64,000 nucleotides of DNA from Acidobacteriota bacterium (GTDB taxonomy: Bacteria > Acidobacteriota > UBA890 > WLXD01): assembly GCA_965205505.1 (NCBI GenBank), contig CBDBHB010000008.1:1257903-1321902 (forward strand), written 5' to 3'. Below the pieces are notes generated by a model. The model was not told the DNA's origin. It was given only the letters and a program-made list of their open reading frames with translations, and did no database searches. Positions 1 to 64,000 of this stretch are shown piece after piece. The stretch's first letter is position 1. Each line of letters starts with the position of its first letter. The translations under genes and the position numbers were made by a program.

Positions 1-166
1 CAAGATGGGAGAACAGCGCTACCGTAGACACGAGCGCGAGCGTACCGCCCGCGAGTGCGGAGCGCGCCACCGGAAGCTGCCAGCCAAACGCGGGATCGTC
101 GTTGTTCGCGGCGACCTGCGGATCCGCGCCAGCGTTTTCTATCGAGCCTTCGTCGCTGGGTTCCAT
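1..166 (-). CDS. 5' part of a probable membrane protein running off the window
   Basis: ATG at 166 opens MEPSDEGSIENAGADPQ...ARSALAGGTLALVSTVALFSHL with no stop before the window edge; hydrophobic stretch. Confidence 0.45.
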   Translation of the reverse strand, partial: MEPSDEGSIENAGADPQVAANNDDPAFGWQLPVARSALAGGTLALVSTVALFSHL

Positions 167-207
167 CGGTCACCGGTTACGGGGCCGAGATCCTCCAAGA
201 ATACCAG

Positions 208-232
208 CTTGTGTCCTGTAACAGGACACTAA
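208..232. repeat. Collapsed footprint of the type-C CTAG MITE
   Basis: cttg-TGTCCTGTAACAGGACA-ctaa equals the left and right termini of the 59268-59546 element fused, with degenerate CTAG flanks. Confidence 0.6.
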
Positions 233-277
233 GGGCGCAGGGCAACCGAGAGCCGGCAATGAGCCGGCGCCACGTTC

Positions 278-676
278 TCAGGTGAGCAGCACGAAAGCCG
301 CCGCTGAGGCGGCAACTTGGATCGTGAAGTTATCGAGGCCGTGGTTGCTAACCGCCTCAACAAGCGCACCGAAGACGCCGCACGCAACGCCGGCGGCCAC
401 CGCCATCCCGGCGGAGAGCCCGAACAAGCAGAGCCCCGCTGCTGCAGCAATCGCATCGCCCCAACCGCAGACCAAGTAGCCCACGAACGCGAACTGGGGA
501 AAGAACAGATTGCTAGCCAGCCCGCCAGCAGCCGTCGTAGCCAACGGTACGAGGATAAACAGCGATCTGCGGGGCCGATCGGTGTCGCGTACCATCGCCT
601 CGTAGATCGGATAGCCGTCGCCGCGCCATACCGAGTAGTGCACGATCGAGGCGACCAAGCTGCCGAATAGCGACAC
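278..676 (-). pseudogene. Phytol/dolichol kinase-like (CTP_transf_1 superfamily) membrane protein remnant
   Basis: GWGDA and LDNFTIQVAA motifs are present; the N-terminus and the segment normally following GDA appear to be missing. Confidence 0.55.
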
Positions 677-679
677 TGC

Positions 680-804
680 CGGGAGACCTGGAACCCCTCG
701 CGGTTCAGAAGAAACTCGAACACGTAGGCCATGTCGATGTCGTCCTCGGCTACCATCAGACGAGGAATGTGCAATCGGCTCACCGGCTCGGCTCCTAGAA
801 TCAT
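680..804 (-). pseudogene. N-terminal fragment of a response-regulator receiver domain
   Basis: RLMVAEDDIDMAYVFEFLLNREGFQV matches receiver beta1-alpha1, then breaks off into the kinase remnant. Confidence 0.55.
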
Positions 805-968
805 CTCTAACGTCGTTCGCCCTGGGCGGGTGACCGCGTTGATACGCAGGGTGTCAACAGCGATGCTAACAACGTGCGTTGAACACCAGAAGCTAAGTTT
901 TATTATTATTATTTTTTATTGGTTATTATTAGATAAACTTAGACATTAAAAGATGTCTGAGGACGGCC

Positions 969-1796
969 ATGGACGCCGATCTTAGCGGCCTGCTCGAATT
1001 CGCTGTCTCTATGGCGCACCAGGCTGGTCGCACAACGCTGCGCTATTTCGACGCCGCCATGCACATCGAGCTCAAGGCGGATTCCACACCGGTGACACAG
1101 GCCGATCGTGAGGCCGAACAACTGTGTCGAGTGCTGATAGAGGCTCGCTTCCCCGACGATGGCATCGTCGGCGAGGAGTTCGGTGCCTGCCGCGTCGACG
1201 CGGCGCGCCGATGGATCATCGACCCGATCGACGGCACCAAGAGCTTCATCCGAGGCGTGCCCCTGTACGGCGTGCTGATCGCGCTCGAGCAGGCGGGCCG
1301 ACCGGTGCTCGGCGTGGTCCATTTCCCGGCCCTTTCGGAGACGGTGGCGGCAGCCCGTGGAAGCGGTTGCTACTGGAACGGACGCCGCGCTCGGGTATCA
1401 GAGGTTGGCACTCTCAAGGACGCGCTAGTGCTGAGCACCGATGCCGAGTCGTTCGCCGAGGAGGGTCGTGGGTCGGAATGGGACCGGTTAACGACCTGCG
1501 CCGCGATGGCGCGAACGTGGGGAGATTGCTACGGCCACGCGCTCGTCGCCACAGGTCGCGCTGAAGCGATGCTCGACCCGGTTCTGGCGCTGTGGGACTC
1601 TGCCGCGCTGCTCCCCATCGTCGAGGAAGCTGGCGGTGTATTCACCGATTGGGCAGGCCGGCCGATACATGATGGGGGTTCCGGAATCGCCACCAACGCA
1701 GCGCTGGCACAGGAGATTCGAGGGCTGCTCGGCGTCGGCGACTCGGTTTCCTCCAGGGGTCACGGTAGTTGCGCGGACGACCCGGTGGCACAATAG
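969..1796 (+). CDS. hisN: Histidinol-phosphatase (inositol monophosphatase family)
   Basis: K.D.TPVT.AD, GEE, WIIDPIDGTKSF, WGDCYG, WD.AA motifs. Confidence 0.85.
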   Translation: MDADLSGLLEFAVSMAHQAGRTTLRYFDAAMHIELKADSTPVTQADREAEQLCRVLIEARFPDDGIVGEEFGACRVDAARRWIIDPIDGTKSFIRGVPLYGVLIALEQAGRPVLGVVHFPALSETVAAARGSGCYWNGRRARVSEVGTLKDALVLSTDAESFAEEGRGSEWDRLTTCAAMARTWGDCYGHALVATGRAEAMLDPVLALWDSAALLPIVEEAGGVFTDWAGRPIHDGGSGIATNAALAQEIRGLLGVGDSVSSRGHGSCADDPVAQ

Positions 1797-1802
1797 GCAT
1801 CC

Positions 1803-2963
1803 ATGGACCAGGAGCTCGAGGAACTAGTACGCCCACGCATCGAGGACAGCTACCTCCGCATCCTCGTGGTTGAAGAGGATCCCGAGCTCCGATCCCTGGT
1901 GGTTTCCACGCTTGCCCACTTCGGGTTCGGTTGCCAGGAGGCCACCGATGCCGGTGATGCGCTACGCGTCCTGCGCGAGGCTGCTGCCGGTCGCGACGAT
2001 AGTCCGCTACAGGCCGAGGGGGGCACGCTCACACCGATCGGCGGACGTTACGCCAGCCTGACGTGCGAGTTCGGGATGGTGATCTGTGACGTGCGGATGC
2101 CCGACCGCGACGGACTCTGGTTTCTCGACCAGGTGCTCACCACGTACCCGGACGTGTCGGTCATCATGCTGACGTCCGTGGATCGCAGCCGTCTGGCAGT
2201 CGAGTGCCTGCGCCGCGGGGCCACTGACTACCTGGTCAAACCCATCGACATGGACGATCTGCTGATCTCCGTCCATCAAGGGCTGGAACGACGGCGCCTG
2301 GTGATCGAGAACCAGCTCTATCAGACGAAGCTCGAACGCATGGTTCAGGATCGGACGTTCGAACTACGACGTGCCCTCGACAAGCTGCGCGACAGCTACA
2401 ACGAGACGCTCACAGCCCTGGCGGCCGCGCTGGACGCACGCGAGCAGGAGACTGCCAACCACTCGGTGCGTGTTTCCGAGGGCTGCACCCGGCTGCTCCG
2501 TCGGCTCGGCATAGACGATGACGAAACGCTACAGGTGATCGAGGCCGGCGCGTTGCTGCACGACATCGGCAAGATCGGCATCCCCGACTCGATCTTGCTC
2601 AAGGAGGGCCCGTTGGACGTAAGCGAGCGCGCCGTGATGAAGCGCCATCCGCAGATCGGCTACGACATGCTGCGCGGCATCCGCTTCCTCGATCCGTCGT
2701 TGGAGCTCGTCCTCTACCACCAAGAGCGCTACGACGGCACTGGGTATCCGCATGGCTTGGCCGGAGAGCACATTCCCCTGGCGGCGCGCGCCTTCGCCGT
2801 CGTCGACGCCTGGGATGCGATGACCAACACCCGCCCTTACCGTCAGGCAATGACGGCGAAGCTGGCGGCAGAGGAGCTGCGCTCGTGCGCTGGCGCGCAC
2901 TTTGACCCGGTGGTCGTCGAGGCGTTCCTCGATATGAAACGTTCCGAAGGGGCCCTCATCTGA
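1803..2963 (+). CDS. Response regulator with HD-GYP c-di-GMP phosphodiesterase domain (RpfG-like)
   Basis: Receiver (CDVRMP...DYLVKP), coiled linker, LLHDIGKIG, HQERYDGTGYP. Confidence 0.9.
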   Translation: MDQELEELVRPRIEDSYLRILVVEEDPELRSLVVSTLAHFGFGCQEATDAGDALRVLREAAAGRDDSPLQAEGGTLTPIGGRYASLTCEFGMVICDVRMPDRDGLWFLDQVLTTYPDVSVIMLTSVDRSRLAVECLRRGATDYLVKPIDMDDLLISVHQGLERRRLVIENQLYQTKLERMVQDRTFELRRALDKLRDSYNETLTALAAALDAREQETANHSVRVSEGCTRLLRRLGIDDDETLQVIEAGALLHDIGKIGIPDSILLKEGPLDVSERAVMKRHPQIGYDMLRGIRFLDPSLELVLYHQERYDGTGYPHGLAGEHIPLAARAFAVVDAWDAMTNTRPYRQAMTAKLAAEELRSCAGAHFDPVVVEAFLDMKRSEGALI

Positions 2964-4249
2964 GCCCACCCAGCGAGCGAGCGCCGCGCAGAGAGCTGTT
3001 TGCCTGGTGCACGTTCGACTTCGCGAACTCCGGATACACCACCGTCATCATCACGGCCGTCTACAGCGTCTACTTCGTCAGCGTAGTGGCCGAGAATCGC
3101 CCCGAGGCGACCCTCGTCTGGACGCTGGCGCTCTCGGTCTCCTACCTGCTGGTGCTCATCACCGCGCCGCTGCTGGGTGCCATCGCCGACCACTCGGCCA
3201 GCAAGAAGCGGCTGCTCGTGTGGACCACCAGCTTGTGCGTGCTCGCCACGGCTGCGCTGGTAACAACCGGGCGCGGTGATATCTGGCTCGCCTGCGGCTT
3301 GATCATCGTGTCCAACACCTTCTATGCGGCGGGCGAGAACCTGATCGCCGCCTTCTTGCCCGACCTGGCGCCGCCCGAAGACATAGGGAAGCTGTCTGGA
3401 TACGGCTGGGCCTGGGGTTACATCGGCGGGCTGGTGGCGCTTGCACTGTGCTTGGTTTATCTACGAACGGCCGTCGCCGGCGGCGCGGTGGAGGCAGAGG
3501 TCGTCCCGAACACCGCATTGATCGTCGCAGGCCTTTTCGCAGTGGCCGTAGTGCCGTCCTTCCTATGGCTTCGTGAGCCCCGCGCCAGCGGTCAGCTGAA
3601 CAGCTTTTCGGAGTATGTGGGGGTCGGCTTCTCGCGCCTTCGGACAACGCTACGAGAAGCGCGTCGATTCGGCGACCTGTTCCGATTGTTGCTCTGCATC
3701 GGCGCGTACAGCGCCGGGGTGACGGTCGTGACCACGGTCGCGGGAGTGTACGCACAACAAGTGCTTCAACTCAGCCAGGTCGAGACGATATCTCTACTGG
3801 TAGTGGTCAACCTGAGCGCCGCAGCCGGCGCCTTCGCCTTCGGCTACATACAGGACCGATTCGGCTCCAAGCGGACGATCGCCATCACGCTGCTGCTGTG
3901 GATCGCAACTACGTTGGGTGCGGCATTCATCGACACCACCATGCAGCTGTTCGTCATCGGAAATATGGCCGGCGTGGCCATCGGATCGAGCCAGTCGGCC
4001 GGCCGCGCGATGGTGGCGCTGTTCTCGCCTGGTGCCAAGGCAGCGGAGTTCTTCGGTCTCTGGGGGATGGCTGTGAAGGCCGCATCAATCGTCGGCCCGC
4101 TGACCTACGGGATAACCAACTACGCCACCGGCTCACACCGCATCGCCCTGGCGATCACCACCGTGTTCTTTCTCGCCGGCCTGGCGTTGTTGTGGCAGAT
4201 TGACGAGGAGCGTGGACGCCGAGTAGCCGAAGCCTACGTCGAAGGCTGA
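2960..4249 (+). CDS. MFS transporter (Atg22/UMF1 family), probable CTG start
   Basis: In-frame conserved N-terminus ELFAWCTFDFANSGYTTV lies upstream of GTG 3086; many TM segments; APLLGAIAD and EFFGLW motifs. Confidence 0.85.
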   Translation: MSPPSERAPRRELFAWCTFDFANSGYTTVIITAVYSVYFVSVVAENRPEATLVWTLALSVSYLLVLITAPLLGAIADHSASKKRLLVWTTSLCVLATAALVTTGRGDIWLACGLIIVSNTFYAAGENLIAAFLPDLAPPEDIGKLSGYGWAWGYIGGLVALALCLVYLRTAVAGGAVEAEVVPNTALIVAGLFAVAVVPSFLWLREPRASGQLNSFSEYVGVGFSRLRTTLREARRFGDLFRLLLCIGAYSAGVTVVTTVAGVYAQQVLQLSQVETISLLVVVNLSAAAGAFAFGYIQDRFGSKRTIAITLLLWIATTLGAAFIDTTMQLFVIGNMAGVAIGSSQSAGRAMVALFSPGAKAAEFFGLWGMAVKAASIVGPLTYGITNYATGSHRIALAITTVFFLAGLALLWQIDEERGRRVAEAYVEG

Positions 4250-7116
4250 GGCGGTATGGCCGCAACGACGCGGTTTCGCCCGCCCGATTTGGCCCGATAC
4301 ATCGCCTCATCGGCACGCTTGAGCAAATCCTCCGCGATCGCGTCGTCGTAGCGCGACGGCGAGGAAATCGTCGCCACACCCACCGAGATCGTGACGGTCA
4401 GGTCGTGGCCGTCGAATCGGAGCCGCTCACCCTCCACTTCGGAGCGCAGCTTCTCGGCCAGGAACCGGGCGCCTTCGGCTCCGGTGTTCGGCAGCAGGAT
4501 GGCGAACTCCTCGCCGCCGAATCGCGCTGGAAGATCGGTGGCACGCACGGTCTGCGCGAGCCCTCGCGCCACCAGTCGCAACACCTCGTCGCCGGCGGCG
4601 TGGCCAAAGCGATCGTTGACCGTCTTGAATCGGTCGAGGTCGAGCACCAGCAGCGACAGATGCTGGTCGGTCGGGACACGCGTCAGCTTGCGTAACTCGC
4701 GTTCCAAGCTGTCGAGGAAGAACCGCCGGTTCGGTAGGCCTGTCAGCTCGTCGGTAGTCGCCATACGCTCGAGCTGGGCGTTTTTCTCGACCAGTTCGCG
4801 TGTGCGGACGTCGACCTTGCGACGCAGTCGGCGGCGATCGTCCTCGATGTGCCGCAACCTGCCTCTGAACAACACGCCGACAAGGAGCAGCGAGAGAACC
4901 GCCAAGGCGACGCGAAACCAGATCGTCTCCCACACCGCTGGCCGTACCACAAAGCGCACGCGGGCAGGCTCCCTACTCCACAAGCCACTCTCGTTGATCG
5001 CCTGCAACTCGAAGGTGTACTCGCGCGGGGCAAGGTCCACGAACGTAACGCTGCGCTCCTCCGTGGGGCGTGACCAGACGTCCGACTGTCCGATCAGTCG
5101 GTACTGGAAACGACTGCTCGATTCATCTCGATACGACAGCGCGCTGTACGCGATGGTTACGTCGTTGTGCTCAGGAGGAAGGTCGGCAAGCACGGACTGG
5201 GTTGCCGGCTCGCCGTCGACGAGCACGTGGCGAATCACCACCGCCGGCGGCACCGTCGGCGCAACGCGAACACCGGGGCGAAAGACCGTCAGCCCTGCGG
5301 GGGTACCGAACCAGAGGCGTCCGTCATCGCCCGCAACGGCGGCGCCAGGGTTGCCGGCTGCGGCAACCAGCCCATCTCCGAGATCGTAGTGCGACACACC
5401 CAGCGACGGATCCCAGCGATCGAGGCCACGGTTGGTGTACAGCCAAACGCGCCCACGGCGATCAACCACTACTTGATGTACGAAATCACTGGCCAGCCCG
5501 TTGCCGTCACGTGTGAGCGCCGAAGTACTGCCGTCTGGCAGGAACCGGATGGCGCCGTGGCCGTTCGTCGCCACCCACACACTGCCGTCGGGCGCCGGTG
5601 CCAGGGACCAAACTGGCGACCGTTGCCAGCCCTCGTCCTTGTCGGGCCGTACGAACCCGCCGTCGATTTGCAGCCATACGCCGCGATCTCGGGTTCCGAC
5701 CCACAGGCGCCCTCGACTGTCGTTTGCGAGGGCGGTCACCGGTGCGTCGGCCAGGCGCGGGCCGGCCGGCGCTGGCATGATGCGATCGCCGATCACACGA
5801 TGCAGGCCGCTGTCGGTCCCCACCCAAACGGTGTCCCCGTGACGATGCAGCGCTCGCACCGCCGGACCGCGTATGAGGCGCGGGCTCCTGCCACGCGGAG
5901 CCCGCAGCAGGCCACGTGTCGTGCCGACGATCAACTCCTCCGTCGTGGCTACAAGCGCCGTGATCTGCCCGGCAGCATCAGCATTCACGTCGAGCGCAAG
6001 GCTCGGTTCCTCACTCCCTCGGAACGAAACGATCCCATCTCGGGTGGCGGCCCACACGGTTCCTGTCGCATCGGTATCGAGCGCTACCACGAAGTCGCCC
6101 CGCATGCCGTGAGCGATCATATAGGTCACAAAGCTCGAAGCCACCAGCTTGGCAGCGCCGCCATCCGTCCCGAACCAGACGTTGCCTTCATGGTCTACCA
6201 GCACCGCGTTGACGCGGTCATCACCCAGCCCGGCGCGGACGTCGTATACCTCGACAGCCGGTGGGCGCCAGTGGACCGCGCCGCGATCGGTGCCGAACCA
6301 CAGGTCGCCTTCCGGCGAGCGCGCCGCACCAAGCATGTGCGTGCCCTTCGCCTCAGGCACTGGGTCGAGCCGACCACCAACCAGCCGGTACAGTCCGCGG
6401 TCGGTTCCGACCCACAGCAAGCCGCCACTGTCGACGATCAGCACCGTGACCGCGGCGCCGGCAGGCAAGCCGACATCCTCGCGTAGCAGCCGGTCACGGT
6501 GCAGGCGATACAGTCCACCAGGGCCGCCGACCCACGTCCGAGACGACGGGTCCACGACCACCGCCGTACAGCATCCTGGCGGAACTTCAGACTCGGGTAC
6601 GACGCGCCGTGGACCTTCCGGCGTAGTTGCTACCAGGCCGCGTGCTGTCGCGAACCAGAGCGAGCCACTGGGATCCGGGTAAATGGAGCGCACCACGGCA
6701 CCATCGAGACCATCACCCAGCAGAACGCGAACGACGCCGTCCTCGATGACCCCCACCCCACCTTCACGCGCGGCAAACACGACGCTGCCATCCGCAGCTT
6801 CAGCCAACGCCACGATGGTGCTACCGATCAGACCACCGGCGACGGTGAAGAGGCTGAACTCAGACCCGTCGTACCGCGTCAGACCGCCGCTAGTACCGAA
6901 CCAAAGGTAGCCGCGCCGATCCTGCAAGACGCTGTGCACTCGACTCGCCGGTAACCCGGTGGCGACCGTATAGCGAGTGAAGTTGAACTGTTGCGCAGCG
7001 GCGGTCAACGGCCAGGATGCGGCCGACGCGGCGAGTGCCAGGCACACAGGTACAAACACGCTCACACGGCGCGGGCGAGTTCGAACCTGTGGCAAGAAAG
7101 GCACCGTCGTAGCCAT
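4234..7116 (-). CDS. Diguanylate cyclase with periplasmic beta-propeller (Reg_prop) and Y_Y_Y sensor
   Basis: Signal peptide, repeated D..G.LW.GT..GL units, Y_Y_Y-like region, one TM, GGEEF active site with RATD I-site. Confidence 0.9.
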   Translation of the reverse strand: MATTVPFLPQVRTRPRRVSVFVPVCLALAASAASWPLTAAAQQFNFTRYTVATGLPASRVHSVLQDRRGYLWFGTSGGLTRYDGSEFSLFTVAGGLIGSTIVALAEAADGSVVFAAREGGVGVIEDGVVRVLLGDGLDGAVVRSIYPDPSGSLWFATARGLVATTPEGPRRVVPESEVPPGCCTAVVVDPSSRTWVGGPGGLYRLHRDRLLREDVGLPAGAAVTVLIVDSGGLLWVGTDRGLYRLVGGRLDPVPEAKGTHMLGAARSPEGDLWFGTDRGAVHWRPPAVEVYDVRAGLGDDRVNAVLVDHEGNVWFGTDGGAAKLVASSFVTYMIAHGMRGDFVVALDTDATGTVWAATRDGIVSFRGSEEPSLALDVNADAAGQITALVATTEELIVGTTRGLLRAPRGRSPRLIRGPAVRALHRHGDTVWVGTDSGLHRVIGDRIMPAPAGPRLADAPVTALANDSRGRLWVGTRDRGVWLQIDGGFVRPDKDEGWQRSPVWSLAPAPDGSVWVATNGHGAIRFLPDGSTSALTRDGNGLASDFVHQVVVDRRGRVWLYTNRGLDRWDPSLGVSHYDLGDGLVAAAGNPGAAVAGDDGRLWFGTPAGLTVFRPGVRVAPTVPPAVVIRHVLVDGEPATQSVLADLPPEHNDVTIAYSALSYRDESSSRFQYRLIGQSDVWSRPTEERSVTFVDLAPREYTFELQAINESGLWSREPARVRFVVRPAVWETIWFRVALAVLSLLLVGVLFRGRLRHIEDDRRRLRRKVDVRTRELVEKNAQLERMATTDELTGLPNRRFFLDSLERELRKLTRVPTDQHLSLLVLDLDRFKTVNDRFGHAAGDEVLRLVARGLAQTVRATDLPARFGGEEFAILLPNTGAEGARFLAEKLRSEVEGERLRFDGHDLTVTISVGVATISSPSRYDDAIAEDLLKRADEAMYRAKSGGRNRVVAAIPPQPST

Positions 7117-7377
7117 CAGTTTCAGGAATGCCGTCCATGAGTTAGCAATACTGACTAATAATGATTAAATAACTGTAACTCTGATTCAACAGAATCATGA
7201 ATATCCTTTTCTTTTCATTTACAATCATTGATGATTTCAAATAGCTGTGGGGACCGGTCACGAGACCGACTCGGCCCGGTCCGCCTGTCGGTGCGCGCCA
7301 TCGGCGATTGGCTTCTGTAGAATCGATGTGAGGCTGGCTCCTTGGAGCCGCCGTCAAGCCCGCTGGGCGAGGAAACG

Positions 7378-7620
7378 ATGCAGAGTCCGCAGCTGCTGGC
7401 ACCCGATGAGCTTCAGCGCATCATCGAGACCGCGATCCCGAACGCCACTGTGCTGGTCACCGATCTCACCGGCACGCGCGATCACTATCGAGTGGAGGTG
7501 GTGGCAGAGGAGTTCGAGGGCAAGACGCGGCTACAGCAACACCAGCTCGTATACAAGGCCGTCGGCGACCATATGACGCAGGCAGTCCATGCGCTACAAA
7601 TCCGCACGAGAACACCCTAG
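7378..7620 (+). CDS. bolA: BolA/IbaG family protein
   Basis: DHY.V.VV...FEGK...QQHQLVY...HALQI. Confidence 0.85.
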   Translation: MQSPQLLAPDELQRIIETAIPNATVLVTDLTGTRDHYRVEVVAEEFEGKTRLQQHQLVYKAVGDHMTQAVHALQIRTRTP

Positions 7621-7632
7621 GAGCAGCGTCAA

Positions 7633-7974
7633 ATGAGCGAAGAACTGCGTAGTAGCATCGATGCCGCCGTCGCCAATAGCCCCGTTCACGTCTTCATGAA
7701 GGGAACGCCGGACGCGCCCCAGTGTGGATTTTCCAAGGCGTCCTGCGATGTCTTCCGAGCGCTCGGGGTGGAGTTCACAGCGACCAACGTGCTCGAGAAC
7801 CTGGACGCGTATCGTACCGAGTTGGGGCAGATAACCCAGTGGCCTACGATCCCGCAGATCTTTGTTAACGGAGAGTTCATCGGCGGCTGCGATATCCTCA
7901 TCGAGATGTACAACCAGGGCGAGTTGCGCAAGCTGCTGGTGGCCGAGACAGCGGTCGTCCAGGACGGCGAATAG
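7633..7974 (+). CDS. grxD: Monothiol glutaredoxin Grx4
   Basis: FMKGTP..PQCGFS, WPTIPQ, GGCDI; adjacent to bolA. Confidence 0.92.
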   Translation: MSEELRSSIDAAVANSPVHVFMKGTPDAPQCGFSKASCDVFRALGVEFTATNVLENLDAYRTELGQITQWPTIPQIFVNGEFIGGCDILIEMYNQGELRKLLVAETAVVQDGE

Positions 7975-8011
7975 CGCCCCGCACAGTTACCAACGATCCA
8001 CCGGGTTCCCC

Positions 8012-8863
8012 GTGAACCTATACCGGCTGCTGGCCGCATTCACACGCGCCCTCGGACGCGCTGGCCACCAGTTCTGGTTCAACAACGGCTTCAACGACTG
8101 CGCGGCAATCTCGTACTACGCGTTGCTGTCGATCGTACCGTTGGTGGGGCTGGTTATCGGGGTTCTCAGCCTGTTCGTAGGGGTAACCTCGGAGGAGATT
8201 GAGCAGATCCTCCGCGAAGGCGGCTGGATCGCTCCGGAGTTCGGCGCGGTGATCAACGCCGCAGTCACCGAGCTGCTCCGACACGGCACCAGCATCGGCC
8301 TTGTGTCGCTGGTGACCACGGTGTGGTTCGCGAGCCTGGTGTTCGGCTCCATTCAGACGGCGTTCGACCGAATCTTCCAGACGTTCCATCCGCCACTGTG
8401 GGGGTTGATGAAACCGCGCCTGGTCGCCCTCGCCGCCGCCATTCTGCTGATGCTGAGCTTCGTGTTCAACATCCTGATGACGGTAGTGAGGAGCGTGGAG
8501 GCACCGCTGGCCGCACGCGTGATCGACTTCGTGGAGCGCTCGGCTTTCTTGAACTTCGCCAGCTCCGTTGTGCTCGACATCCTGGTGTTCATGCTCATTC
8601 TTTACACCCTGCCTCCGCGCCGCCTGCACGATTGGCGAATGGTCATTCCGGCCGCTTTGGTCGGCGCGGTCGGATGGCGCGTCGCCCGCGCCGGCTTCGG
8701 CATCTACCTGAACTACGCCACGACGAGCCTGACCTTCACGGGCTCGGCCGGCGCCGCCGTTATCTTCATGCTCTGGATCTACTACGCAGCGCTCGTGCTG
8801 CTATACAGCGCGGAGCTACTGGTGGCGCTTGATCAGGCCCGCCGGGACAGCCAGGTCGGCTAG
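8012..8863 (+). CDS. YihY/BrkB family membrane protein
   Basis: AAISYYALLS..P and MLWIYY..LVLL..AE motifs, multiple TM helices. Confidence 0.85.
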   Translation: MNLYRLLAAFTRALGRAGHQFWFNNGFNDCAAISYYALLSIVPLVGLVIGVLSLFVGVTSEEIEQILREGGWIAPEFGAVINAAVTELLRHGTSIGLVSLVTTVWFASLVFGSIQTAFDRIFQTFHPPLWGLMKPRLVALAAAILLMLSFVFNILMTVVRSVEAPLAARVIDFVERSAFLNFASSVVLDILVFMLILYTLPPRRLHDWRMVIPAALVGAVGWRVARAGFGIYLNYATTSLTFTGSAGAAVIFMLWIYYAALVLLYSAELLVALDQARRDSQVG

Positions 8864-8981
8864 TGGTCTGTAACAGATGATCGTTGCATATCGCAGATGG
8901 GATTTGCGGGTGAGATCAAGGCGCGGCGAGGAAGGCGATGCAATGGGCATCGTCGACGAGGCGGTGGAAGTGTGGAAGGCC
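8860..8981 (+). mobile_element. Truncated type-A CTAG MITE with partial ERIC-like core
   Basis: CTAGTGG(t/c)CTGTAACAGATGATCGTTGCATATCG..., near-identical to 52163+ and to the reverse complement of 27143-27227; its CTAG contains the yihY stop. Confidence 0.8.
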
Positions 8982-9503
8982 TCAGTGCTCGAGCTCGAGG
9001 ATGGCCGGCTTCCATGCCATCGGGTCGGACGCCACACCGTGTGCCGGGCTCACTACCTCGAGTCGATGAGGGACGAAACGCACCAGGACGTAGTCGTCGC
9101 CGCGGTTGCCTTCGACGTAGAACTCGTCCCACTCCGGCTTCCATCGCCGTGCCTTTTCGTCGCCATCGGTGATCACCCGCGCCACCCCGGTCAGGGTCGC
9201 GTAGGCGCCGCCCTGCGCGTCGAGGTAGTAGAGCGTGGCGCGCGGATCGTTGGCCAGCTCGCGTACCTTTCGGGTCGATTTGTTGGTCGCCATCCACACG
9301 GTGAAGTCGTCGTCAGCTGGAAAGGGCTCCATGGTTCGTGCCTGCGGCGCGCCGTCGGCATCGAGGGTGATCAGGGCGCAGTACCGTGCCGCCGCCATCA
9401 CGGCGCGCGCCGCCTCGACGATGCGGTCGAGTTCTGGATCAGGCTGCTGCAAGCCGGCCCCCAGAAACACCGACGCCACAGCCACCGCGAGAGCGCGCAT
9501 CAC
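8982..9503 (-). CDS. Pyridoxamine-5'-phosphate oxidase-like FMN-binding protein with signal peptide
   Basis: LITLD.DGAPQAR.M...VWMAT...TRKV.EL..DPR..L.Y. Confidence 0.75.
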   Translation of the reverse strand: MMRALAVAVASVFLGAGLQQPDPELDRIVEAARAVMAAARYCALITLDADGAPQARTMEPFPADDDFTVWMATNKSTRKVRELANDPRATLYYLDAQGGAYATLTGVARVITDGDEKARRWKPEWDEFYVEGNRGDDYVLVRFVPHRLEVVSPAHGVASDPMAWKPAILELEH

Positions 9504-10993
9504 TCAGCTCCACCCCCCGTCGCCCGGACCTCGCCGATCGCTGCGCGAATGTCCTCCAGCGCCATACGCAGGCGATCCGCGTGAGCCCTGAGCGGCAACA
9601 CGCAAATACGAATCACGAAACGGGCATCGAGCCGCGTGCCGGTTAGATAGACGCGCTTGCGGGAGTTGATCCGCGCCATCAAGCGCTGGTTGAGCGCGTC
9701 GAGCTCTTGGTCGGACAGTCCCGGTACCTTCAAGCGCCAGGCAAGTATGGTCAGCTGGGGTTCGGCGACGATCTCGACGTCGTCGATCTCGCGCAGGCGA
9801 GCCGTTATCCAGTCCGTGAGCTCGAACTTCTCCTGCAGGGCGTCCCGATACGGCGCGATGCCGTGACGCTTCAACGGCAGCCATACCTTGAGACCACGAA
9901 ACTCGCGCGAGAGCTCCGGTGAGATCTCACAGAAATCGACAAGATCGGGTTCGGCTTGGAGCGGTGGCAAGTAGTCTGCGCTGGCTGAGTGCGCTCGCCG
10001 CAACGCTTCGCCGTCGCGCACCAGCAGGCTGCCGACGCCGTATGGCACGAACAAGCTCTTGTGCGGATCCAGCACTACCGAGTCGGCGCGGCCAAGGCCC
10101 TGCAGAACCTGCCTACCGCGCTCTGTAAGCGCAAAGAACCCGCCATACGAGGCATCGACGTGAAGCCAAAGGCGCTCCGCCTCGCACAGGTCCGCGACCT
10201 CGTCGAGCGGATCCACTGCGCCGGAGTTCGTGGTTCCCGCACTCGCCGCGACAAGAAACGGTGTGCGTCCGGCGTCGCGATCCGCGCGGACGGCGCGGCG
10301 CAGCGTGTCTGGACGCATTCGATAGCGTTCGTCGGTCGGCAGGGAGCGCACCGATTCGGCCGGAAAGCCCGCCAGCAAAGCCGCCTTGAGCACGCTGTGA
10401 TGTACCTGATCGGACGTGTAGATGACGCCGTTCAGGAAGTGCGCCGGCAGCCGCTCTCGGCGCGCCGTGACTAACGCGCTGAAGTTCGCCAACGAGCCGC
10501 CGCTGGTGAGAAACCCACCGGCCTCGGGCGGATAGCCGATGATCTGCGCGAACCACTCAACGACGTTGGCCTCGATCTTCGCCATCACCGGCCCGCCTGC
10601 GAAGACGCCCATGTAGCGGTTGACCGAGTCGTTGATGAACGAGGCGAGGGCCGACTCGAAGACGGCGTTGCCGTTGACATAGGCGAAGTAGCCCGGGGAC
10701 GCGGTGTTCAGCGATCGGGGGATCGCCTCATCGAACAGCAGGTCGAGCAGCTCGTCGAAAGGCGTGCCTTCCAGCGGGAGCGGTTCGTCGAGCGTACGAG
10801 CGAACTCGGTGGCGCCTTCTGTATTGGAGGCGGGCTGCTCGGCAAACGACATTACGTGCGGCACGACTCGCGCCACCGTAGCGTCGATGAGGGCCCGTAT
10901 CTCGGCCTCGTCGGGCTCGAGAGGCCAGGATTTTCCTGCCGCCGACGTTCGCGGGGCTGTACCTCGAATGTCGTCGTCGTGTGCTTCGGACAC
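9500..10993 (-). CDS. PLP-dependent group II decarboxylase (aromatic L-amino acid decarboxylase-like)
   Basis: GGSLAN, HHSV.KA, AGTTNSGAVD, WLHVDASYGG, DPHK. Confidence 0.88.
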   Translation of the reverse strand: MSEAHDDDIRGTAPRTSAAGKSWPLEPDEAEIRALIDATVARVVPHVMSFAEQPASNTEGATEFARTLDEPLPLEGTPFDELLDLLFDEAIPRSLNTASPGYFAYVNGNAVFESALASFINDSVNRYMGVFAGGPVMAKIEANVVEWFAQIIGYPPEAGGFLTSGGSLANFSALVTARRERLPAHFLNGVIYTSDQVHHSVLKAALLAGFPAESVRSLPTDERYRMRPDTLRRAVRADRDAGRTPFLVAASAGTTNSGAVDPLDEVADLCEAERLWLHVDASYGGFFALTERGRQVLQGLGRADSVVLDPHKSLFVPYGVGSLLVRDGEALRRAHSASADYLPPLQAEPDLVDFCEISPELSREFRGLKVWLPLKRHGIAPYRDALQEKFELTDWITARLREIDDVEIVAEPQLTILAWRLKVPGLSDQELDALNQRLMARINSRKRVYLTGTRLDARFVIRICVLPLRAHADRLRMALEDIRAAIGEVRATGGGAE

Positions 10994-11205
10994 CGCCGCT
11001 CCGTCTACAAAGCAACGGCCGCCGAACCGCCGGCGACCTCACTACGGACCCAAGATGATCGGATGCTACCACGGCGCTCGGTATCGGCCGGCGCGGTACC
11101 TGCTGAGCGTTCCCTGCGTAAGCAGGCGGGTGAAGTCGGCGGCGCTCGACAACCTCTCACTAGAGGACCCGGCAGGATGCGGGGCTTGGCGTCGCTTCCG
11201 CCCGA

Positions 11206-11721
11206 TCAGTTTTCCTCTATTGCCATCGGAGTGGGGGGACCATCGGCGTTGAACATGTCGGCATCGACCAGCCAGGCTCCGTCGGCATGTTTTCTCCAGA
11301 TCGTGATGTACTTGCCGTCGATCTGCACCAGCTCACCGTCCGGGCCTTCCAGCTGCATCTGGTATGTGCCTAGGGTGTAGCCGAGATCGCCGCTGCTTCC
11401 CACCTGTGCGAACGTCGGGGACCACCGGATCGAGAAGCCCGGGGTGGCCTCGAGCCCGGCAATGGCGGAACGGATCGCAGCCTTACCAATCGCCTGGGGC
11501 GCACCCGGCGGGAGGAGATACGCGCCGTCGGCAACCATATCCACAAACACGTCGGGCGGGCTGTCGCTCGTCGAGTAGGCCGCGGACCAGCCGCGGTCGG
11601 CCCTCATCAACGATTCTCGCTCCGCCTCCAGGTCCAGTTCAGGTGCCGGTACCAAACCTGGGGCAGCGCAACCCCACGCCAACATCAAGAGGTCCGAGGT
11701 CATGGAAAAAAGCAGCCGCAT
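11206..11721 (-). CDS. DUF4440/SnoaL-like NTF2-fold lipoprotein
   Basis: SGDLGYT.G.Y...GKYITIWRK..DG.W...DMFN; N-terminal lipobox-like AWGC. Confidence 0.8.
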   Translation of the reverse strand: MRLLFSMTSDLLMLAWGCAAPGLVPAPELDLEAERESLMRADRGWSAAYSTSDSPPDVFVDMVADGAYLLPPGAPQAIGKAAIRSAIAGLEATPGFSIRWSPTFAQVGSSGDLGYTLGTYQMQLEGPDGELVQIDGKYITIWRKHADGAWLVDADMFNADGPPTPMAIEEN

Positions 11722-11903
11722 GAAACACCTTCCCCGGGGGGGGGGGGCTCCGGATTCGTGCCGTAAAGCCTGCACCTCGCAAGTTTCTATTGTGAGTACG
11801 TTTCGGGTTGTGCCGTGCCAATCGTCACTTGTCACGAGGTTGATTCTCCGCGGCGGGGGCTGTTGGGCTGGGCCCCGGGGCACTTCTCCTACCGTTCGAG
11901 CCC

Positions 11904-12332
11904 ATGCCTGAGCGCAGATTCTTCGTCGATCCTCGTAGCCCGTATGGCGGCCCTGCCACGTTCGAGGTCGAGGATGACGGCGAGGTCGTCTGGCGCCTGT
12001 TCGAGTGCAACAGAGTCTTTCTGGCAGAGCATCCCGAGGCCGCGCCTGCCGAAGTGGGCGAGGCCCCGCCAGGCACCACACTCTGCGATGCGAGCACCAT
12101 CGACGGTAACGGCATCCGGATCAGATGCGCTTCAGACTGGCTGGACCAAGACCGGCCCCGGCCATCCTTGCCAACGCTTCGAGCCGGTCAGCAGGTTGTG
12201 CTGCTCTTGGACCGACAGCAGATCAACCGAGTTGATTTTGTGGTCCGCGAGGCCAACGCGAAGACCGTGTTGCTCCGCCCCATCAATCTCGAAAATGGGG
12301 AACCGGCGGAGGTAGAGAACCGGGTGGAGTAG
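11904..12332 (+). CDS. Hypothetical protein
   Basis: 142-aa ORF with protein-like composition filling the gap; no family recognised. Confidence 0.55.
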   Translation: MPERRFFVDPRSPYGGPATFEVEDDGEVVWRLFECNRVFLAEHPEAAPAEVGEAPPGTTLCDASTIDGNGIRIRCASDWLDQDRPRPSLPTLRAGQQVVLLLDRQQINRVDFVVREANAKTVLLRPINLENGEPAEVENRVE

Positions 12333-12505
12333 CCGGGCCGGCGGCGGGGTCAAACCGGAGGGCGATTGCTCACGCCGCCACCCCCGAAGTCGAGATGCGG
12401 ATGCCATCGAGGTGGACGATCTGCGTGTCGAGCGTAGGCGTCATGCACCGGCGGGTAGCACCTACACCACCTCCGCGTGGAGCCACGCTGGGTCTGGTGG
12501 GTAGC

Positions 12506-13744
12506 TCAGGGCTGAGCGAGAAACGGATCCGATTCGTCTGGGCACTCTGGTGCCATCACGACGAGCTGCGGCCTGAGCGTGTGAAGCACCTCGACGGTCG
12601 GGCCTTGGGCTTCGAGAACATCGGGCAGCCGTCGGTAGGCAAGCGGCGATTCGTCAAGGTCACCGCCGAACACGAACACGTCGCGCTCTCGGATCCACGC
12701 CTTCACCTCATCGAGGTCGATGGCCGGCGACCGCATCTGCTTACCACGCCGATTTCGACCCGTGGCCGCTCCCCGCGACATCACGCGCCCGGCGCCGTGA
12801 ACCGTCGAGAACATCGCAGCTTCCATCTCTCGATAAACGGTGTCGTCCTCCTGACCGGCAGCGCTCCCCTTCAGGATCACGGCGTCATCCCCCATGCTGC
12901 CGCCGACGAACCCTCGCTGACCTGGGTAGGCGGGCGTCGCACCCTTGCGGACCACCACTAGCTCCCCCTCCTCCTCGATTTGAGTTTCCCGCCAAGCGAA
13001 GTTGTGGTTGTTATGGACCACGTCCAGAACCTCGGCGCTGAGCATCTTCGCCACGGCCCGACAGACCCACTCCCGACCGGCGTGTGCATACTCGCCCGCG
13101 AGCTGCATCAGATCCCAATAATCTTGACCCGCTCGCGTGTCGAGCGACAGAAGCGCCGTACCTTCTTCGCCACGTTCGCCCCAGCCTTTGCCGTCAGCAA
13201 GCGCCAAGCCGGCCATCGCGATGTGGTAACCGAAGCCACGCGACCCGAAGTGGACCCCGACCCAGACATCCCCGTCCTCGTCCACGAACAGGTCCACGTA
13301 GTGATTGCCTGAGCCGACCGTGCCGAGCTGTCGACGCGCCCGGGCTCGCAGCTCTTCGCGGGTCCAGGTGCGCTTCCGCGTCTTGACCTTCTCGGGGACG
13401 ATGTCCCAGCGGTCGTCGGAGAAGATCGGGTGATCGACAGGCGCGTCGGGATGATCGTTTCGCCCGCCCACACCGAAGCAAATCGTTCGGTTGATCTCCT
13501 CTCCCAAGTTGAACAACCCCTGTCGGATCGGCAGGTCGACGTCGAGCCTCATAGCGCAGTTGCCGCACGCGATGTCGTAGCCGACCCCCGCCGGACTCAC
13601 CTGATTGCGGAACGCAGCGACCCCTCCCACCGGCATGCCATAGCCCAAGTGGCCGTCCGCCATGATGGCGGTGCGCTCGGCGATTGCATTGAACGTCTCG
13701 AGTTGACCCAGAGTGGCCTTCTCGTGCTCTCCGAATATCTTCAT
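12506..13744 (-). CDS. rtcB: RtcB family RNA ligase
   Basis: DGH.GYG.PVG, GYDIACG, GSGNHY, HFGSRG, HNNHN, VRKGAT, HGAGR, DESP.AY. Confidence 0.92.
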   Translation of the reverse strand: MKIFGEHEKATLGQLETFNAIAERTAIMADGHLGYGMPVGGVAAFRNQVSPAGVGYDIACGNCAMRLDVDLPIRQGLFNLGEEINRTICFGVGGRNDHPDAPVDHPIFSDDRWDIVPEKVKTRKRTWTREELRARARRQLGTVGSGNHYVDLFVDEDGDVWVGVHFGSRGFGYHIAMAGLALADGKGWGERGEEGTALLSLDTRAGQDYWDLMQLAGEYAHAGREWVCRAVAKMLSAEVLDVVHNNHNFAWRETQIEEEGELVVVRKGATPAYPGQRGFVGGSMGDDAVILKGSAAGQEDDTVYREMEAAMFSTVHGAGRVMSRGAATGRNRRGKQMRSPAIDLDEVKAWIRERDVFVFGGDLDESPLAYRRLPDVLEAQGPTVEVLHTLRPQLVVMAPECPDESDPFLAQP

Positions 13745-13939
13745 CGCTCCACCCTATCGTTCAAGAACCCTCCCCATCGGGCCACGTTGGGTTCTGTCGT
13801 GCTGCGGGCTCCGGTGAAGACAGCGCCCTGGCCTGAACCCCGAAATCGGCGAATACCAAACAAATACCAACTTCGGTGGTTTTAGGGGTGTTTTGATACC
13901 CTTGGAATCCCCCAAACGACGCTGGATTCATTGGATCGT

Positions 13940-14638
13940 ATGTGCGGACGCTTCACGCTTCGGACCCCGGCCAACATCGTCAAGGACGTGTTCGGCCTCG
14001 AGCCATTGCCTGGACTCCGACCACGCTACAACATCGCACCGACGCAGCCGATTGCCGTCGTTCGTGCGGAGGGCGCGAAGCGCCGTTTGCATATGCTGCG
14101 GTGGGGCCTCGTCCCGTGGTGGGCCAAGGACATCTCCATCGGTAACCGCTTGATCAACGCCCGCGCCGAGACCATTGCCACCAAGCCCGCATATCGTGAG
14201 CCGTTCGAGCAACGACGCTGCCTGATTCCCGCCGATGGATTCTACGAGTGGCAGCGCCTCGGCAATGGCCGCAAGCAGCCCTTCCACGTCGATCTTTCCA
14301 CCGGGGACCCTTTCGGATTCGCCGGTGTCTGGGATCGTTGGCGCGATCCGGCCAGCGGTGCTGTCACCGAGTCGTGTGCTCTCATCACCATCGAGGCGAA
14401 CTCGGTGGTGGCGCCAATCCATCACCGTATGCCAGTAATGCTGACGCCAGCGAGCTTTGCCGCTTGGCTCGAGCGCGATGCGGAACCGGAGAGATTGCAA
14501 GAGCTGCTGTGCCCGATCGCCGGAGAGCGGGTGCGCGTCACGCCAGTGAGCGTCTTGGTCAACCGTCCCGACAACGACGACCCGCGCTGCCTCGACCCGG
14601 TCGTTGCACCGTCGCCGCAGCCCACCTTGTTTGGCTGA
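13940..14638 (+). CDS. SOS response-associated peptidase (SRAP/YedK/HMCES)
   Basis: MCGRF N-terminus, RYNIAPTQ, INARAET, GFYEW, IHHRMP. Confidence 0.93.
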   Translation: MCGRFTLRTPANIVKDVFGLEPLPGLRPRYNIAPTQPIAVVRAEGAKRRLHMLRWGLVPWWAKDISIGNRLINARAETIATKPAYREPFEQRRCLIPADGFYEWQRLGNGRKQPFHVDLSTGDPFGFAGVWDRWRDPASGAVTESCALITIEANSVVAPIHHRMPVMLTPASFAAWLERDAEPERLQELLCPIAGERVRVTPVSVLVNRPDNDDPRCLDPVVAPSPQPTLFG

Positions 14639-14776
14639 GCGTACACGCGGCGCGACATCAAGAACGCGGCTGGCCTCACCCGACCACCGTACTCTCCGTG
14701 AGAGCAGTTCGGGATTGTCCCACCGGCTGGAACCCCCCTATCCTGCGGGCTGTCTCACCTGTTCCCGGAGTCATCA

Positions 14777-15778
14777 ATGGCCGCAGCGCGCCCGAGCATC
14801 TACACCACCTGCCCCGAGTTCAACCGCGACCGGCCGCGGTCAATCGTCGAGCGCGTCATCGAGACCGCCGAATGGTGTGAGGATCACGGCCATGCCGGGA
14901 TGTTGATCCGCTCGAACAATCGCCTCGTAGACCCCTGGACGATCGCCCAACTTCTGCTCCACGAGACCGAATCCCTGCGACCGGTGGTCACCGTCCAGCC
15001 GCTGTACATGCATCCCTACATGGTGGCCAAAAAGGTGGCCACGCTAGCCAGAGTGTACGGCCGCAGCGCGGATCTGTATCTGGTGGCGGACGGCTCGACG
15101 GCCGATCTCCTGGCGTTGGATGACCGAGTGACACACGACCACCGATATCGCCGCTTGACCGAGTACGCCGAAGTGATCACCGCCCTGCTCACCGCGCAAC
15201 GCCCCGTTACCCACGTTGGCGAATGCTATCGAGTCTACAAACCCGCGACGCTGGCTCCCCTGGCCGACGAGCAAAGGCCTCGCTTCTTCATAGCGGCGAG
15301 CAGGGGCGCGGGGCGACTGGCCGCGCAGGAGCTCGGAGCACGGTCGGTGTCGTCATTGGGTCTCGGCGACGGCGACGACTGCCTCTTGTTGGGACTGGTG
15401 GTTCGCGCCAGTAGTGAAGAAGCTTGGGAAGTAGCCCGAGCGCGCTTCCCCACCGATGCGGCGGGCCGGTTGGCGCACGGCTTGGACATGGCGTGGAGCG
15501 ACTCGATCTGGAACGAGCGCCTACGCGGACTGGCCGACTCGAACAGAATCGACAGCGAGGGATTGTGGCTCGGGCCGTTCCAGAATCGCCAGGCGCACAG
15601 CCCCTATCTCGTCGGCGATACCCGAACCGCGGCGCGTAGGCTACAAAAGGCCCTCGACGCCGGAGCCCGGACCTTCTTCCTCGAACCGCCACATTGTCGC
15701 GCCGATGTCGAGCAGGCCAGCGAGGCGTTCGAGCGCGCCTGGACGCGCTTTCAGTCACCGCTCACACTGACTGCCTGA
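14777..15778 (+). CDS. LLM-class flavin-dependent oxidoreductase
   Basis: DPW..AQ.....T..L.P.V.VQP..MHP..VAK..ATL pattern of luciferase-like monooxygenases. Confidence 0.75.
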   Translation: MAAARPSIYTTCPEFNRDRPRSIVERVIETAEWCEDHGHAGMLIRSNNRLVDPWTIAQLLLHETESLRPVVTVQPLYMHPYMVAKKVATLARVYGRSADLYLVADGSTADLLALDDRVTHDHRYRRLTEYAEVITALLTAQRPVTHVGECYRVYKPATLAPLADEQRPRFFIAASRGAGRLAAQELGARSVSSLGLGDGDDCLLLGLVVRASSEEAWEVARARFPTDAAGRLAHGLDMAWSDSIWNERLRGLADSNRIDSEGLWLGPFQNRQAHSPYLVGDTRTAARRLQKALDAGARTFFLEPPHCRADVEQASEAFERAWTRFQSPLTLTA

Positions 15779-15799
15779 GCGACGCTGCGACCCGCTACG

Positions 15800-16243
15800 T
15801 CAGACGCGCGCCTCGATAGCGCCAGTGAGCCGGCTGAGCCCTTGCTTGGTAAGCATACGCGCGGTCATGTCGAGCAGGCGCTGCCCGAGTCCGGCGAGGC
15901 GGCCGCCGACCTGGATGTCGAGCTCATACTCGAGCACGGTGTGTTCACCGTCGTCGTGCAGCCGGATGACCCCACCGCCCTCGATGAACCCAGGACCACC
16001 GCGTCCTTCCAAGCGCATCGAGCACGACTCCGGGGGACACAGGTCGTCGAGCTTCACACGACCTTCGAAGCTGCCCTGAACAGGGCCGACGCCGAGCGCC
16101 AACGCACCGGCGAACTCGTTCTCCCCCACCCGCTCGAGACGACGAAAGCCTGGCAACGTGTCGGCGAGAACTTCCGGGTCCAGTAGTGATTCCCACACGA
16201 TCTGCCGTGGGGCCGCTATTTTCTGTTTGCCCGACACCTTCAT
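15800..16243 (-). CDS. coxG: CoxG / SRPBCC accessory protein
   Basis: APRQIVW..LLDPEVL...LPG...VGG.LA.LGQRL. Confidence 0.85.
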   Translation of the reverse strand: MKVSGKQKIAAPRQIVWESLLDPEVLADTLPGFRRLERVGENEFAGALALGVGPVQGSFEGRVKLDDLCPPESCSMRLEGRGGPGFIEGGGVIRLHDDGEHTVLEYELDIQVGGRLAGLGQRLLDMTARMLTKQGLSRLTGAIEARV

Positions 16244-16305
16244 GACACCTCCATTCTACGTCCCCCGCAGTTCGGGTAGACTGCGCCGGGCGAGGAAGGA
16301 ACCCG

Positions 16306-17628
16306 ATGGCCGAGCTGGTGTACAGCATCGATGAGCAGCCGCACCATTGGTGGGAGACGCTACTCTACGGCTGGCAGCATACTCTCGTCGACATCTCCCC
16401 ATTCGTTCTTCCGCTGGCGGTGGCCACAGCCATCGGGCTGGATGATGGTGCGCGGGCCGCGCTGATCAACTACTCGCTCATCGCCATGGGGTTGGCGACG
16501 CTGATTCAAACCACTGTTGGCAACCGACTGCCGATTATTCAGGGACCGTCGGCCACACTCACCGGCACGCTCGCCCCGGTAGGCGCCCAGCTCGGACCGG
16601 CGGCGATGTGGGGCGCAGCGTTCGTCGGCGCGGCGGTCGAGGCGCTCATCGGCAGTACCGGGGCGCTCGGCGCGCTGCGACGTTTCTTCCCGCCCGTAGT
16701 CTCGGGCGTCGTCGTTGTGACCATCGGGTTGTCGCTAGGACAACTCGCGGTGCGGCTGAGCGTTGGCGACGGCAGCGCCAGCAACCTCGGGCTCGCGGTG
16801 GCGACCATCCTGCTTGTGGTGGTGCTGCAGGTGGCTGGCCGTCGTGTCGCCGGGGGTCTGCTGTCGCGCGCCGCCATATTCGTGGCGATCTGGGTCGTGG
16901 GGCTCGGCGGAGGCAGCCTGTTGAACCGCGTCGACTGGAATCTGGTGGCCACGAAGCCCTGGTTTCAAGCACCCCAAGCGTTTCCATTCGGCGGGCCGGG
17001 ATTCGGATGGGAGTTTGGCGCCGCAGCGATCGTCGCGGTACTGGCCGGCTACTTCGGATCCATGGTGGAATCGATCGGCGACTATATCGCTACTTGCTCG
17101 GTAATCGACGAGCCGTTTACCAAGCGTCACGTCGACCGCGGCATCGCCGCCGAGGGAGTGGGGTGCCTGCTGGCGCTATCGGTGGGCGGGTTGCCGTGCA
17201 CCAGCTATACCCAGAACATCGGCATCATCAAAGTCACCGGTGTCGGCAGCCGGGTCGTCGTTCGTGTAGCTGCGGTAATTCTGCTGCTGTATGGACTGTG
17301 CCCGAAGTTCGGCGCCCTGCTGGTGGCGCTGCCGCGACCGGTGCTCGGTGGCGTATTCGTGATCGTTTGCGGCCTAATCGCGACCACCGGCATCGCCATG
17401 CTGGCGAGCGCGCGCCAGCACGATGGCGCAATGTTGATCGCCGGCATCACGCTGGTGGTGGCGTTGGGACTGCCAACCTATGCCCAGTCGGTGCTCGGCC
17501 CCGCCTGGCTCGAGTCGCTGCCGCAGCTGGCCGGGCTCCTGGTGACCAACCCGGTTGTGCTGTCGGTGCTGCTGGCGGTAACCCTCAACAGCGCCTTGCG
17601 CGGAAACCCGAACGCTCCCGAAGCGTGA
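16306..17628 (+). CDS. NCS2 uracil/xanthine permease
   Basis: QH, GNRLPIIQGPS, ESIGD, SYTQNIG...TGV.SR signature. Confidence 0.88.
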   Translation: MAELVYSIDEQPHHWWETLLYGWQHTLVDISPFVLPLAVATAIGLDDGARAALINYSLIAMGLATLIQTTVGNRLPIIQGPSATLTGTLAPVGAQLGPAAMWGAAFVGAAVEALIGSTGALGALRRFFPPVVSGVVVVTIGLSLGQLAVRLSVGDGSASNLGLAVATILLVVVLQVAGRRVAGGLLSRAAIFVAIWVVGLGGGSLLNRVDWNLVATKPWFQAPQAFPFGGPGFGWEFGAAAIVAVLAGYFGSMVESIGDYIATCSVIDEPFTKRHVDRGIAAEGVGCLLALSVGGLPCTSYTQNIGIIKVTGVGSRVVVRVAAVILLLYGLCPKFGALLVALPRPVLGGVFVIVCGLIATTGIAMLASARQHDGAMLIAGITLVVALGLPTYAQSVLGPAWLESLPQLAGLLVTNPVVLSVLLAVTLNSALRGNPNAPEA

Positions 17629-17639
17629 CCACAAGCACA

Positions 17640-18158
17640 CTAGGGAATCCGTAGATCGACGGCGCTACAGCTGACCGCGTAGCCGAGGGCGCGCTTGGTT
17701 GTCGGAAAGACGCGCGCCGCAGCGATTCCCATTGCGAGCTCGACCAAGCCGGGTTCTCCGTACCGCTCGCGCAATCGCTCGCGATGTGGACCCTCGGCTC
17801 CACTACCAGCGACGACCGCTGTGGCAAAGGCATAGGCGTCGCCCCCGCCATCGGGCAGGTCACCAGGGCGTCCCTCGAGAACCGCCCGAACCGTATCGGC
17901 CGACACTCCGTTCTGAAGCGCCAGGTTCACTTCGATCTGGACGCAGCTACCACAGTCTTCGGTCTGCGCTGCGACCAGCCGCGCCACCCAATAGGGCATG
18001 GCTGGAAGTTGCTTGCGATGCTCGGCCATCGGCATGAACAACCCGAACTTGAGCGCCGCCGGTATCGATGCGCGAATCATGTGGCGAACGTACTCGAGCG
18101 ATTCCCCGAGCTTGCGCTCCTGGCGGTCCACGCTGCGCAACATGAGCCGACGGATCAT
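17640..18158 (-). CDS. AhpD/carboxymuconolactone decarboxylase-like protein
   Basis: EDCGSCVQ CxxC; ATGA overlap with the amidase stop. Confidence 0.7.
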   Translation of the reverse strand: MIRRLMLRSVDRQERKLGESLEYVRHMIRASIPAALKFGLFMPMAEHRKQLPAMPYWVARLVAAQTEDCGSCVQIEVNLALQNGVSADTVRAVLEGRPGDLPDGGGDAYAFATAVVAGSGAEGPHRERLRERYGEPGLVELAMGIAAARVFPTTKRALGYAVSCSAVDLRIP

Positions 18159-19567
18159 GGTTCGAGCAGTGCGGGAACCCCGATCGGCCGCAGCGCTTGT
18201 ACCGCGGCCGCTGCCGACAGGGCGTGGCCCTCGCCTCCCGGACCAGCGACAATCTGCAACCCCACCGGTAAACCGCTGGCGTCGAGGCCTGCCGGAACCG
18301 ACGCCACGGGCAATCCCGCCAGGCTCAGCAGGAATGTCGGGGCGAGCCAGTCGATGTAGGTCTCCATCGGCTTGCCGGCAATGGTCTCCGGGTAGTTCTG
18401 CTCGACCGCGAAGGGGGATATTGCCATCGTTGGGGTGAGCAGGTGATCGAAGTGACGAAACAGTTGACGGAACTGCTCCCACACGCGCCCACGGACCTGC
18501 TCTGCGGACGCGAAGTCCATCACCGCGGTCGCCAGGCCGGCCTCGACGTTGTTGCGTAGGTTGTCGCCGAACTCGGCGCGGCGCTCGAGACGGGCATACT
18601 GTTGCGCCACCATCCAGTAGCCGCGTAGCGCCAAGAACGCCGGACGTGCGTACGAGAGATCGAGATCGATCTCTTCAACGGTTGCTCCGGCGGCGGCCAG
18701 GGCATCGATCGCTCCGCGGCACACACGGTCTACCTCGGGGTCGATGCCGATCGAGGCAACATCGCCGCAGTATGCCAGCCGCATCCCCTTCACCGGGCGG
18801 CTCTGGACCAGTTCCACGAAGTCGCGATAGTCGATCGACTCGCCGATGGGCACGAACGGGCTCGGCCCCGCCACTGCCTGCAATGCCATTGCCAGGTCCT
18901 CGGCAGTGCGCGCCATGAGACCGGTGACTTGCAGCGTGTCCCAGGGATAGTCGGATGGCCATGTCGGCACCAAACCGGGGGTTGGTCGGATGCCGACAAC
19001 GCCACAAAACGACGCCGGAATGCGCAGCGAGCCGCCCAGATCGGTCCCCTCGGCCATATCGATCATGCCGGTCGCCAGCGCTGCTGCCCCACCCCCGGTC
19101 GATCCGCCGGCCGACAGTTCCGGATTCCACGGATTACGGGTAGCACCAAACACCTCGTTGAACGTATTGCCGCCGGTAGCGAACTCCGGCGTGTTGGTCT
19201 TGCCGAGGACGATGGCACCGGCGTCGCGAAGCCGCTGCACGACGACCGCATCGACCTCGGCGATATTGTCGGCGTAGAGCGGGCTGCCGTAAGTATGGCG
19301 TAGGCCGCGTACGGGGGTAACATCTTTGATCCCCACCGGCAAGCCGCAGAGCGGGCCGGCCTCCTCCCCGCTGGCCAGCCGTGCCTCGAGGTCGCGGGCC
19401 TGATCCATTGCGGTATCCGACAGGGTCACCAGAGCGTTGAGGGCCGGACTCAACGCCTCGACACGGCGCAACGCGGTCTCGATCACCTCTACCGGAGATT
19501 GCTCGCCGGCGGCGATCCGTCGAACGGTCTCACACGCACTCGGTAGCGAGGGTCCGTCCGAGCTCAT
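18155..19567 (-). CDS. Amidase signature family enzyme
   Basis: GIKD, GKTNTPEF, GGSTGG, GTDLGGSLRIPASFCG. Confidence 0.92.
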   Translation of the reverse strand: MSSDGPSLPSACETVRRIAAGEQSPVEVIETALRRVEALSPALNALVTLSDTAMDQARDLEARLASGEEAGPLCGLPVGIKDVTPVRGLRHTYGSPLYADNIAEVDAVVVQRLRDAGAIVLGKTNTPEFATGGNTFNEVFGATRNPWNPELSAGGSTGGGAAALATGMIDMAEGTDLGGSLRIPASFCGVVGIRPTPGLVPTWPSDYPWDTLQVTGLMARTAEDLAMALQAVAGPSPFVPIGESIDYRDFVELVQSRPVKGMRLAYCGDVASIGIDPEVDRVCRGAIDALAAAGATVEEIDLDLSYARPAFLALRGYWMVAQQYARLERRAEFGDNLRNNVEAGLATAVMDFASAEQVRGRVWEQFRQLFRHFDHLLTPTMAISPFAVEQNYPETIAGKPMETYIDWLAPTFLLSLAGLPVASVPAGLDASGLPVGLQIVAGPGGEGHALSAAAAVQALRPIGVPALLEP

Positions 19568-19597
19568 GCCGATCCTCTCCCGTGCTGGTGTCTGCTC

Positions 19598-19625
19598 CTA
19601 GCAGCGTGCTGAAGCACCCTGCTAG
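19598..19625. repeat. Collapsed CTAG-flanked MITE footprint
   Basis: CTAG-CAGCGTGCT-GA-AGCACCCTG-CTAG; the same right end (gaagcaccctgctag) recurs at 42817-42831; it contains the cyclase stop. Confidence 0.6.
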
Positions 19626-20404
19626 ACGAAAGCCACGACGCGGCAGAATGCCGCCTCGCCTCCCCGAAACTTCCAAGGGAAACAGCCCAACGTCAGCCGG
19701 CGGTCATGTAGCTCGGGGTTGGCAATGTCGGCACCGAGGTTCTCGATGTGCATGCAGTTCGACGGAAACAACTCATTGTGCGTGAGCTGGTAGTCGGACT
19801 CGGGGAACAGCTCTGCGACTCCTTCTGGACCACCGAACTTGTCCTCGCAGGCTTTCCGCACACGGTCGCAATGATTGAACATCCCCTTACCCAGGAAGCG
19901 CCCTATGGGGAGGTTCATGGGGTGATCGGTTGAGATCGCGTCGACACCCCAAATGTGGATCTTCTTGTCCAACAGCCAGGGAACGAGGTCGGGATGGGCG
20001 CCTGGGTGACGATGGATGTACTTCTCCTCGTCAGGCTCGGAACCGAACTGCGCGTGCTTTTCCCAGCCGGTATGCAGCAGCAGCATGTCGCCCTCACGCA
20101 CCTCCACGTGCGACTCGATCATCTCGGGCGTGTACACGGCAAACTCATCGAGCTCGTCGGCCAGGTTAACGATCACCCCAGGCCCGTACAGCCAGTCCAT
20201 CGGGATCTCGTCGATCGTCATACCGCCGGTCACGAAGTGCCGCGGGGCGTCCAGGTGGGTCCCCATGTGGTTCGAGGTCTGGATGTACTGCGCGTTCACA
20301 CCATGCTCGGCCTTACGCTTGATGTACTTGACCTCGAACGGAGGGTAGTAAGGCCAGAAGGAAACCTCCTGGTTGAGCGGCTGCGAAAGATCGTAGGGCT
20401 TCAT
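19622..20404 (-). CDS. Cyclase family metal-dependent hydrolase (kynurenine formamidase/isatin hydrolase-like)
   Basis: HMGTHLDAPRHF, GVDAISTD, HIENL. Confidence 0.88.
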   Translation of the reverse strand: MKPYDLSQPLNQEVSFWPYYPPFEVKYIKRKAEHGVNAQYIQTSNHMGTHLDAPRHFVTGGMTIDEIPMDWLYGPGVIVNLADELDEFAVYTPEMIESHVEVREGDMLLLHTGWEKHAQFGSEPDEEKYIHRHPGAHPDLVPWLLDKKIHIWGVDAISTDHPMNLPIGRFLGKGMFNHCDRVRKACEDKFGGPEGVAELFPESDYQLTHNELFPSNCMHIENLGADIANPELHDRRLTLGCFPWKFRGGEAAFCRVVAFV

Positions 20405-20461
20405 CGTTACTCCGGTTCCTACTCCGCTTCCGTTATTTCCCGGCGAGGATCGTACCAGGAG

Positions 20462-21973
20462 CTACTGACGTTCGTTCCCATGTGGCTCGACTGCCTGAGA
20501 GCTCAGCAGCGACCGCATCAGCGCCCAGTAGACGACAGCGCTGACTGTGGCGGCGGAAAACCAGGCGGCATCGAAGAGAAACGAAGCTGCCGGGAGGAGC
20601 TTGCCCAGCAGCGCCGTGCCGATCCCGGCCGCCAGCGCCACCATGGCGCGGCCGTTGATCCCGTTGCCATACGTGTACTCGCCGCGTTCGGCGTAAAGAT
20701 CCTCCACTCGCAGCCGCAGCCCGCGCAGCAGGTAGTCGCACGCAATCACGCCGCCCACCGCTCCCAGCAGCCCGGAGTAGCTGATGAGCCACCCTTGATA
20801 TCGGTCGAGCAGCTGCCACGGCATGCTGACAACTGCGAGCAGCCCGGCAATCAAGCCGCCGGTGCGAAAGCTGATCCGCCGTGGCGCCAGTGCCGAGAAA
20901 CTATTGGCGGGGGCCACGACGTTGGCGGCGATGTTGGTGCTCAATGTGGCGAGCATCAGCGCTCCCATCGCCAGCAAGCCCGATAGCGGGCTCTGATACT
21001 CGTTCGTCAGCCGTGCCAGCAAGTCGACGGGGTTCCAGATTGCCTCGCCGTACAGAATCACCGTGGCGCTGGTCACCGCCACGCCAATGAAGGCAAACAG
21101 CGGCATCGTGGTCAACAGGCCGATTGCCTGGCCCGAGATCTGATCGCGCTGGCTGCGCGCGTAGCGCGTGAAGTCGGGAATGTTGAGCGACAAGGTGGCC
21201 CAGTAGCCCACCATCGCGGTGAGCCACGGCATGAAGAAACCGAAGAACCAGCGCAACGGTGGCAGCGGCTCGGCATCGGATACCAGCGAGTCTGTACGCG
21301 CCAGGATGGCTCCGATGCCGCCGACCCGCGCTGCCGCCCAGTAAAGGAGGGCCACGCCGACAACGATCAGGAACGGTGCGGTCACCGTTTCGAGCCAGCG
21401 AATCGACTCTGTTCCGGCGTAGACGAAGTACATGTTGAGCGCCCAGAAGAGCAGGAACGAGACATATTCGGGCGCGCCGTATCCCATGAACGCGAAGCCG
21501 GCGCCAAGCTTCGCCCAGCCGTCCCAGAGAATCGACAGGATGGCATTGATGGCGGTGCCGCCGATCCACGTCTGGATGCCAAACCAACCGCAGGCGACCA
21601 CAGCGCGAAGCAAGGAGGGCACGTGCGCGCCCCGAATCCCGAACGCGGCGCGCGCGAAAGCCGGGAACGGGATTCCGTAACGGGTGCCGGCGTGACCGTT
21701 GAGCGCCAGCGGCACCAGCACGATGGCGTTTCCAAGCAGGATGGTGAGCAGTGCCAGGCGCCAACCCATACCGGCTTGCACCATGCTGGATGCCAGCATG
21801 TAGGTAGGGATACAAACGCTCATCCCGACCCACAGCGCCGCCAGGTTCCAGCGGCTCCAGGTACGAGCGGATAGGGGCGTTGGGGCGATATCGGCGTTGA
21901 GCAGCTCGGAGGTCGGAAGCGGCGCCGCCAGCTCCACCGGCGGGTCGTCGAGTAGTGCGCGTAGCCAATTCAC
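20462..21973 (-). CDS. NCS1 nucleobase:cation symporter (allantoin/uracil permease-like)
   Basis: ALWVGM, RAVVACGWFGIQ, WATLSLNIPDFTRY, NIAAN. Confidence 0.9.
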   Translation of the reverse strand: MNWLRALLDDPPVELAAPLPTSELLNADIAPTPLSARTWSRWNLAALWVGMSVCIPTYMLASSMVQAGMGWRLALLTILLGNAIVLVPLALNGHAGTRYGIPFPAFARAAFGIRGAHVPSLLRAVVACGWFGIQTWIGGTAINAILSILWDGWAKLGAGFAFMGYGAPEYVSFLLFWALNMYFVYAGTESIRWLETVTAPFLIVVGVALLYWAAARVGGIGAILARTDSLVSDAEPLPPLRWFFGFFMPWLTAMVGYWATLSLNIPDFTRYARSQRDQISGQAIGLLTTMPLFAFIGVAVTSATVILYGEAIWNPVDLLARLTNEYQSPLSGLLAMGALMLATLSTNIAANVVAPANSFSALAPRRISFRTGGLIAGLLAVVSMPWQLLDRYQGWLISYSGLLGAVGGVIACDYLLRGLRLRVEDLYAERGEYTYGNGINGRAMVALAAGIGTALLGKLLPAASFLFDAAWFSAATVSAVVYWALMRSLLSSQAVEPHGNERQ

Positions 21974-22863
21974 CCCGCCGCGCCGCCGGCCAACGCCCGA
22001 GCGCCGGCGCTGTGAACGACACGCCGTACCAGCACGCGTACCAGATGGCGCCGGAACTCGGCGCTGGCATGCAGATCCGCGGGCGGGTCGATGTCGGCTT
22101 CCGCGGCGAGCTCCGCCGCCTCGACCACCAGCGCCTCGGACAGCTCCTCGCCGATCAGCACGCCAGCGGCGGCCTCGGCCAGGACCGGGCCCTCGCCCAC
22201 CGACAGAAGGCCGATCCGCGCGTCGGTACAGCGCCCATCGTCGGCCAGGGTCACCCCGACGGCAACACCGACCAGTGCATAGTCACCATGCCGCCGGGCC
22301 ATCTCGTCGAACGCCCAGCCCGTGCGGCACGCCGGGGTGGGCAGGATGATCTCTGTCAGCACCTCGCCGGGCTCCAGGGCGGTGGTCAGCAGGCCGAAGA
22401 AGAAATCTCCGGCCGCGATGGTGCGCTCACCGCCGTCGCGGCTGCGAGCGCGAAGTGTGGCGTCGAGTACCAAGGCCACCGTAGGCAACTCGCCGGCCGG
22501 ATCGGCATGAGCGATGCTCCCGCCAAAGGTGCCCCGATTGCGGATCTGCGGATGGGCAATGTGCGGCATGGTCTCGTGCAGTAACGGTGCGCGTTCGGCA
22601 ACCAGCGCATCGCTCTCCACCACCGCCTGACGAGTCATCGCGCCGATGCGGAGCCCTCCGTCGTCGGTCGCCTCCACGTAGGCGAGCTCGGAGAGCCTGT
22701 TCAGATCCACCAGGATCGTCGGTTGTGCCAAGCGGAAGTTCATCGCCGGGATCAAGCTCTGGCCACCCGCCAGTATCTTCGCCTCCCATGGATCCTCGGC
22801 AAGGATGTCGAGCGCCTCGTCGAGCGTCTCGGGCGCGTGGTAGCGGAAGGGGGCGGGCTTCAT
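21970..22863 (-). CDS. Molybdenum hydroxylase FAD subunit (CoxM/XdhB-like)
   Basis: MKPAPF.Y, AGGQSL, QIRNRGT.GG...HADP. Confidence 0.9.
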   Translation of the reverse strand: MKPAPFRYHAPETLDEALDILAEDPWEAKILAGGQSLIPAMNFRLAQPTILVDLNRLSELAYVEATDDGGLRIGAMTRQAVVESDALVAERAPLLHETMPHIAHPQIRNRGTFGGSIAHADPAGELPTVALVLDATLRARSRDGGERTIAAGDFFFGLLTTALEPGEVLTEIILPTPACRTGWAFDEMARRHGDYALVGVAVGVTLADDGRCTDARIGLLSVGEGPVLAEAAAGVLIGEELSEALVVEAAELAAEADIDPPADLHASAEFRRHLVRVLVRRVVHSAGARALAGGAAG

Positions 22864-22894
22864 CGCGATCCGCCTGGGCTCACCGTTGCCTGGG

Positions 22895-25240
22895 TCATGA
22901 CTCGCCACCGCGGGCGTCACGCACCAGCTCGAACAATCGATTGGGGCTGAGCGGGATCTCGCGAATTTCCAGCCCGTCGATTCCCAAGGCGTCCTCCACC
23001 GCTTGCGCAAACGCCGCCGCCGTCGGTATGCAGCCCGCCTCACCAGCCCCCTTCACGCCCAGCGGCGTGTCGGTGGCCGGTGTTTCGATGTGATCGATGC
23101 GAACCTTGGGCACGTCGGTGGCGGTGGGAAGTAAGTAATCCATGAGCGACGCGTTCAGCAGCTGCCCGTTAACGTCGACCACCAACTGCTCGTAGAAGGC
23201 ATTGCCGATTCCCTGCGCCACGCCGCCCTGGATCTGACCATCGAGAATCATCGGGTTGATGACGCGCCCGCAGTCGTGGACCACGACGTAGTCGATGACA
23301 TCGACGTCAAACGTCTCGGGATCGACCTTCACTCGCATGGCGTGGACTCCACTTGCGGTCGTTCCGCGGTTTGGCCCGAAGTACGCGGTCGCCTCCAGCC
23401 CCGGCTCGGTGCCCGGCGCGACCGCGCCGCGCAACGGATTCGACGCCAGCGCCAGATCACCAAGTGAGATACGGTGCTTCGGGTCGCCCTCGACGCGAAC
23501 CTCGCCGCCCTCGAGCACGAGGCGCTCTTCGGGGGCTTCAAGCAACTCGGCAGCGAGCCGCAGGATCTTGGCGCGCACCTGCTGAGCCGCCGCATGACAG
23601 GCGTTGCCGGCAACCACCGCTCCGCGACTGGCGAAGGTCCCGGTCCCCCAGTTGAACTCGCGCGTGTCACCGGTAACCACACTGATGTCGACCACGTCGG
23701 CGCCAACCTGATCGGCGACGATCTGCGCCAGCGAGGTGTAATGACCCTGCCCCTGCGTGCCGACACCGGTAGCCACATGCACCTTCCCACTCGACTCGAC
23801 CGACACACGGGCACCCTCGTAGGGGCCTATGCCGGTGCCCTCTACGTAGGAGACGACGCCGATACCGACATGCCGTCCCGACTGACGTAGCCTGTGTTGT
23901 TCGGCCTCGAATTCCTGGTAGCCGATCAATTCGACGGCGCGATCGAGGGCCGGCTCGTAGTTGCCGCTGTCGTAGGTCAGCGAAGAGAAGTCCTGGTAAA
24001 CGAGACCGTGGTCGTGCGGGAAGTCGTCTGGCCCCAGGTAGTTGAGTCGCCGGATCTCGACACGATCGATTCCGAGCTCACCGGCCGCTATGTCGAGCAG
24101 GCGCTCCATCACGAACACACCGTGCTGCCGGCCGGCGCCGCGCACCGGCGTCACGATGGGGCGGTTGGTGAACACGACACGAAATTCGGAGTGGTAGTTG
24201 GGTACGTCGTAGCACCCCAACAACGTGCATTGGCTGTTTATGGGAATGGTCAGTCCGTACGGATCGTAGGCGCCGGTGTCGTGCAGGAACTCGTCGCGAA
24301 TACCGAGGATACGCCCGTCGGAGGCGAGCGCCATTTCCGCCTCGTGAACTTGCGCACGCTCCTGTGTGGTGGCGTAGAAGTTCTCGCTACGATCCTCGAT
24401 CCACTTCACCGGACGACCGAGCTGCATCGAGATCCATGGGATCAGCACCTCCTCCGGGTAAAACATCATGATCTTCGGACCAAACGCTCCACCAATGAAC
24501 GGCGCCACCACGTCGACCTCACGCTCCGCCAACCCCAGCCATCGGGCGAGTCCGTTGCGCACCGGAATCGGCGCCTGTGTGGTATCCCAGATCATCATCT
24601 TGTGAGCCCGTGCGTCCCAGCTCGCCACCACGCCGCGGTTCTCGATGGCGGCAGCGGCCCCGCGGTCGTAGTCGAAGCGGCGGCGTATGACGAGATCCGC
24701 GGACTCGCAGGCCGCTGCGTAGTCGCCTTTCGTCTGCACGCAGTGTGCCGCGAGGTTCGACCCGAGGTCCTCGTGCACAATGGCCGGCTCGCCACGCAAC
24801 GACGCCTCGAGGTCGACGACCGCCGGTAGCGGATCCAGATCGACGGCGATGTCCGCCAGCGCGTCTTCCGCCAGATAGCGGCTGTCGGCCACCACCAGGG
24901 CGATCGGCTCGCCCGCGTGCAGCACCTTGTCGCGCACCAGGGGCACCTGGGTACGCTCGTGGAAGACCAGGCCGTCGATCGGCGGCGGCCCCACCAGCAG
25001 CGGGCCATGCTGCCAGTAGTCTCCCAGGTCGACGGCAGCGTATGCCGCCACCACCCCCGGACGACGACGAACGCGTGACAGATCCACGTTATTGAGGCGA
25101 GCGTGCGCATAGTCGCTGCGGACAAAGGCAACGTGCAGCGTACCCGCGAGATCGATGTCGTCGATGAACTGCGCTGCGCCCGTGAGAAGGCTGGCGTCCT
25201 CGTTGCGCGGCAGCCGCCGCCCGAAGAAACGACCGCTCAC
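22895..25240 (-). CDS. Molybdenum hydroxylase molybdopterin subunit (CoxL/XdhA-like)
   Basis: R.ED..LLTG...F, GG.FG.K, PVRGAGR loop, GQIQGG, KGAGE. Confidence 0.9.
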   Translation of the reverse strand: MSGRFFGRRLPRNEDASLLTGAAQFIDDIDLAGTLHVAFVRSDYAHARLNNVDLSRVRRRPGVVAAYAAVDLGDYWQHGPLLVGPPPIDGLVFHERTQVPLVRDKVLHAGEPIALVVADSRYLAEDALADIAVDLDPLPAVVDLEASLRGEPAIVHEDLGSNLAAHCVQTKGDYAAACESADLVIRRRFDYDRGAAAAIENRGVVASWDARAHKMMIWDTTQAPIPVRNGLARWLGLAEREVDVVAPFIGGAFGPKIMMFYPEEVLIPWISMQLGRPVKWIEDRSENFYATTQERAQVHEAEMALASDGRILGIRDEFLHDTGAYDPYGLTIPINSQCTLLGCYDVPNYHSEFRVVFTNRPIVTPVRGAGRQHGVFVMERLLDIAAGELGIDRVEIRRLNYLGPDDFPHDHGLVYQDFSSLTYDSGNYEPALDRAVELIGYQEFEAEQHRLRQSGRHVGIGVVSYVEGTGIGPYEGARVSVESSGKVHVATGVGTQGQGHYTSLAQIVADQVGADVVDISVVTGDTREFNWGTGTFASRGAVVAGNACHAAAQQVRAKILRLAAELLEAPEERLVLEGGEVRVEGDPKHRISLGDLALASNPLRGAVAPGTEPGLEATAYFGPNRGTTASGVHAMRVKVDPETFDVDVIDYVVVHDCGRVINPMILDGQIQGGVAQGIGNAFYEQLVVDVNGQLLNASLMDYLLPTATDVPKVRIDHIETPATDTPLGVKGAGEAGCIPTAAAFAQAVEDALGIDGLEIREIPLSPNRLFELVRDARGGES

Positions 25241-25758
25241 ACCTCCAACTCCCCATCGTCGGCGTGCATGCGGCGGGCCGCCAACGCCACCGCGTCGACG
25301 ATGTGCTGGTAGCCGGTGCAGCGGCAGAGGTTGCCCGACAGCGCGGCGCGGATGGCTTCCTCGGAAGGCTGCGCGTTGGCCTCGACGAACGGCAGCAGGG
25401 TCATCAGGAACCCTGGCGTGCAGAACCCACACTGCAGCGCGTGGGTGTCCCTGAACGCGGCCTGAAGTGGATGCAGCTCCTCGGCACCGGCGGGTGCGAG
25501 CGCTTCGACGGTTCTGAGCTCGAGGCCATCGGCCTGCACTGCGAACATCAGGCAGGAACGCACCGGAGCGCCGTCGACCAACACGGTGCAAGCGCCGCAC
25601 ACGCCGTGCTCACATCCGACGTGGGTGCCCGTAAGGCACAGGTCGCCGCGAATAAAGTCCGATAGCAACAGCCGCGGCTCCACTACCCCGGTCACCTCGC
25701 GGCCATTTACCCGCAGCCGGACGTCCACTGTCTGGGGACTGGATCCTGCTTCGCTCAC
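25237..25758 (-). CDS. Molybdenum hydroxylase [2Fe-2S] subunit (CoxS/XdhC-like)
   Basis: GCEHGVCGACTV, QCGFCTPG, NLCRCTGY. Confidence 0.93.
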   Translation of the reverse strand: MSEAGSSPQTVDVRLRVNGREVTGVVEPRLLLSDFIRGDLCLTGTHVGCEHGVCGACTVLVDGAPVRSCLMFAVQADGLELRTVEALAPAGAEELHPLQAAFRDTHALQCGFCTPGFLMTLLPFVEANAQPSEEAIRAALSGNLCRCTGYQHIVDAVALAARRMHADDGELEV

Positions 25759-25767
25759 GACCGCTAA

Positions 25768-26742
25768 CTATGCCTCCAGGCTGGGCGTTGATCGAGGCAA
25801 GCTGTGGCGATCGTGTGGCGCCTCGAAATCGAGGGTCGGCCCCCTCGGTACGATCCCCGTCGGATTGATCGAATCGTGCGTGACGTAGTAGTGGCGCTTG
25901 ATGTGGTCGAAGTTGACCGTCTCGGCGACGCCATCGAACTGGTAGAGCTCGCGGACGTAGGGCCAGAGGTGTGGGTAGTCCACCAACGCCCGCAGGTTGC
26001 ACTTGAGATGCCCCACGTAAACAGCGTCGAAGCGAACGCATGTGGTGAACAGCCTCCAATCGGCCTCGGTGATGCGGTCGCCGCAGAGATAACGCTGATG
26101 GGAGAGTCGCTCGTCGAGCCAGTCGAGGGAGTCGAACAGCACCGCCACGGCCTCGTCGTAGGCGGCCTGGAAGGTGGCGAATCCGGCACGGTAGACGCCG
26201 TTGTTGACGCACCGACAAACGTGCTCGTTGACGGCGTCGATCTGCGCTCGTAGCTCCGCCGGATAGAAGTCGACGCTGGCGTCGCCGAACGCATCGAACT
26301 CCGAGTTGAGCATGCGAATGATCTCGGACGACTCGTTGTTGACGATGACGCCGGCCTCCTTGTCCCACAGTACCGGAACGGTGACCCGACCATCGAAGTC
26401 GCTATCCGTACGCCGGTACGCCTCCGACAGGAACCCGAACCCGTTGATCGGGTCGGGCCCACAGCCCTCGGCGTCGCTGAACGTCCAGCCACGATGGTCG
26501 CGAATCGGGTCGACGACGGTCATGCCGATGGCGTCCTCGAGTCGCTTCAACTTGCGGAAGATGATCGTGCGGTGGGCCCAGGGGCAGGCCGCCGAAACGT
26601 AGAGGTGGTAGCGCCCGGCGGCGGCCGCGAAGCCGGAGGATCCATCGGCGGTTACATGGCCTCGGAAGGCGCTCGCCTGGCGCACGAACTCGCCGTGAGC
26701 GGCGGTTTCTCGTGGGACCTGAGCATTCGCTCGTTCGTTCAA
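25768..26742 (-). CDS. Glutathionyl-hydroquinone reductase (YqjG/ECM4-like GST)
   Basis: RYHLYVS.ACPWAHR, TVPVLWD, NNESSEI, HIKRHYY, INPTGIVP. Confidence 0.9.
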   Translation of the reverse strand: MNERANAQVPRETAAHGEFVRQASAFRGHVTADGSSGFAAAAGRYHLYVSAACPWAHRTIIFRKLKRLEDAIGMTVVDPIRDHRGWTFSDAEGCGPDPINGFGFLSEAYRRTDSDFDGRVTVPVLWDKEAGVIVNNESSEIIRMLNSEFDAFGDASVDFYPAELRAQIDAVNEHVCRCVNNGVYRAGFATFQAAYDEAVAVLFDSLDWLDERLSHQRYLCGDRITEADWRLFTTCVRFDAVYVGHLKCNLRALVDYPHLWPYVRELYQFDGVAETVNFDHIKRHYYVTHDSINPTGIVPRGPTLDFEAPHDRHSLPRSTPSLEA

Positions 26743-26769
26743 CGGGCTCTTCCCATGCTGTTTTCTCGG

Positions 26770-27227
26770 CTAGTGGCCTGTAACAGATGATCGTTGCATA
26801 TCGTGGTGGCGAAATGGGTCCGGATGCCAGGCGCGACGACGAGACGATGTTTGCCCATCTTGGAGGAGGAGCAACGCCGCAGACGGGCCGATTTCGCCGC
26901 CATCCTCCGGACAGATGGGCAGTTGCGGGCGATATCGGCGTTGCGCCTCGTCGACGATGCCCCAGCAGGTCGTGGTGGAAGTGTGATGGGTCTGGTTACG
27001 CCGCCAAGGGCGCAGATCCAAGGCGCCGCGTCGCCGGCGATGCCCGTGCGCATCGTCTAGGAGCGGCAACGCCGGAGACGCGCCCTTGGCGGCGTAACCC
27101 GTAGGGTAAGTGCCAGACCCACCACACTTCCATCACGGCCTGCTAGCATCGCCTTCCTCGCCGCGCCTTGATCTCACCCGCAAATCCCATCTGCGATATG
27201 CAACGATCATCTGTTACAGGCCACTAG
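26770..27227. mobile_element. Composite nested MITE: type-A element containing a type-B element
   Basis: Perfect ~30-bp TIRs TGGCCTGTAACAGATGATCGTTGCATATCG between two CTAG; inner element ~26963-27146 with CAGG(t/c)CGTG(g/a)TGGAAGTGTG(a/g)TGGGTCTGG ends; several ERIC-like cores. Confidence 0.85.
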
Positions 27228-27299
27228 TGCAATTGCTCTGGCAACGAAGGCTTCCGTATCCGTTACGTCCAAGCCAACTGCGGACGGGCTTGCCGTCCG

Positions 27300-27429
27300 C
27301 TATCGAGCATCACGACTCTGGCCTTGTCGCAGTTTGCCCCACAACGGCCTGGGAATCCTCCTTCACGATCAAGACCGGCTTGAGGCGGCCGAGCAGCATT
27401 TCTTACGAGCCCAGACGCTTCAGCGCTAA
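27300..27429 (+). pseudogene. TPR-repeat gene fragment
   Basis: HNGLGILLHDQDRLEAAEQHFLRA is a TPR-like helix pair, lacks a start and abuts the MITE. Confidence 0.45.
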
Positions 27430-27655
27430 TATGGACAAGGGTGAGACCGCATTGCCGTAGCGCGGCGAACGGGCGCATCGACATGAAGCCCAGGCGGCCA
27501 GGCGCAAGCTGAAGCGAGCTGCGGGGAAGACGCTTCGAAAGAGCGGCGTGAACAAGGACGCTGAGAGCAGTTGAGGCGATGAGGAGCCGACGCGGCGCTG
27601 CCGACTTCGCCCGACAGAAGGCCGTCAATCACCAACCCCCTACGGAGGTAGCAAC

Positions 27656-27845
27656 ATGGACATGCCGATGATGGCTGCGATGGGACTGTTCCCGCTGGTG
27701 TTCGGGCTGATTCTGGCTCGGCCTGATCATCTACCTAATTGGCCTTGCAACGCGCCTCGTCAGCGCCGTCGAACGGATAGCTGACAACGTTTCGCGGACA
27801 GACCGGCCTGTAGGTTACCGATCCGTTTCCGGTCGGCGCGCTGAG
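27656..27845 (+). pseudogene. Small single-TM membrane protein with a frameshift
   Basis: GGAGG RBS then MDMPMMAAMGLFPLVFGLI; a frameshift near 27712 continues as WLGLIIYLIGLATRLVSAVERIADN. Confidence 0.5.
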
Positions 27846-27875
27846 GTAGATGTGATGCGAATACCGTTTCGTAAT

Positions 27876-28529
27876 TCACGAAACACCCCGCAACCGCAGT
27901 CCGGACCGCGCGAAAGGAAGCACGCCGGCCGTCAGGCCGACGGCGAACATCCCCGCCGGGAAGCTCTGTGGAGTCGTTCCCTCGGCGACGACGCGCCAGT
28001 TCCAGCAGAAGGCGACGATGATGGTCAGCGCTCCGGCGCAGGCGACGGCCCACTCGGCGCGCATCAGGCCCACTGTATCTCCTCGCGCGCGGATACGCTC
28101 GTGCACTCCGAACCCGGTGATGAGGAACACTGACACCAGCATCGGGTAGATGACCGGCCCGAGCCACGGCACCGGAATCAAGAACAGCACGTCCCAGGTG
28201 AACAGCGACGGCGGCCAGCCGAGGAGGAGCCACAGGCCCAGGTAGTAGACGATATCCCAGACGCCGAACAGGAAGGCAAAGACGAAGAAACGATCCAGGC
28301 GGTCGCGGCCGGCAACGATAGCGACGGCGAACAGCATCAGCAGGGTGGTGAGCTCGCGCAGCATCTCGACCGCCAAGATGTGGTCGGGAATGACGACGAT
28401 CGGGAAGCGGAAGCCGTCGGGGTAGTAAAGCTCGCGCAGATACACCACCACCGCAGCCTCGAGAAAGCCGAAGGCTCCGCCAAACAGAGTCAGCCAGGCG
28501 GCGCGGCGCAGCGTGAAACATGCCGACAC
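27876..28529 (-). CDS. Conserved hypothetical membrane protein
   Basis: FLEAAVVVYLRELYYP.GF.FP, E..RE..TL.ML, WDIVYY, WDVLFLIPVPW. Confidence 0.75.
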   Translation of the reverse strand: MSACFTLRRAAWLTLFGGAFGFLEAAVVVYLRELYYPDGFRFPIVVIPDHILAVEMLRELTTLLMLFAVAIVAGRDRLDRFFVFAFLFGVWDIVYYLGLWLLLGWPPSLFTWDVLFLIPVPWLGPVIYPMLVSVFLITGFGVHERIRARGDTVGLMRAEWAVACAGALTIIVAFCWNWRVVAEGTTPQSFPAGMFAVGLTAGVLPFARSGLRLRGVS

Positions 28530-28617
28530 CGCTCCCGCCGTCCGCGCAACGATCACCGCGGTTCTGCATCGGACCACCTCCGACTGGTTACTTCTTGATG
28601 ATAACCGCAGGTACCCC

Positions 28618-28786
28618 CTAGCAGGCCGTGGTGAAGGTGTGGTGGATCTGGTTACAGCGAGTTGGGGCCAGATGCAAGGCGCCCTGACACATGCGATGGC
28701 GTAACCATCGCCTCCTCCTCTCTCCTTGCCTCCACTTCGCAAGACCCTGTCGCCAGACCCACCACACTTCCACCACGGCCTGCCAG
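28618..28786. mobile_element. Type-B CTAG MITE, internally deleted
   Basis: CTAGCAGGCCGTGGTGAAGGTGTGGTGGATCTGG ... CCAGACCCACCACACTTCCACCACGGCCTGCCAG; the interior matches 52429+ and 52540-52550. Confidence 0.85.
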
Positions 28787-28791
28787 ACCTT

Positions 28792-30081
28792 TCAAGTAGT
28801 CTCGATCTGGTGCTGCGCCGCGTCGCGCAGAGGGATTCGCTCGCTGAGCTGGGAGGCAACGGTTTGCCAGCTCCAGCGCCGCACGGCCACATCTCGGGCA
28901 GCCTGCCGCAGCTCACGCTGCCGCGCCGCGGAGAGCCCCAGCACCGATGCGAGCGTCCTTACCAGATCGACCGCGTTGTCGTTTTCGAACGCGGTCATCG
29001 ACGCGGCCCAGTCCGGGTACGCGACCTCCAGCGACTCCGCGACGCTCGCCAGACCCGAGTGCCGCGCAACGATGGACGGCACGCCGCTCGCGGCCGCCTC
29101 GGCGGCAACCATCCCGAACGCTTCCGGGAAGATCGACGGGACGACCCCGACGTCGCAGAGCGGCCACAGCCTCGCAATGTGGCGATGCTCGAGCGCGCCA
29201 GTGAAGAGGACGTCGAGGCCTGCAGCCTGCTCTTCGAGCGCGGCCCGCGAATCGCCGAACCCGACGATCACCGCTCGCGCGTCGAGCTCCCGCAGGGCAT
29301 CGAGCAGCACGTGGACGCCTTTTTCCGAGCTGAGCTTGCCGACGTAGCCGATCGTCGGTTTCTCCTCGGCGAAGAACGCACGAAACCGCTCGGCGTTGCC
29401 CGGATCGGGCAGGCGCTCCGGATCGGCGCCGGTCGGAGCCGCCTCCTGCTCCGACTCGGAAACCAGCTCCGACAGAGCCTCGTCCCGTCGCCGAGGACGG
29501 AAGAGCTCGACGTCGACACCTGGCGGGACCTCTCGCACGCCGCCGAGGTACGGACCGGGACCAAGCGTCTCGACGAGCGCCCGACGCACGTGCTCGCTAC
29601 CGACATAGACCTCGCGAGCTCCGGCCAGCGATATCCTGGCCCAGCGCTGCAGTTCCGCATTGCCGCGAATCGCGTACTCGAGCTCGCTCCCGTGCACCTT
29701 GACCGCGAATGGCTCGCCGAATTCCGCGCCGACCGCCGCGCCGAGCAGCACGTGATTGGTCAGGGTGTAATCAACCGGTAGGAACTCGCGCATGGCGGTG
29801 GCGTTGGCCTGGACGACCCTCTGGCGCTCAGCCCAGGTCGTCTCACCGAGCAGCTTGACCTCGAACCCCTCGTAGTTGTCGCGTACGAAGACCGGCAGCA
29901 CCGGGCCGATGTCCGCACGGATGACCCGTGCGGTCCCGACATCGTGCTCTTCTGGCCTCGGGTCCTGGCATACGACGACAACGTCGTGGCCGAGGCCCGA
30001 CCAAGTGCGGGCGAGGGACCGCGTGTAGACGTTGGAGCCCGTCCCGCCGAGGAGGTAGCCGTGCCAGATGAGGATGCGCAT
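28792..30081 (-). CDS. Glycosyltransferase family 4
   Basis: HGYLL.GTGSNVY, GVD..LF, YVGKL..EKG, PEAFGMVAAEA. Confidence 0.88.
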   Translation of the reverse strand: MRILIWHGYLLGGTGSNVYTRSLARTWSGLGHDVVVVCQDPRPEEHDVGTARVIRADIGPVLPVFVRDNYEGFEVKLLGETTWAERQRVVQANATAMREFLPVDYTLTNHVLLGAAVGAEFGEPFAVKVHGSELEYAIRGNAELQRWARISLAGAREVYVGSEHVRRALVETLGPGPYLGGVREVPPGVDVELFRPRRRDEALSELVSESEQEAAPTGADPERLPDPGNAERFRAFFAEEKPTIGYVGKLSSEKGVHVLLDALRELDARAVIVGFGDSRAALEEQAAGLDVLFTGALEHRHIARLWPLCDVGVVPSIFPEAFGMVAAEAAASGVPSIVARHSGLASVAESLEVAYPDWAASMTAFENDNAVDLVRTLASVLGLSAARQRELRQAARDVAVRRWSWQTVASQLSERIPLRDAAQHQIETT

Positions 30082-30139
30082 CAGGATATCCTGCCGCCAC
30101 TGTAGTGCGGACCAAACTATTTGGGATCGGAGCATCACG

Positions 30140-30595
30140 ATGCCGGCAAAGACCTTCCGACTGCTCCTGGTACTCACCGCGGGCGCCTTCGTCCCGCCCC
30201 GGGGCGCCCCAGTGGGAATCACCCTCACGCACGCTTCGAGCGGCGTCAACCGGAGCTTTGACCAGCGCATCAAGTCCAAGGATTACGGTCCGTTCGCCCT
30301 GACCTGGAGAGTCGTTGGATCGTTCCCTGCCGGCAGCAATCGCTCGATTCAGTGCACCGTCAAGGTCACGCTGAACGGCGAGATCGTCGATGAGTCGGAG
30401 GATACGCTGCAGGTACTCCCCAAGAAGAGCGGAACGACGGGCACGGAGGGCGAAGTCGCGATCGAGTATCCGCTGGGCGGCTTCGAGAACTTCTTTGTCT
30501 ACGTCGACGGCAGCCTCAAGAAGAAGAAGATCACCACGGGGCTCGTGTCGTGTGTCGTCACGTCGGGCGGTGGAGCGGCCGCCTGCGGCTCGTAG
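30140..30595 (+). CDS. Hypothetical secreted beta-rich protein
   Basis: Signal-like N-terminus; ORF fills the gap between genes. Confidence 0.5.
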   Translation: MPAKTFRLLLVLTAGAFVPPRGAPVGITLTHASSGVNRSFDQRIKSKDYGPFALTWRVVGSFPAGSNRSIQCTVKVTLNGEIVDESEDTLQVLPKKSGTTGTEGEVAIEYPLGGFENFFVYVDGSLKKKKITTGLVSCVVTSGGGAAACGS

Positions 30596-30690
30596 CCTGG
30601 TACTGGCTGCAGGCGCTGACGTTGGCATGGCACTACTCCATGCGCGTCTCACCGCACGGAATCCCCCTCAACGACAAGGGGCTCGAGCCG

Positions 30691-31600
30691 ATGACATCGC
30701 TGCTGTCCGACCTGCGCTACGGCGTCCGCATGCTCCTGAAGACGCCGCTCGTGTCGGTGATCGCAACCCTGACGATCGCCATGGGAATAACTCTTACGGT
30801 GCACACCTTCAGCATCGTCTATGGCACCGTCATGCGCGGTCTGCCGCTGCCGAATGACGATCGCTTGATGCAGATCCTGCAGAACAACACCGAGGCGGGC
30901 TTCCAAGGAATGTCGCTGGGGATTCACGACTACCTCGATTCCCGTGATCAGAGCGACACGTTCGAGGAGCTCGGAACGTACTACCGGGGGACGGTGAATC
31001 TGGACGGCGACGATCAGCCGCCGGAGCGGTACGAGGGCGCGTTCGTCTCGGCGAATGCTCTGTCGTTGCTGGGGGTTCCTCCGTTGTTAGGCCGTACGTT
31101 CGTCGCCGGCGAGGACTCTTCGGACGCCGAGGCGTCGATCGTGATCGGCTACGCAGTTTGGCGCAATCGCTTCGGCGGCGACCCGAATATCGTCGGACGA
31201 ACGCTGAGAATCAACGGCGAGACGGGCGCCGTACTCGGCGTCATGCCGGAGGGTTTTCGCTTCCCCTTCAATCAAGAGGTCTGGATACCGCACCGGGCGG
31301 AAGTAGACGAGGAAGTAAACCGTGGCGGCGGACGCTTCGAGACGTTCGGCCGCCTGCGCACCGACGTGAGCGTCGAGGCGGCCGCCGCCGAGATCAGTGC
31401 GATCACCGAGCGGATCAAGACGGTGTTTCCGGAGGAGATGGCGGGTATCGAATCGTACATTTCCCCGTTCGAGCACCGCTACATGCCGCCGCAGATCACC
31501 GCTGCTATGTGGGTACAGCTGGCCGCAGTGTTCGGGGTGCTGCTGATCGCGTGCGCCAACGTCGCCAACCTGTTGCTGGCGCGCGCCTCGGTGCGCGGAC
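30691..31600 (+). pseudogene. Truncated ADOP-type ABC permease
   Basis: DLRYGVR.L.K.P, LGRTF..GED, GVMPEGF.FP, VLLIACANVANLLLARA then an abrupt loss of similarity at about one third of the usual length. Confidence 0.8.
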
Positions 31601-31655
31601 GATGCCCTGCGAATCGAGTAACGTCCCTTTCGGGCCGTGGTGGAAGTGGTGGCTT
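31597..31655. repeat. Scrambled MITE remnant at the permease breakpoint
   Basis: gacgatgccctgcgaatcg (inner hairpin-like), ccctttcggg linker and ggccgtggtggaagtg (type-B TIR). Confidence 0.55.
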
Positions 31656-31659
31656 GCGA

Positions 31660-32763
<1,104 letters not shown>

Positions 32764-32796
32764 TCGTGTTTCCTGTTCGCGTCGCCTGAGGTGTTG

Positions 32797-32828
32797 CAGG
32801 CCGGGTTACGGCGAGTTGAGGCCAGATA
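32797..32828. repeat. MITE remnant forming the 3' end of the hydrolase gene
   Basis: caggccg+ggttacggcgagttgaggccagat matches type-B start plus the 52429 core arm. Confidence 0.55.
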
Positions 32829-33591
32829 CGGAAGCATATTCGAGATGATGGCGAATGGCGTCTATGACGATGGCCGGATGCTCGCGGTGGGGCGCGTGGC
32901 CTCCCGTCACCAACGTGATCTCGAGCTTCGCGCGGCAGCGGGCACGAATGGAGTCGATCTGGGCCAGTGTGCCGTATTCGTCCTCGGTGCCCTGAATAAC
33001 GGTGGTCGGGCAGCCGATCCGAGCTACCGACGACTCGATGTTCCAGTGGCGGAACTCGGGTCGCAGCCAGGTTTGATTCCATCCCTCGAAGGCGCTTGCC
33101 GGGTCGTCATGATGCCGCGCCAGGCGAGCGCGGAGCCCCCCTTTCTCGTACTCGACGCGCGCCTGGCGGGCGCCCTGGATAGTGCGCTCTTCCACGAAGA
33201 CATGCGGGGCAAGCAGCACCAGCCCCTCGGGCTCCTCCACCGGGTCGGAGGCTGCGTTCAGGATGGCAATCGACGCCCCATCGTTATGACCTACCAGCAG
33301 AGGCCGACGCACTCCCAGTGCCTCTATCAGCTCCGGTAGCTCCTGCGACGCCGCCTGGTGCATGAAGTCGACAGGCCACGGAAACGAGCTAGACGGCGTC
33401 GAGCGCCCATATCCGAAACGGCTGTAGGCGAGCACGCTGGCGCCGGTCGCTGCGGCGACGGCGGATGGAAAGCCTCGCCAGGAAGATACCGATCCCAAGC
33501 CATGGTGCAGCAGCACAATGGTCGGTGCGCGGCCCGGCGGCGGCCCCAGCCACTCGTACTCGACTCGCCTTGCCAGCTCGAGGAACGGCAC
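32806..33591 (-). CDS. Alpha/beta hydrolase
   Basis: LLH.GLGS, YSR.GYG, GHNDGASIA (the usual nucleophile Ser is Asn here), QG.EDEYG, GH.PH. Confidence 0.8.
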   Translation of the reverse strand: MPFLELARRVEYEWLGPPPGRAPTIVLLHHGLGSVSSWRGFPSAVAAATGASVLAYSRFGYGRSTPSSSFPWPVDFMHQAASQELPELIEALGVRRPLLVGHNDGASIAILNAASDPVEEPEGLVLLAPHVFVEERTIQGARQARVEYEKGGLRARLARHHDDPASAFEGWNQTWLRPEFRHWNIESSVARIGCPTTVIQGTEDEYGTLAQIDSIRARCRAKLEITLVTGGHAPHREHPAIVIDAIRHHLEYASVSGLNSP

Positions 33592-33608
33592 CGGCTCAGC
33601 GACCGTGG

Positions 33609-33910
33609 CTATCCATCGTCAGTTGGCCGCAGCTTCTGGGCACGCTCGCCGATCAACTCGACTTGCACCATGTCCCCCGCGTCCCCTCCAGCAGCGCGAC
33701 GCAGCTCGTCGTGTAGGAACGGTCGAAACCCGCCGTCGCCGCGTCGCATCAGCGTTGTAGCGCGCTCCCGCTCGCCGACGGTAGCAACCACCGGCGCGGA
33801 TACTGCCAATCGTCGAGCACGGTAGCCACCTTCTGCGGAACGTCGACACAGCGCAGGATCCCTGGCCGGCACACGCGCGCCTTGAACGCCCAGGTAGCAG
33901 CACCGGGCAC
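33609..33910 (-). pseudogene. DUF1905-like protein, frameshifted
   Basis: FKARV...ILRCVDVP.. then a frameshift to PVVATVG....TTLMRRG.G.F..FL...LR..AG..AGD.V.VEL. Confidence 0.55.
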
Positions 33911-33913
33911 CGG

Positions 33914-35086
33914 TCAGTGGCTGCCCTCGTGGGCATGATCAAAGCGCTCGTGATGCTGTCGCAGAAGGTCCTTGCCGTAGTCGTTTCCGTTCGGGGTGCG
34001 CACCACGGCGTGCACGTGGTTGCGGGACGGGGCGTCGCCTTCGAGCGCTATCGGTCGCTGATGATCAAACTCGATCAGGATGACGGGACTGTGCACGCGG
34101 TAATAGAACACCGCGTCATCGTCGGTCGCCCCCGCCCAACCGAACCAGGTGTCGTCGAGGTGCACGCGCGCCTCCACCATGCGTACCGCGGCGTGCTCGT
34201 CTCGCATGTCGCCCACGTACTCGGCGATCAGCTCGATCAACAGGCCTCGCTGTCGTTCGTCGAGGGCGCTGGCGCGGAGCCCCTCGTAGCGCATCTCGAA
34301 GTTATCGCGAAACGCGGCCGTGAAAACGTTACGCGGTAACTCGTCGGCGATCATCGCCACCGCCTGTTGTGCCGCGTTCAGCGATTGCATGAGTGCCAGG
34401 CCGCGCGCTTCTTCATCTTCGAACACGCGCGTGCCAGCGTACTTGCCACCCGCAGCGTACGTCGGCTCGGAGCCCAGGAACGTAGGGGTCATGACCACCT
34501 GGTCGCCAAGCACGAAGTAGTTGATCACCAGATGATGTCCGTCGAGCTGCCAGCCCCACGGCTCCGCTGCAGACGGCGCCCCCATCACCGTGAAGAAGTA
34601 CAGCCCCTCGCCGTACTCCTCGAAATTGTTCACCAACTCAGCGATTGTGGTGTTCAGGCGCATGATGTCGCGCGCTTTCCGCAGCCCCTTCGCCGAAAGG
34701 CTGGCACCCAGAAGCTCGTAAGCGGCGTTGCGTTGGGGCTCCGACATATCGCCGAAGCTCATACCGCGACGGTCGTACCGATGGACGTTGTTCCAGCGCC
34801 TCCACTCGATGTCGTCGACGGCAAAGGTCGTTTCGCTCCGTTGCTCCGCGTCGAGCGTGTCCAGAAAAGCCGCCGCGGCGGTCACCACCGATGCAGTGGA
34901 AACACCGGTGGCGCGCAAAGGAAAGAGATCAGCAACGACTTCACCGTCCGCCGTAATGCCGCGGAACGCCTCTGCAAGCGCAGTTGCCTCCCCGCCCCCC
35001 TGGACCGCGGGCGAGCGGGCCAGCGCATATGCACCTAACGACGCTGCAATTCCGACGACTGCGAACAACCCCAACAAACTTCTCAT
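33914..35086 (-). CDS. DUF3500 domain secreted protein
   Basis: Signal peptide, WGWQLDGHHL..N, TPTFLG, YYRVHSPVILIEFD, HVH.VVRTPNGNDYG. Confidence 0.85.
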   Translation of the reverse strand: MRSLLGLFAVVGIAASLGAYALARSPAVQGGGEATALAEAFRGITADGEVVADLFPLRATGVSTASVVTAAAAFLDTLDAEQRSETTFAVDDIEWRRWNNVHRYDRRGMSFGDMSEPQRNAAYELLGASLSAKGLRKARDIMRLNTTIAELVNNFEEYGEGLYFFTVMGAPSAAEPWGWQLDGHHLVINYFVLGDQVVMTPTFLGSEPTYAAGGKYAGTRVFEDEEARGLALMQSLNAAQQAVAMIADELPRNVFTAAFRDNFEMRYEGLRASALDERQRGLLIELIAEYVGDMRDEHAAVRMVEARVHLDDTWFGWAGATDDDAVFYYRVHSPVILIEFDHQRPIALEGDAPSRNHVHAVVRTPNGNDYGKDLLRQHHERFDHAHEGSH

Positions 35087-35133
35087 ACTTGGCTCCTTCT
35101 CCGACCCCGACCATCGGAACGTCCGTACGCCGC

Positions 35134-36257
35134 TCAGCAGTCTAGCAAGCCGCTGCCACGAAGCTCGTGGAGCGTGTCGGCCAGGTGCCGTAGGTCGTCT
35201 TCATCGTTGTAAAGGTGAACCGACGCGCGGATGCCGTCGCCGCGAGCCGATACCAGCACGTCGTGTTCGCCGAGCGCATCCTGGAGGCCCACCGCGTCGG
35301 CGCAATGCGCCAGACGAAGTTGCGCCTGGCCGGTCCGAGGTGGGGACCGGCAACCCGGCGTCGATCAGCACTTTGCGCAGCAGGCCGCTCAGCTGCAGCA
35401 CCCGCGACTCGATGACGGCGGCGCCGAGCTCGTGCTGGAGCCCCAGCGCAGCGCCGAGAGTGAACACGTTCGGGAAAGGCGGATGCCCGGCTTCCATCGC
35501 GCGGGCATCGGGCGTGAGGTCCAGCTCGTCCGACACTAGCGCGTAGGGGTCGCGGGCGCTGCGCCAGCCTACCGCCGGGTGGTTGCCGGCGTGGCGCTCG
35601 TTAACGTAAAAAAAAAACCGATACCGTAGCCGGAGTTGAGCCACTTGTAGCCGCTGCAGGCGAGAAAATCGACGGCACCGCCGGACACATCGATCGCCAG
35701 AGCTCCGAGGCTCTGCGTTGCATCGACCACGAGCACCATCTCGTGTTCTCGACAAAGCTCACCGAGAGCATCGAGGTCGTGTCGAAAGCCGGTCCGGTAA
35801 TGCACGAGACCGAGGGTGAGGATTCGAGTATGCGGTTGGAGCGCCGCCGCGATGGCTTCGACCGTCACGCCACCGTCGTCGTCCGTGTCCAGGAAATCCA
35901 CCTCGTAACCCAGCTGCAGCCACGGCCAGGTAACGGAAGGGAAATCGCCGCGGAGGGCAACTACAGAGCCCGTTCCCAGGAGTTTCCGAGCCGCGAAATT
36001 GAGAGCTGAGGAGGCGTTGCTGGTGAACGCGACTCGTTGCTGTGTGCGTGGATCAGACGCGCCACAGAGCCGCGTACGTCCTCGACGCGGTCGAGCCAGG
36101 CGTCCCAGTGCACGTCGCCATCCCGGGCCGTGGCCTCATAGTAAGAGCACCCCGCCGCCGCCGCTGCCGTGGACATGGGCCCTCCGGCCGCGGTGTTCAG
36201 GTAGCAGCAGGTAGCAGCCGCCGGAAACGAAGCACGCACGGCAGACCAGTCGGTCAT
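35134..36257 (-). pseudogene. Class V aminotransferase / cysteine desulfurase-like, multiple frameshifts
   Basis: YLNTAAGG, VVDATQSLG, SGYKWL and HLYNDEDD segments lie in different frames; poly-A run near 35610. Confidence 0.8.
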
Positions 36258-36345
36258 CTGTGCTCCGCCCCGTACACCGGGTCAGTTTCCAGCGCGCCTT
36301 CAGGCCCGATTTGGGTGCTTCCTCCCTCCAAGAGAAACGTCGCTA

Positions 36346-37473
36346 TCATCGCACGACACTCCGATAGATCTGCTCGTCGGTGGCGCCCTCGGTGGAGATC
36401 AACAACACGGTGGCAGCCGCATCGAGCCGCAGCCGCTCACGAATCAAGGCATGCTCAGAATCGACGCACACGGCGTCGACGAGCCCGGTGGTTACCGCAC
36501 CGGACTCGCCAGACACCACCATCGCATCGCCGGCAACCGGACGGGCCAGTCGGCGCATGCCCGACCTGGCAACTTCATCGCCACAGGTTACCCAGCCATC
36601 GACGTGTCGCCGCAGGATCGTCCAAGCCGTGGTGCTCAATTGTCCGCACGACAGGCCCGCCATGAATGTATGCGGAGCATCAGCGAGTCGCGGGGGCAAC
36701 AGCTCGTCTCTCTCCATTGCCACCATCCCGCACCCGGCCCCCTCGGGCTCGACCACGAAGACCGCCGGCCTTTCGGCGCCGAAGCGCTCCACGAGATACG
36801 CGGTGATGGATGCGGCAAACGAGCCCACGCCGCATTGCAGGAAGACATGTGTCGGAAGCTCCTCCCCGAGTTGGTCCATAGCCTCGTGAATCAGCGTGAG
36901 ATATCCCTGCATTACCCAGCGCGGGATTTGCTCGTACGCCGGCCACGCCATGTCTTGAAGCAACACCCAGCCATTGGCGTCGGCGTCGGCGCGTGCCCGT
37001 TCGACGGCCTCGTCGAACGTCCCCTCCACACGGCTCGCCCGAGCTCCGAGCTTGACGATCGCCGCGAGGCGCGCGTCGCTCGCCTCGCGGGGCAGGTACA
37101 CGACGGCGGCATGGCCGAGGCGCGCCGCCGCCCAGGCCACGGCACGCCCGTGGTTGCCGTCGGTTGCAGTAACAAACGTCAACACGGGTTCGGCGTTTCG
37201 CTCGACCACCCTCGAGATCGCCCAGCTCGCCCCGAGGGCCTTGAACGCCTCGAGCCCGAAGCGGTGCGATTCATCCTTCAGGCGCATGCCCCCGACACCC
37301 AGCTCGGCAGCAAGCCCCGGTAGGGGCACCAACGGCGTTGGCGCATAGTCCGCCAACGAGCTGTGAAACGCCTGCACCCGTGCGGCAGCGACTGATCCGA
37401 AAGGTTTGGTTGCATCGTCGCCGGTGCGTCCCGCGGCATCGACATTCATCAGCACCCGTATCGACAGCGTCAC
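36346..37473 (-). CDS. dpaL: Diaminopropionate ammonia-lyase
   Basis: Y.PTPL, KDES.RFGL.AFK.LGASWA, TATDGNHG, QD.AW..YE, MAGLSCG, STEG.TD. Confidence 0.88.
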   Translation of the reverse strand: MTLSIRVLMNVDAAGRTGDDATKPFGSVAAARVQAFHSSLADYAPTPLVPLPGLAAELGVGGMRLKDESHRFGLEAFKALGASWAISRVVERNAEPVLTFVTATDGNHGRAVAWAAARLGHAAVVYLPREASDARLAAIVKLGARASRVEGTFDEAVERARADADANGWVLLQDMAWPAYEQIPRWVMQGYLTLIHEAMDQLGEELPTHVFLQCGVGSFAASITAYLVERFGAERPAVFVVEPEGAGCGMVAMERDELLPPRLADAPHTFMAGLSCGQLSTTAWTILRRHVDGWVTCGDEVARSGMRRLARPVAGDAMVVSGESGAVTTGLVDAVCVDSEHALIRERLRLDAAATVLLISTEGATDEQIYRSVVR

Positions 37474-37598
37474 CCAACCGCGCCCGCGGCCGCCTCCCCG
37501 GCATCGTGTCGTCGCCAGATCTCCGACAGCACGCGCACCAAGCTACCTCCCAAGATCCCGATCATCTGGTCGGAGTTCGCTCGACGTTGGGCCGTCAT
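37470..37598 (-). pseudogene. Deletion remnant of an Asp/Glu racemase-like gene
   Basis: AGGAGA RBS, 42-aa ORF containing MIGILGG; its stop overlaps the dpaL GTG start. Confidence 0.45.
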
Positions 37599-37839
37599 CC
37601 CGTGTTCTCCTGTATAGGCAACAGCAACAGACGATCAGCACTGCGCCGCGCTACGGCGCACTGGCCCGGTCCGATGTCACGGATGTCATCGTCGGCACAG
37701 TCGCGACGTGCCGGATACGGCTAGAATCTGATGGTCGGACCCTACCAGGTAGCCGAGTCGACGGACTGCTGACTGAACCCGTTTTTTTTGGCGGAGCCCG
37801 AGCGTCCCTTTCGCCGTGCTTCGCCGCTGGAGGCACTCG

Positions 37840-39582
37840 ATGCGCCGAATCGTCATGATGCTGGCCGTGCTGCTAGGCGTGGCTCCCGGCGCGCTGGCGC
37901 AGCAAGTGAAACCGATTGTCCACGTGCTCGACAACGGAATGACTGTCCTGCTGGTTCCGCGAACGGGCGACCCCAACATCTCTGCCGGTTGGATCGCCAA
38001 GGTGGGTTCGGTGAACGAGCACCCTGGCATTACGGGCGTGGCGCACCTTTTCGAGCACATGATGTTCAAGGGCACCGACACCATCGGCACGATCGACGCC
38101 GCCGAGGACCGGCGAGTGATCGAGCACCTGGACGGGCTCCGCGCCGAGATCCGCAAGCACGAGCAGGAGCTGCTGCGGCAACAGCGGGTCGGCGAGATCG
38201 ACGACTGGCGCAACCGGGAGCACCGCTCGCAAGCCCACCAAGAACTCCTGGAGGAGTTTGAGAGCGCGCTGGGGGAACAGCGCGGGCTCATCATCAAGGA
38301 CGATTTCGATCGCATCTACACGGGCGAAGGCGGTTCCGGCATGAACGCCGGAACCGACCACGACTTCACCGTCTACTTCATCAACGTGCCGGCAAACAAG
38401 CTGGAGCTATGGTTCTGGATGGAGTCCGATCGCCTGATGAACCCCGTCTTTCGCGAGTTTTATAGCGAGCGGGACGTTGTGCACGAGGAGCGCAGGCTAC
38501 GGACCGACAGCACCCCAACTGGGTTGCTCGACGAACAGTTCGAGGCGACGTTCTGGGAGTCGTCGCCCTATTCGTGGCCAGTGGTCGGATGGCCCAGCGA
38601 TCTGTACGGGCTGACGCGCGAAGAAGCGCTCGAGTTCTTCGACGTCAACTACGCACCCAACAACATCAGTGCGGCGCTGGTAGGAGGGTTCGATCCCGAA
38701 GAGGCGATCGCCCTCGCTGAGCGCTACTTTGGTCGTATTCCGCGCGGCGAGCGTGAGCCCGAGCCCGTTCGCACCTGGGAGGTGAAACAGCAGGGCGAGA
38801 AGCGCATGATCGGCTACGCCGATACGAACCCGCAGGTGAGAATCCGCTACCACGGTGTCGCCGACGGCCATGTCGACGAGCCAGCCCTGCTGGTCCTGGG
38901 GCAGTTGCTCTCCGGACGCTCGGGCCGGCTCTTCAAGTCGCTGGTCGAGGAGCAGGGAATCGCCACGTCTGTATCGGGCGCACAGAACGGCCGCAAATGG
39001 GACGGTTACTTCGAGATTCACGGCACCGCCAAACAAGGGCATACACCGGAGGAGGTCGAGGCCGGGATCTACGCTGAGCTCGAGCGGTTGAAGACCGAGC
39101 CTGTCCCCGATCGCGAGCTTCAGAAGGTAAAGAACCAGAACGCCGCGGCCGAGTTCCGACGGTTGCAGAGCAGCTTCGGCCTGCTGCTACAGTTGCTGGT
39201 CGCCGAGGGTTATCGAGGATGGGAGACCATCAATACTACCGGCCCAAAGCTCCAGGCGGTCAGCGCCGAAGACATCCAGCGCGTGGCCAATACTTACTTC
39301 GAGCCCGAAGCCCGCGCCGTCGCGATCTACTACCGCAGCCAGGGCTCCGAACCCGAGGATCCACGCCTGGCCGGGCTGGATGATCAGGAGCGGCAACAGA
39401 TCAACATGGTCCGGCAGCAGCTCGCCCAAGCTGCGCCTGACCAGCTCGACCAAATGCGCCAGCAGCTCGCCCAGACGACCGCGATGGCGGCGCAAGTCCC
39501 CGAGGAAAACCAAGACATGTTCCAACTCATGTTGGAGCTGATCAGCGAGCGTATCGAAGAGCTCGAGGGAGAGCAGGAATGA
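37840..39582 (+). CDS. M16 family zinc peptidase, catalytic subunit
   Basis: Signal peptide, G.AHLFEHMMFKGT (HxxEH), ESDR, ER.VV.EERR. Confidence 0.9.
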   Translation: MRRIVMMLAVLLGVAPGALAQQVKPIVHVLDNGMTVLLVPRTGDPNISAGWIAKVGSVNEHPGITGVAHLFEHMMFKGTDTIGTIDAAEDRRVIEHLDGLRAEIRKHEQELLRQQRVGEIDDWRNREHRSQAHQELLEEFESALGEQRGLIIKDDFDRIYTGEGGSGMNAGTDHDFTVYFINVPANKLELWFWMESDRLMNPVFREFYSERDVVHEERRLRTDSTPTGLLDEQFEATFWESSPYSWPVVGWPSDLYGLTREEALEFFDVNYAPNNISAALVGGFDPEEAIALAERYFGRIPRGEREPEPVRTWEVKQQGEKRMIGYADTNPQVRIRYHGVADGHVDEPALLVLGQLLSGRSGRLFKSLVEEQGIATSVSGAQNGRKWDGYFEIHGTAKQGHTPEEVEAGIYAELERLKTEPVPDRELQKVKNQNAAAEFRRLQSSFGLLLQLLVAEGYRGWETINTTGPKLQAVSAEDIQRVANTYFEPEARAVAIYYRSQGSEPEDPRLAGLDDQERQQINMVRQQLAQAAPDQLDQMRQQLAQTTAMAAQVPEENQDMFQLMLELISERIEELEGEQE

Positions 39583-41084
39583 AGACCGTCAGCGGCCTTC
39601 GCCCGCCAACGCTCGCGATGATTGGGCTATTGGCGATGGCGACGGGCGTCATTGCGCAACAGGAGATCGTCTCGCATCCACTCGAGATCTCCTTTCCGGA
39701 GCTCGACTTCCAGCCTCCGGACGGAGCGGCGCTGCGCCATAAGCTCAGTACGGGGACCGTCGCCTACGTGGTAGAGGATCACGCGCTGCCGCTCGTCAGT
39801 ATCGCAATCTTGATTCGCAGCGGCGAGTACACCGCCCCGGCGATGCTGAAGCCGGCAGTCGCAAACCTCGCCGGGAGCCAGATGCGCGCCGGCGGCGCAG
39901 CCTCGTTGTCGCCGTCCGAGCTCGACGAGGAGCTCGATTTCCTCGCCGCGCAGATCGGCACAGGCATCGGCTCGACAAGAGGTAGCGCGAGCATGAACTG
40001 CCTGGCCAAGGACCTCGATCGCTGTCTCGATAGGTTCTTCGAGATCCTGCGCCAGCCTCGTTACGATCAGGAGCGGATCGACCTGGCTAAGAGCCAGCGG
40101 TTGCAGCGGATGGAGCAACGCAACGACGATACTGGAGGAATCGAGCGGCGCGAGTGGAGCCGGTTACTCTATGGCGACAGCCATTTCAGCACCCACGCCA
40201 CGACCGAGGCCGAGCTGAACGCGATCACACGCGAGGACTTGCTCGCGTTCCACGCTTATGCCGTCCATCCGGGCAACTTCATCTTCGCGATATCGGGCGA
40301 CGTCGAAACTGAAGAGATCCTCGGCCAGATCGAGGTGCGGCTGTCCGACTGGCCCCGCGCGGAGGCACCTGGTGACGTGCCGAAGCCGGGATTCGAGCCG
40401 CAGCCCGGCCTGTACTTGGTACACAAGGAGGACGTGAACCAGGGCCGCGTATCGATCGGGCACCTGAGCACGGTTATCAGTAACCCCGATCGCTTCGCCC
40501 TGCAGATCATGAACAACATCCTCGGGGGAGGCGGTTTTACGTCGCGCATCCTGTCACGCGTGCGATCTGATGAGGGGCTCGCTTACAGCGCCGGATCGGC
40601 ATTCGGGCTCGGCACGCACTATGACGGCAGCTTCCGCGCCTTCTTCCAGTCACGGAGTGAGGCGGTCGCGCGGGCTACCAGCATCGTCATCGACGAGATC
40701 GCTCGCATTCGTACCGAGAAAGTGAGTGACGAGGAGCTGATCAACGCGAAGGCCTCGTTCATCGACACGTTCAGCCGCAACTTCGCCAGCGCCGGACAGA
40801 TCGCCGGACTGTTCGCCAACCTCGAGTTACAGGGACGCGATATCGGCCTCGTGTCGAGCTACCGCGACGACATGACAGCGGTAACCGCCACCGACGTGCT
40901 TCGAGTGGCGCAGGAGTACCTACATCCCGACCGGCTCGTAATCCTCGCCGTGGGCAATGTCGACAACATTCTCGCAGGCGATATGGACAATCCGGAGTTC
41001 TCGCTCGAGGCGATGGCGAGCGGCGGCAGCATCACCCGCATCGCGTTGCCGGATCCGATGACAATGGAATACGCAGGGCGGTAG
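39579..41084 (+). CDS. M16 family peptidase, non-catalytic partner subunit
   Basis: No HxxEH; LGGGGFTSR....VR..EGLAYS; overlaps the upstream gene. Confidence 0.88.
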   Translation: MKTVSGLRPPTLAMIGLLAMATGVIAQQEIVSHPLEISFPELDFQPPDGAALRHKLSTGTVAYVVEDHALPLVSIAILIRSGEYTAPAMLKPAVANLAGSQMRAGGAASLSPSELDEELDFLAAQIGTGIGSTRGSASMNCLAKDLDRCLDRFFEILRQPRYDQERIDLAKSQRLQRMEQRNDDTGGIERREWSRLLYGDSHFSTHATTEAELNAITREDLLAFHAYAVHPGNFIFAISGDVETEEILGQIEVRLSDWPRAEAPGDVPKPGFEPQPGLYLVHKEDVNQGRVSIGHLSTVISNPDRFALQIMNNILGGGGFTSRILSRVRSDEGLAYSAGSAFGLGTHYDGSFRAFFQSRSEAVARATSIVIDEIARIRTEKVSDEELINAKASFIDTFSRNFASAGQIAGLFANLELQGRDIGLVSSYRDDMTAVTATDVLRVAQEYLHPDRLVILAVGNVDNILAGDMDNPEFSLEAMASGGSITRIALPDPMTMEYAGR

Positions 41085-41096
41085 CGCCTTGAGTCG

Positions 41097-42533
41097 ATGA
41101 CGGGCGCGCAGCGCACGATCGCTATCCTGGGTGGCGGCTCAGCGGGCTTCACGGCAGCTCAAACAGCAGCCAAGCTCGGCGCCCGCGTGCTCTTTTTCAT
41201 GGGCGACAACGCCGATATGGCGTCGCTGTGCGTCAACCGTGGCTGTATGCCGTCCAAGGCGATGTTCGAGCCGATCGACGCCATGCATCACGCCCGTCGT
41301 CAGGGCCTGCTGCGCGTCGAGCCATTCCGGCCTGAGGCCCATCTCGGACAGATCGTTGCCTGGAAGGACCGCGAGATCGCCCGCTTCCGCGCCTATCGGC
41401 AGAAGGCGATCGCGGCTTTCGAGAGCGATGAGTTCGTCATCGTACGGGCCAACGCGCGATTCATGGATGCGCACACGCTCAGCGCCGAAGGTCGAACGTA
41501 TCCGTTCGACGCCGCCATCATCGCCACCGGTTCTGTAGCGGAACGACCGGCGATTGACGGGCTGTCCGAGCTGGGCGACGAGATCTGGACCAACGACGAC
41601 ATTCTCGCGAACACGGCGTTGCCAGAGTCGCTCGTGCTTATCGGTGCCGGTGCTATCGGACTCGAGTTCGGGTTGCGCTACGCGCGACTGGGCAGCGTCG
41701 TGACTATCATCGCGCGATCGCGACCCTTGTCGCAGTATCCAGAGCGCTTCGGCCAACGGCTGGCACAGATCTACGAGCGCGAGGGCGTGCGTATGCTGCA
41801 GGCAACATCGGCGCAGCGGGTACGGCGCGACCGCGAGGGCATGTACGTCGTCGAGACCGAGGGGGCGCACGGGTTCGAGCCCGTCACGGCGGCACGCGCA
41901 ATGCTGGCGGCCGGCCGCAGGCCGGCCGTCGACACGCTCGACCTCCACCTGGCCGGGATAGAGCTGGCCAGCGGAAGGATGACGGTGAGTGAGGACCTGC
42001 GCCTGGATGGCACCGACAACCTATTCGCCGCCGGCGACGTGATCGGTAGGCGCATGGTGGTGCATCAGGCACATATCGAGGCGGGCATCGCCGCGCAGAA
42101 CGCCGTTACCGATGGCACCCGCATCTGGGATCGGCGCTCCGACATCCAGGTCGTATTCTCTGATCCCGAGTTCGCCTACGCTGGCGTGACACCCGAGGCA
42201 GCAACAGCGATGGGGCACCAGCTGCTATACGGCTCCAAGGACTCGCGGCTCGTCGGCAAGCTGCACCTGGGCGGCGACGACCACGGCTTCGGCGAGTTCA
42301 TCGCCGACGCTGAAACCCACAGCCTCCTGGGCGCCGGGCTCCTCTGCGACGACGCCAGCAACCTGATCCACCTTCCGGCATACCTGATCGACCACCGTCA
42401 TACGGTTCATGACGGTGCTGCCGCCGAGTACTACCACCCGACGCGGATGGAGATCGTCTCGTCGATCCTCGACGGCATGTCCGGAGGCCTCGGCGGCACA
42501 CCGCCGACGCGTCCCGACGAGCGTAGCGGCTGA
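41097..42533 (+). CDS. Class-I pyridine nucleotide-disulfide oxidoreductase (dihydrolipoamide dehydrogenase-like)
   Basis: GGGSAG, CVNRGCMPSK, GAGAIGLE, AGDV, YHPT..E. Confidence 0.85.
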   Translation: MTGAQRTIAILGGGSAGFTAAQTAAKLGARVLFFMGDNADMASLCVNRGCMPSKAMFEPIDAMHHARRQGLLRVEPFRPEAHLGQIVAWKDREIARFRAYRQKAIAAFESDEFVIVRANARFMDAHTLSAEGRTYPFDAAIIATGSVAERPAIDGLSELGDEIWTNDDILANTALPESLVLIGAGAIGLEFGLRYARLGSVVTIIARSRPLSQYPERFGQRLAQIYEREGVRMLQATSAQRVRRDREGMYVVETEGAHGFEPVTAARAMLAAGRRPAVDTLDLHLAGIELASGRMTVSEDLRLDGTDNLFAAGDVIGRRMVVHQAHIEAGIAAQNAVTDGTRIWDRRSDIQVVFSDPEFAYAGVTPEAATAMGHQLLYGSKDSRLVGKLHLGGDDHGFGEFIADAETHSLLGAGLLCDDASNLIHLPAYLIDHRHTVHDGAAAEYYHPTRMEIVSSILDGMSGGLGGTPPTRPDERSG

Positions 42534-42535
42534 CG

Positions 42536-42784
42536 ATGGCGGCTGACGATTTCGACCCGCGTCTCGGACCGCCGATCGACGGATCAAGATACCCGCCGAC
42601 GTTTCAGCACCCGCCGTGGACGGTGGGGGTCGTGCTGGTGCTCGCCGTGGTCGCCCTGCTGTTCGGCATCCTGGTCCGCCCAATCTGGCTGCTCGTTGGC
42701 TCTCCCTTCATCCTCACCTTGTTCGTGTGGCTAGGAGTGCGGTTCACCCAGTGGCGACGTCGGCGCCGGGGGCCAACCACGTAG
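42536..42784 (+). CDS. Small membrane protein
   Basis: Two TM helices and a basic tail; follows the upstream stop directly. Confidence 0.6.
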   Translation: MAADDFDPRLGPPIDGSRYPPTFQHPPWTVGVVLVLAVVALLFGILVRPIWLLVGSPFILTLFVWLGVRFTQWRRRRRGPTT

Positions 42785-42797
42785 ATGGACCCACACG

Positions 42798-42831
42798 CCG
42801 GACCCACCAGAGCTTCGAAGCACCCTGCTAG
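42798..42831. repeat. Isolated MITE right end
   Basis: ccggacccacca...gaagcaccctgCTAG combines the type-B inner TIR and the 19598-type end. Confidence 0.45.
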
Positions 42832-42918
42832 ACTGTCTTAGGGGCGACGCTACCTAGTCAGCAAGGGGGACACCGGCAGTCTCGATAGGGCTGCCGGAGG
42901 TTCCGCAAGGGGATTCTG

Positions 42919-43530
42919 ATGCAAGCCACACGCATGATCGCTGTTCTCTGTGCGCTGTCGATCGCCGCGGTACCCGTGCTCGCCACCCAGGCGAGCGCCG
43001 ATACGCACATTCCCTCGGGTACACGCGCCACCGTCGCGCTGCGAGGCTGGCTCAGCTCGGCTGATGCCAACGTCGGCGACACGTTCGAGGCCGCGCTGGT
43101 GAACGACATACTGGTGGAAGGCCAGCTGGTGGTTCCTGCCGGCTCGACGCTCGTCGGTCGCGTCGCCGACGTCGAGCGCGCCCGCGGCATGAGCCGCGGC
43201 GGCAAGCTCACGCTCGTCATCGATAGGCTCGTTAGCGGCGACGGAGATTCGACGCCAGCGCTGGCCACCGTTACCGGGGTCGCCGAAGGCGGCGAGCTCG
43301 AAGGCAAGGACGACAAAGGCAAGAGCGCAGGAATCGGTGGTGCGATCGGTGGCGCCCTGGGCGCCATCATCGGCGGCGCTGCGGGGCTGCTCGTCGGCCT
43401 CGTGGTCGGCGCCGGCGGCGCGATCGCCGGCGGCCGCGGCAAGGACGTCGAGCTCCCTGAGGACACCTATCTGTTGGTGAAGTTCGACCAGCAGGTCGAT
43501 GTCACATGGACCTGGCAACCGCAGAGCTGA
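42919..43530 (+). CDS. Secreted TrbI/VirB10-like protein with glycine zipper
   Basis: IPSGT...L...LSS....GD.F.A, VPAGS...G.V, GxxxG zipper, G.DVELP..T. Confidence 0.7.
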   Translation: MQATRMIAVLCALSIAAVPVLATQASADTHIPSGTRATVALRGWLSSADANVGDTFEAALVNDILVEGQLVVPAGSTLVGRVADVERARGMSRGGKLTLVIDRLVSGDGDSTPALATVTGVAEGGELEGKDDKGKSAGIGGAIGGALGAIIGGAAGLLVGLVVGAGGAIAGGRGKDVELPEDTYLLVKFDQQVDVTWTWQPQS

Positions 43531-43591
43531 AGCTTCCGTCCCGGCTACGACTTGACCGCAGCGGGCGCCATCGGTGGCCGCTGGCGAAGTC

Positions 43592-44581
43592 TTACTGCTG
43601 CCCGATCTGCGCTTTGAGCGCCAAGATCATCTGCTCGATGTTGTCGCGGTCCGGGGCGTCCGGCGCCTGCTCCAGGTATCCCTCGAGCATCGTGATCGAC
43701 TTGTCGTACTCCTGCGTCTGCAAGTACGCATAGCCGAGGTTCTTGCGAGCCACCGGGAATTCATCCCGCAAGGCCAGCGCACGCTCCATGTGCTCGATGC
43801 CCTCTTCTATGTGCTGCAGCTGCAGCATGACGGCACCGGCGTTGTACTGCAGCTCGGGGTTGTCGAGCGACTGGGCCGCCGCTATTCGGAGGTGGGGCAG
43901 CGCCCCCTCGAAGTCCTGCTTGGCGGTGTAAACCTGTCCCGCCAGCTGGTGGGCCGAGCGGCTGTTCGGTCTCACCTTCAACATCTCGTCGGTCGCAGCC
44001 AGCGTGGCGTCGTGGTCGCCCTGCTCGAAGCTACCCAGCGCCAGGATCTCGTGGGCGCTCACCCGCATCGTATCTACGTCTTCGCCGCTGACCCCTCGCA
44101 TGCCCTCCAGCAACTCGTCGATTGAGGATTCCATGGTGGCCCAGTCCTTTGCCTCGTAGGCGGCAAAGCCTTCCTCATAGAGCTTGTTGAGGGCATCGTA
44201 GTCCACCAGATCCGCAGGCACTCCCAGCGCCAGTGTGGCATCGTAGTTGTTGGGCCCGTGGCTGAACCGAACACCGTTGTTGTACACAGTGTCGTAGCCA
44301 TCTGCCTCGACGCGCACGTTGTAGTCCAAGGTGGCGTAGAAGCCACGGCCCTGGAACTCGCCGTTCTCGTCCGCGGTCAGGGTGCGCTCACGCCCGTACT
44401 CGGGGTCGGTGATCATCACCCGCGCCCCGGGAATTGGTTCCCCGTAGGTGTCTTGGATCCTGCCGCCGACGCTGCAGTCGGCGATCCCCTGAGCCCGGGC
44501 CGGCGGCGCGGTCGTCAGCACGAGGCCAGCGGCTAAGACGGAGGTCAACATTGTCGAGAAGCGTTGTGTCGGTGAGAGCAT
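43592..44581 (-). CDS. Secreted carboxypeptidase-regulatory-like plus TPR protein
   Basis: G.I.D..GEPIPGA.V; C-terminal TPR helices. Confidence 0.75.
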   Translation of the reverse strand: MLSPTQRFSTMLTSVLAAGLVLTTAPPARAQGIADCSVGGRIQDTYGEPIPGARVMITDPEYGRERTLTADENGEFQGRGFYATLDYNVRVEADGYDTVYNNGVRFSHGPNNYDATLALGVPADLVDYDALNKLYEEGFAAYEAKDWATMESSIDELLEGMRGVSGEDVDTMRVSAHEILALGSFEQGDHDATLAATDEMLKVRPNSRSAHQLAGQVYTAKQDFEGALPHLRIAAAQSLDNPELQYNAGAVMLQLQHIEEGIEHMERALALRDEFPVARKNLGYAYLQTQEYDKSITMLEGYLEQAPDAPDRDNIEQMILALKAQIGQQ

Positions 44582-44717
44582 GCAAGCCTCCTGTCGGCCT
44601 GACCCTGTGTGTCCAGAAACGATGTAATTGTACCTTAGCGCACTCGTCACGATGCTCAAGGTCTCCAGCGAGGAGCCTGCTCTTAAAAGCTGTCTTCAGC
44701 AGCGTACGAGACCACCG

Positions 44718-45653
44718 CTATGATCTTGGCACCGGCGTGCCTTCGAGCGCTAGGGCGACGGTAGCGCAGTGAATATCGACGATATCCGCCATTTCGGTCG
44801 AGTATCCGCCGGCCATCACGACCGCCACCGGAACGCCGCGATCGCGACACCAGTCGAGCACATAGCGATCGCGCCTTGCCAGACCTTCCTTCGACAGCGC
44901 CAAGCGCCCGAGTCGATCACCGGCGAACGGGTCCGCCCCCGAAACGTATACGGCCAGGTCCGCCGCATGGTGCGCCGGCCCGTCGGCCAGGGCGCGTTCG
45001 AGCGCGTCCAAGTACTCGACATCGGCCACGGCGTCGTCGAGCGCGACGTCGAGGTCGCCTGCCTCTTTGCGGAAGGGGAAATTGCGTCGCCCGTGCATGG
45101 AGAACGTAAACACGCTTGGATCGCCGCGGAAGATCGCCGCAGTTCCGTTACCCTGATGTACGTCACAGTCCACCACCACCACCCGTTGGGCTCGCTGCTC
45201 GCGTTGGTGCACGCGAATCGCCACCGCGACATCATTGAAGACGCAATAGCCCTCACCACGATCGGTAAACGCGTGGTGCGTGCCACCAGCGAGGTTCACC
45301 CCTACGCCATAGTCAAGCGCTGCTGCGCACGCGGCGATCGTCGCGCCGACGGACCGACGCGACCGCTCGACGAGCTGTGGTGACCACGGAAAGCCGATGC
45401 GGCGGATCTCGCTCGACGTCAGCAGCCCCTCGGTCACACGCTGGATGTACTCGTCTGTATGAGCCAGCCGGAGCTGGTCGTCCGTGGCGGCGGCGGGCAC
45501 CTCGAGATCGGTGTGCGAAACTACACCGCTGTCGAGCAAGCGCTCGCGCAACTGACGGTACTTCGCCATCGGGAAGCGATGTCCGGAGGGCAACGGCAGC
45601 ACGAACTCGTCGCTGTAGAAGAGGCGCCCGCGGTGGCTAGTGCTCCTGATCAT
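44718..45653 (-). CDS. Histone deacetylase family protein
   Basis: HRFPMAKY, NLAGGTHHA, GYCVFND, DCDVHQGNGT, GADP..GD, GGY. Confidence 0.92.
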   Translation of the reverse strand: MIRSTSHRGRLFYSDEFVLPLPSGHRFPMAKYRQLRERLLDSGVVSHTDLEVPAAATDDQLRLAHTDEYIQRVTEGLLTSSEIRRIGFPWSPQLVERSRRSVGATIAACAAALDYGVGVNLAGGTHHAFTDRGEGYCVFNDVAVAIRVHQREQRAQRVVVVDCDVHQGNGTAAIFRGDPSVFTFSMHGRRNFPFRKEAGDLDVALDDAVADVEYLDALERALADGPAHHAADLAVYVSGADPFAGDRLGRLALSKEGLARRDRYVLDWCRDRGVPVAVVMAGGYSTEMADIVDIHCATVALALEGTPVPRS

Positions 45654-45710
45654 AAGTACGGTGACGCACTAGCTAACTTCGCAACCAGATGTGCTCAGCA
45701 ACCCCCGCCG

Positions 45711-46662
45711 TCACTGCGCTAGTAGGGTCGGACGGAATACCGACACCTGCTTCAGCATGCGATCCTTCTGTCCACCCGTAAACCGCACCATGCACTGATC
45801 GTCGGCGTAATCCATGAAGTTGGTCGTCGGGTCGCGCCGCGGCAGGTCCGGACACGAGTCCTTTTTCGTCGGACATCCCTCTGTCGGCACTCCTTCGGCA
45901 GGGGTATCGTCCACGCGGTCCCCCAACCCTACACAGCCACCCTGAAAGGTGTGATAGAGGCCCAGATAGTGGCCCACCTCATGCGTCAGGGTGTCGCCTT
46001 CGTTGAAGCGGGCGAAGGCACCGCCGGGCATCGATGCGTAGTGGATAACGACCCCATGCATCGGATCAGCCTCTCCTCCCCAGTCGTTGGGAAACCACGC
46101 GTAGCCGAGAATCGAGTTGGTCGGTCGGCATGTGTAGACGTTGAGGGTGGTTGCGGGATCGACGGCGTGCCTTCTCTTGAAGCTCCGTTCGACGCCGAAG
46201 TCCAAGCACTTGGTGGCGAATCGATTGTCGTCGTGGCGGATGATCTCTCTGAGCTTGAACTTGAACCCCTTGCTGCTGAAGGAGTCGCTGAGAACGGCCA
46301 TCTGGTCGTCAACCTGTTGATCAGTTGACATCGAAGGTGCCGTTCTTCTTCCGCACGATGTGGAAGGTCACCGGAATGGTGATCTTCCCCGCTAGTGCCG
46401 CTGCGTCACGTTGCGGCAGCTGGCTGGCAACCACCATTTCCACCAGGTCCTTCTCGGCCTCGCCAACGGGCCTCGTGGCGCAGCGAAGAGGGGCGGTAGC
46501 CTCGTCGAGCGCCCCCGCCGTCGAGCTTCGAATCAGCTGTGAGCGATCCCAGCCGTTAGGGGGCTCACGGAGCGCCTCGCGGGCGGTTCGCTGTTGCGCG
46601 GATGCCGTCGCGAATGCCATAAGCACGCACGAAACACCAATGGCTACCACGGGCTTGTGCAT
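45711..46662 (-). pseudogene. M43 (pappalysin/ulilysin-like) zinc metalloprotease with one frameshift
   Basis: HEVGHYLGLYHTF and NFMDY Met-turn; one extra base near 46325 separates the signal/pro-region (RCAT) from the catalytic part; may be a sequencing error. Confidence 0.8.
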
Positions 46663-46967
46663 CAGAGAGCGGCCTCCTGAGGCCATCCGGAAGGGGTAAC
46701 CAATAGCTTACAGGTGCAAGCGGCCGCCGGCACGGTGAGTGGCGTGGCTGATGTGAGCTAGTGCTGCATCGCCAACAACTCCGGCACGGTGACCAACCTG
46801 AACCCTCGCCGAGAGAGGTTGGCGACCATCCACCGCGTCGCGGTGACCACATGGTCCCGCGCGCCGCCTCCGTCGTGGAGCAGGACGATCGAGCCCGGGC
46901 GAACCTGAGTAAGGGTGCGCAGCGCCACGCGCTGAGCCGACCGTGTGCTCCAATCCCTTGCCTGCAC

Positions 46968-48227
46968 TGACCTGACCCCCCAAAACGGATCCAGAGGTAA
47001 TCTCACGATCTGGGTCGAAAAGGGGAGGTCAGAATGCCGACGAAGAGGCACAGCGCCGAGCAGATCGTACGCAAGCTCCGGGAGGCTGAAGTGGAGCAGG
47101 CGCAAGGCGGGACGGTCAAGGATGCCTGCCGCAAGCTAGCGATCACCGAGCACACCTACTATCGGTGGCGGCGGGAGTACGGGGGGCTGAAGGTCAACCA
47201 GGCCAGAAGGCTCAAGCAGCTGGAGAAAGAAAACGCCCGGCTCAAGAAACTGGTGGCGGAGAAAGAGCTCGACCTGTCGATCCTGAAGGAAGTCGCGGAG
47301 GGAAACTTCTGAGCCCAGCTCGACGGCGCGAGGCGGTGGCGCATGTACGGGGGCGGCTGGGCGTCTCCGAGAGGCGGGCGTGCCGGGTACTGAAACAACC
47401 ACGCACGACACACAGGTACATGCCAAGAGAACCGGGCGATGAGCAGATGTTGACGGAGCGGATCGTGGATCTAGCCCGACAATACGGGCGCTACGGGTAT
47501 CGGCGAGTGACGGCGTTGTTGCGTATGGAGGGCTGGTGGGTGAACCACAAACGAGTGCAGCGTATCTGGAGGCGTGAGGGGCTGAAAGTACCGACAAAGC
47601 AGCCCAAACGAGCCCGGCTGTGGCTCAGCGATGGCTCGTGCATCCGGCTGCGACCACAGCGCAAAGATCACGTCTGGGCGTATGACTTCGTTCATCACCG
47701 GACGCACGAGGGTCGGGCTATGAGGCTGCTGACGATCGTCGATGAGTACACACGAGAAAGCCTGGCGATCGACGTGGCACGGAAGCTCAACTGTGAGGAC
47801 GTGCTCGAGCGGCTCGGGTGGTTGTTCGTGCACCGGGGCATACCTGAGCACATCCGGTCCGATAACGGACCGGAGTTCACCGCCGAGGCGGTTCGCGACT
47901 GGCTCGGTAGGCTCGGTGTGGGCACGCTGTTCATCGAGCCGGGCTCGCCGTGGGAGAACGGCTACGTGGAGAGCTTCAACGGCAAGCTCCGAGACGAGCT
48001 GCTCAACGGCGAGATCTTCTACACGCTCAAGGAGGCAAAGGTTCTGATCGAGAGATGGAGGCAGCAGTACAACCGCATGCGACCGCACAGCTCGTTGGGC
48101 TACCGACCACCGGCCCCGGAGGCGCTGTTGTTGAAGCCGGCTACGCTCCGCTTCGCCGGCCTCAACAACCCCTTGTCAGCACCGAGTTACTGAGATAAGA
48201 CGTGGTACTAACCGTGGGGTCAGGTCA
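46968..48227 (+). mobile_element. IS3-family insertion sequence (IS-A)
   Basis: TGACCTGACCCC...GGGGTCAGGTCA termini; orfA/orfB with GGGAAAC slippery site at 47300-47306. Confidence 0.93.
47034..48193 (+). CDS. IS3 transposase OrfA/OrfAB (programmed -1 frameshift)
   Basis: HTH orfA 47034-47312; DDE orfB (W.YDF, SDNG.EF, NG..ESFN). Confidence 0.9.
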
Positions 48228-48859
48228 GGACCTCGCAGCCGTGAGTCCATGGTTCCGTAGGGCGGCCGCAGTAGCCACGGGCGCAGTCCCGTCGCTCTAC
48301 GGATCGCCTCGGCGGCGCGTTCAATCTCGGCGCGGATCTGTGCGTCTGCCAGCGTCGGCAGCGATCGATGCGTGAACGAGTGATTGCCTATGGCATGCCC
48401 CTCGCGCACGATCCGTCTGGCCAGCCCCGGGTGACGCGCCACGTTCTCGCCGATCAGGAAGAACGTCGCGACCACGCCATGATCCCGCAGGACGTCGAGG
48501 ATCTGGGCAGTGTCAGGATCGCGCGGGCCGTCGTCGAAGGTCAGGGCGACGACGGACTCGGAAACGTCGACACTGGAGACGACCTGATCCGATTGCGCCA
48601 AGCTGACGACGCGCTCGAAGGGGGTCGCACGGGCGACCGTACCACTCGCGGCGAGCCCAACTACCAGGGCCACGGAAAACCGTCGCATCATCTCTTGCTC
48701 ATGGTCCCAGGCCGGTGCCCGAGTAAACCGCAGGCGTGCTTGCCTGGCCGGTCGGCCGATATCTTTACGAGCTTTGTATGCCGGCTCCGGCCAGAAACGG
48801 CTCGGTCGGCGGCTAGCAGGCCGAAGGGTTTCGGCCGGCAACGCTCCCACCTCGGTCCG

Positions 48860-49928
48860 CTAGCCGCTTCGGACGTAGATCGTTATGGCGGGTCCGAACA
48901 GAGCCACGAACGCCGGGTTCTCGGCGCTGACCATCTCGATGATGTTCAGGTCGGGCAGCAAGTTCAGCCGCCGGCGGATCGGGACGGCCGTCTTGAGGTG
49001 CTTTTCCAGGTCGCTCTCCGCCTGGCGCTGCTGAGCCGGCTGCGCCAGACCACGGTAGATCACCATGAACGAGAATTCTCGGTGCGCCTTGGTGGACCGC
49101 AGTCCGGAGCCGTAGAGATAGAGCGCCTCCAGCCACGCGAAATCGTCCCAGGTGCCGTCGAGCGAGGCCAGCGAGACTGCCGCCTCCTGCACGGTCATCT
49201 TCGTGATCCGACGACGCCTCGGCTTAGGGCGCGCCGCCTCCTGTGTCGTCGCGGATGGGCCGACTACCTTGATGGCAGCTTTCTTCACCGCGGTCTTCTT
49301 CTTCACCGCGGTCTTCTTCTTCACCGCGGTCTTCTTCTTCACCGCGGTCTTCTTCTTCACCGCGGTCTTCTTCTTCACCGCGGTCTTCTTCTTCACCGCG
49401 GCTTCTTCTTCACTGCAGGCTTCTTCTTCACTGCAGGCTTCTTCTTCACTGCAGGCTTCTTCTTCACTGCAGGCTTCTTCTTCACTGCAGGCTTCTTCTT
49501 CACTGCAGGCTTCTTCTTCACTGCAGGCTTCTTCTTCACTGCAGGCTTCTTCTTCACTGCAGGCTTCTTCTTCACTGCAGGCTTCTTCTTCACTGCAGGC
49601 TTCTTCTTCACTGCAGGCTTCTTCTTCACTGCAGGCTTCTTCTTCACTGCAGGCTTCTTCTTCACTGCAGGCTTCTTCTTCCGCAGGCTTCTTCTTCACC
49701 GCAGGCTTCTTCTTCACCGCAGGCTTCTTCTTCACCGCAGGCTTCTTCTTCACCGCAGGCTTCTTCTTCACCGCAGGCCTTCTTCTTCACCGCGGCCTTC
49801 TTCTTCACCGCGGCCTTCTTCTTCACCGCGGCCTTCTTCTTCACCGCGGCCTTCTTCTTCACCGCGGCCTTCTTCTTCACCGCGGCCTTCTTCTTCGCCA
49901 CTTTCTTCTCGGCCCTTTTCCTGGCCAT
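48860..49928 (-). CDS. Histone-H1-like Lys-rich repeat protein fused to a degenerate nucleotidyltransferase-like domain (apparent frameshifts in the repeat)
   Basis: GAGG RBS, MARKRAEKK, about 34 KKK(A/P/T)AV units, C-terminal LEALYLYGS...FSFMVI domain. Confidence 0.75.
49281..49896. repeat. 18-bp coding tandem repeat, about 34 copies in four sequence blocks
   Basis: cttcttcttcac(c/t)gc(ggt/agg/ggc) units. Confidence 0.95.
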
Positions 49929-50689
49929 GAGATACCTCTCGTCACTCACGAACCTGCCACCAACCGCACCCGGCAAGAAATCCTGAAACATCGCCGGGTA
50001 ACTTCGCTTGATGTTCGTCTTACGGCGAATATAGTACGCATACGAGTTCGTTTTTCGCGCCTCTCGGATCCTCTTATGGACCGGGGCACGTCTTGCGTCA
50101 ATGGGCCGACGCGCCGTTGGACGATTCCATCGACGGCACCCGCTCGGCGCGCAGGCTACGCTGACGACGTGAGCCTACGAGAGCGAGCGAGGTTCTGGCG
50201 ACAGTTCCGGCGGCAATCCGCCACGACTGGGGCACTGACGCCATCCTCCAGATACCTGGCCACGGCCATGGTCCGCCCACTGCGACGGCACCGAAGAACT
50301 ACCTCAGCGGAACCGGTTCAGATTGTCGAGATGGGCCCGGGTACGGGCGCCATCACGCGTGAGATCGCTCGCCTCCTACGGCCCGGCGACATGCTCGATT
50401 GCTACGAGATCGATGACGGATTCGCGAGCTATCTGCAGCAACGGGTGGCCACCGACGAGCTATTCGAAGCGGTGCGCGATGGCGTGCGCGTGCACGTGAT
50501 GCCGGCACAGGCAGCAAGCCTGGACAGCGCCGCTCAGTTCGTCATCTGCAGCCTGCCGCTGAACAACCTGGCGCCCGAAGCTGTACACGACATCTTCCGT
50601 ACGGGTGCGCGACTCCTCGACGGACGGGGGTGGTTCACGTATTTCGAGTACATCGCGTTGCCAGCGCTCAAGCGGCGCTTCACGGGGAT

Positions 50690-50740
50690 TGACCTGACCC
50701 CACGGTTAGTACCACGTCTTATCTCAGTAACTCGGTGCTG
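50690..50740 (-). mobile_element. 51-bp right end of IS-A
   Basis: Exact reverse complement of 48177-48227. Confidence 0.92.
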
Positions 50741-51961
50741 TGACCCCACCCCGAAATCAGTACCAGTCAGAGGTTTAGGATTCGGTGTTCCGAAGCCTCC
50801 GGTTGCCAGCCCCTGGCGAACTCCGTAGGAGTTCGATCGTTCAGTGAGCTGTGTGGTCTGTGGGTATTGTAATCAAGCCTCCAAGCCTCCAGTTTTCGGC
50901 GCGCGTCATCGATCGAGAAGAACAGGTTGGCGTTGAGGCATTCGTCGCGAAGCCGTCCGTTGAAACTCTCGATGAACGCATTCTCCACGGGCTTTCCCGG
51001 CCGAATGAACTCCAACTGCACGCCTCTTCGGTACGCCCAGGAGTCCATCGCCTGGGAGTAGAATTCTGAGCCATTGTCGACGGTGATGACCCGTGGCAAC
51101 GGCCCGGCAAACGACAGCCGCTCGAGTGCTCCAGCCACCGCCTTGCCGGTCATCGACACGCCCGGCTCAAGTAACGGACATTCACGGCTAAACTGATCGA
51201 CCACCGTCAGCACCCGAAACGGCCGGCCACTCTCGAGCCGATCGGTCACGAAGTCCATGCTCCAGCGCTCGTTGGGCCGCTCTGCGGGCGGCAGCACAAG
51301 CCGTATGTGACTCGCCCGCTTGCGCCGTCGCTTTTTGGTCCGTACCTCCAGCCCCTCCTCTCGATAGATCCGATACACGCGCTTCTGGTTCACTACCCAT
51401 CCCTCGCGGCGTAGCAACACGCACAACCTCCGATACCCGAACCGCGGACGCGCCGCGGCGAGCTCGCCAAGACGACGCCGCAGCACGGGGTCGTCCGTCC
51501 TTGTGCTCTGATACCGATGGCTGGTGCGCGACAACTCGATCAGCCGACACGCTCGACGCTCACTGACACGGAACCCGTCCTGCAGGTACCGCACCACCTC
51601 GCGCTTGCGCGCCGGCTTCACACCTTTTTTGACAGCACCTCCTGGAGCATGTGCTTGTCCAAGCTCAGATCTGCCACCAGCTGCTTCAACTTCCGGTTCT
51701 CATGGCGGAGTTGTCGTAGCTCCCGAAGTTCGGCCACGCCCATCCCGGCGAACTTGCGGCGCCACGTGTACAACGTCTGCTCGCTGACGCCCAGCTTGCG
51801 ACACACCTCCTTGATCGGCGTGCCCGCCTCAGCCTGCCGCAGCGCGTAGGCGATCTGCTCGTCCGTGTACCTCTTCCGCTTCATCTGTCCTCCTGCTTGG
51901 AGGACGACGGTACACCGATTTCCTAAACATCAACCTGGCACCGTTTTCGGGGTTTGGGTCA
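50741..51961 (-). mobile_element. IS3-family insertion sequence (IS-B, IS407-like)
   Basis: TGACCC...GGGTCA termini; orfA 51618-51884, orfB 50767-51621, AAAAAAG slippery site at 51624-51630. Confidence 0.93.
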
Positions 51962-52088
51962 GGATCACCGAGCGTCAACGCATCGACGAAGTACGGCGAG
52001 TCAAGCGCAGGCATGGCGCACATGGTGCGGAGACACAGGTGGTCTGGGCCAACCTGCCGCCGGCACGGGCAGTACATCGACGCCTCGA

Positions 52089-52784
52089 CTAGCAGGCCGT
52101 GGTGAAAGTGTGGTGGGACCCCAGTGTTCTGTAACAGAGGTTCGTTGAAACTTGTGGCGCGGCTAGTGGCCTGTAACAGATGATCGTTGCGTATCGCAGA
52201 TGGGATTTGCGGGTGAGATCAAGGCGCGGCGAGGAAGGCGATGCTAGCAGGCCGTGATGGAAGTGTGGTGGGTCTGGCAAGTGGGACTCACGGGCTAGCA
52301 GGCCGTGGTGAAAGTGTGGTGGGTCTGGCAAGTGGGACTCACGGGCTAGCAGGCCGTGGTGAAAGTGTGGTGGGTCCGGCAAGTGGGACTCACGGGCTAG
52401 CAGGCCGTGGTGAAAGTGTGGTGGGTCCGGTTACGGCGAGTTGGGGCCAGATGCAAGGCGGCCTGACACTGGCGATGCCCTAGCCATCGTCGAGGAAGGC
52501 CAACGCCGCAAATGGCCCCAACTCGCCGTAACCCTTCGGGCGACAGGGGGTTGCGCGCGTATTCTGCGTCGTTCCTCGTCAACGATGGGGTTACCATCGC
52601 CCGTGACTCCCACTTGCCCTACGGGTTACGCCGCCAACGGCGCGTCTCCGGCGTCGCCGCTCCTAGACGATGCGCACGGGCATCGCCGGCGACGCGGCGC
52701 CTTGGATCTGCGCCCTTGGCGGCGTAACCAGACCCATCACACTTCCACCACGATATGCAACGATCATCTGTTACAGGCCACTAG
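52089..52784. mobile_element. Stack of nested CTAG MITEs (types B, C, A) including a 51-bp tandem array
   Basis: Ends at 52089 (B), 52121 (C), 52163 (A), 52244/52295/52346/52397 (B); right A-end at 52784; several ERIC-like cores. Confidence 0.88.
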
Positions 52785-53899
52785 CAGCCGCTCAGCGTTG
52801 TGAGGAAAACGTCGATGTCGCCGACGGTATTCCAAATGCCCGGCGACACCCGCAGGCCTCCTTCGCGCAGGCTCACCCCCACGTTCGCCTCCCGAAGCCT
52901 TGCGTGAGCCTCGAGCGTCGCCTCGGTGGTTTGCCCAACGAGGCTCAGGATTGTGGAGCGCTGTTCGGGAATCAGCGAGCTGTCGACGCGAAAGCTGGCC
53001 GGGAGCCCATCTACCAATCGATCGAGAAGCGCCATAGCGTGGGCGGCTACCGCGTCGATACCCGTTTCGACCAAGAACTCGAGCGACTCTGCCATCGCGG
53101 CACCATGGATAAACGCTGCCGTTTCCGGTACGTCGAAGCGGATCGCTCCGGGGCGGTGTCGTGGCTCCAGGTCCACCAGTCGGTTGAAGTCGTCGGCACC
53201 GACGATCGTCGCCCAGTTGAATGTCGGAAGCCGGAGCCGCTCGACCCATGTCGGATGCACATAGGTGACGCCAGTGCCGTAGGGCGACATGAGCCACTTG
53301 TACCCCGCGATCGCCACCACAGACGCCTTGCATCGAGCGACATCGAACGGGATCGCGCCAACCGACTGCGAGGCGTCAACGAGAAAAAGTGCGCCGTGCT
53401 GCTCGCAAGCTGCGCCAATGGCATCGAGGTCGAGGCGCCGTCCATTCGCGAAGTTCACGTGGCCGACGCTCACGACCCGGGTGCGCGGGCAGATTGCCGC
53501 CACCACGTCGTCGGGGTCCACGAACTCCACCTTCACGCCAAGTGCTCGCAGCCCCCGCCAAGGGAGGTTGTTGGCGGGAAACTCCCCGGTCGGTACGACG
53601 ACGCGATCGTCAGCTCTCCATTCGAGACCACAGGCTACAAGGCTGACCCCATGCGACGCCCCGGTGGCCACGGCAATGTCGTGTGGACAGCAACCGAGCA
53701 GCTCCGACGCCGCTCCGCGAATGCGATCGGGAAGGGCGAAGTAGACTCCATCATCGAGCCCGAACGGGTCACGTTTCCAATCCAGAGCGCGCTCGGCGGC
53801 GGCAATCGCTCGGCGTGCCATCGGCCCTTGGTTTGCCCCATCGAGGTAGACGCGCCCGCGTAGATCGAACTCGCAGCTCAGATCGAGCGCGGCTGTCAA
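52781..53899 (-). CDS. Class V aminotransferase / cysteine desulfurase-like
   Basis: YLDGA.QGP, EFPAN, VDASQSVG, GYKWL.SPYG.G, LRVSP. Confidence 0.85.
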   Translation of the reverse strand: MTAALDLSCEFDLRGRVYLDGANQGPMARRAIAAAERALDWKRDPFGLDDGVYFALPDRIRGAASELLGCCPHDIAVATGASHGVSLVACGLEWRADDRVVVPTGEFPANNLPWRGLRALGVKVEFVDPDDVVAAICPRTRVVSVGHVNFANGRRLDLDAIGAACEQHGALFLVDASQSVGAIPFDVARCKASVVAIAGYKWLMSPYGTGVTYVHPTWVERLRLPTFNWATIVGADDFNRLVDLEPRHRPGAIRFDVPETAAFIHGAAMAESLEFLVETGIDAVAAHAMALLDRLVDGLPASFRVDSSLIPEQRSTILSLVGQTTEATLEAHARLREANVGVSLREGGLRVSPGIWNTVGDIDVFLTTLSGC

Positions 53900-54756
53900 A
53901 AGGGCGAGTCTTCGGTTGCCGGGCGTGACTCGTAGAAGTGGTCGATCGCTTCCCATGCTTGAGCAGCTGTGTCAGCCCAGCTGATCAACTCCAGGTCTGT
54001 CGAACTGATCGTCCCGGCGGCAGCCAGAGCCTCGAGGTTCACCACCTGCGACCACCAGGCCCGGCCGAAGATCACCACCGGGATCCGCCGCATCTTGCCG
54101 GTCTGGATGAGCGTCAACGTCTCGAACAACTCGTCGAGCGTCCCGAAGCCGCCCGGAAAGGCCACCATCGCCCGCGCCCGCAACAGGAAGTGCATCTTGC
54201 GCATAGCGAAGTAGTGAAAGTTAAAGCACAGCTCGGGCGTTATGTACGGGTTCGGCACCTGCTCGTGCTCGATCTCGATGTTGAACGCCATCGTGGCCTG
54301 ACCTGACTCGCTGGCACCGCGATTCGCCGCCTCCATGATCCCGGGACCTCCACCGGTCGTCACGACGAAATCGTGAGGCTCGTCGGCGCGTTCATACTTC
54401 GCCGCCATTGACGCGAAGCGCCTTGCCTCCTGGTAGTAGGGGACCAGCTCGGAGAGCTTGAGCGCCCGCGTGAGCGCTGCCCGAGCATCCGGATCGTCCG
54501 GAGCGCCGGCGACCGCCTCCCGGGCGCCGGCGCAAGCGCGCTCCGCGTCCTCCGGCGAGGGAATCCGCGCGCTGCCGAAGACGACGATCGTCGACTTGAC
54601 GTTCATCTGCAGCTGCATGAGCTGCGGCTTGGCGTACTCGAGCGCCAGTCGGTAGCTGCGTATTTCCGGACGGCCCAGGAAATCGGGGTCCTGGTACGCC
54701 AGCCGGTGGCTGGGCAGATCAGACAATGGAACGGTTGGGTCGCTAGTGTCGCTCAT
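53896..54756 (-). CDS. LOG family (TIGR00730) Rossmann-fold protein
   Basis: VVFGSAR, TGGGPGIMEAANRGA, PGGFGTLDE. Confidence 0.9.
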   Translation of the reverse strand: MSDTSDPTVPLSDLPSHRLAYQDPDFLGRPEIRSYRLALEYAKPQLMQLQMNVKSTIVVFGSARIPSPEDAERACAGAREAVAGAPDDPDARAALTRALKLSELVPYYQEARRFASMAAKYERADEPHDFVVTTGGGPGIMEAANRGASESGQATMAFNIEIEHEQVPNPYITPELCFNFHYFAMRKMHFLLRARAMVAFPGGFGTLDELFETLTLIQTGKMRRIPVVIFGRAWWSQVVNLEALAAAGTISSTDLELISWADTAAQAWEAIDHFYESRPATEDSPF

Positions 54757-54820
54757 GACTTGAGCATACTCGCCGCCCTCGGGGCTCGCCGGCTCGAGAA
54801 ACCGGGTGAGTCCGGGAAAG

Positions 54821-56488
54821 CTACCGGACATGGATTACCCGACGCAACGAATCAACCACTATCTCGAGCGAATCGCTGACCGGCGCGCGCAGGTGCACCC
54901 GCACCACCGATCGTTGACGGTCGCGCAGGGCCTCGACGTCGCCAAGGGCTTGGGCACGAGCCAGCGTTCCCAAGGTATACGGCCGGCCGGGGATATCCAG
55001 ATCTTCGGCGTCGTCCGCGGTAAAGACTAGATAGACACCCTTCGGCGGCCCTCCCTTGTGAAGCTGGCCGGTCGAATGCAGGTAACGTGGGCCCCAGCCG
55101 AGTGTCGTCGCAAGCCCAAAGCGAGCCACGACAAGGGCGCGGATTTCATCCAGCAGCGCGATGATGTGCACGTCGGCAGGAAGGAACGCCAACAGCGCAC
55201 AATAGCCGTCGGCCGCCGCTGCACACTGCTGGGCAAACCACCTACCGAGCGCATCCCCGTCGCCGCCTACCCCGCCGACCAGCTCCTCCGATGCATAAAC
55301 GCTCACGTGGCCGTCGTCGAAGTCTGGAGTCGACTCCGGCAGGCAGTTTCCGTCCTGAGCGCGATCGAGCATGCCCTGTGTGCGAACTTTCGCCGACGCT
55401 ACATCCGGCTCATCGAAAGGATTGATCTCCATCAGCGCTCCCGCGGCAGCGACGGCAACCTCCCAGCGCAGAAACTCGGCTCCGAGGTCAGCCGGATCCG
55501 ATAGCGTGTAGTGGATCACCGGGTGTCCGGCCGCCACCAACTCCTCACCGATGAGACGGGTTCGATCACTTTCCTTAGTGGTGTCATCGACGATTACGAA
55601 CAGCCGATCCGATCCGTAATGAGCCCCTTCGAAGATTGGTTCGCGGACCACCGGAACCAGCCCCTTGCCATGCTTGCCCGTGCTCTCGGCAACGAGCTGC
55701 TCCACCCAGTCGGCAAAGCCCAACAGTCGCGGCACGGTGACGAAAGTGATCTTGTCCCGGCCGGCAACGAAAGCCTCTGCCAGGATGATCCCCAGCCTCA
55801 CGCTGGCGTCGCCTGACGAGCTGCGACGTGATTCGGCCTCAACGGCCCGATCGACCAGCGCTGCGACCGGAACGCCGGAAAGCGCCGCTGGCACGAGGCC
55901 GAAGTAGGAAAGCGCCGAGAACCGTCCGCCTACGTCCGCCGGGTTGCACCATACCCGACCGCCCCTCTGCTCGACGCGGGCCTGCAGCGCTGTGCCGGCG
56001 TCGGTGATCGCCACCAACTCGACAGCTGAGCCCTCGCTTGCCGCCACGTGCAGGAACCAGTCGGCCAGCACCGCCGTCTCAAGCGTCGTCCCGGACTTGC
56101 TGGCCACAATCACGGCCGCGCCAGCAAGCTCGATCGCGCGCGCCACACGCATGACCGCATCTGGTACCGTCGAATCGACGATGTGGAGCCCTTCCGAGCC
56201 AAACGCCATCGCGCATGCTCGGGCGGCAAGGCTGCTCCCACCCATTCCGATCAGCAGCACGCTGCCTGTGTGCCTGCCTGGCCACTCCACAGCGCGCATC
56301 GTGCCGGGAAGCTCGAGCCACCCTAGCCGCGAGCCGACCGACTCGCGGGCAGCACCACCTGAGGCCCAGAGGTCGGGGACGCCCGAAAAGAGCCTCGAGC
56401 TGAAGCCTCGACGATCGAGGCGCTGAGCCCGGGCGTCGACAGCTGTTGCGAGCGGCTCGAGAAGGTATTCCCGCTCAGCTGTCGGCAT
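54821..56488 (-). CDS. pgi: Glucose-6-phosphate isomerase (stand-alone PGI half of the Tal-Pgi type)
   Basis: GMGGSSL, SKSGTT.E, VGGRFSALS.FG, EQLVAESTGK, HSTGQLHKGGP. Confidence 0.85.
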   Translation of the reverse strand: MPTAEREYLLEPLATAVDARAQRLDRRGFSSRLFSGVPDLWASGGAARESVGSRLGWLELPGTMRAVEWPGRHTGSVLLIGMGGSSLAARACAMAFGSEGLHIVDSTVPDAVMRVARAIELAGAAVIVASKSGTTLETAVLADWFLHVAASEGSAVELVAITDAGTALQARVEQRGGRVWCNPADVGGRFSALSYFGLVPAALSGVPVAALVDRAVEAESRRSSSGDASVRLGIILAEAFVAGRDKITFVTVPRLLGFADWVEQLVAESTGKHGKGLVPVVREPIFEGAHYGSDRLFVIVDDTTKESDRTRLIGEELVAAGHPVIHYTLSDPADLGAEFLRWEVAVAAAGALMEINPFDEPDVASAKVRTQGMLDRAQDGNCLPESTPDFDDGHVSVYASEELVGGVGGDGDALGRWFAQQCAAAADGYCALLAFLPADVHIIALLDEIRALVVARFGLATTLGWGPRYLHSTGQLHKGGPPKGVYLVFTADDAEDLDIPGRPYTLGTLARAQALGDVEALRDRQRSVVRVHLRAPVSDSLEIVVDSLRRVIHVR

Positions 56489-57044
56489 GGCTGGCGGACA
56501 GCGCCGCCGCCCGCCGCGGCTCCCGGCGACGCGCGTCGAAACTGCCCTCCAATTCCTCGACCTTCGCCAGCAGGCGCTGATCACGCTCGTCGCCGGAGAA
56601 CTCGTTGGCGACCCAAGCCCGTACGATCTCGGAGGCGAGATCGGGCCCGAGAACGCGCGCGCCCAAGCACAGCACGTTGGCGTCTGCGATGCGGCGCGCG
56701 TGCCGCGCGCTCACGGTATTCTGGCAATGTGCGGCGCGAATTCCGGGAATCTTGTTCGCCACGATGCTCGCAGCAGCACCCGAGCCACAGACGACAATGG
56801 CCAGGTCAGCCTCACCCGACAGCACCGCGTGCGCCACGATCGTGACGATGTCGGTAAGGTCCACAGCTTCGCCGAATCCGCTCCCATGAACGCCGTGTTC
56901 TTTGGCGGTATGGCGTTCTTCGCCTAGCTCGGCAACGAGCTTGTCTTTCAGCTGGTCCCCTTCATGATCGGCGCCCAACGCCACACGACGCAACTGTGCA
57001 GTCCGGTCGTTGTCGACTACTGGCCGCCTGGTCGCTATCACCAT
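56475..57044 (-). CDS. rpiB: RpiB/LacAB sugar-phosphate isomerase
   Basis: GADH.G, CGSG, ANK.PGIRAA, ANVLCLGAR; lies between tkt and pgi. Confidence 0.8.
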   Translation of the reverse strand: MVIATRRPVVDNDRTAQLRRVALGADHEGDQLKDKLVAELGEERHTAKEHGVHGSGFGEAVDLTDIVTIVAHAVLSGEADLAIVVCGSGAAASIVANKIPGIRAAHCQNTVSARHARRIADANVLCLGARVLGPDLASEIVRAWVANEFSGDERDQRLLAKVEELEGSFDARRREPRRAAALSASHADS

Positions 57045-57060
57045 GTTCTCATCCGTGCCC

Positions 57061-59088
57061 TCAGGCCTGCTCTAGTAGAGCGCGAGCATTCGCCTCGACG
57101 TTTTCCACGGTGAAACCGAACTCCTTCATGTTGACCGGCGACGGCGCCGACGCGCCGAACTGATCGATGCCGATAACGTGCCCGCGATCACCAGCGTATC
57201 GACTCCAACCGAACGTCGCACCAGCTTCCACCACCAAGCGGCGCTTGACACTCGGCGGAAGCACTGAGTCACGGTATTCGGTTTCTTGGCGCTCGAACAA
57301 CTCCCACGAGGGCATACTCAACACGCGAGCTGCGATGCCGTCCTCGCGGAGACGGCCGTATGCTCCGACCACTAGCTGCAATTCTGATCCGCTGGCGATG
57401 AGAATGATCTCAGGTTCGCCGTCGACGTTGGCGTCGGCAAAGATATACGCGCCGCGGCGAACGTTACTCGCATCTGCGTCAGTTTCCAGCACCGGAAGCT
57501 TCTGCCGTGTCAGCGCAACTGCGACCGGCCCTTCCTCTTCGATCGCCGCCGCCCACGCCTCGCGTGTCTCATTGGCGTCACCTGGTCGAAGCACAACCAG
57601 CCCGGGAATCGCTCGCAGCGACGCCAGCTGTTCGATCGGCTGATGTGTCGGACCATCCTCGCCGAGACCGATACTGTCGTGCGTGTACACATAGATCGTC
57701 GGCAGCCGCATGAGAGCGGCCAGACGGATCGCCGGCCGCATGTAGTCGGAGAAGATGAGGAACGTTCCGCCATACGGGCGCAGTCCGCGGTGCAACGCCA
57801 TGCCGTTCATCATCGCGCCCATGGCGTGCTCGCGAACTCCGAACCTCAGATTCCGACCCTCGAACGCTCCCGGGCCGAGGTCATCGTGACCATCGAGCAA
57901 CGTCTTGTTGGAGCCCGCCAGATCGGCGGAACCGCCAATCATCTCAGGCACTGTGGCGGCCAGCGCATTGAGCACTTTCCCCGAGGCGGCGCGAGTCGCG
58001 ATAGGTCCGTCGTTCGGCTCGAAGCCAGGCAGGCCGCGACCCCAATCAAGAGGCAGGTCCCGCCGGGTACGGCGATCGAGCTCCGCGGCGAGCTGCGGAT
58101 GAGCATCCGCATAACGCTCCATGCCTGCCTGCCAGGACGCCTCCAGACTATTTCCGTCTGATACCGCCCGGCGGAAGTGGGTGGCGACGTCGTCCGGAAC
58201 GTAAAACGGCGGCTCGGCTGGCCACCCTAGCTGGCTCTTGGTAAGCGCCAGCTCGTCTTCACCCAGGGGCTCACCGTGCGCCTTGGCGGTGTTCTCGCGA
58301 TTCGGGCTACCGTACCCAATGCGCGTTTCGATGGCGATCAGCGACGGCTTGTCGTCGACCGCCTTGGCAGCGTGGATGGCGGCATCGATGGCATCGAGAT
58401 CGTTGCCGTCAGACACCGTCTGCGTATGCCAGCCGTAAGCCCGGTGGCGCGCCGGAACATCTTCGGAGAACGCCAGCGCCGTCTCGCCCTCAATGGTGAT
58501 CTTGTTGTCGTCGTACAGCACGACGAGCTTTCCCAGACCGAGATGCCCAGCAAACGATGCGGCTTCGGCCTGTACTCCCTCCATCATGTCGCCGTCGCTG
58601 GCGATCACGAAGGTGTGGTGGTCGACTGGGCGGTGGTCGCCGCGATTGAACTCGGCAGCCAGGCGGGCCTCAGCCAGCGCCATTCCGACGGCGTTGGCGA
58701 AGCCTTGCCCCAGCGGGCCGGTCGTCGTTTCGACGCCTGGTGTTACCCTGTACTCTGGGTGCCCGGGGGTGGCGCTGCCCCATTGTCGGAATCGCTTGAG
58801 CTCCTCCATCGACAGGTCGTAGCCCGTGAGGTGTAGCAACGAGTAGAGGAGCATCGAAGCGTGCCCGGCCGAAAGCACGAAGCGATCACGGTTCGGCCAA
58901 TCCGGGTTACGCGGATTGTGCTTCATGTGCCGAGTCCACAGCACGTAGGCCATGGCGGCGGCTCCCATCGGCATTCCGGGATGGCCGGATTTGGCTCGCT
59001 GAACCGCGTCGGCCGCGAGCATCCGGATAGTGTTTACGGCAAGCGTATCGACCGCGGCGGTGGTCGTTGCTGGCTCAGCCGTCGGCAT
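57061..59088 (-). CDS. tkt: Transketolase
   Basis: [39 protein letters not shown]. Confidence 0.96.
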
Positions 59089-59267
59089 CCCTTTCCCCTT
59101 GAATTACCTAGCACGCCGTAGCTGCGACGTGCCCCTCCGTCGCGCAATGTTGCCCTGGCACGAGCGGCCACAGTGTAGCAGCAGGGAGCCGGTCCATTGA
59201 TTCGGCGGCCTGGCCCTTCGCGGCCCGAAAAAATCGCCTTCGTAGCGCTTGCCCGGCTTGCTACCAT

Positions 59268-59546
59268 CTAGTGTCCTGTAACAGAGGTTCGTTGCATATT
59301 GTGGCGCGCGCGACTGAGTCGGAACCAAGGAGGCTCGACGACGGCGATGCTGTGCGTATCGCAGAGGAGGGCCGACGCCGGAGGTGGCCAGTCCCGCGGC
59401 CACCCGGAGGGCTGGGTCGATATGGGGGCAATCTCAGCGTTGCGATTCGTCGACGATGGCCACCGCATCGCCATCCTCATCGCGCCTTGAGCTTGCCCCC
59501 ATCTCGACCCAGCAATGTGCAACGAACCTCTGTTACAGGACACTAG
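59268..59546. mobile_element. Complete type-C CTAG MITE with two opposed ERIC-like cores
   Basis: CTAG-TGTCCTGTAACAGAGGTTCGTTGCA ... TGCAACGAACCTCTGTTACAGGACA-CTAG; a type-B end (CAGGCCGTGGTGAAA) starts on the same right CTAG. Confidence 0.9.
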
Positions 59547-59581
59547 CAGGCCGTGGTGAAAACTCTCTGAGCTTGGTGCCA

Positions 59582-60991
59582 ATGTTGCGTCGTCTATCAG
59601 CGCTGGCGATCCTGGCGGTGTGCGCGAGCGCATGCGCCGCGCCGCCGGTGCCGTTTTCATTACGCTTCACCGTCTTCCCTACCACTCAGGGCGCCGACGT
59701 CATCGTCGAGGTCCACGGTGGGCGGAACGACGTTGCATGGGTCGGGTTCGCCGCCGGCCCGGGCGCCCCTGCCGATCTGCCCCAGCGCGTTCATTCCGTG
59801 CAGGCGAGTACGCTGGACGGGCGCCGACTGCCGCAACAACTTCACGGACGGGCCGGGTACGAGATAGAGCTCGAGGACTCTAGCTGGCAACTCGCCTACA
59901 GCCTCGATTTACGGCCGCGCCCCGGTGACGACATCTTCTATCGCTCGAGCGTGAAGGAAGACGACTATCTCGTGCTCGTCGGCTCCGACGCCTGGGCGCG
60001 TTTCTACACGCGGCCCGACGCGCTGGCCATGAGTACGACCGAGAGACCAGGCGGCGCTGTTCTGGAGGCGCAGGCAGCCTTCAACCTCCCAGAGCAGCCT
60101 ACTCCCTGGAAGGTCGCGACGACCGCCAGGGCGCGCAGCGCACGAACCTTCGAGCTTTCCGAGCATCCGACCGCGAGCGTCTTCGCTCTCGGCCCGTTCG
60201 AGATCCGGGACATCGACGAGGTGCCGGGGCTCCAGCTCGCCGTGCACCCACGCTGGAGCGTGCTCAACGAATCGATCGACGACCTCACAGGCAAGCTGCT
60301 GCTGTCGCACCGAGAGGGGCTGGGACCGTCCGGGAGCACCACCGCCCTGGCGCTGATGAACTCGCTGCCGCAACCGCTCGGGCCCACCGGCGGACTACGG
60401 ACCGCCGGCATGGTACGTGGTCGGTCCCTGATCCTGTATGCCAGCGCTAGCCCTTGGATCGAGCCTAACGACCCGCAACTGCGCGAGGCCATCGCCGTCT
60501 TCATAGGGCATGAGCTCTTTCACCTGTGGGTGCCCTCGGGCGTCCAAGTAACGCGCGAGCTGTCATGGTTGTCGGAAGGCTGGGCGATGCATATGGGACG
60601 GCTGGCGGCGGTCGACGTGGGTTGGCTCAGCCAGCCGGCGAGCATTCAACGCCTTCAGGACGCATACCGCCGTTATCTGGATATTGGAGGTTATCGGGCG
60701 GGCAGCCTGCCGGAGGCCAGCATGGGCAGCGAGAGCCGGCGCGATCTGCTGTATCTGCGGGGCGAGCTAGTCTTCCGTCTGCTCGAGCGACAATGGGCAC
60801 TGACCAGCAGCGGCAACTTCGAAACGGAGCTTTGGCGCGCCTTGGCAGATGCCTACGACGGCCGCACGCCGCTCGACGCCGAGAGCGTTCGGTCAGCGCT
60901 AGCATCGTTGGTCGGCCGCGGCACCGTTCGGCGCTACGTCGAGGGCACGTCGCCGCTGACACCCTCGGCGCTGGGCCTACGCCGACGGTAA
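59582..60991 (+). CDS. Gluzincin metallopeptidase lipoprotein (M61/M1-like)
   Basis: Lipobox-like ASAC, HELFHLW...WLSEG, Y.RG. Confidence 0.75.
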   Translation: MLRRLSALAILAVCASACAAPPVPFSLRFTVFPTTQGADVIVEVHGGRNDVAWVGFAAGPGAPADLPQRVHSVQASTLDGRRLPQQLHGRAGYEIELEDSSWQLAYSLDLRPRPGDDIFYRSSVKEDDYLVLVGSDAWARFYTRPDALAMSTTERPGGAVLEAQAAFNLPEQPTPWKVATTARARSARTFELSEHPTASVFALGPFEIRDIDEVPGLQLAVHPRWSVLNESIDDLTGKLLLSHREGLGPSGSTTALALMNSLPQPLGPTGGLRTAGMVRGRSLILYASASPWIEPNDPQLREAIAVFIGHELFHLWVPSGVQVTRELSWLSEGWAMHMGRLAAVDVGWLSQPASIQRLQDAYRRYLDIGGYRAGSLPEASMGSESRRDLLYLRGELVFRLLERQWALTSSGNFETELWRALADAYDGRTPLDAESVRSALASLVGRGTVRRYVEGTSPLTPSALGLRRR

Positions 60992-61011
60992 TTCACCGAT
61001 TGCCTCTGGCC

Positions 61012-61581
61012 ATGGCGCTAGCGACAGCCCTGGTAGCGACCAGCTTGTCAACCTACGCCTGTACGCCGATCCCGGCGCCTGATCGCGACCAGAGCGACTC
61101 ACCGCGCATGCCGCCCGTACGGCGTGGTGATCTTCTTCCCGACTTCGCATTCGTCGATACCGACGGCGCCACAGTCCGCGCCGCGGACCTCCGTGGTGCG
61201 ATCGCCGTGCTCACGTTTGCAACGCCCGGGGCACCCTTCGCCGACGAGCTGCTGGATCGCCTCGTAACCGTCGATCTGCGACTGGCAAGCAGCCCTCGGG
61301 CCACTCGGTTCGTTGTTTTCGCCCTCGGCTCCGATGCGATAAGCGCCGCCGCGCTCCGGACTGGACACCCATCAGACTGGCTGGTGCTCACCGGGCCATC
61401 AGCACAGATTATGGACTTCGCGACCCGCTTCGGAGTCATGACCTGGATGGAGGACGATGGTCCCGCCCATACTCTGCGCGTTGCGGTTATGGGGCCGTCC
61501 GGTCGAATCACCGAGTTGCTCGAGGGTCTCAGCCCCTGGTCCGTCGAGGACCTGCTGGCCTCGGTGGCCGCCGCCGACTAA
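61012..61581 (+). CDS. SCO/thioredoxin-fold lipoprotein lacking the Cys motif
   Basis: LPDF.FVD.DG..V...DLRG...VLTF, W..LTG, H..R.....P.G. Confidence 0.6.
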   Translation: MALATALVATSLSTYACTPIPAPDRDQSDSPRMPPVRRGDLLPDFAFVDTDGATVRAADLRGAIAVLTFATPGAPFADELLDRLVTVDLRLASSPRATRFVVFALGSDAISAAALRTGHPSDWLVLTGPSAQIMDFATRFGVMTWMEDDGPAHTLRVAVMGPSGRITELLEGLSPWSVEDLLASVAAAD

Positions 61582-61607
61582 CCAGTCGCAGGCCGCCGAC
61601 AACTCAT

Positions 61608-63440
61608 CTACACCGAGACGATGTCGGCGGCTTCGGCCGGGCCTGTATCGGTCGCGCTGTCGTACTGCAAGCGGTACAAGCAGGCGTAGATGCCATCCAT
61701 CGACAGCAGCTCCTCGTGTGTGCCTTGCTCGCGCACCTCGCCATGGTGTAACACCACGATGCGGTCTACCTCACGTATGGTCGACAGTCGGTGCGCCACG
61801 ATCAGCGCAGTGCGATCGGCCACCAGGTTGTGCAGCGCCCGTTGGATGCGCGACTCGGTCTCTGAATCGACGCTGGAGGTCGCCTCGTCGAGCACCAGCA
61901 CCGCCGGATCCGACGCCAGCGCTCGAGCGAACGCAAGGAGCTGCCGCTCGCCGAACGACAGGTTCGCGCCGCGCTCGCCGAGGGGTGTCTCGAGGCGTTC
62001 TGGGAGCTCGTTGATGAAGTCGGTTGCTTCGACGAGGCTGGCGGCTCGCTCAATCGCTTCGTCGTCGACGTGCTCCGACCGAAGGCCTATGTTGGCGGCG
62101 ATCGTGTCGGTAAACAGGAACACATCCTGCGGAACGGTACCGAAGAATCGGCGTAGAGATCCGAGCTCGAACTCGCGAGCATCCACCCCGTCGATCGTGA
62201 CCCGCCCTTGCTGCGCCTCATACAGACGTTGCAACACCTTGACGACCGACGACTTGCCGGCACCGGTCGCGCCGACAAGCGCCACCTTTTCACCGCGGCG
62301 CAGACTTAGGTCTATTCCCTTGAGCACTACCTGCCCCTCGCCCGCCGTGTCTTCGTATGCGAAAGTCAGATTCTCGAGACGGATCTCGTCTTCAAACGAA
62401 TGGAGCGTTGGCGCGTTGACGCCGCTGGTAATCTCCACGGGCTCGTCGATAAGGGCGAAGATCTTGCCGGTCGATGCGGCCGCGCGTTGCAGCGTGTCGT
62501 ACTTGTCAGAGAGATCCTCGAGGGGCATATAGAAGCGACGCAGGTACTCGAGAAACTGCACCAGCAACCCCACCGTTACCGTGCCTCCGATGATCCCGAA
62601 CCCTCCGTAGACAAGCACCAGCGCGGTGGCAACGGTTGTTGCGGCCTGTACCGATGCCGACAGAAACGATGAGTAGCGGACCCCGCGCAGATCGATGCGC
62701 AGAAGATCATCGCGCAATGCCCGGAATTCGTCGCGCTTGCGTTCCTGCTGACCGAACACCTGAATCACCCCCATGCCGGTCAGGGATTCCTGCAGGAAGG
62801 CATTGAGGCGCGCGACGAGGGTTCGCGAGCGATCGTAGGCATCTCTCAGTCGGACCCGCAACGCTGCAAGGATGGCTACCAGAAACGGCAAGACGACAAA
62901 CGACGCCAGCGTCAGGCGCCAATCGATCCACGCCATCGCTGCGACGATGGCGACCAGCGTCACCAGGTCGCGCGCCATCGCTACGATTCCTTGTGACATG
63001 AGCTCGTTGAGCGTTTCGACGTCGCTGGTAACTCGCGTCATCACCTGACCGATCGGATTGCGATCGAAGAACGACATCGAGAGTCGCTGAAGGTGGCGGA
63101 ACGTCGCCATCCGCAGGTCGTGCATCATGCGCTGGCCGGCCAGCTGCATGAGATACAGCTGTATGAACCGCATCGCCATCTCGGCTACTTGGATGGCCAG
63201 GAACACCAGAATGAGCGCCCAGAGCCCGTCGAGGGCAGACGCGTCTCCGCTCGCCGCCGGCGCCACGTGGCGATCGATCGCCAGTCGCAGCAGGTACGGA
63301 GCTGCGAGCTGCGCCGCGGCGAGCAAGGGCAGCGTCAGGCTGGCAAACACAAGCAGCCGCACGTGCTGCTGAACGTACGGTCGCAGTCGCTTCAGAATGC
63401 GCAGATCGCGACTTCGACGAGCTTCCTGGCCGGCGTGCAA
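61608..63440 (-). CDS. ABC exporter, fused permease/ATPase (MdlB-like)
   Basis: TM domain, GATGAGKS, LSFGERQ, LDEATSS, IVAHRLST. Confidence 0.9.
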   Translation of the reverse strand: MHAGQEARRSRDLRILKRLRPYVQQHVRLLVFASLTLPLLAAAQLAAPYLLRLAIDRHVAPAASGDASALDGLWALILVFLAIQVAEMAMRFIQLYLMQLAGQRMMHDLRMATFRHLQRLSMSFFDRNPIGQVMTRVTSDVETLNELMSQGIVAMARDLVTLVAIVAAMAWIDWRLTLASFVVLPFLVAILAALRVRLRDAYDRSRTLVARLNAFLQESLTGMGVIQVFGQQERKRDEFRALRDDLLRIDLRGVRYSSFLSASVQAATTVATALVLVYGGFGIIGGTVTVGLLVQFLEYLRRFYMPLEDLSDKYDTLQRAAASTGKIFALIDEPVEITSGVNAPTLHSFEDEIRLENLTFAYEDTAGEGQVVLKGIDLSLRRGEKVALVGATGAGKSSVVKVLQRLYEAQQGRVTIDGVDAREFELGSLRRFFGTVPQDVFLFTDTIAANIGLRSEHVDDEAIERAASLVEATDFINELPERLETPLGERGANLSFGERQLLAFARALASDPAVLVLDEATSSVDSETESRIQRALHNLVADRTALIVAHRLSTIREVDRIVVLHHGEVREQGTHEELLSMDGIYACLYRLQYDSATDTGPAEAADIVSV

Positions 63441-63442
63441 CT

Positions 63443-64000
63443 TCAGTATCTCTCCAAACGGGCCGATATCTGTTGCTGCTCGTGCATCGCAGCGTAGAGG
63501 CCCGGGCGAGCGATGAGCTCGTGGTGCCGGCCGGCATCGACCACGCGGCCAGCATCCATCACGTAGATACGGTCGGCATCTTGGACCGCCGTGATTCGAT
63601 TAGAGACAGCGATAACTGACCGGCGCTGCCGCTCTTCCGTGAGCCCGGTCAGAATGAGCCGCTCCGTCTGCGTGTCGACGTTGGACAGGGCGTTGTCGAG
63701 CACCAAGACGGGGGCATCTGTTACCAACGCCCTGGCGAGCGCCACTCGTTGACGCTGGCCGCCCGAGAGGTTGAGCCCACGCTCGCCGACCTCCGTATCC
63801 AACCCGTGCGACAGCCCGCTCGTTTCAGGCTCGAGGCCGGCGCGTACGGCGGCGGCGGCCAAGCTCTCGCCGCTGGCCGACGGATCTCCGAACGCGATGT
63901 TGGAGCTAACCGCCATCGAAAACAGAAAATCGTCTTGCGGCACGTATGCCAAGTGGTGGCGCAGCTGGCTCACGTCCAGTCGATTGATGTCGGCGTCGCC
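63443..64000 (-). CDS. ABC exporter ATPase, 3' part (MdlA-like heterodimer partner)
   Basis: YVPQD.FLF, LSGGQRQR, VLDNALS.VD (degenerate Walker B), truncated by the window edge. Confidence 0.85.
   Translation of the reverse strand, partial: GDADINRLDVSQLRHHLAYVPQDDFLFSMAVSSNIAFGDPSASGESLAAAAVRAGLEPETSGLSHGLDTEVGERGLNLSGGQRQRVALARALVTDAPVLVLDNALSNVDTQTERLILTGLTEERQRRSVIAVSNRITAVQDADRIYVMDAGRVVDAGRHHELIARPGLYAAMHEQQQISARLERY

Follow-up and report, generated by a model that had tools for sequence, protein, structure and literature searches.

Several repeats in the window, the whole 64-kb stretch of acidobacterial DNA analyzed here, have interiors whose stems differ in sequence but which were proposed to share one strand-specific fold. 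Is this interior, termed the core, a selected structure or merely the decayed remnant of a transposon? The three sequence strings quoted in the original prediction were all found exactly in the window. When the ~105-nt hairpins at these loci were folded, none of 200 shuffled sequences was as stable as the sense strand (Table 1), and each hairpin was closed by an outer stem of 20–21 bp, close to the ~20 bp anticipated for complete copies. Inward from the outer stem the rod comprises a tandem G·A pair, a 3-bp stem and a conserved AAGGC/AACGC loop, followed by a 5-bp stem, a conserved GACGnn/GAGGA loop that contains one covarying C-G pair, a 7-bp stem in which one G·T pair is conserved, and the terminal loop. 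The core spans ~84 nt in the covariance model (CM). The opposite strands of the three hairpins folded only 1.3–3.5 kcal/mol more weakly. Thus, strand-specificity resides in the loop sequences and mismatch types and not in the folding energy. Overall, there is good support for the core being a hairpin module at the center of non-coding MITEs that form a large group, apparently without a name.

The CM was built from 24 copies of the core from the same genome and gave seven sense-strand matches in the window. The best of these (52439–52522) scored 100.7 bits compared to 24.5 bits for its antisense strand, and belongs to the 'GGCCT' subfamily which is the commonest in the genome. Among the further copies that had been suggested, those near 59300 and 26810 proved to be diverged cores (50.9 and 48.9 bits, respectively), whereas those at 8915 and 28675 are only partial. 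The latter lies in a deletion chimera without a CM match at E ≤ 0.01, a threshold at which the degenerate core at 52566–52615 also was missed. In contigs from four runs, positions 26962 and 27146 are separated by ACT or ATT, the intact loop sequence of other copies. Both insertion of one element into the core loop of another and chimeras formed by deletion can be seen in the window.

Table 1. Core-bearing elements and their parts in the window; blank strand cells denote features without an assigned strand.
Feature	Position	Strand	Evidence or remarks
Truncated A-type element: left TIR and about three quarters of core	8860–8963	+	Sequence comparison
Core match of truncated A-type element	8902–8978	+	CM 32.4 bits
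A-type two-core MITE, 458 bp including nested insert	26770–27227		TIRs 34 nt, 100% complementary
TIRs of this A-type MITE	26770–26803 and 27194–27227		Each starts CTAG
Diverged core, left arm of A-type element	26812–26893	+	CM 48.9 bits, E 7.9e-9
Half of A-type right-arm core, terminal loop cut by nested element	26924–26962	- (sense strand)	Repeat comparison
B-type single-core MITE, ~185 bp, nested in A-type core loop	26962–27146		Repeat comparison, read contigs
Full hairpin of 'GCCGC' core including 20-bp outer stem	26994–27099	+	
Core hairpin, subfamily 'GCCGC'	27004–27088	+	CM 90.8 bits; fold -77.5 kcal/mol, z -8.4
Second half of interrupted A-type core	27146–27190	-	Repeat comparison
B-type deletion derivative, 169 bp	28618–28786		Core 5′ half joined to 3′ half of inverted second core
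B-type outer-stem fragment	32791–32831	+	Repeat comparison
Nest of at least four elements	52087–52785		A-type element split in core loop by B-type elements
A-type parts within nest	Left part 52162–52244; right repeat 52751–52784		
Tandem array, 51 bp x 3.6	52243–52427	+	B-type terminal repeat plus 20 nt
Full hairpin of 'GGCCT' core	52429–52533	+	
Core hairpin, subfamily 'GGCCT'	52439–52522	+	CM 100.7 bits; fold -72.9 kcal/mol, z -9.9
Second core, degenerate, of the B-type element with the 'GGCCT' core	52566–52615	-	Loose regular expression only
Core hairpin, inverted copy of 27004–27088 type	52635–52719	-	CM 82.8 bits; inverted repeat 148 nt, 97%
A2-type two-core MITE, 279 bp	59268–59546		TIRs 34 nt, 97%
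TIRs of A2-type MITE	59268–59301 and 59513–59546		
Diverged core, left arm of A2-type MITE	59311–59393	+	CM 50.9 bits
Full hairpin of 'GCGAT' core	59410–59512	-	
Core hairpin, subfamily 'GCGAT'	59421–59504	-	CM 91.6 bits; fold -62.7 kcal/mol, z -7.0

Genome-wide, nhmmer located 352 core matches (169 on the plus and 183 on the minus strand), and the CM matched at least 150 (150 candidates scored); 13 subfamilies have at least eight copies each. The elements are multicopy, non-coding MITEs of 150–300 bp whose TIRs enclose a single core or a pair, the paired cores facing inward from the two ends. Adjacent cores were arranged as plus then minus in 134 pairs compared to eight in the reverse order, and all 26 pairs at loci of other genomes had the former arrangement. 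Adjacent end pairs in the genome were of A-type in 49 cases and of B-type in 84, and the core is common to elements with unrelated ends. Flank statistics favor TA, preferably within CTAG, as the probable target in this genome. At flanks other than CTAG the outer base varied ten times and the inner base twice, which fits with TA duplication; no empty site was recovered for the MITE insertions. The elements recreate CTAG targets at which further insertions pile up, and short-read contigs break at the core elements.

Covariation was assessed in three alignments. In A1 (24 sequences), 93.2% of cells were paired compared to 77.3% after shuffling, 15 of 28 pairs had changed on both sides, and cells changed on both sides numbered 100 compared to 41.2 in shuffled and at most 15 in slid controls. 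In A4 (121 distinct sequences), for which 80 of 100 source loci were picked by a pattern that fixes the loop words, the corresponding values were 92.7 and 72.9% of cells, 24 of 28 pairs, and 540 cells compared to 148 ± 10.5 and at most 123. Alignment A5 (56 distinct sequences) consists solely of CM-found copies, and both the CM and alignments fitted to it favor the modelled structure as well as G·U; here 91.2% of cells were paired (67.2% shuffled), 24 of 28 pairs and all seven pairs of the inner stem changed on both sides, and 320 cells did so compared to 82 ± 8 in shuffled and at most 77 in slid controls. As the sequences are related, the p-values overstate the significance. RNAalifold independently returned the same helices with 24 pairs, 22 of which showed compensatory change, and the pair inside the internal loop was CG in 48 and GC in five cases. 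Thus, as had been predicted from a few copies, the four core helices covary and the purine-rich internal loops are fixed, and this holds in at least three phyla. Much of the covariation separates subfamilies.

Mismatch types were informative about the strand. Between lineages, G·T pairs outnumbered A·C pairs by 126 to 21, one conserved G·T pair was observed 82 times compared to zero, and the consensuses of 40 clusters (80% identity) contained 55 G·T and nine A·C pairs. In contrast, private mutations in 309 copies of the 13 subfamilies of this genome showed no significant G·T excess (53 G·T vs. 39 A·C, p = 0.17), and substitutions had accrued at 3.8% in loops and 2.7% in stems. The inserted copies decay about neutrally. 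Thus, the expectation that G·T pairs work on one strand only is upheld between lineages, but neither by private mutations nor by the nearly equal folding energies of the two strands. As private mutations spare neither the loops nor G·T pairs, selection acts on propagating lineages and not on each inserted copy. Similarly, the proposal of a selected single-stranded module holds for covariation, fixed loops and mismatch bias at the lineage level, but does not extend to protection of individual copies. The data support the view that the core is real, is maintained by selection, and is more than a decayed transposon interior: its helices covary, its loops are fixed, and it is common to unrelated ends.

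A reading without function is quite improbable. In this scenario palindromic MITE interiors are reshuffled by nested insertion and deletion, arm-to-arm template switching keeps the pairing, and covariation is a marker of subfamilies, as the neutral decay of copies, the core-loop insertions and chimeras of the window, and the largely subfamily-separating covariation would suggest. However, template switching should remove bulges and mismatches, whereas asymmetric loops and a G·T pair persist in three phyla and in an AT-rich copy from a MAG labelled CPR. The scenario also predicts no excess of G·T over A·C, and the polarity of the core relative to the ends is fixed.

Transcripts of Correia/NEMIS elements fold and are processed. 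The core similarly might act at the RNA level in read-through transcripts, as a processing, stability or insulating structure comparable to ERIC and Correia, and carrier lineages might spread through a lower insertion cost or a benefit to neighboring genes. Structured RNA typically combines covarying helices and conserved purine-rich internal loops with tolerance of G·U and a conserved G·U pair, as seen in the core, and an inward core pair offers a sense core first to transcripts that enter from either side. ERIC transcripts influence mRNA stability in an orientation-dependent manner (excerpts of PMC2229807). Nevertheless, this explanation appears unlikely: private mutations reveal protection of neither loops nor wobble pairs in inserted copies, the commonest subfamily shows no preferred orientation with respect to the coding strands around it (17 vs. 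17), nor do the 19 single-core elements, and neither a T-run terminator nor a promoter-like site was detected in the two elements scanned.

The core extends beyond this genome to soil bacteria of other phyla. Among the genomes sampled, the CM matched 41 of 151 in Acidobacteriota (31 of 105 genera), 17 of 121 in Planctomycetota and eight of 101 in Gemmatimonadota, and single elements occurred in MAGs labelled Akkermansiaceae and CPR. The element ends differ among phyla and the core is retained. No Rfam family matched the window at the gathering threshold, and at E ≤ 10 only generic miRNA-hairpin models appeared (≤29.8 bits compared to thresholds of 40 to 168 bits); an established Rfam family therefore does not explain the core.

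Compared with the ends of IS-a, an IS630-family element of genome G039, the A-type ends agree at 27 of their first 31 bases, and they agree at 20 of 24 bases with the ends of an IS630-family IS of this genome (G000). The transposases of both ISs possess HTH and DDE_3 domains, and the core is absent from these ISs. As A-type ends match those of IS630-family ISs, an IS630-type DDE transposase is the most likely mover of the A-type MITEs, judging from the end sequences. The commoner B-type ends were without an autonomous partner in this genome. Of the core-positive Acidobacteriota genomes, 21 of 41 had a DDE_3 match, as did 36 of the 110 genomes of this phylum that were core-negative. The 20 core-positive genomes without a match include the near-complete G069, G002 and G055, all of which contain at least 29 cores. 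Y1_Tnp (PF01797) gave no match in this 96%-complete genome, compared to positive control searches in six of 14 reference genomes.

Could the core instead be recognized by an enzyme dedicated to single-stranded DNA, such as an HUH/Y1 transposase or a tyrosine recombinase, with the TIRs as a mere hairpin base? The ends of IS200/IS605, REP-RAYT and integron attC sites would be the models. A fold specific to one strand, in which unpaired bases are fixed and stems free to vary, ends that diverge widely among phyla while the core is kept, and the many carriers without an IS630-type gene are compatible with this possibility. However, it is highly improbable in view of the Y1_Tnp result and the IS630-like A-type ends, and no co-occurring gene was found. 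Moreover, the paired cores lie on opposite strands, unlike the one-strand hairpins of IS200/IS605-type PATE and REP-RAYT systems, and the elements are dispersed and not in arrays next to an integrase.

The original prediction also placed the core in a wider ERIC-like superfamily. An AAGGYRGC-56 nt-GCYAACGC junction indeed occurs in six E. coli K-12 ERIC-type copies, as had been stated, compared to zero and one matches for the reversed control pattern, and AAGGC...AACGC is nearly invariant in the acidobacterial core. This is a motif common to the core and some ERIC copies which does not prove membership. The CM, in a search of E. coli K-12 that doubled as negative control, found no match genome-wide at E ≤ 10. 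A failure of the model to detect ERIC had been named in the original prediction as refuting it, and the superfamily claim is therefore unsupported. With filters off, 12 K-12 ERIC loci gave 20.6 and 15.5 bits, no better than the background of 17.1 and 16.3 bits, and the best match was confined to the outer 48 of the model's 84 positions; between ERIC and core, 21 nt match and 36 model positions mismatch. The ERIC2 primer, with up to three mismatches, has no match in this genome compared to 12 in K-12, and AAC is missing at the junction in six to seven of the 12 primer-defined K-12 copies. Kinship of the core with E. coli ERIC thus would be only partial on this comparison. The accompanying statement that the mobilizing enzyme of ERIC is unknown is outdated, as ERIC is entered in ISfinder under the name MITEEc1, with IS630 as its type (excerpts of PMC11602168 and PMC6267812).

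It is improbable that the core is a true remote homolog of ERIC/MITEEc1, with a common IS630-type hairpin-MITE ancestor from which the AAGGC/AACGC junction would have survived as the functional part. The junction with its control, the predicted ERIC fold that sets AA and AAC as in the core, the location of filters-off matches on the ERIC strand, the TA ends of both long-hairpin MITEs (excerpts of PMC2229807) and their links to IS630 (for ERIC, excerpts of PMC11602168 and PMC6267812) point toward homology. The 36 unmatched positions, scores no better than those of unrelated sequence, the failure to match K-12 genome-wide, the copies without AAC, and the absence of the ERIC central repeat from this genome by the ERIC2 search point away from it.

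Other likenesses can be drawn. ERIC (IRU, RU-1) and the core MITEs alike are non-coding, multicopy, long imperfect hairpins with TA termini and a target duplication, the latter probable for the core MITEs (for ERIC, excerpts of PMC2229807); ERIC shares the IS630 tie with A-type MITEs, and a subset of its copies shares the stem-AA-GGC...GCC-AAC-stem junction with the core. Unlike the core MITEs, ERIC is ~127 bp, enterobacterial, and possesses a 7-bp TIR; its central inverted repeat with the ERIC1R/ERIC2 primer sites is unmatched here, and ERIC has nothing equivalent to the core's GACG/GAGGA loop and its two inner helices. The IS630-mobilized RUP MITEs of Streptococcus pneumoniae resemble these elements in IS630-like terminal repeats, insertion into mobile elements and insertion at TA, the probable target of the core MITEs (for RUP, excerpts of PMC2229807), but the excerpts report no cross-phylum interior with covarying helices and fixed loops. 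Correia/NEMIS elements of Neisseria likewise are TA-flanked hairpin MITEs with TIRs (excerpts of PMC2229807), but are restricted to a single genus and conserved over the whole element.

The favored explanation, which as a whole is given a little less than an even chance, is that the core may be a cis-acting single-strand structure that raises the chance of a MITE's propagation. The selected fold would be that of the strand which runs 5′ to 3′ inward from the nearest end. By the most likely route, DNA exposed during replication or transposition would fold within the strand, with the core as nucleus, and both terminal repeats would thereby be brought together for the transposase; the fixed purine-rich loops would provide the contact surface for a putative, widely conserved factor. 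In the hairpin model of MITE amplification, intrastrand folding pairs the terminal repeats. IS630/Tc1-type transposases act on double-stranded DNA, and a single-strand step therefore is outside the textbook mechanism. The almost equal folding of both strands and the second cores of many elements, which are one stem short (their consensus retains 17 of 28 pairs), count against this explanation. The 20 of 41 core-positive Acidobacteriota without a DDE_3 match and the commoner B-type ends without an autonomous partner count against it as well.

Integron attC sites preserve a structure and a few unpaired bases on one active strand while their stem sequences drift. Their likeness to the core, a single-strand fold with fixed unpaired bases and drifting stems, is an analogy of mechanism only: attC sites form arrays beside an integrase without TIRs or TA duplication, and no integrase link was seen for the core elements. 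A broader reading is possible, though doubtful, in which the core would be a portable module of single-stranded RNA or DNA that is read through its fixed purine-rich loops by a putative conserved factor, has been captured repeatedly by different transposon ends in at least three phyla, and has the ERIC junction as a remote relative.

MITEs usually keep their ends while the interior drifts. In the core MITEs the interior is better conserved than the ends, and this inverted conservation, with an interior kept across phyla between unrelated ends, bears the hallmarks of a selected fold. As an abundant structured motif that is absent from Rfam, the core is also expected to turn up again and again in soil metagenomes and to be mistaken for a 'novel ncRNA'. 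Should the fold promote mobility, the elements would provide a system for studying how MITEs outgrow their parent ISs, and if a host factor reads the fold, the core would point to that factor. If the portable-module reading is correct, the core would be a structured nucleic-acid signal of mobile DNA that forms a class of its own, new and akin to attC.

The three core strings described in the original prediction are present in the window as written, and each lies inside a hairpin of ~105 nt with an outer stem of 20-21 bp. Fold energies of the three hairpins are -72.9, -77.5 and -62.7 kcal/mol (z values of -9.9, -8.4 and -7.0), and none of 200 shuffles of each sequence folded as well. The opposite strands fold more poorly by only 1.3-3.5 kcal/mol. 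A covariance model (CM) termed R1 was built from alignment A1, which comprises 24 copies of the core from the genome of origin, four of them in the window. R1 detected seven sense-strand copies in the window, the best of which scored 100.7 bits on the sense strand compared to 24.5 bits on the antisense strand. The further copies that had been proposed require qualification at two positions: that at 8915 is a truncated element, and that at 28675 is a deletion chimera consisting of two half cores which R1 missed. Rfam searches gave no match in the window at gathering thresholds, and two element regions searched at E<=10 yielded generic hairpin models only. A K-turn was considered by eye for the GACG/GAGGA loop and rejected, as the strand expected to be unbulged has four extra bases.

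Covariation of the stems around conserved loops, as originally proposed, was borne out in alignments A1, A4 and A5 and by RNAalifold. Among the 100 loci of A4, 80 were chosen by a pattern with fixed loop words; A5 comprises only loci found with the CM in Acidobacteriota, Planctomycetota and Gemmatimonadota. A5 and a further core alignment, A2, include one row (L028) from an unpublished genome (G049), and no result rests on this row alone. Within A5 the inner stem showed changes on both sides at 7/7 pairs. RNAalifold, which made its own structure prediction, recovered the same helices with compensatory change in 22 of 24 pairs, as well as an additional covarying pair within the 6x5 loop between the C of GACG and the middle G of GAGGA (CG 48, GC 5). 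The words CAAGGCG, GACG, GAGGAG and CAACGC are fixed across cores.

Pairing and two-sided change in core alignments (A4 and A5 were fitted to the model; the sequences are related, and a large share of the covariation signal separates subfamilies)
Alignment	Source	Sequences	Paired cells (shuffled)	Pairs with two-sided change	Cells with two-sided change (shuffled; slid)
A1	own genome	24	93.2% (77.3%)	15/28	100 (41.2; <=15)
A4	100 loci of other genomes	121 distinct	92.7% (72.9%)	24/28	540 (148±10.5; <=123)
A5	46 CM-found loci	56 distinct	91.2% (67.2%)	24/28	320 (82±8; <=77)

Stem mismatches between lineages comprised 126 G·T compared to 21 A·C, a count that leaves out one pair at which G·T was present in 82 sequences and A·C in none. 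The corresponding values for 40 cluster consensuses (80% identity) were 55 and 9. The core is a strand-specific fold with fixed loops. Private mutations were assessed in 309 copies that belong to 13 subfamilies of the genome of origin, each with at least eight copies and with differing stem sequences. These mutations yielded 53 G·T and 39 A·C mismatches (p=0.17), and the substitution rate of 3.8% in loop columns of the same copies was slightly above the 2.7% in paired columns. Thus, the strand specificity of the original prediction holds as a G·T excess between lineages, but there is no significant excess among inserted copies in this genome. The lineage-level excess coupled with the lack of protection in private mutations indicates that the fold is kept where lineages propagate: selection acts at the lineage level and inserted copies decay about neutrally. 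Separately, of the copies of the commonest core subfamily, 14 lie on the G-rich strand and 37 on the opposite one (p=0.002, uncorrected for six tests), an unreplicated bias from one genome; no such replication-strand bias was evident in five other subfamilies of this genome.

The genomic context of the copies was also assessed. The flanking TAG served as the stop codon of an ORF with 100 or more codons at 28/102 element sides, on each side, compared to 21% for all CTAG sites, so that stop codons are not clearly enriched. Elements showed no orientation bias relative to flanking coding strands, with 17 against 17 copies in the commonest subfamily, and the two elements scanned contained no promoter or terminator consensus. 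As gene-strand bias, a clear stop-codon excess and promoter or terminator consensus all were absent, a host function at each inserted copy has no support.

Cores are enclosed by short elements whose ends are terminal inverted repeats (TIRs) starting with CTAG. Two unrelated kinds of TIR, A-type (142 end matches in the genome of origin) and B-type (285), were distinguished and a third kind bounds some copies; the core is independent of the kind of end. Elements with one core span ~165-185 bp and those with two cores ~280 bp. Adjacent core pairs in the genome of origin were arranged '+ then -' in 134 cases versus '- then +' in eight, and all 26 of 26 pairs at loci of other genomes were '+ then -'. 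Therefore, the sense strand of each core runs 5' to 3' inward from the nearest end, and the polarity of the core relative to the ends is fixed. The genome (5.98 Mb, nine contigs) contains 76 strict or 90 loose regex matches to the core, at least 150 CM matches and 352 nhmmer matches. Elements also are nested in the window, and contigs from four sequencing runs bridge the insertion of one element within another with the uninterrupted loop letters known from other copies. Read-derived contigs over window positions 24000-34000 end at repeats and none had an empty site.

Among flanks that deviate from CTAG, the outer base varied 10 times and the inner base twice, which fits duplication of TA inside a preferred CTAG, with G...C being the ends of the element itself. 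Six DDE_3 matches were detected in the genome of origin. The ends of a two-copy IS in this genome resemble the A-type TIR at 20/24 bases, as do those of a 24-copy IS of another genome, G039, at 27/31 bases. The transposases of both ISs possess the HTH plus DDE_3 architecture of the IS630 family. No core was found in either IS, and the core is absent from the parent IS. The G039 IS630 elements were dismissed as core carriers: they are merely neighbors of MITEs with which they have one CTAG in common. No partner IS for B-type ends was found in the genome of origin, nor any '+ ... -' core pairs 500-5000 bp apart. Pairs of B-type ends 1.4-4.8 kb apart were rejected as an autonomous element as they enclose host genes, and lone ends are truncated elements rather than signs of an autonomous partner. 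DDE_3 was present in 21/41 core-positive versus 36/110 core-negative Acidobacteriota genomes (tallies that include unpublished G049); three near-complete genomes with at least 29 cores each (G069, G002 and G055) gave no DDE_3 match. A search of the genome of origin for Y1/HUH transposases found none.

Additional mobile and repetitive sequences were observed. An IS110-family IS outside the window, whose copies emerged from a blastn self-comparison of the genome, occupies the junction CTAG|TGGCCTG where A-type MITEs end and appears to target the MITE end. CTAG occurs only 5853 times in the 5.98 Mb genome; with each insertion of an element two CTAG sites are formed anew, and ISs and MITEs accumulate around shared ones.

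Coordinates of elements and repeats (C8 and C9 are contigs of the genome of origin; L079 and L159 are loci of a Candidatus Spechtbacteria MAG)
Feature	Position	Detail
B-type element nested in terminal loop of A-type core	window 26962-27146	contigs of four runs
Nest of elements	window 52087-52785	at least 4 elements
51-bp unit (B-type terminal repeat + 20 nt)	window 52243-52427	3.6 tandem repeats
Two inverted IS3-family copies	window 46959-48237, 50685-51968	rve domains
IS3-family ends	window 48177-48227 / 50690-50740	51-nt perfect inverted repeat flanking 2.4-kb segment
18 bp x 34 tandem repeat	window 49281-49896	97% matching; ORFs holding it long, without Pfam match save weak sub-cut-off methyltransferase
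IS630-family IS, genome of origin	C9:2198453-2199637	
IS110-family IS, ~1.43 kb (DEDD_Tnp_IS110 + Transposase_20)	C8:750638-752064, C9:68565-70004, about 28 more	~30 copies
Spechtbacteria element	L079 5552-5634 (= L159 1501-1583)	intergenic, no transposase nearby

The CM matched 41/151 genomes of Acidobacteriota (31/105 genera), 17/121 of Planctomycetota, some with 25-37 or more copies, and 8/101 of Gemmatimonadota. The exact loop pattern was found in more than 104 stretches of species-representative genomes; among the matches listed, most were from Acidobacteriota MAGs, and the others were in records titled Planctomycetota, Gemmatimonadota, Akkermansiaceae and Candidatus Spechtbacteria. Whole-genome counts in these five records were 7, 29, 20, 2 and 1. 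The Akkermansiaceae and Candidatus Spechtbacteria copies could be binning errors; in the latter, a CPR copy, however, the stems that flank the fixed words are AT-rich. The Spechtbacteria MAG (~0.6-Mb CPR genome) contains a single two-core element with stems of 45% GC that scored 42.3 bits. Element ends vary from phylum to phylum. Viral contigs gave no matches to the exact loop pattern, and plasmids gave none in blastn with a 105-nt hairpin.

The original prediction placed the core in a superfamily with the enterobacterial ERIC repeat. Twelve ERIC copies of E. coli K-12 were located by the ERIC2 primer and searched with R1 with filters off. Four copies scored 20.6, 15.5, 8.8 and 7.9 bits on the ERIC strand, compared to unrelated matches of 17.1 and 16.3 bits in the same 36 kb of K-12, and R1 found no match genome-wide. 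The alignment was restricted to the junction GCAAGGCGGC ... GCCAACGCCGC, with the inner 36 model positions skipped. The pattern AAGGYRGC-56 nt-GCYAACGC occurs in six K-12 copies (reversed control 0 and 1), and predicted folds of these six put AA and AAC where the core has them. In contrast, the majority ERIC type is without AAC at the corresponding position, and the ERIC central repeat was not found in the genome of origin. According to passages in PMC11602168 and PMC6267812, ERIC is MITEEc1 of IS630 type and is related to IS630-like MITEs of Photorhabdus; PMC2229807 describes TA at its termini and effects on mRNA that depend on its orientation. ERIC and the core family are alike in kind and have one small motif, the junction, in common, which does not establish membership or the proposed superfamily.

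The core may favor propagation of the element by acting in cis in single-stranded form. In the favored route, exposed DNA would fold and thereby bring the terminal repeats together, as in the hairpin model of MITE amplification. MITE-specific interiors reportedly enhance Stowaway transposition, which provides a precedent. The mirror arrangement of cores would suit a read-through transcript just as well as a lagging-strand template, and therefore RNA and ssDNA are not separable. Literature searches of main texts found no description of the core or of such an acidobacterial or planctomycete MITE, and the MITE sequences in the supplements of PMC11602168 might include the core; as far as these searches reach, the structure-conserving MITE interior is undescribed. 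The core is real, abundant and selected. The elements that carry it belong to a known kind, the hairpin MITE, for which a cross-phylum, structure-conserving interior is unusual.
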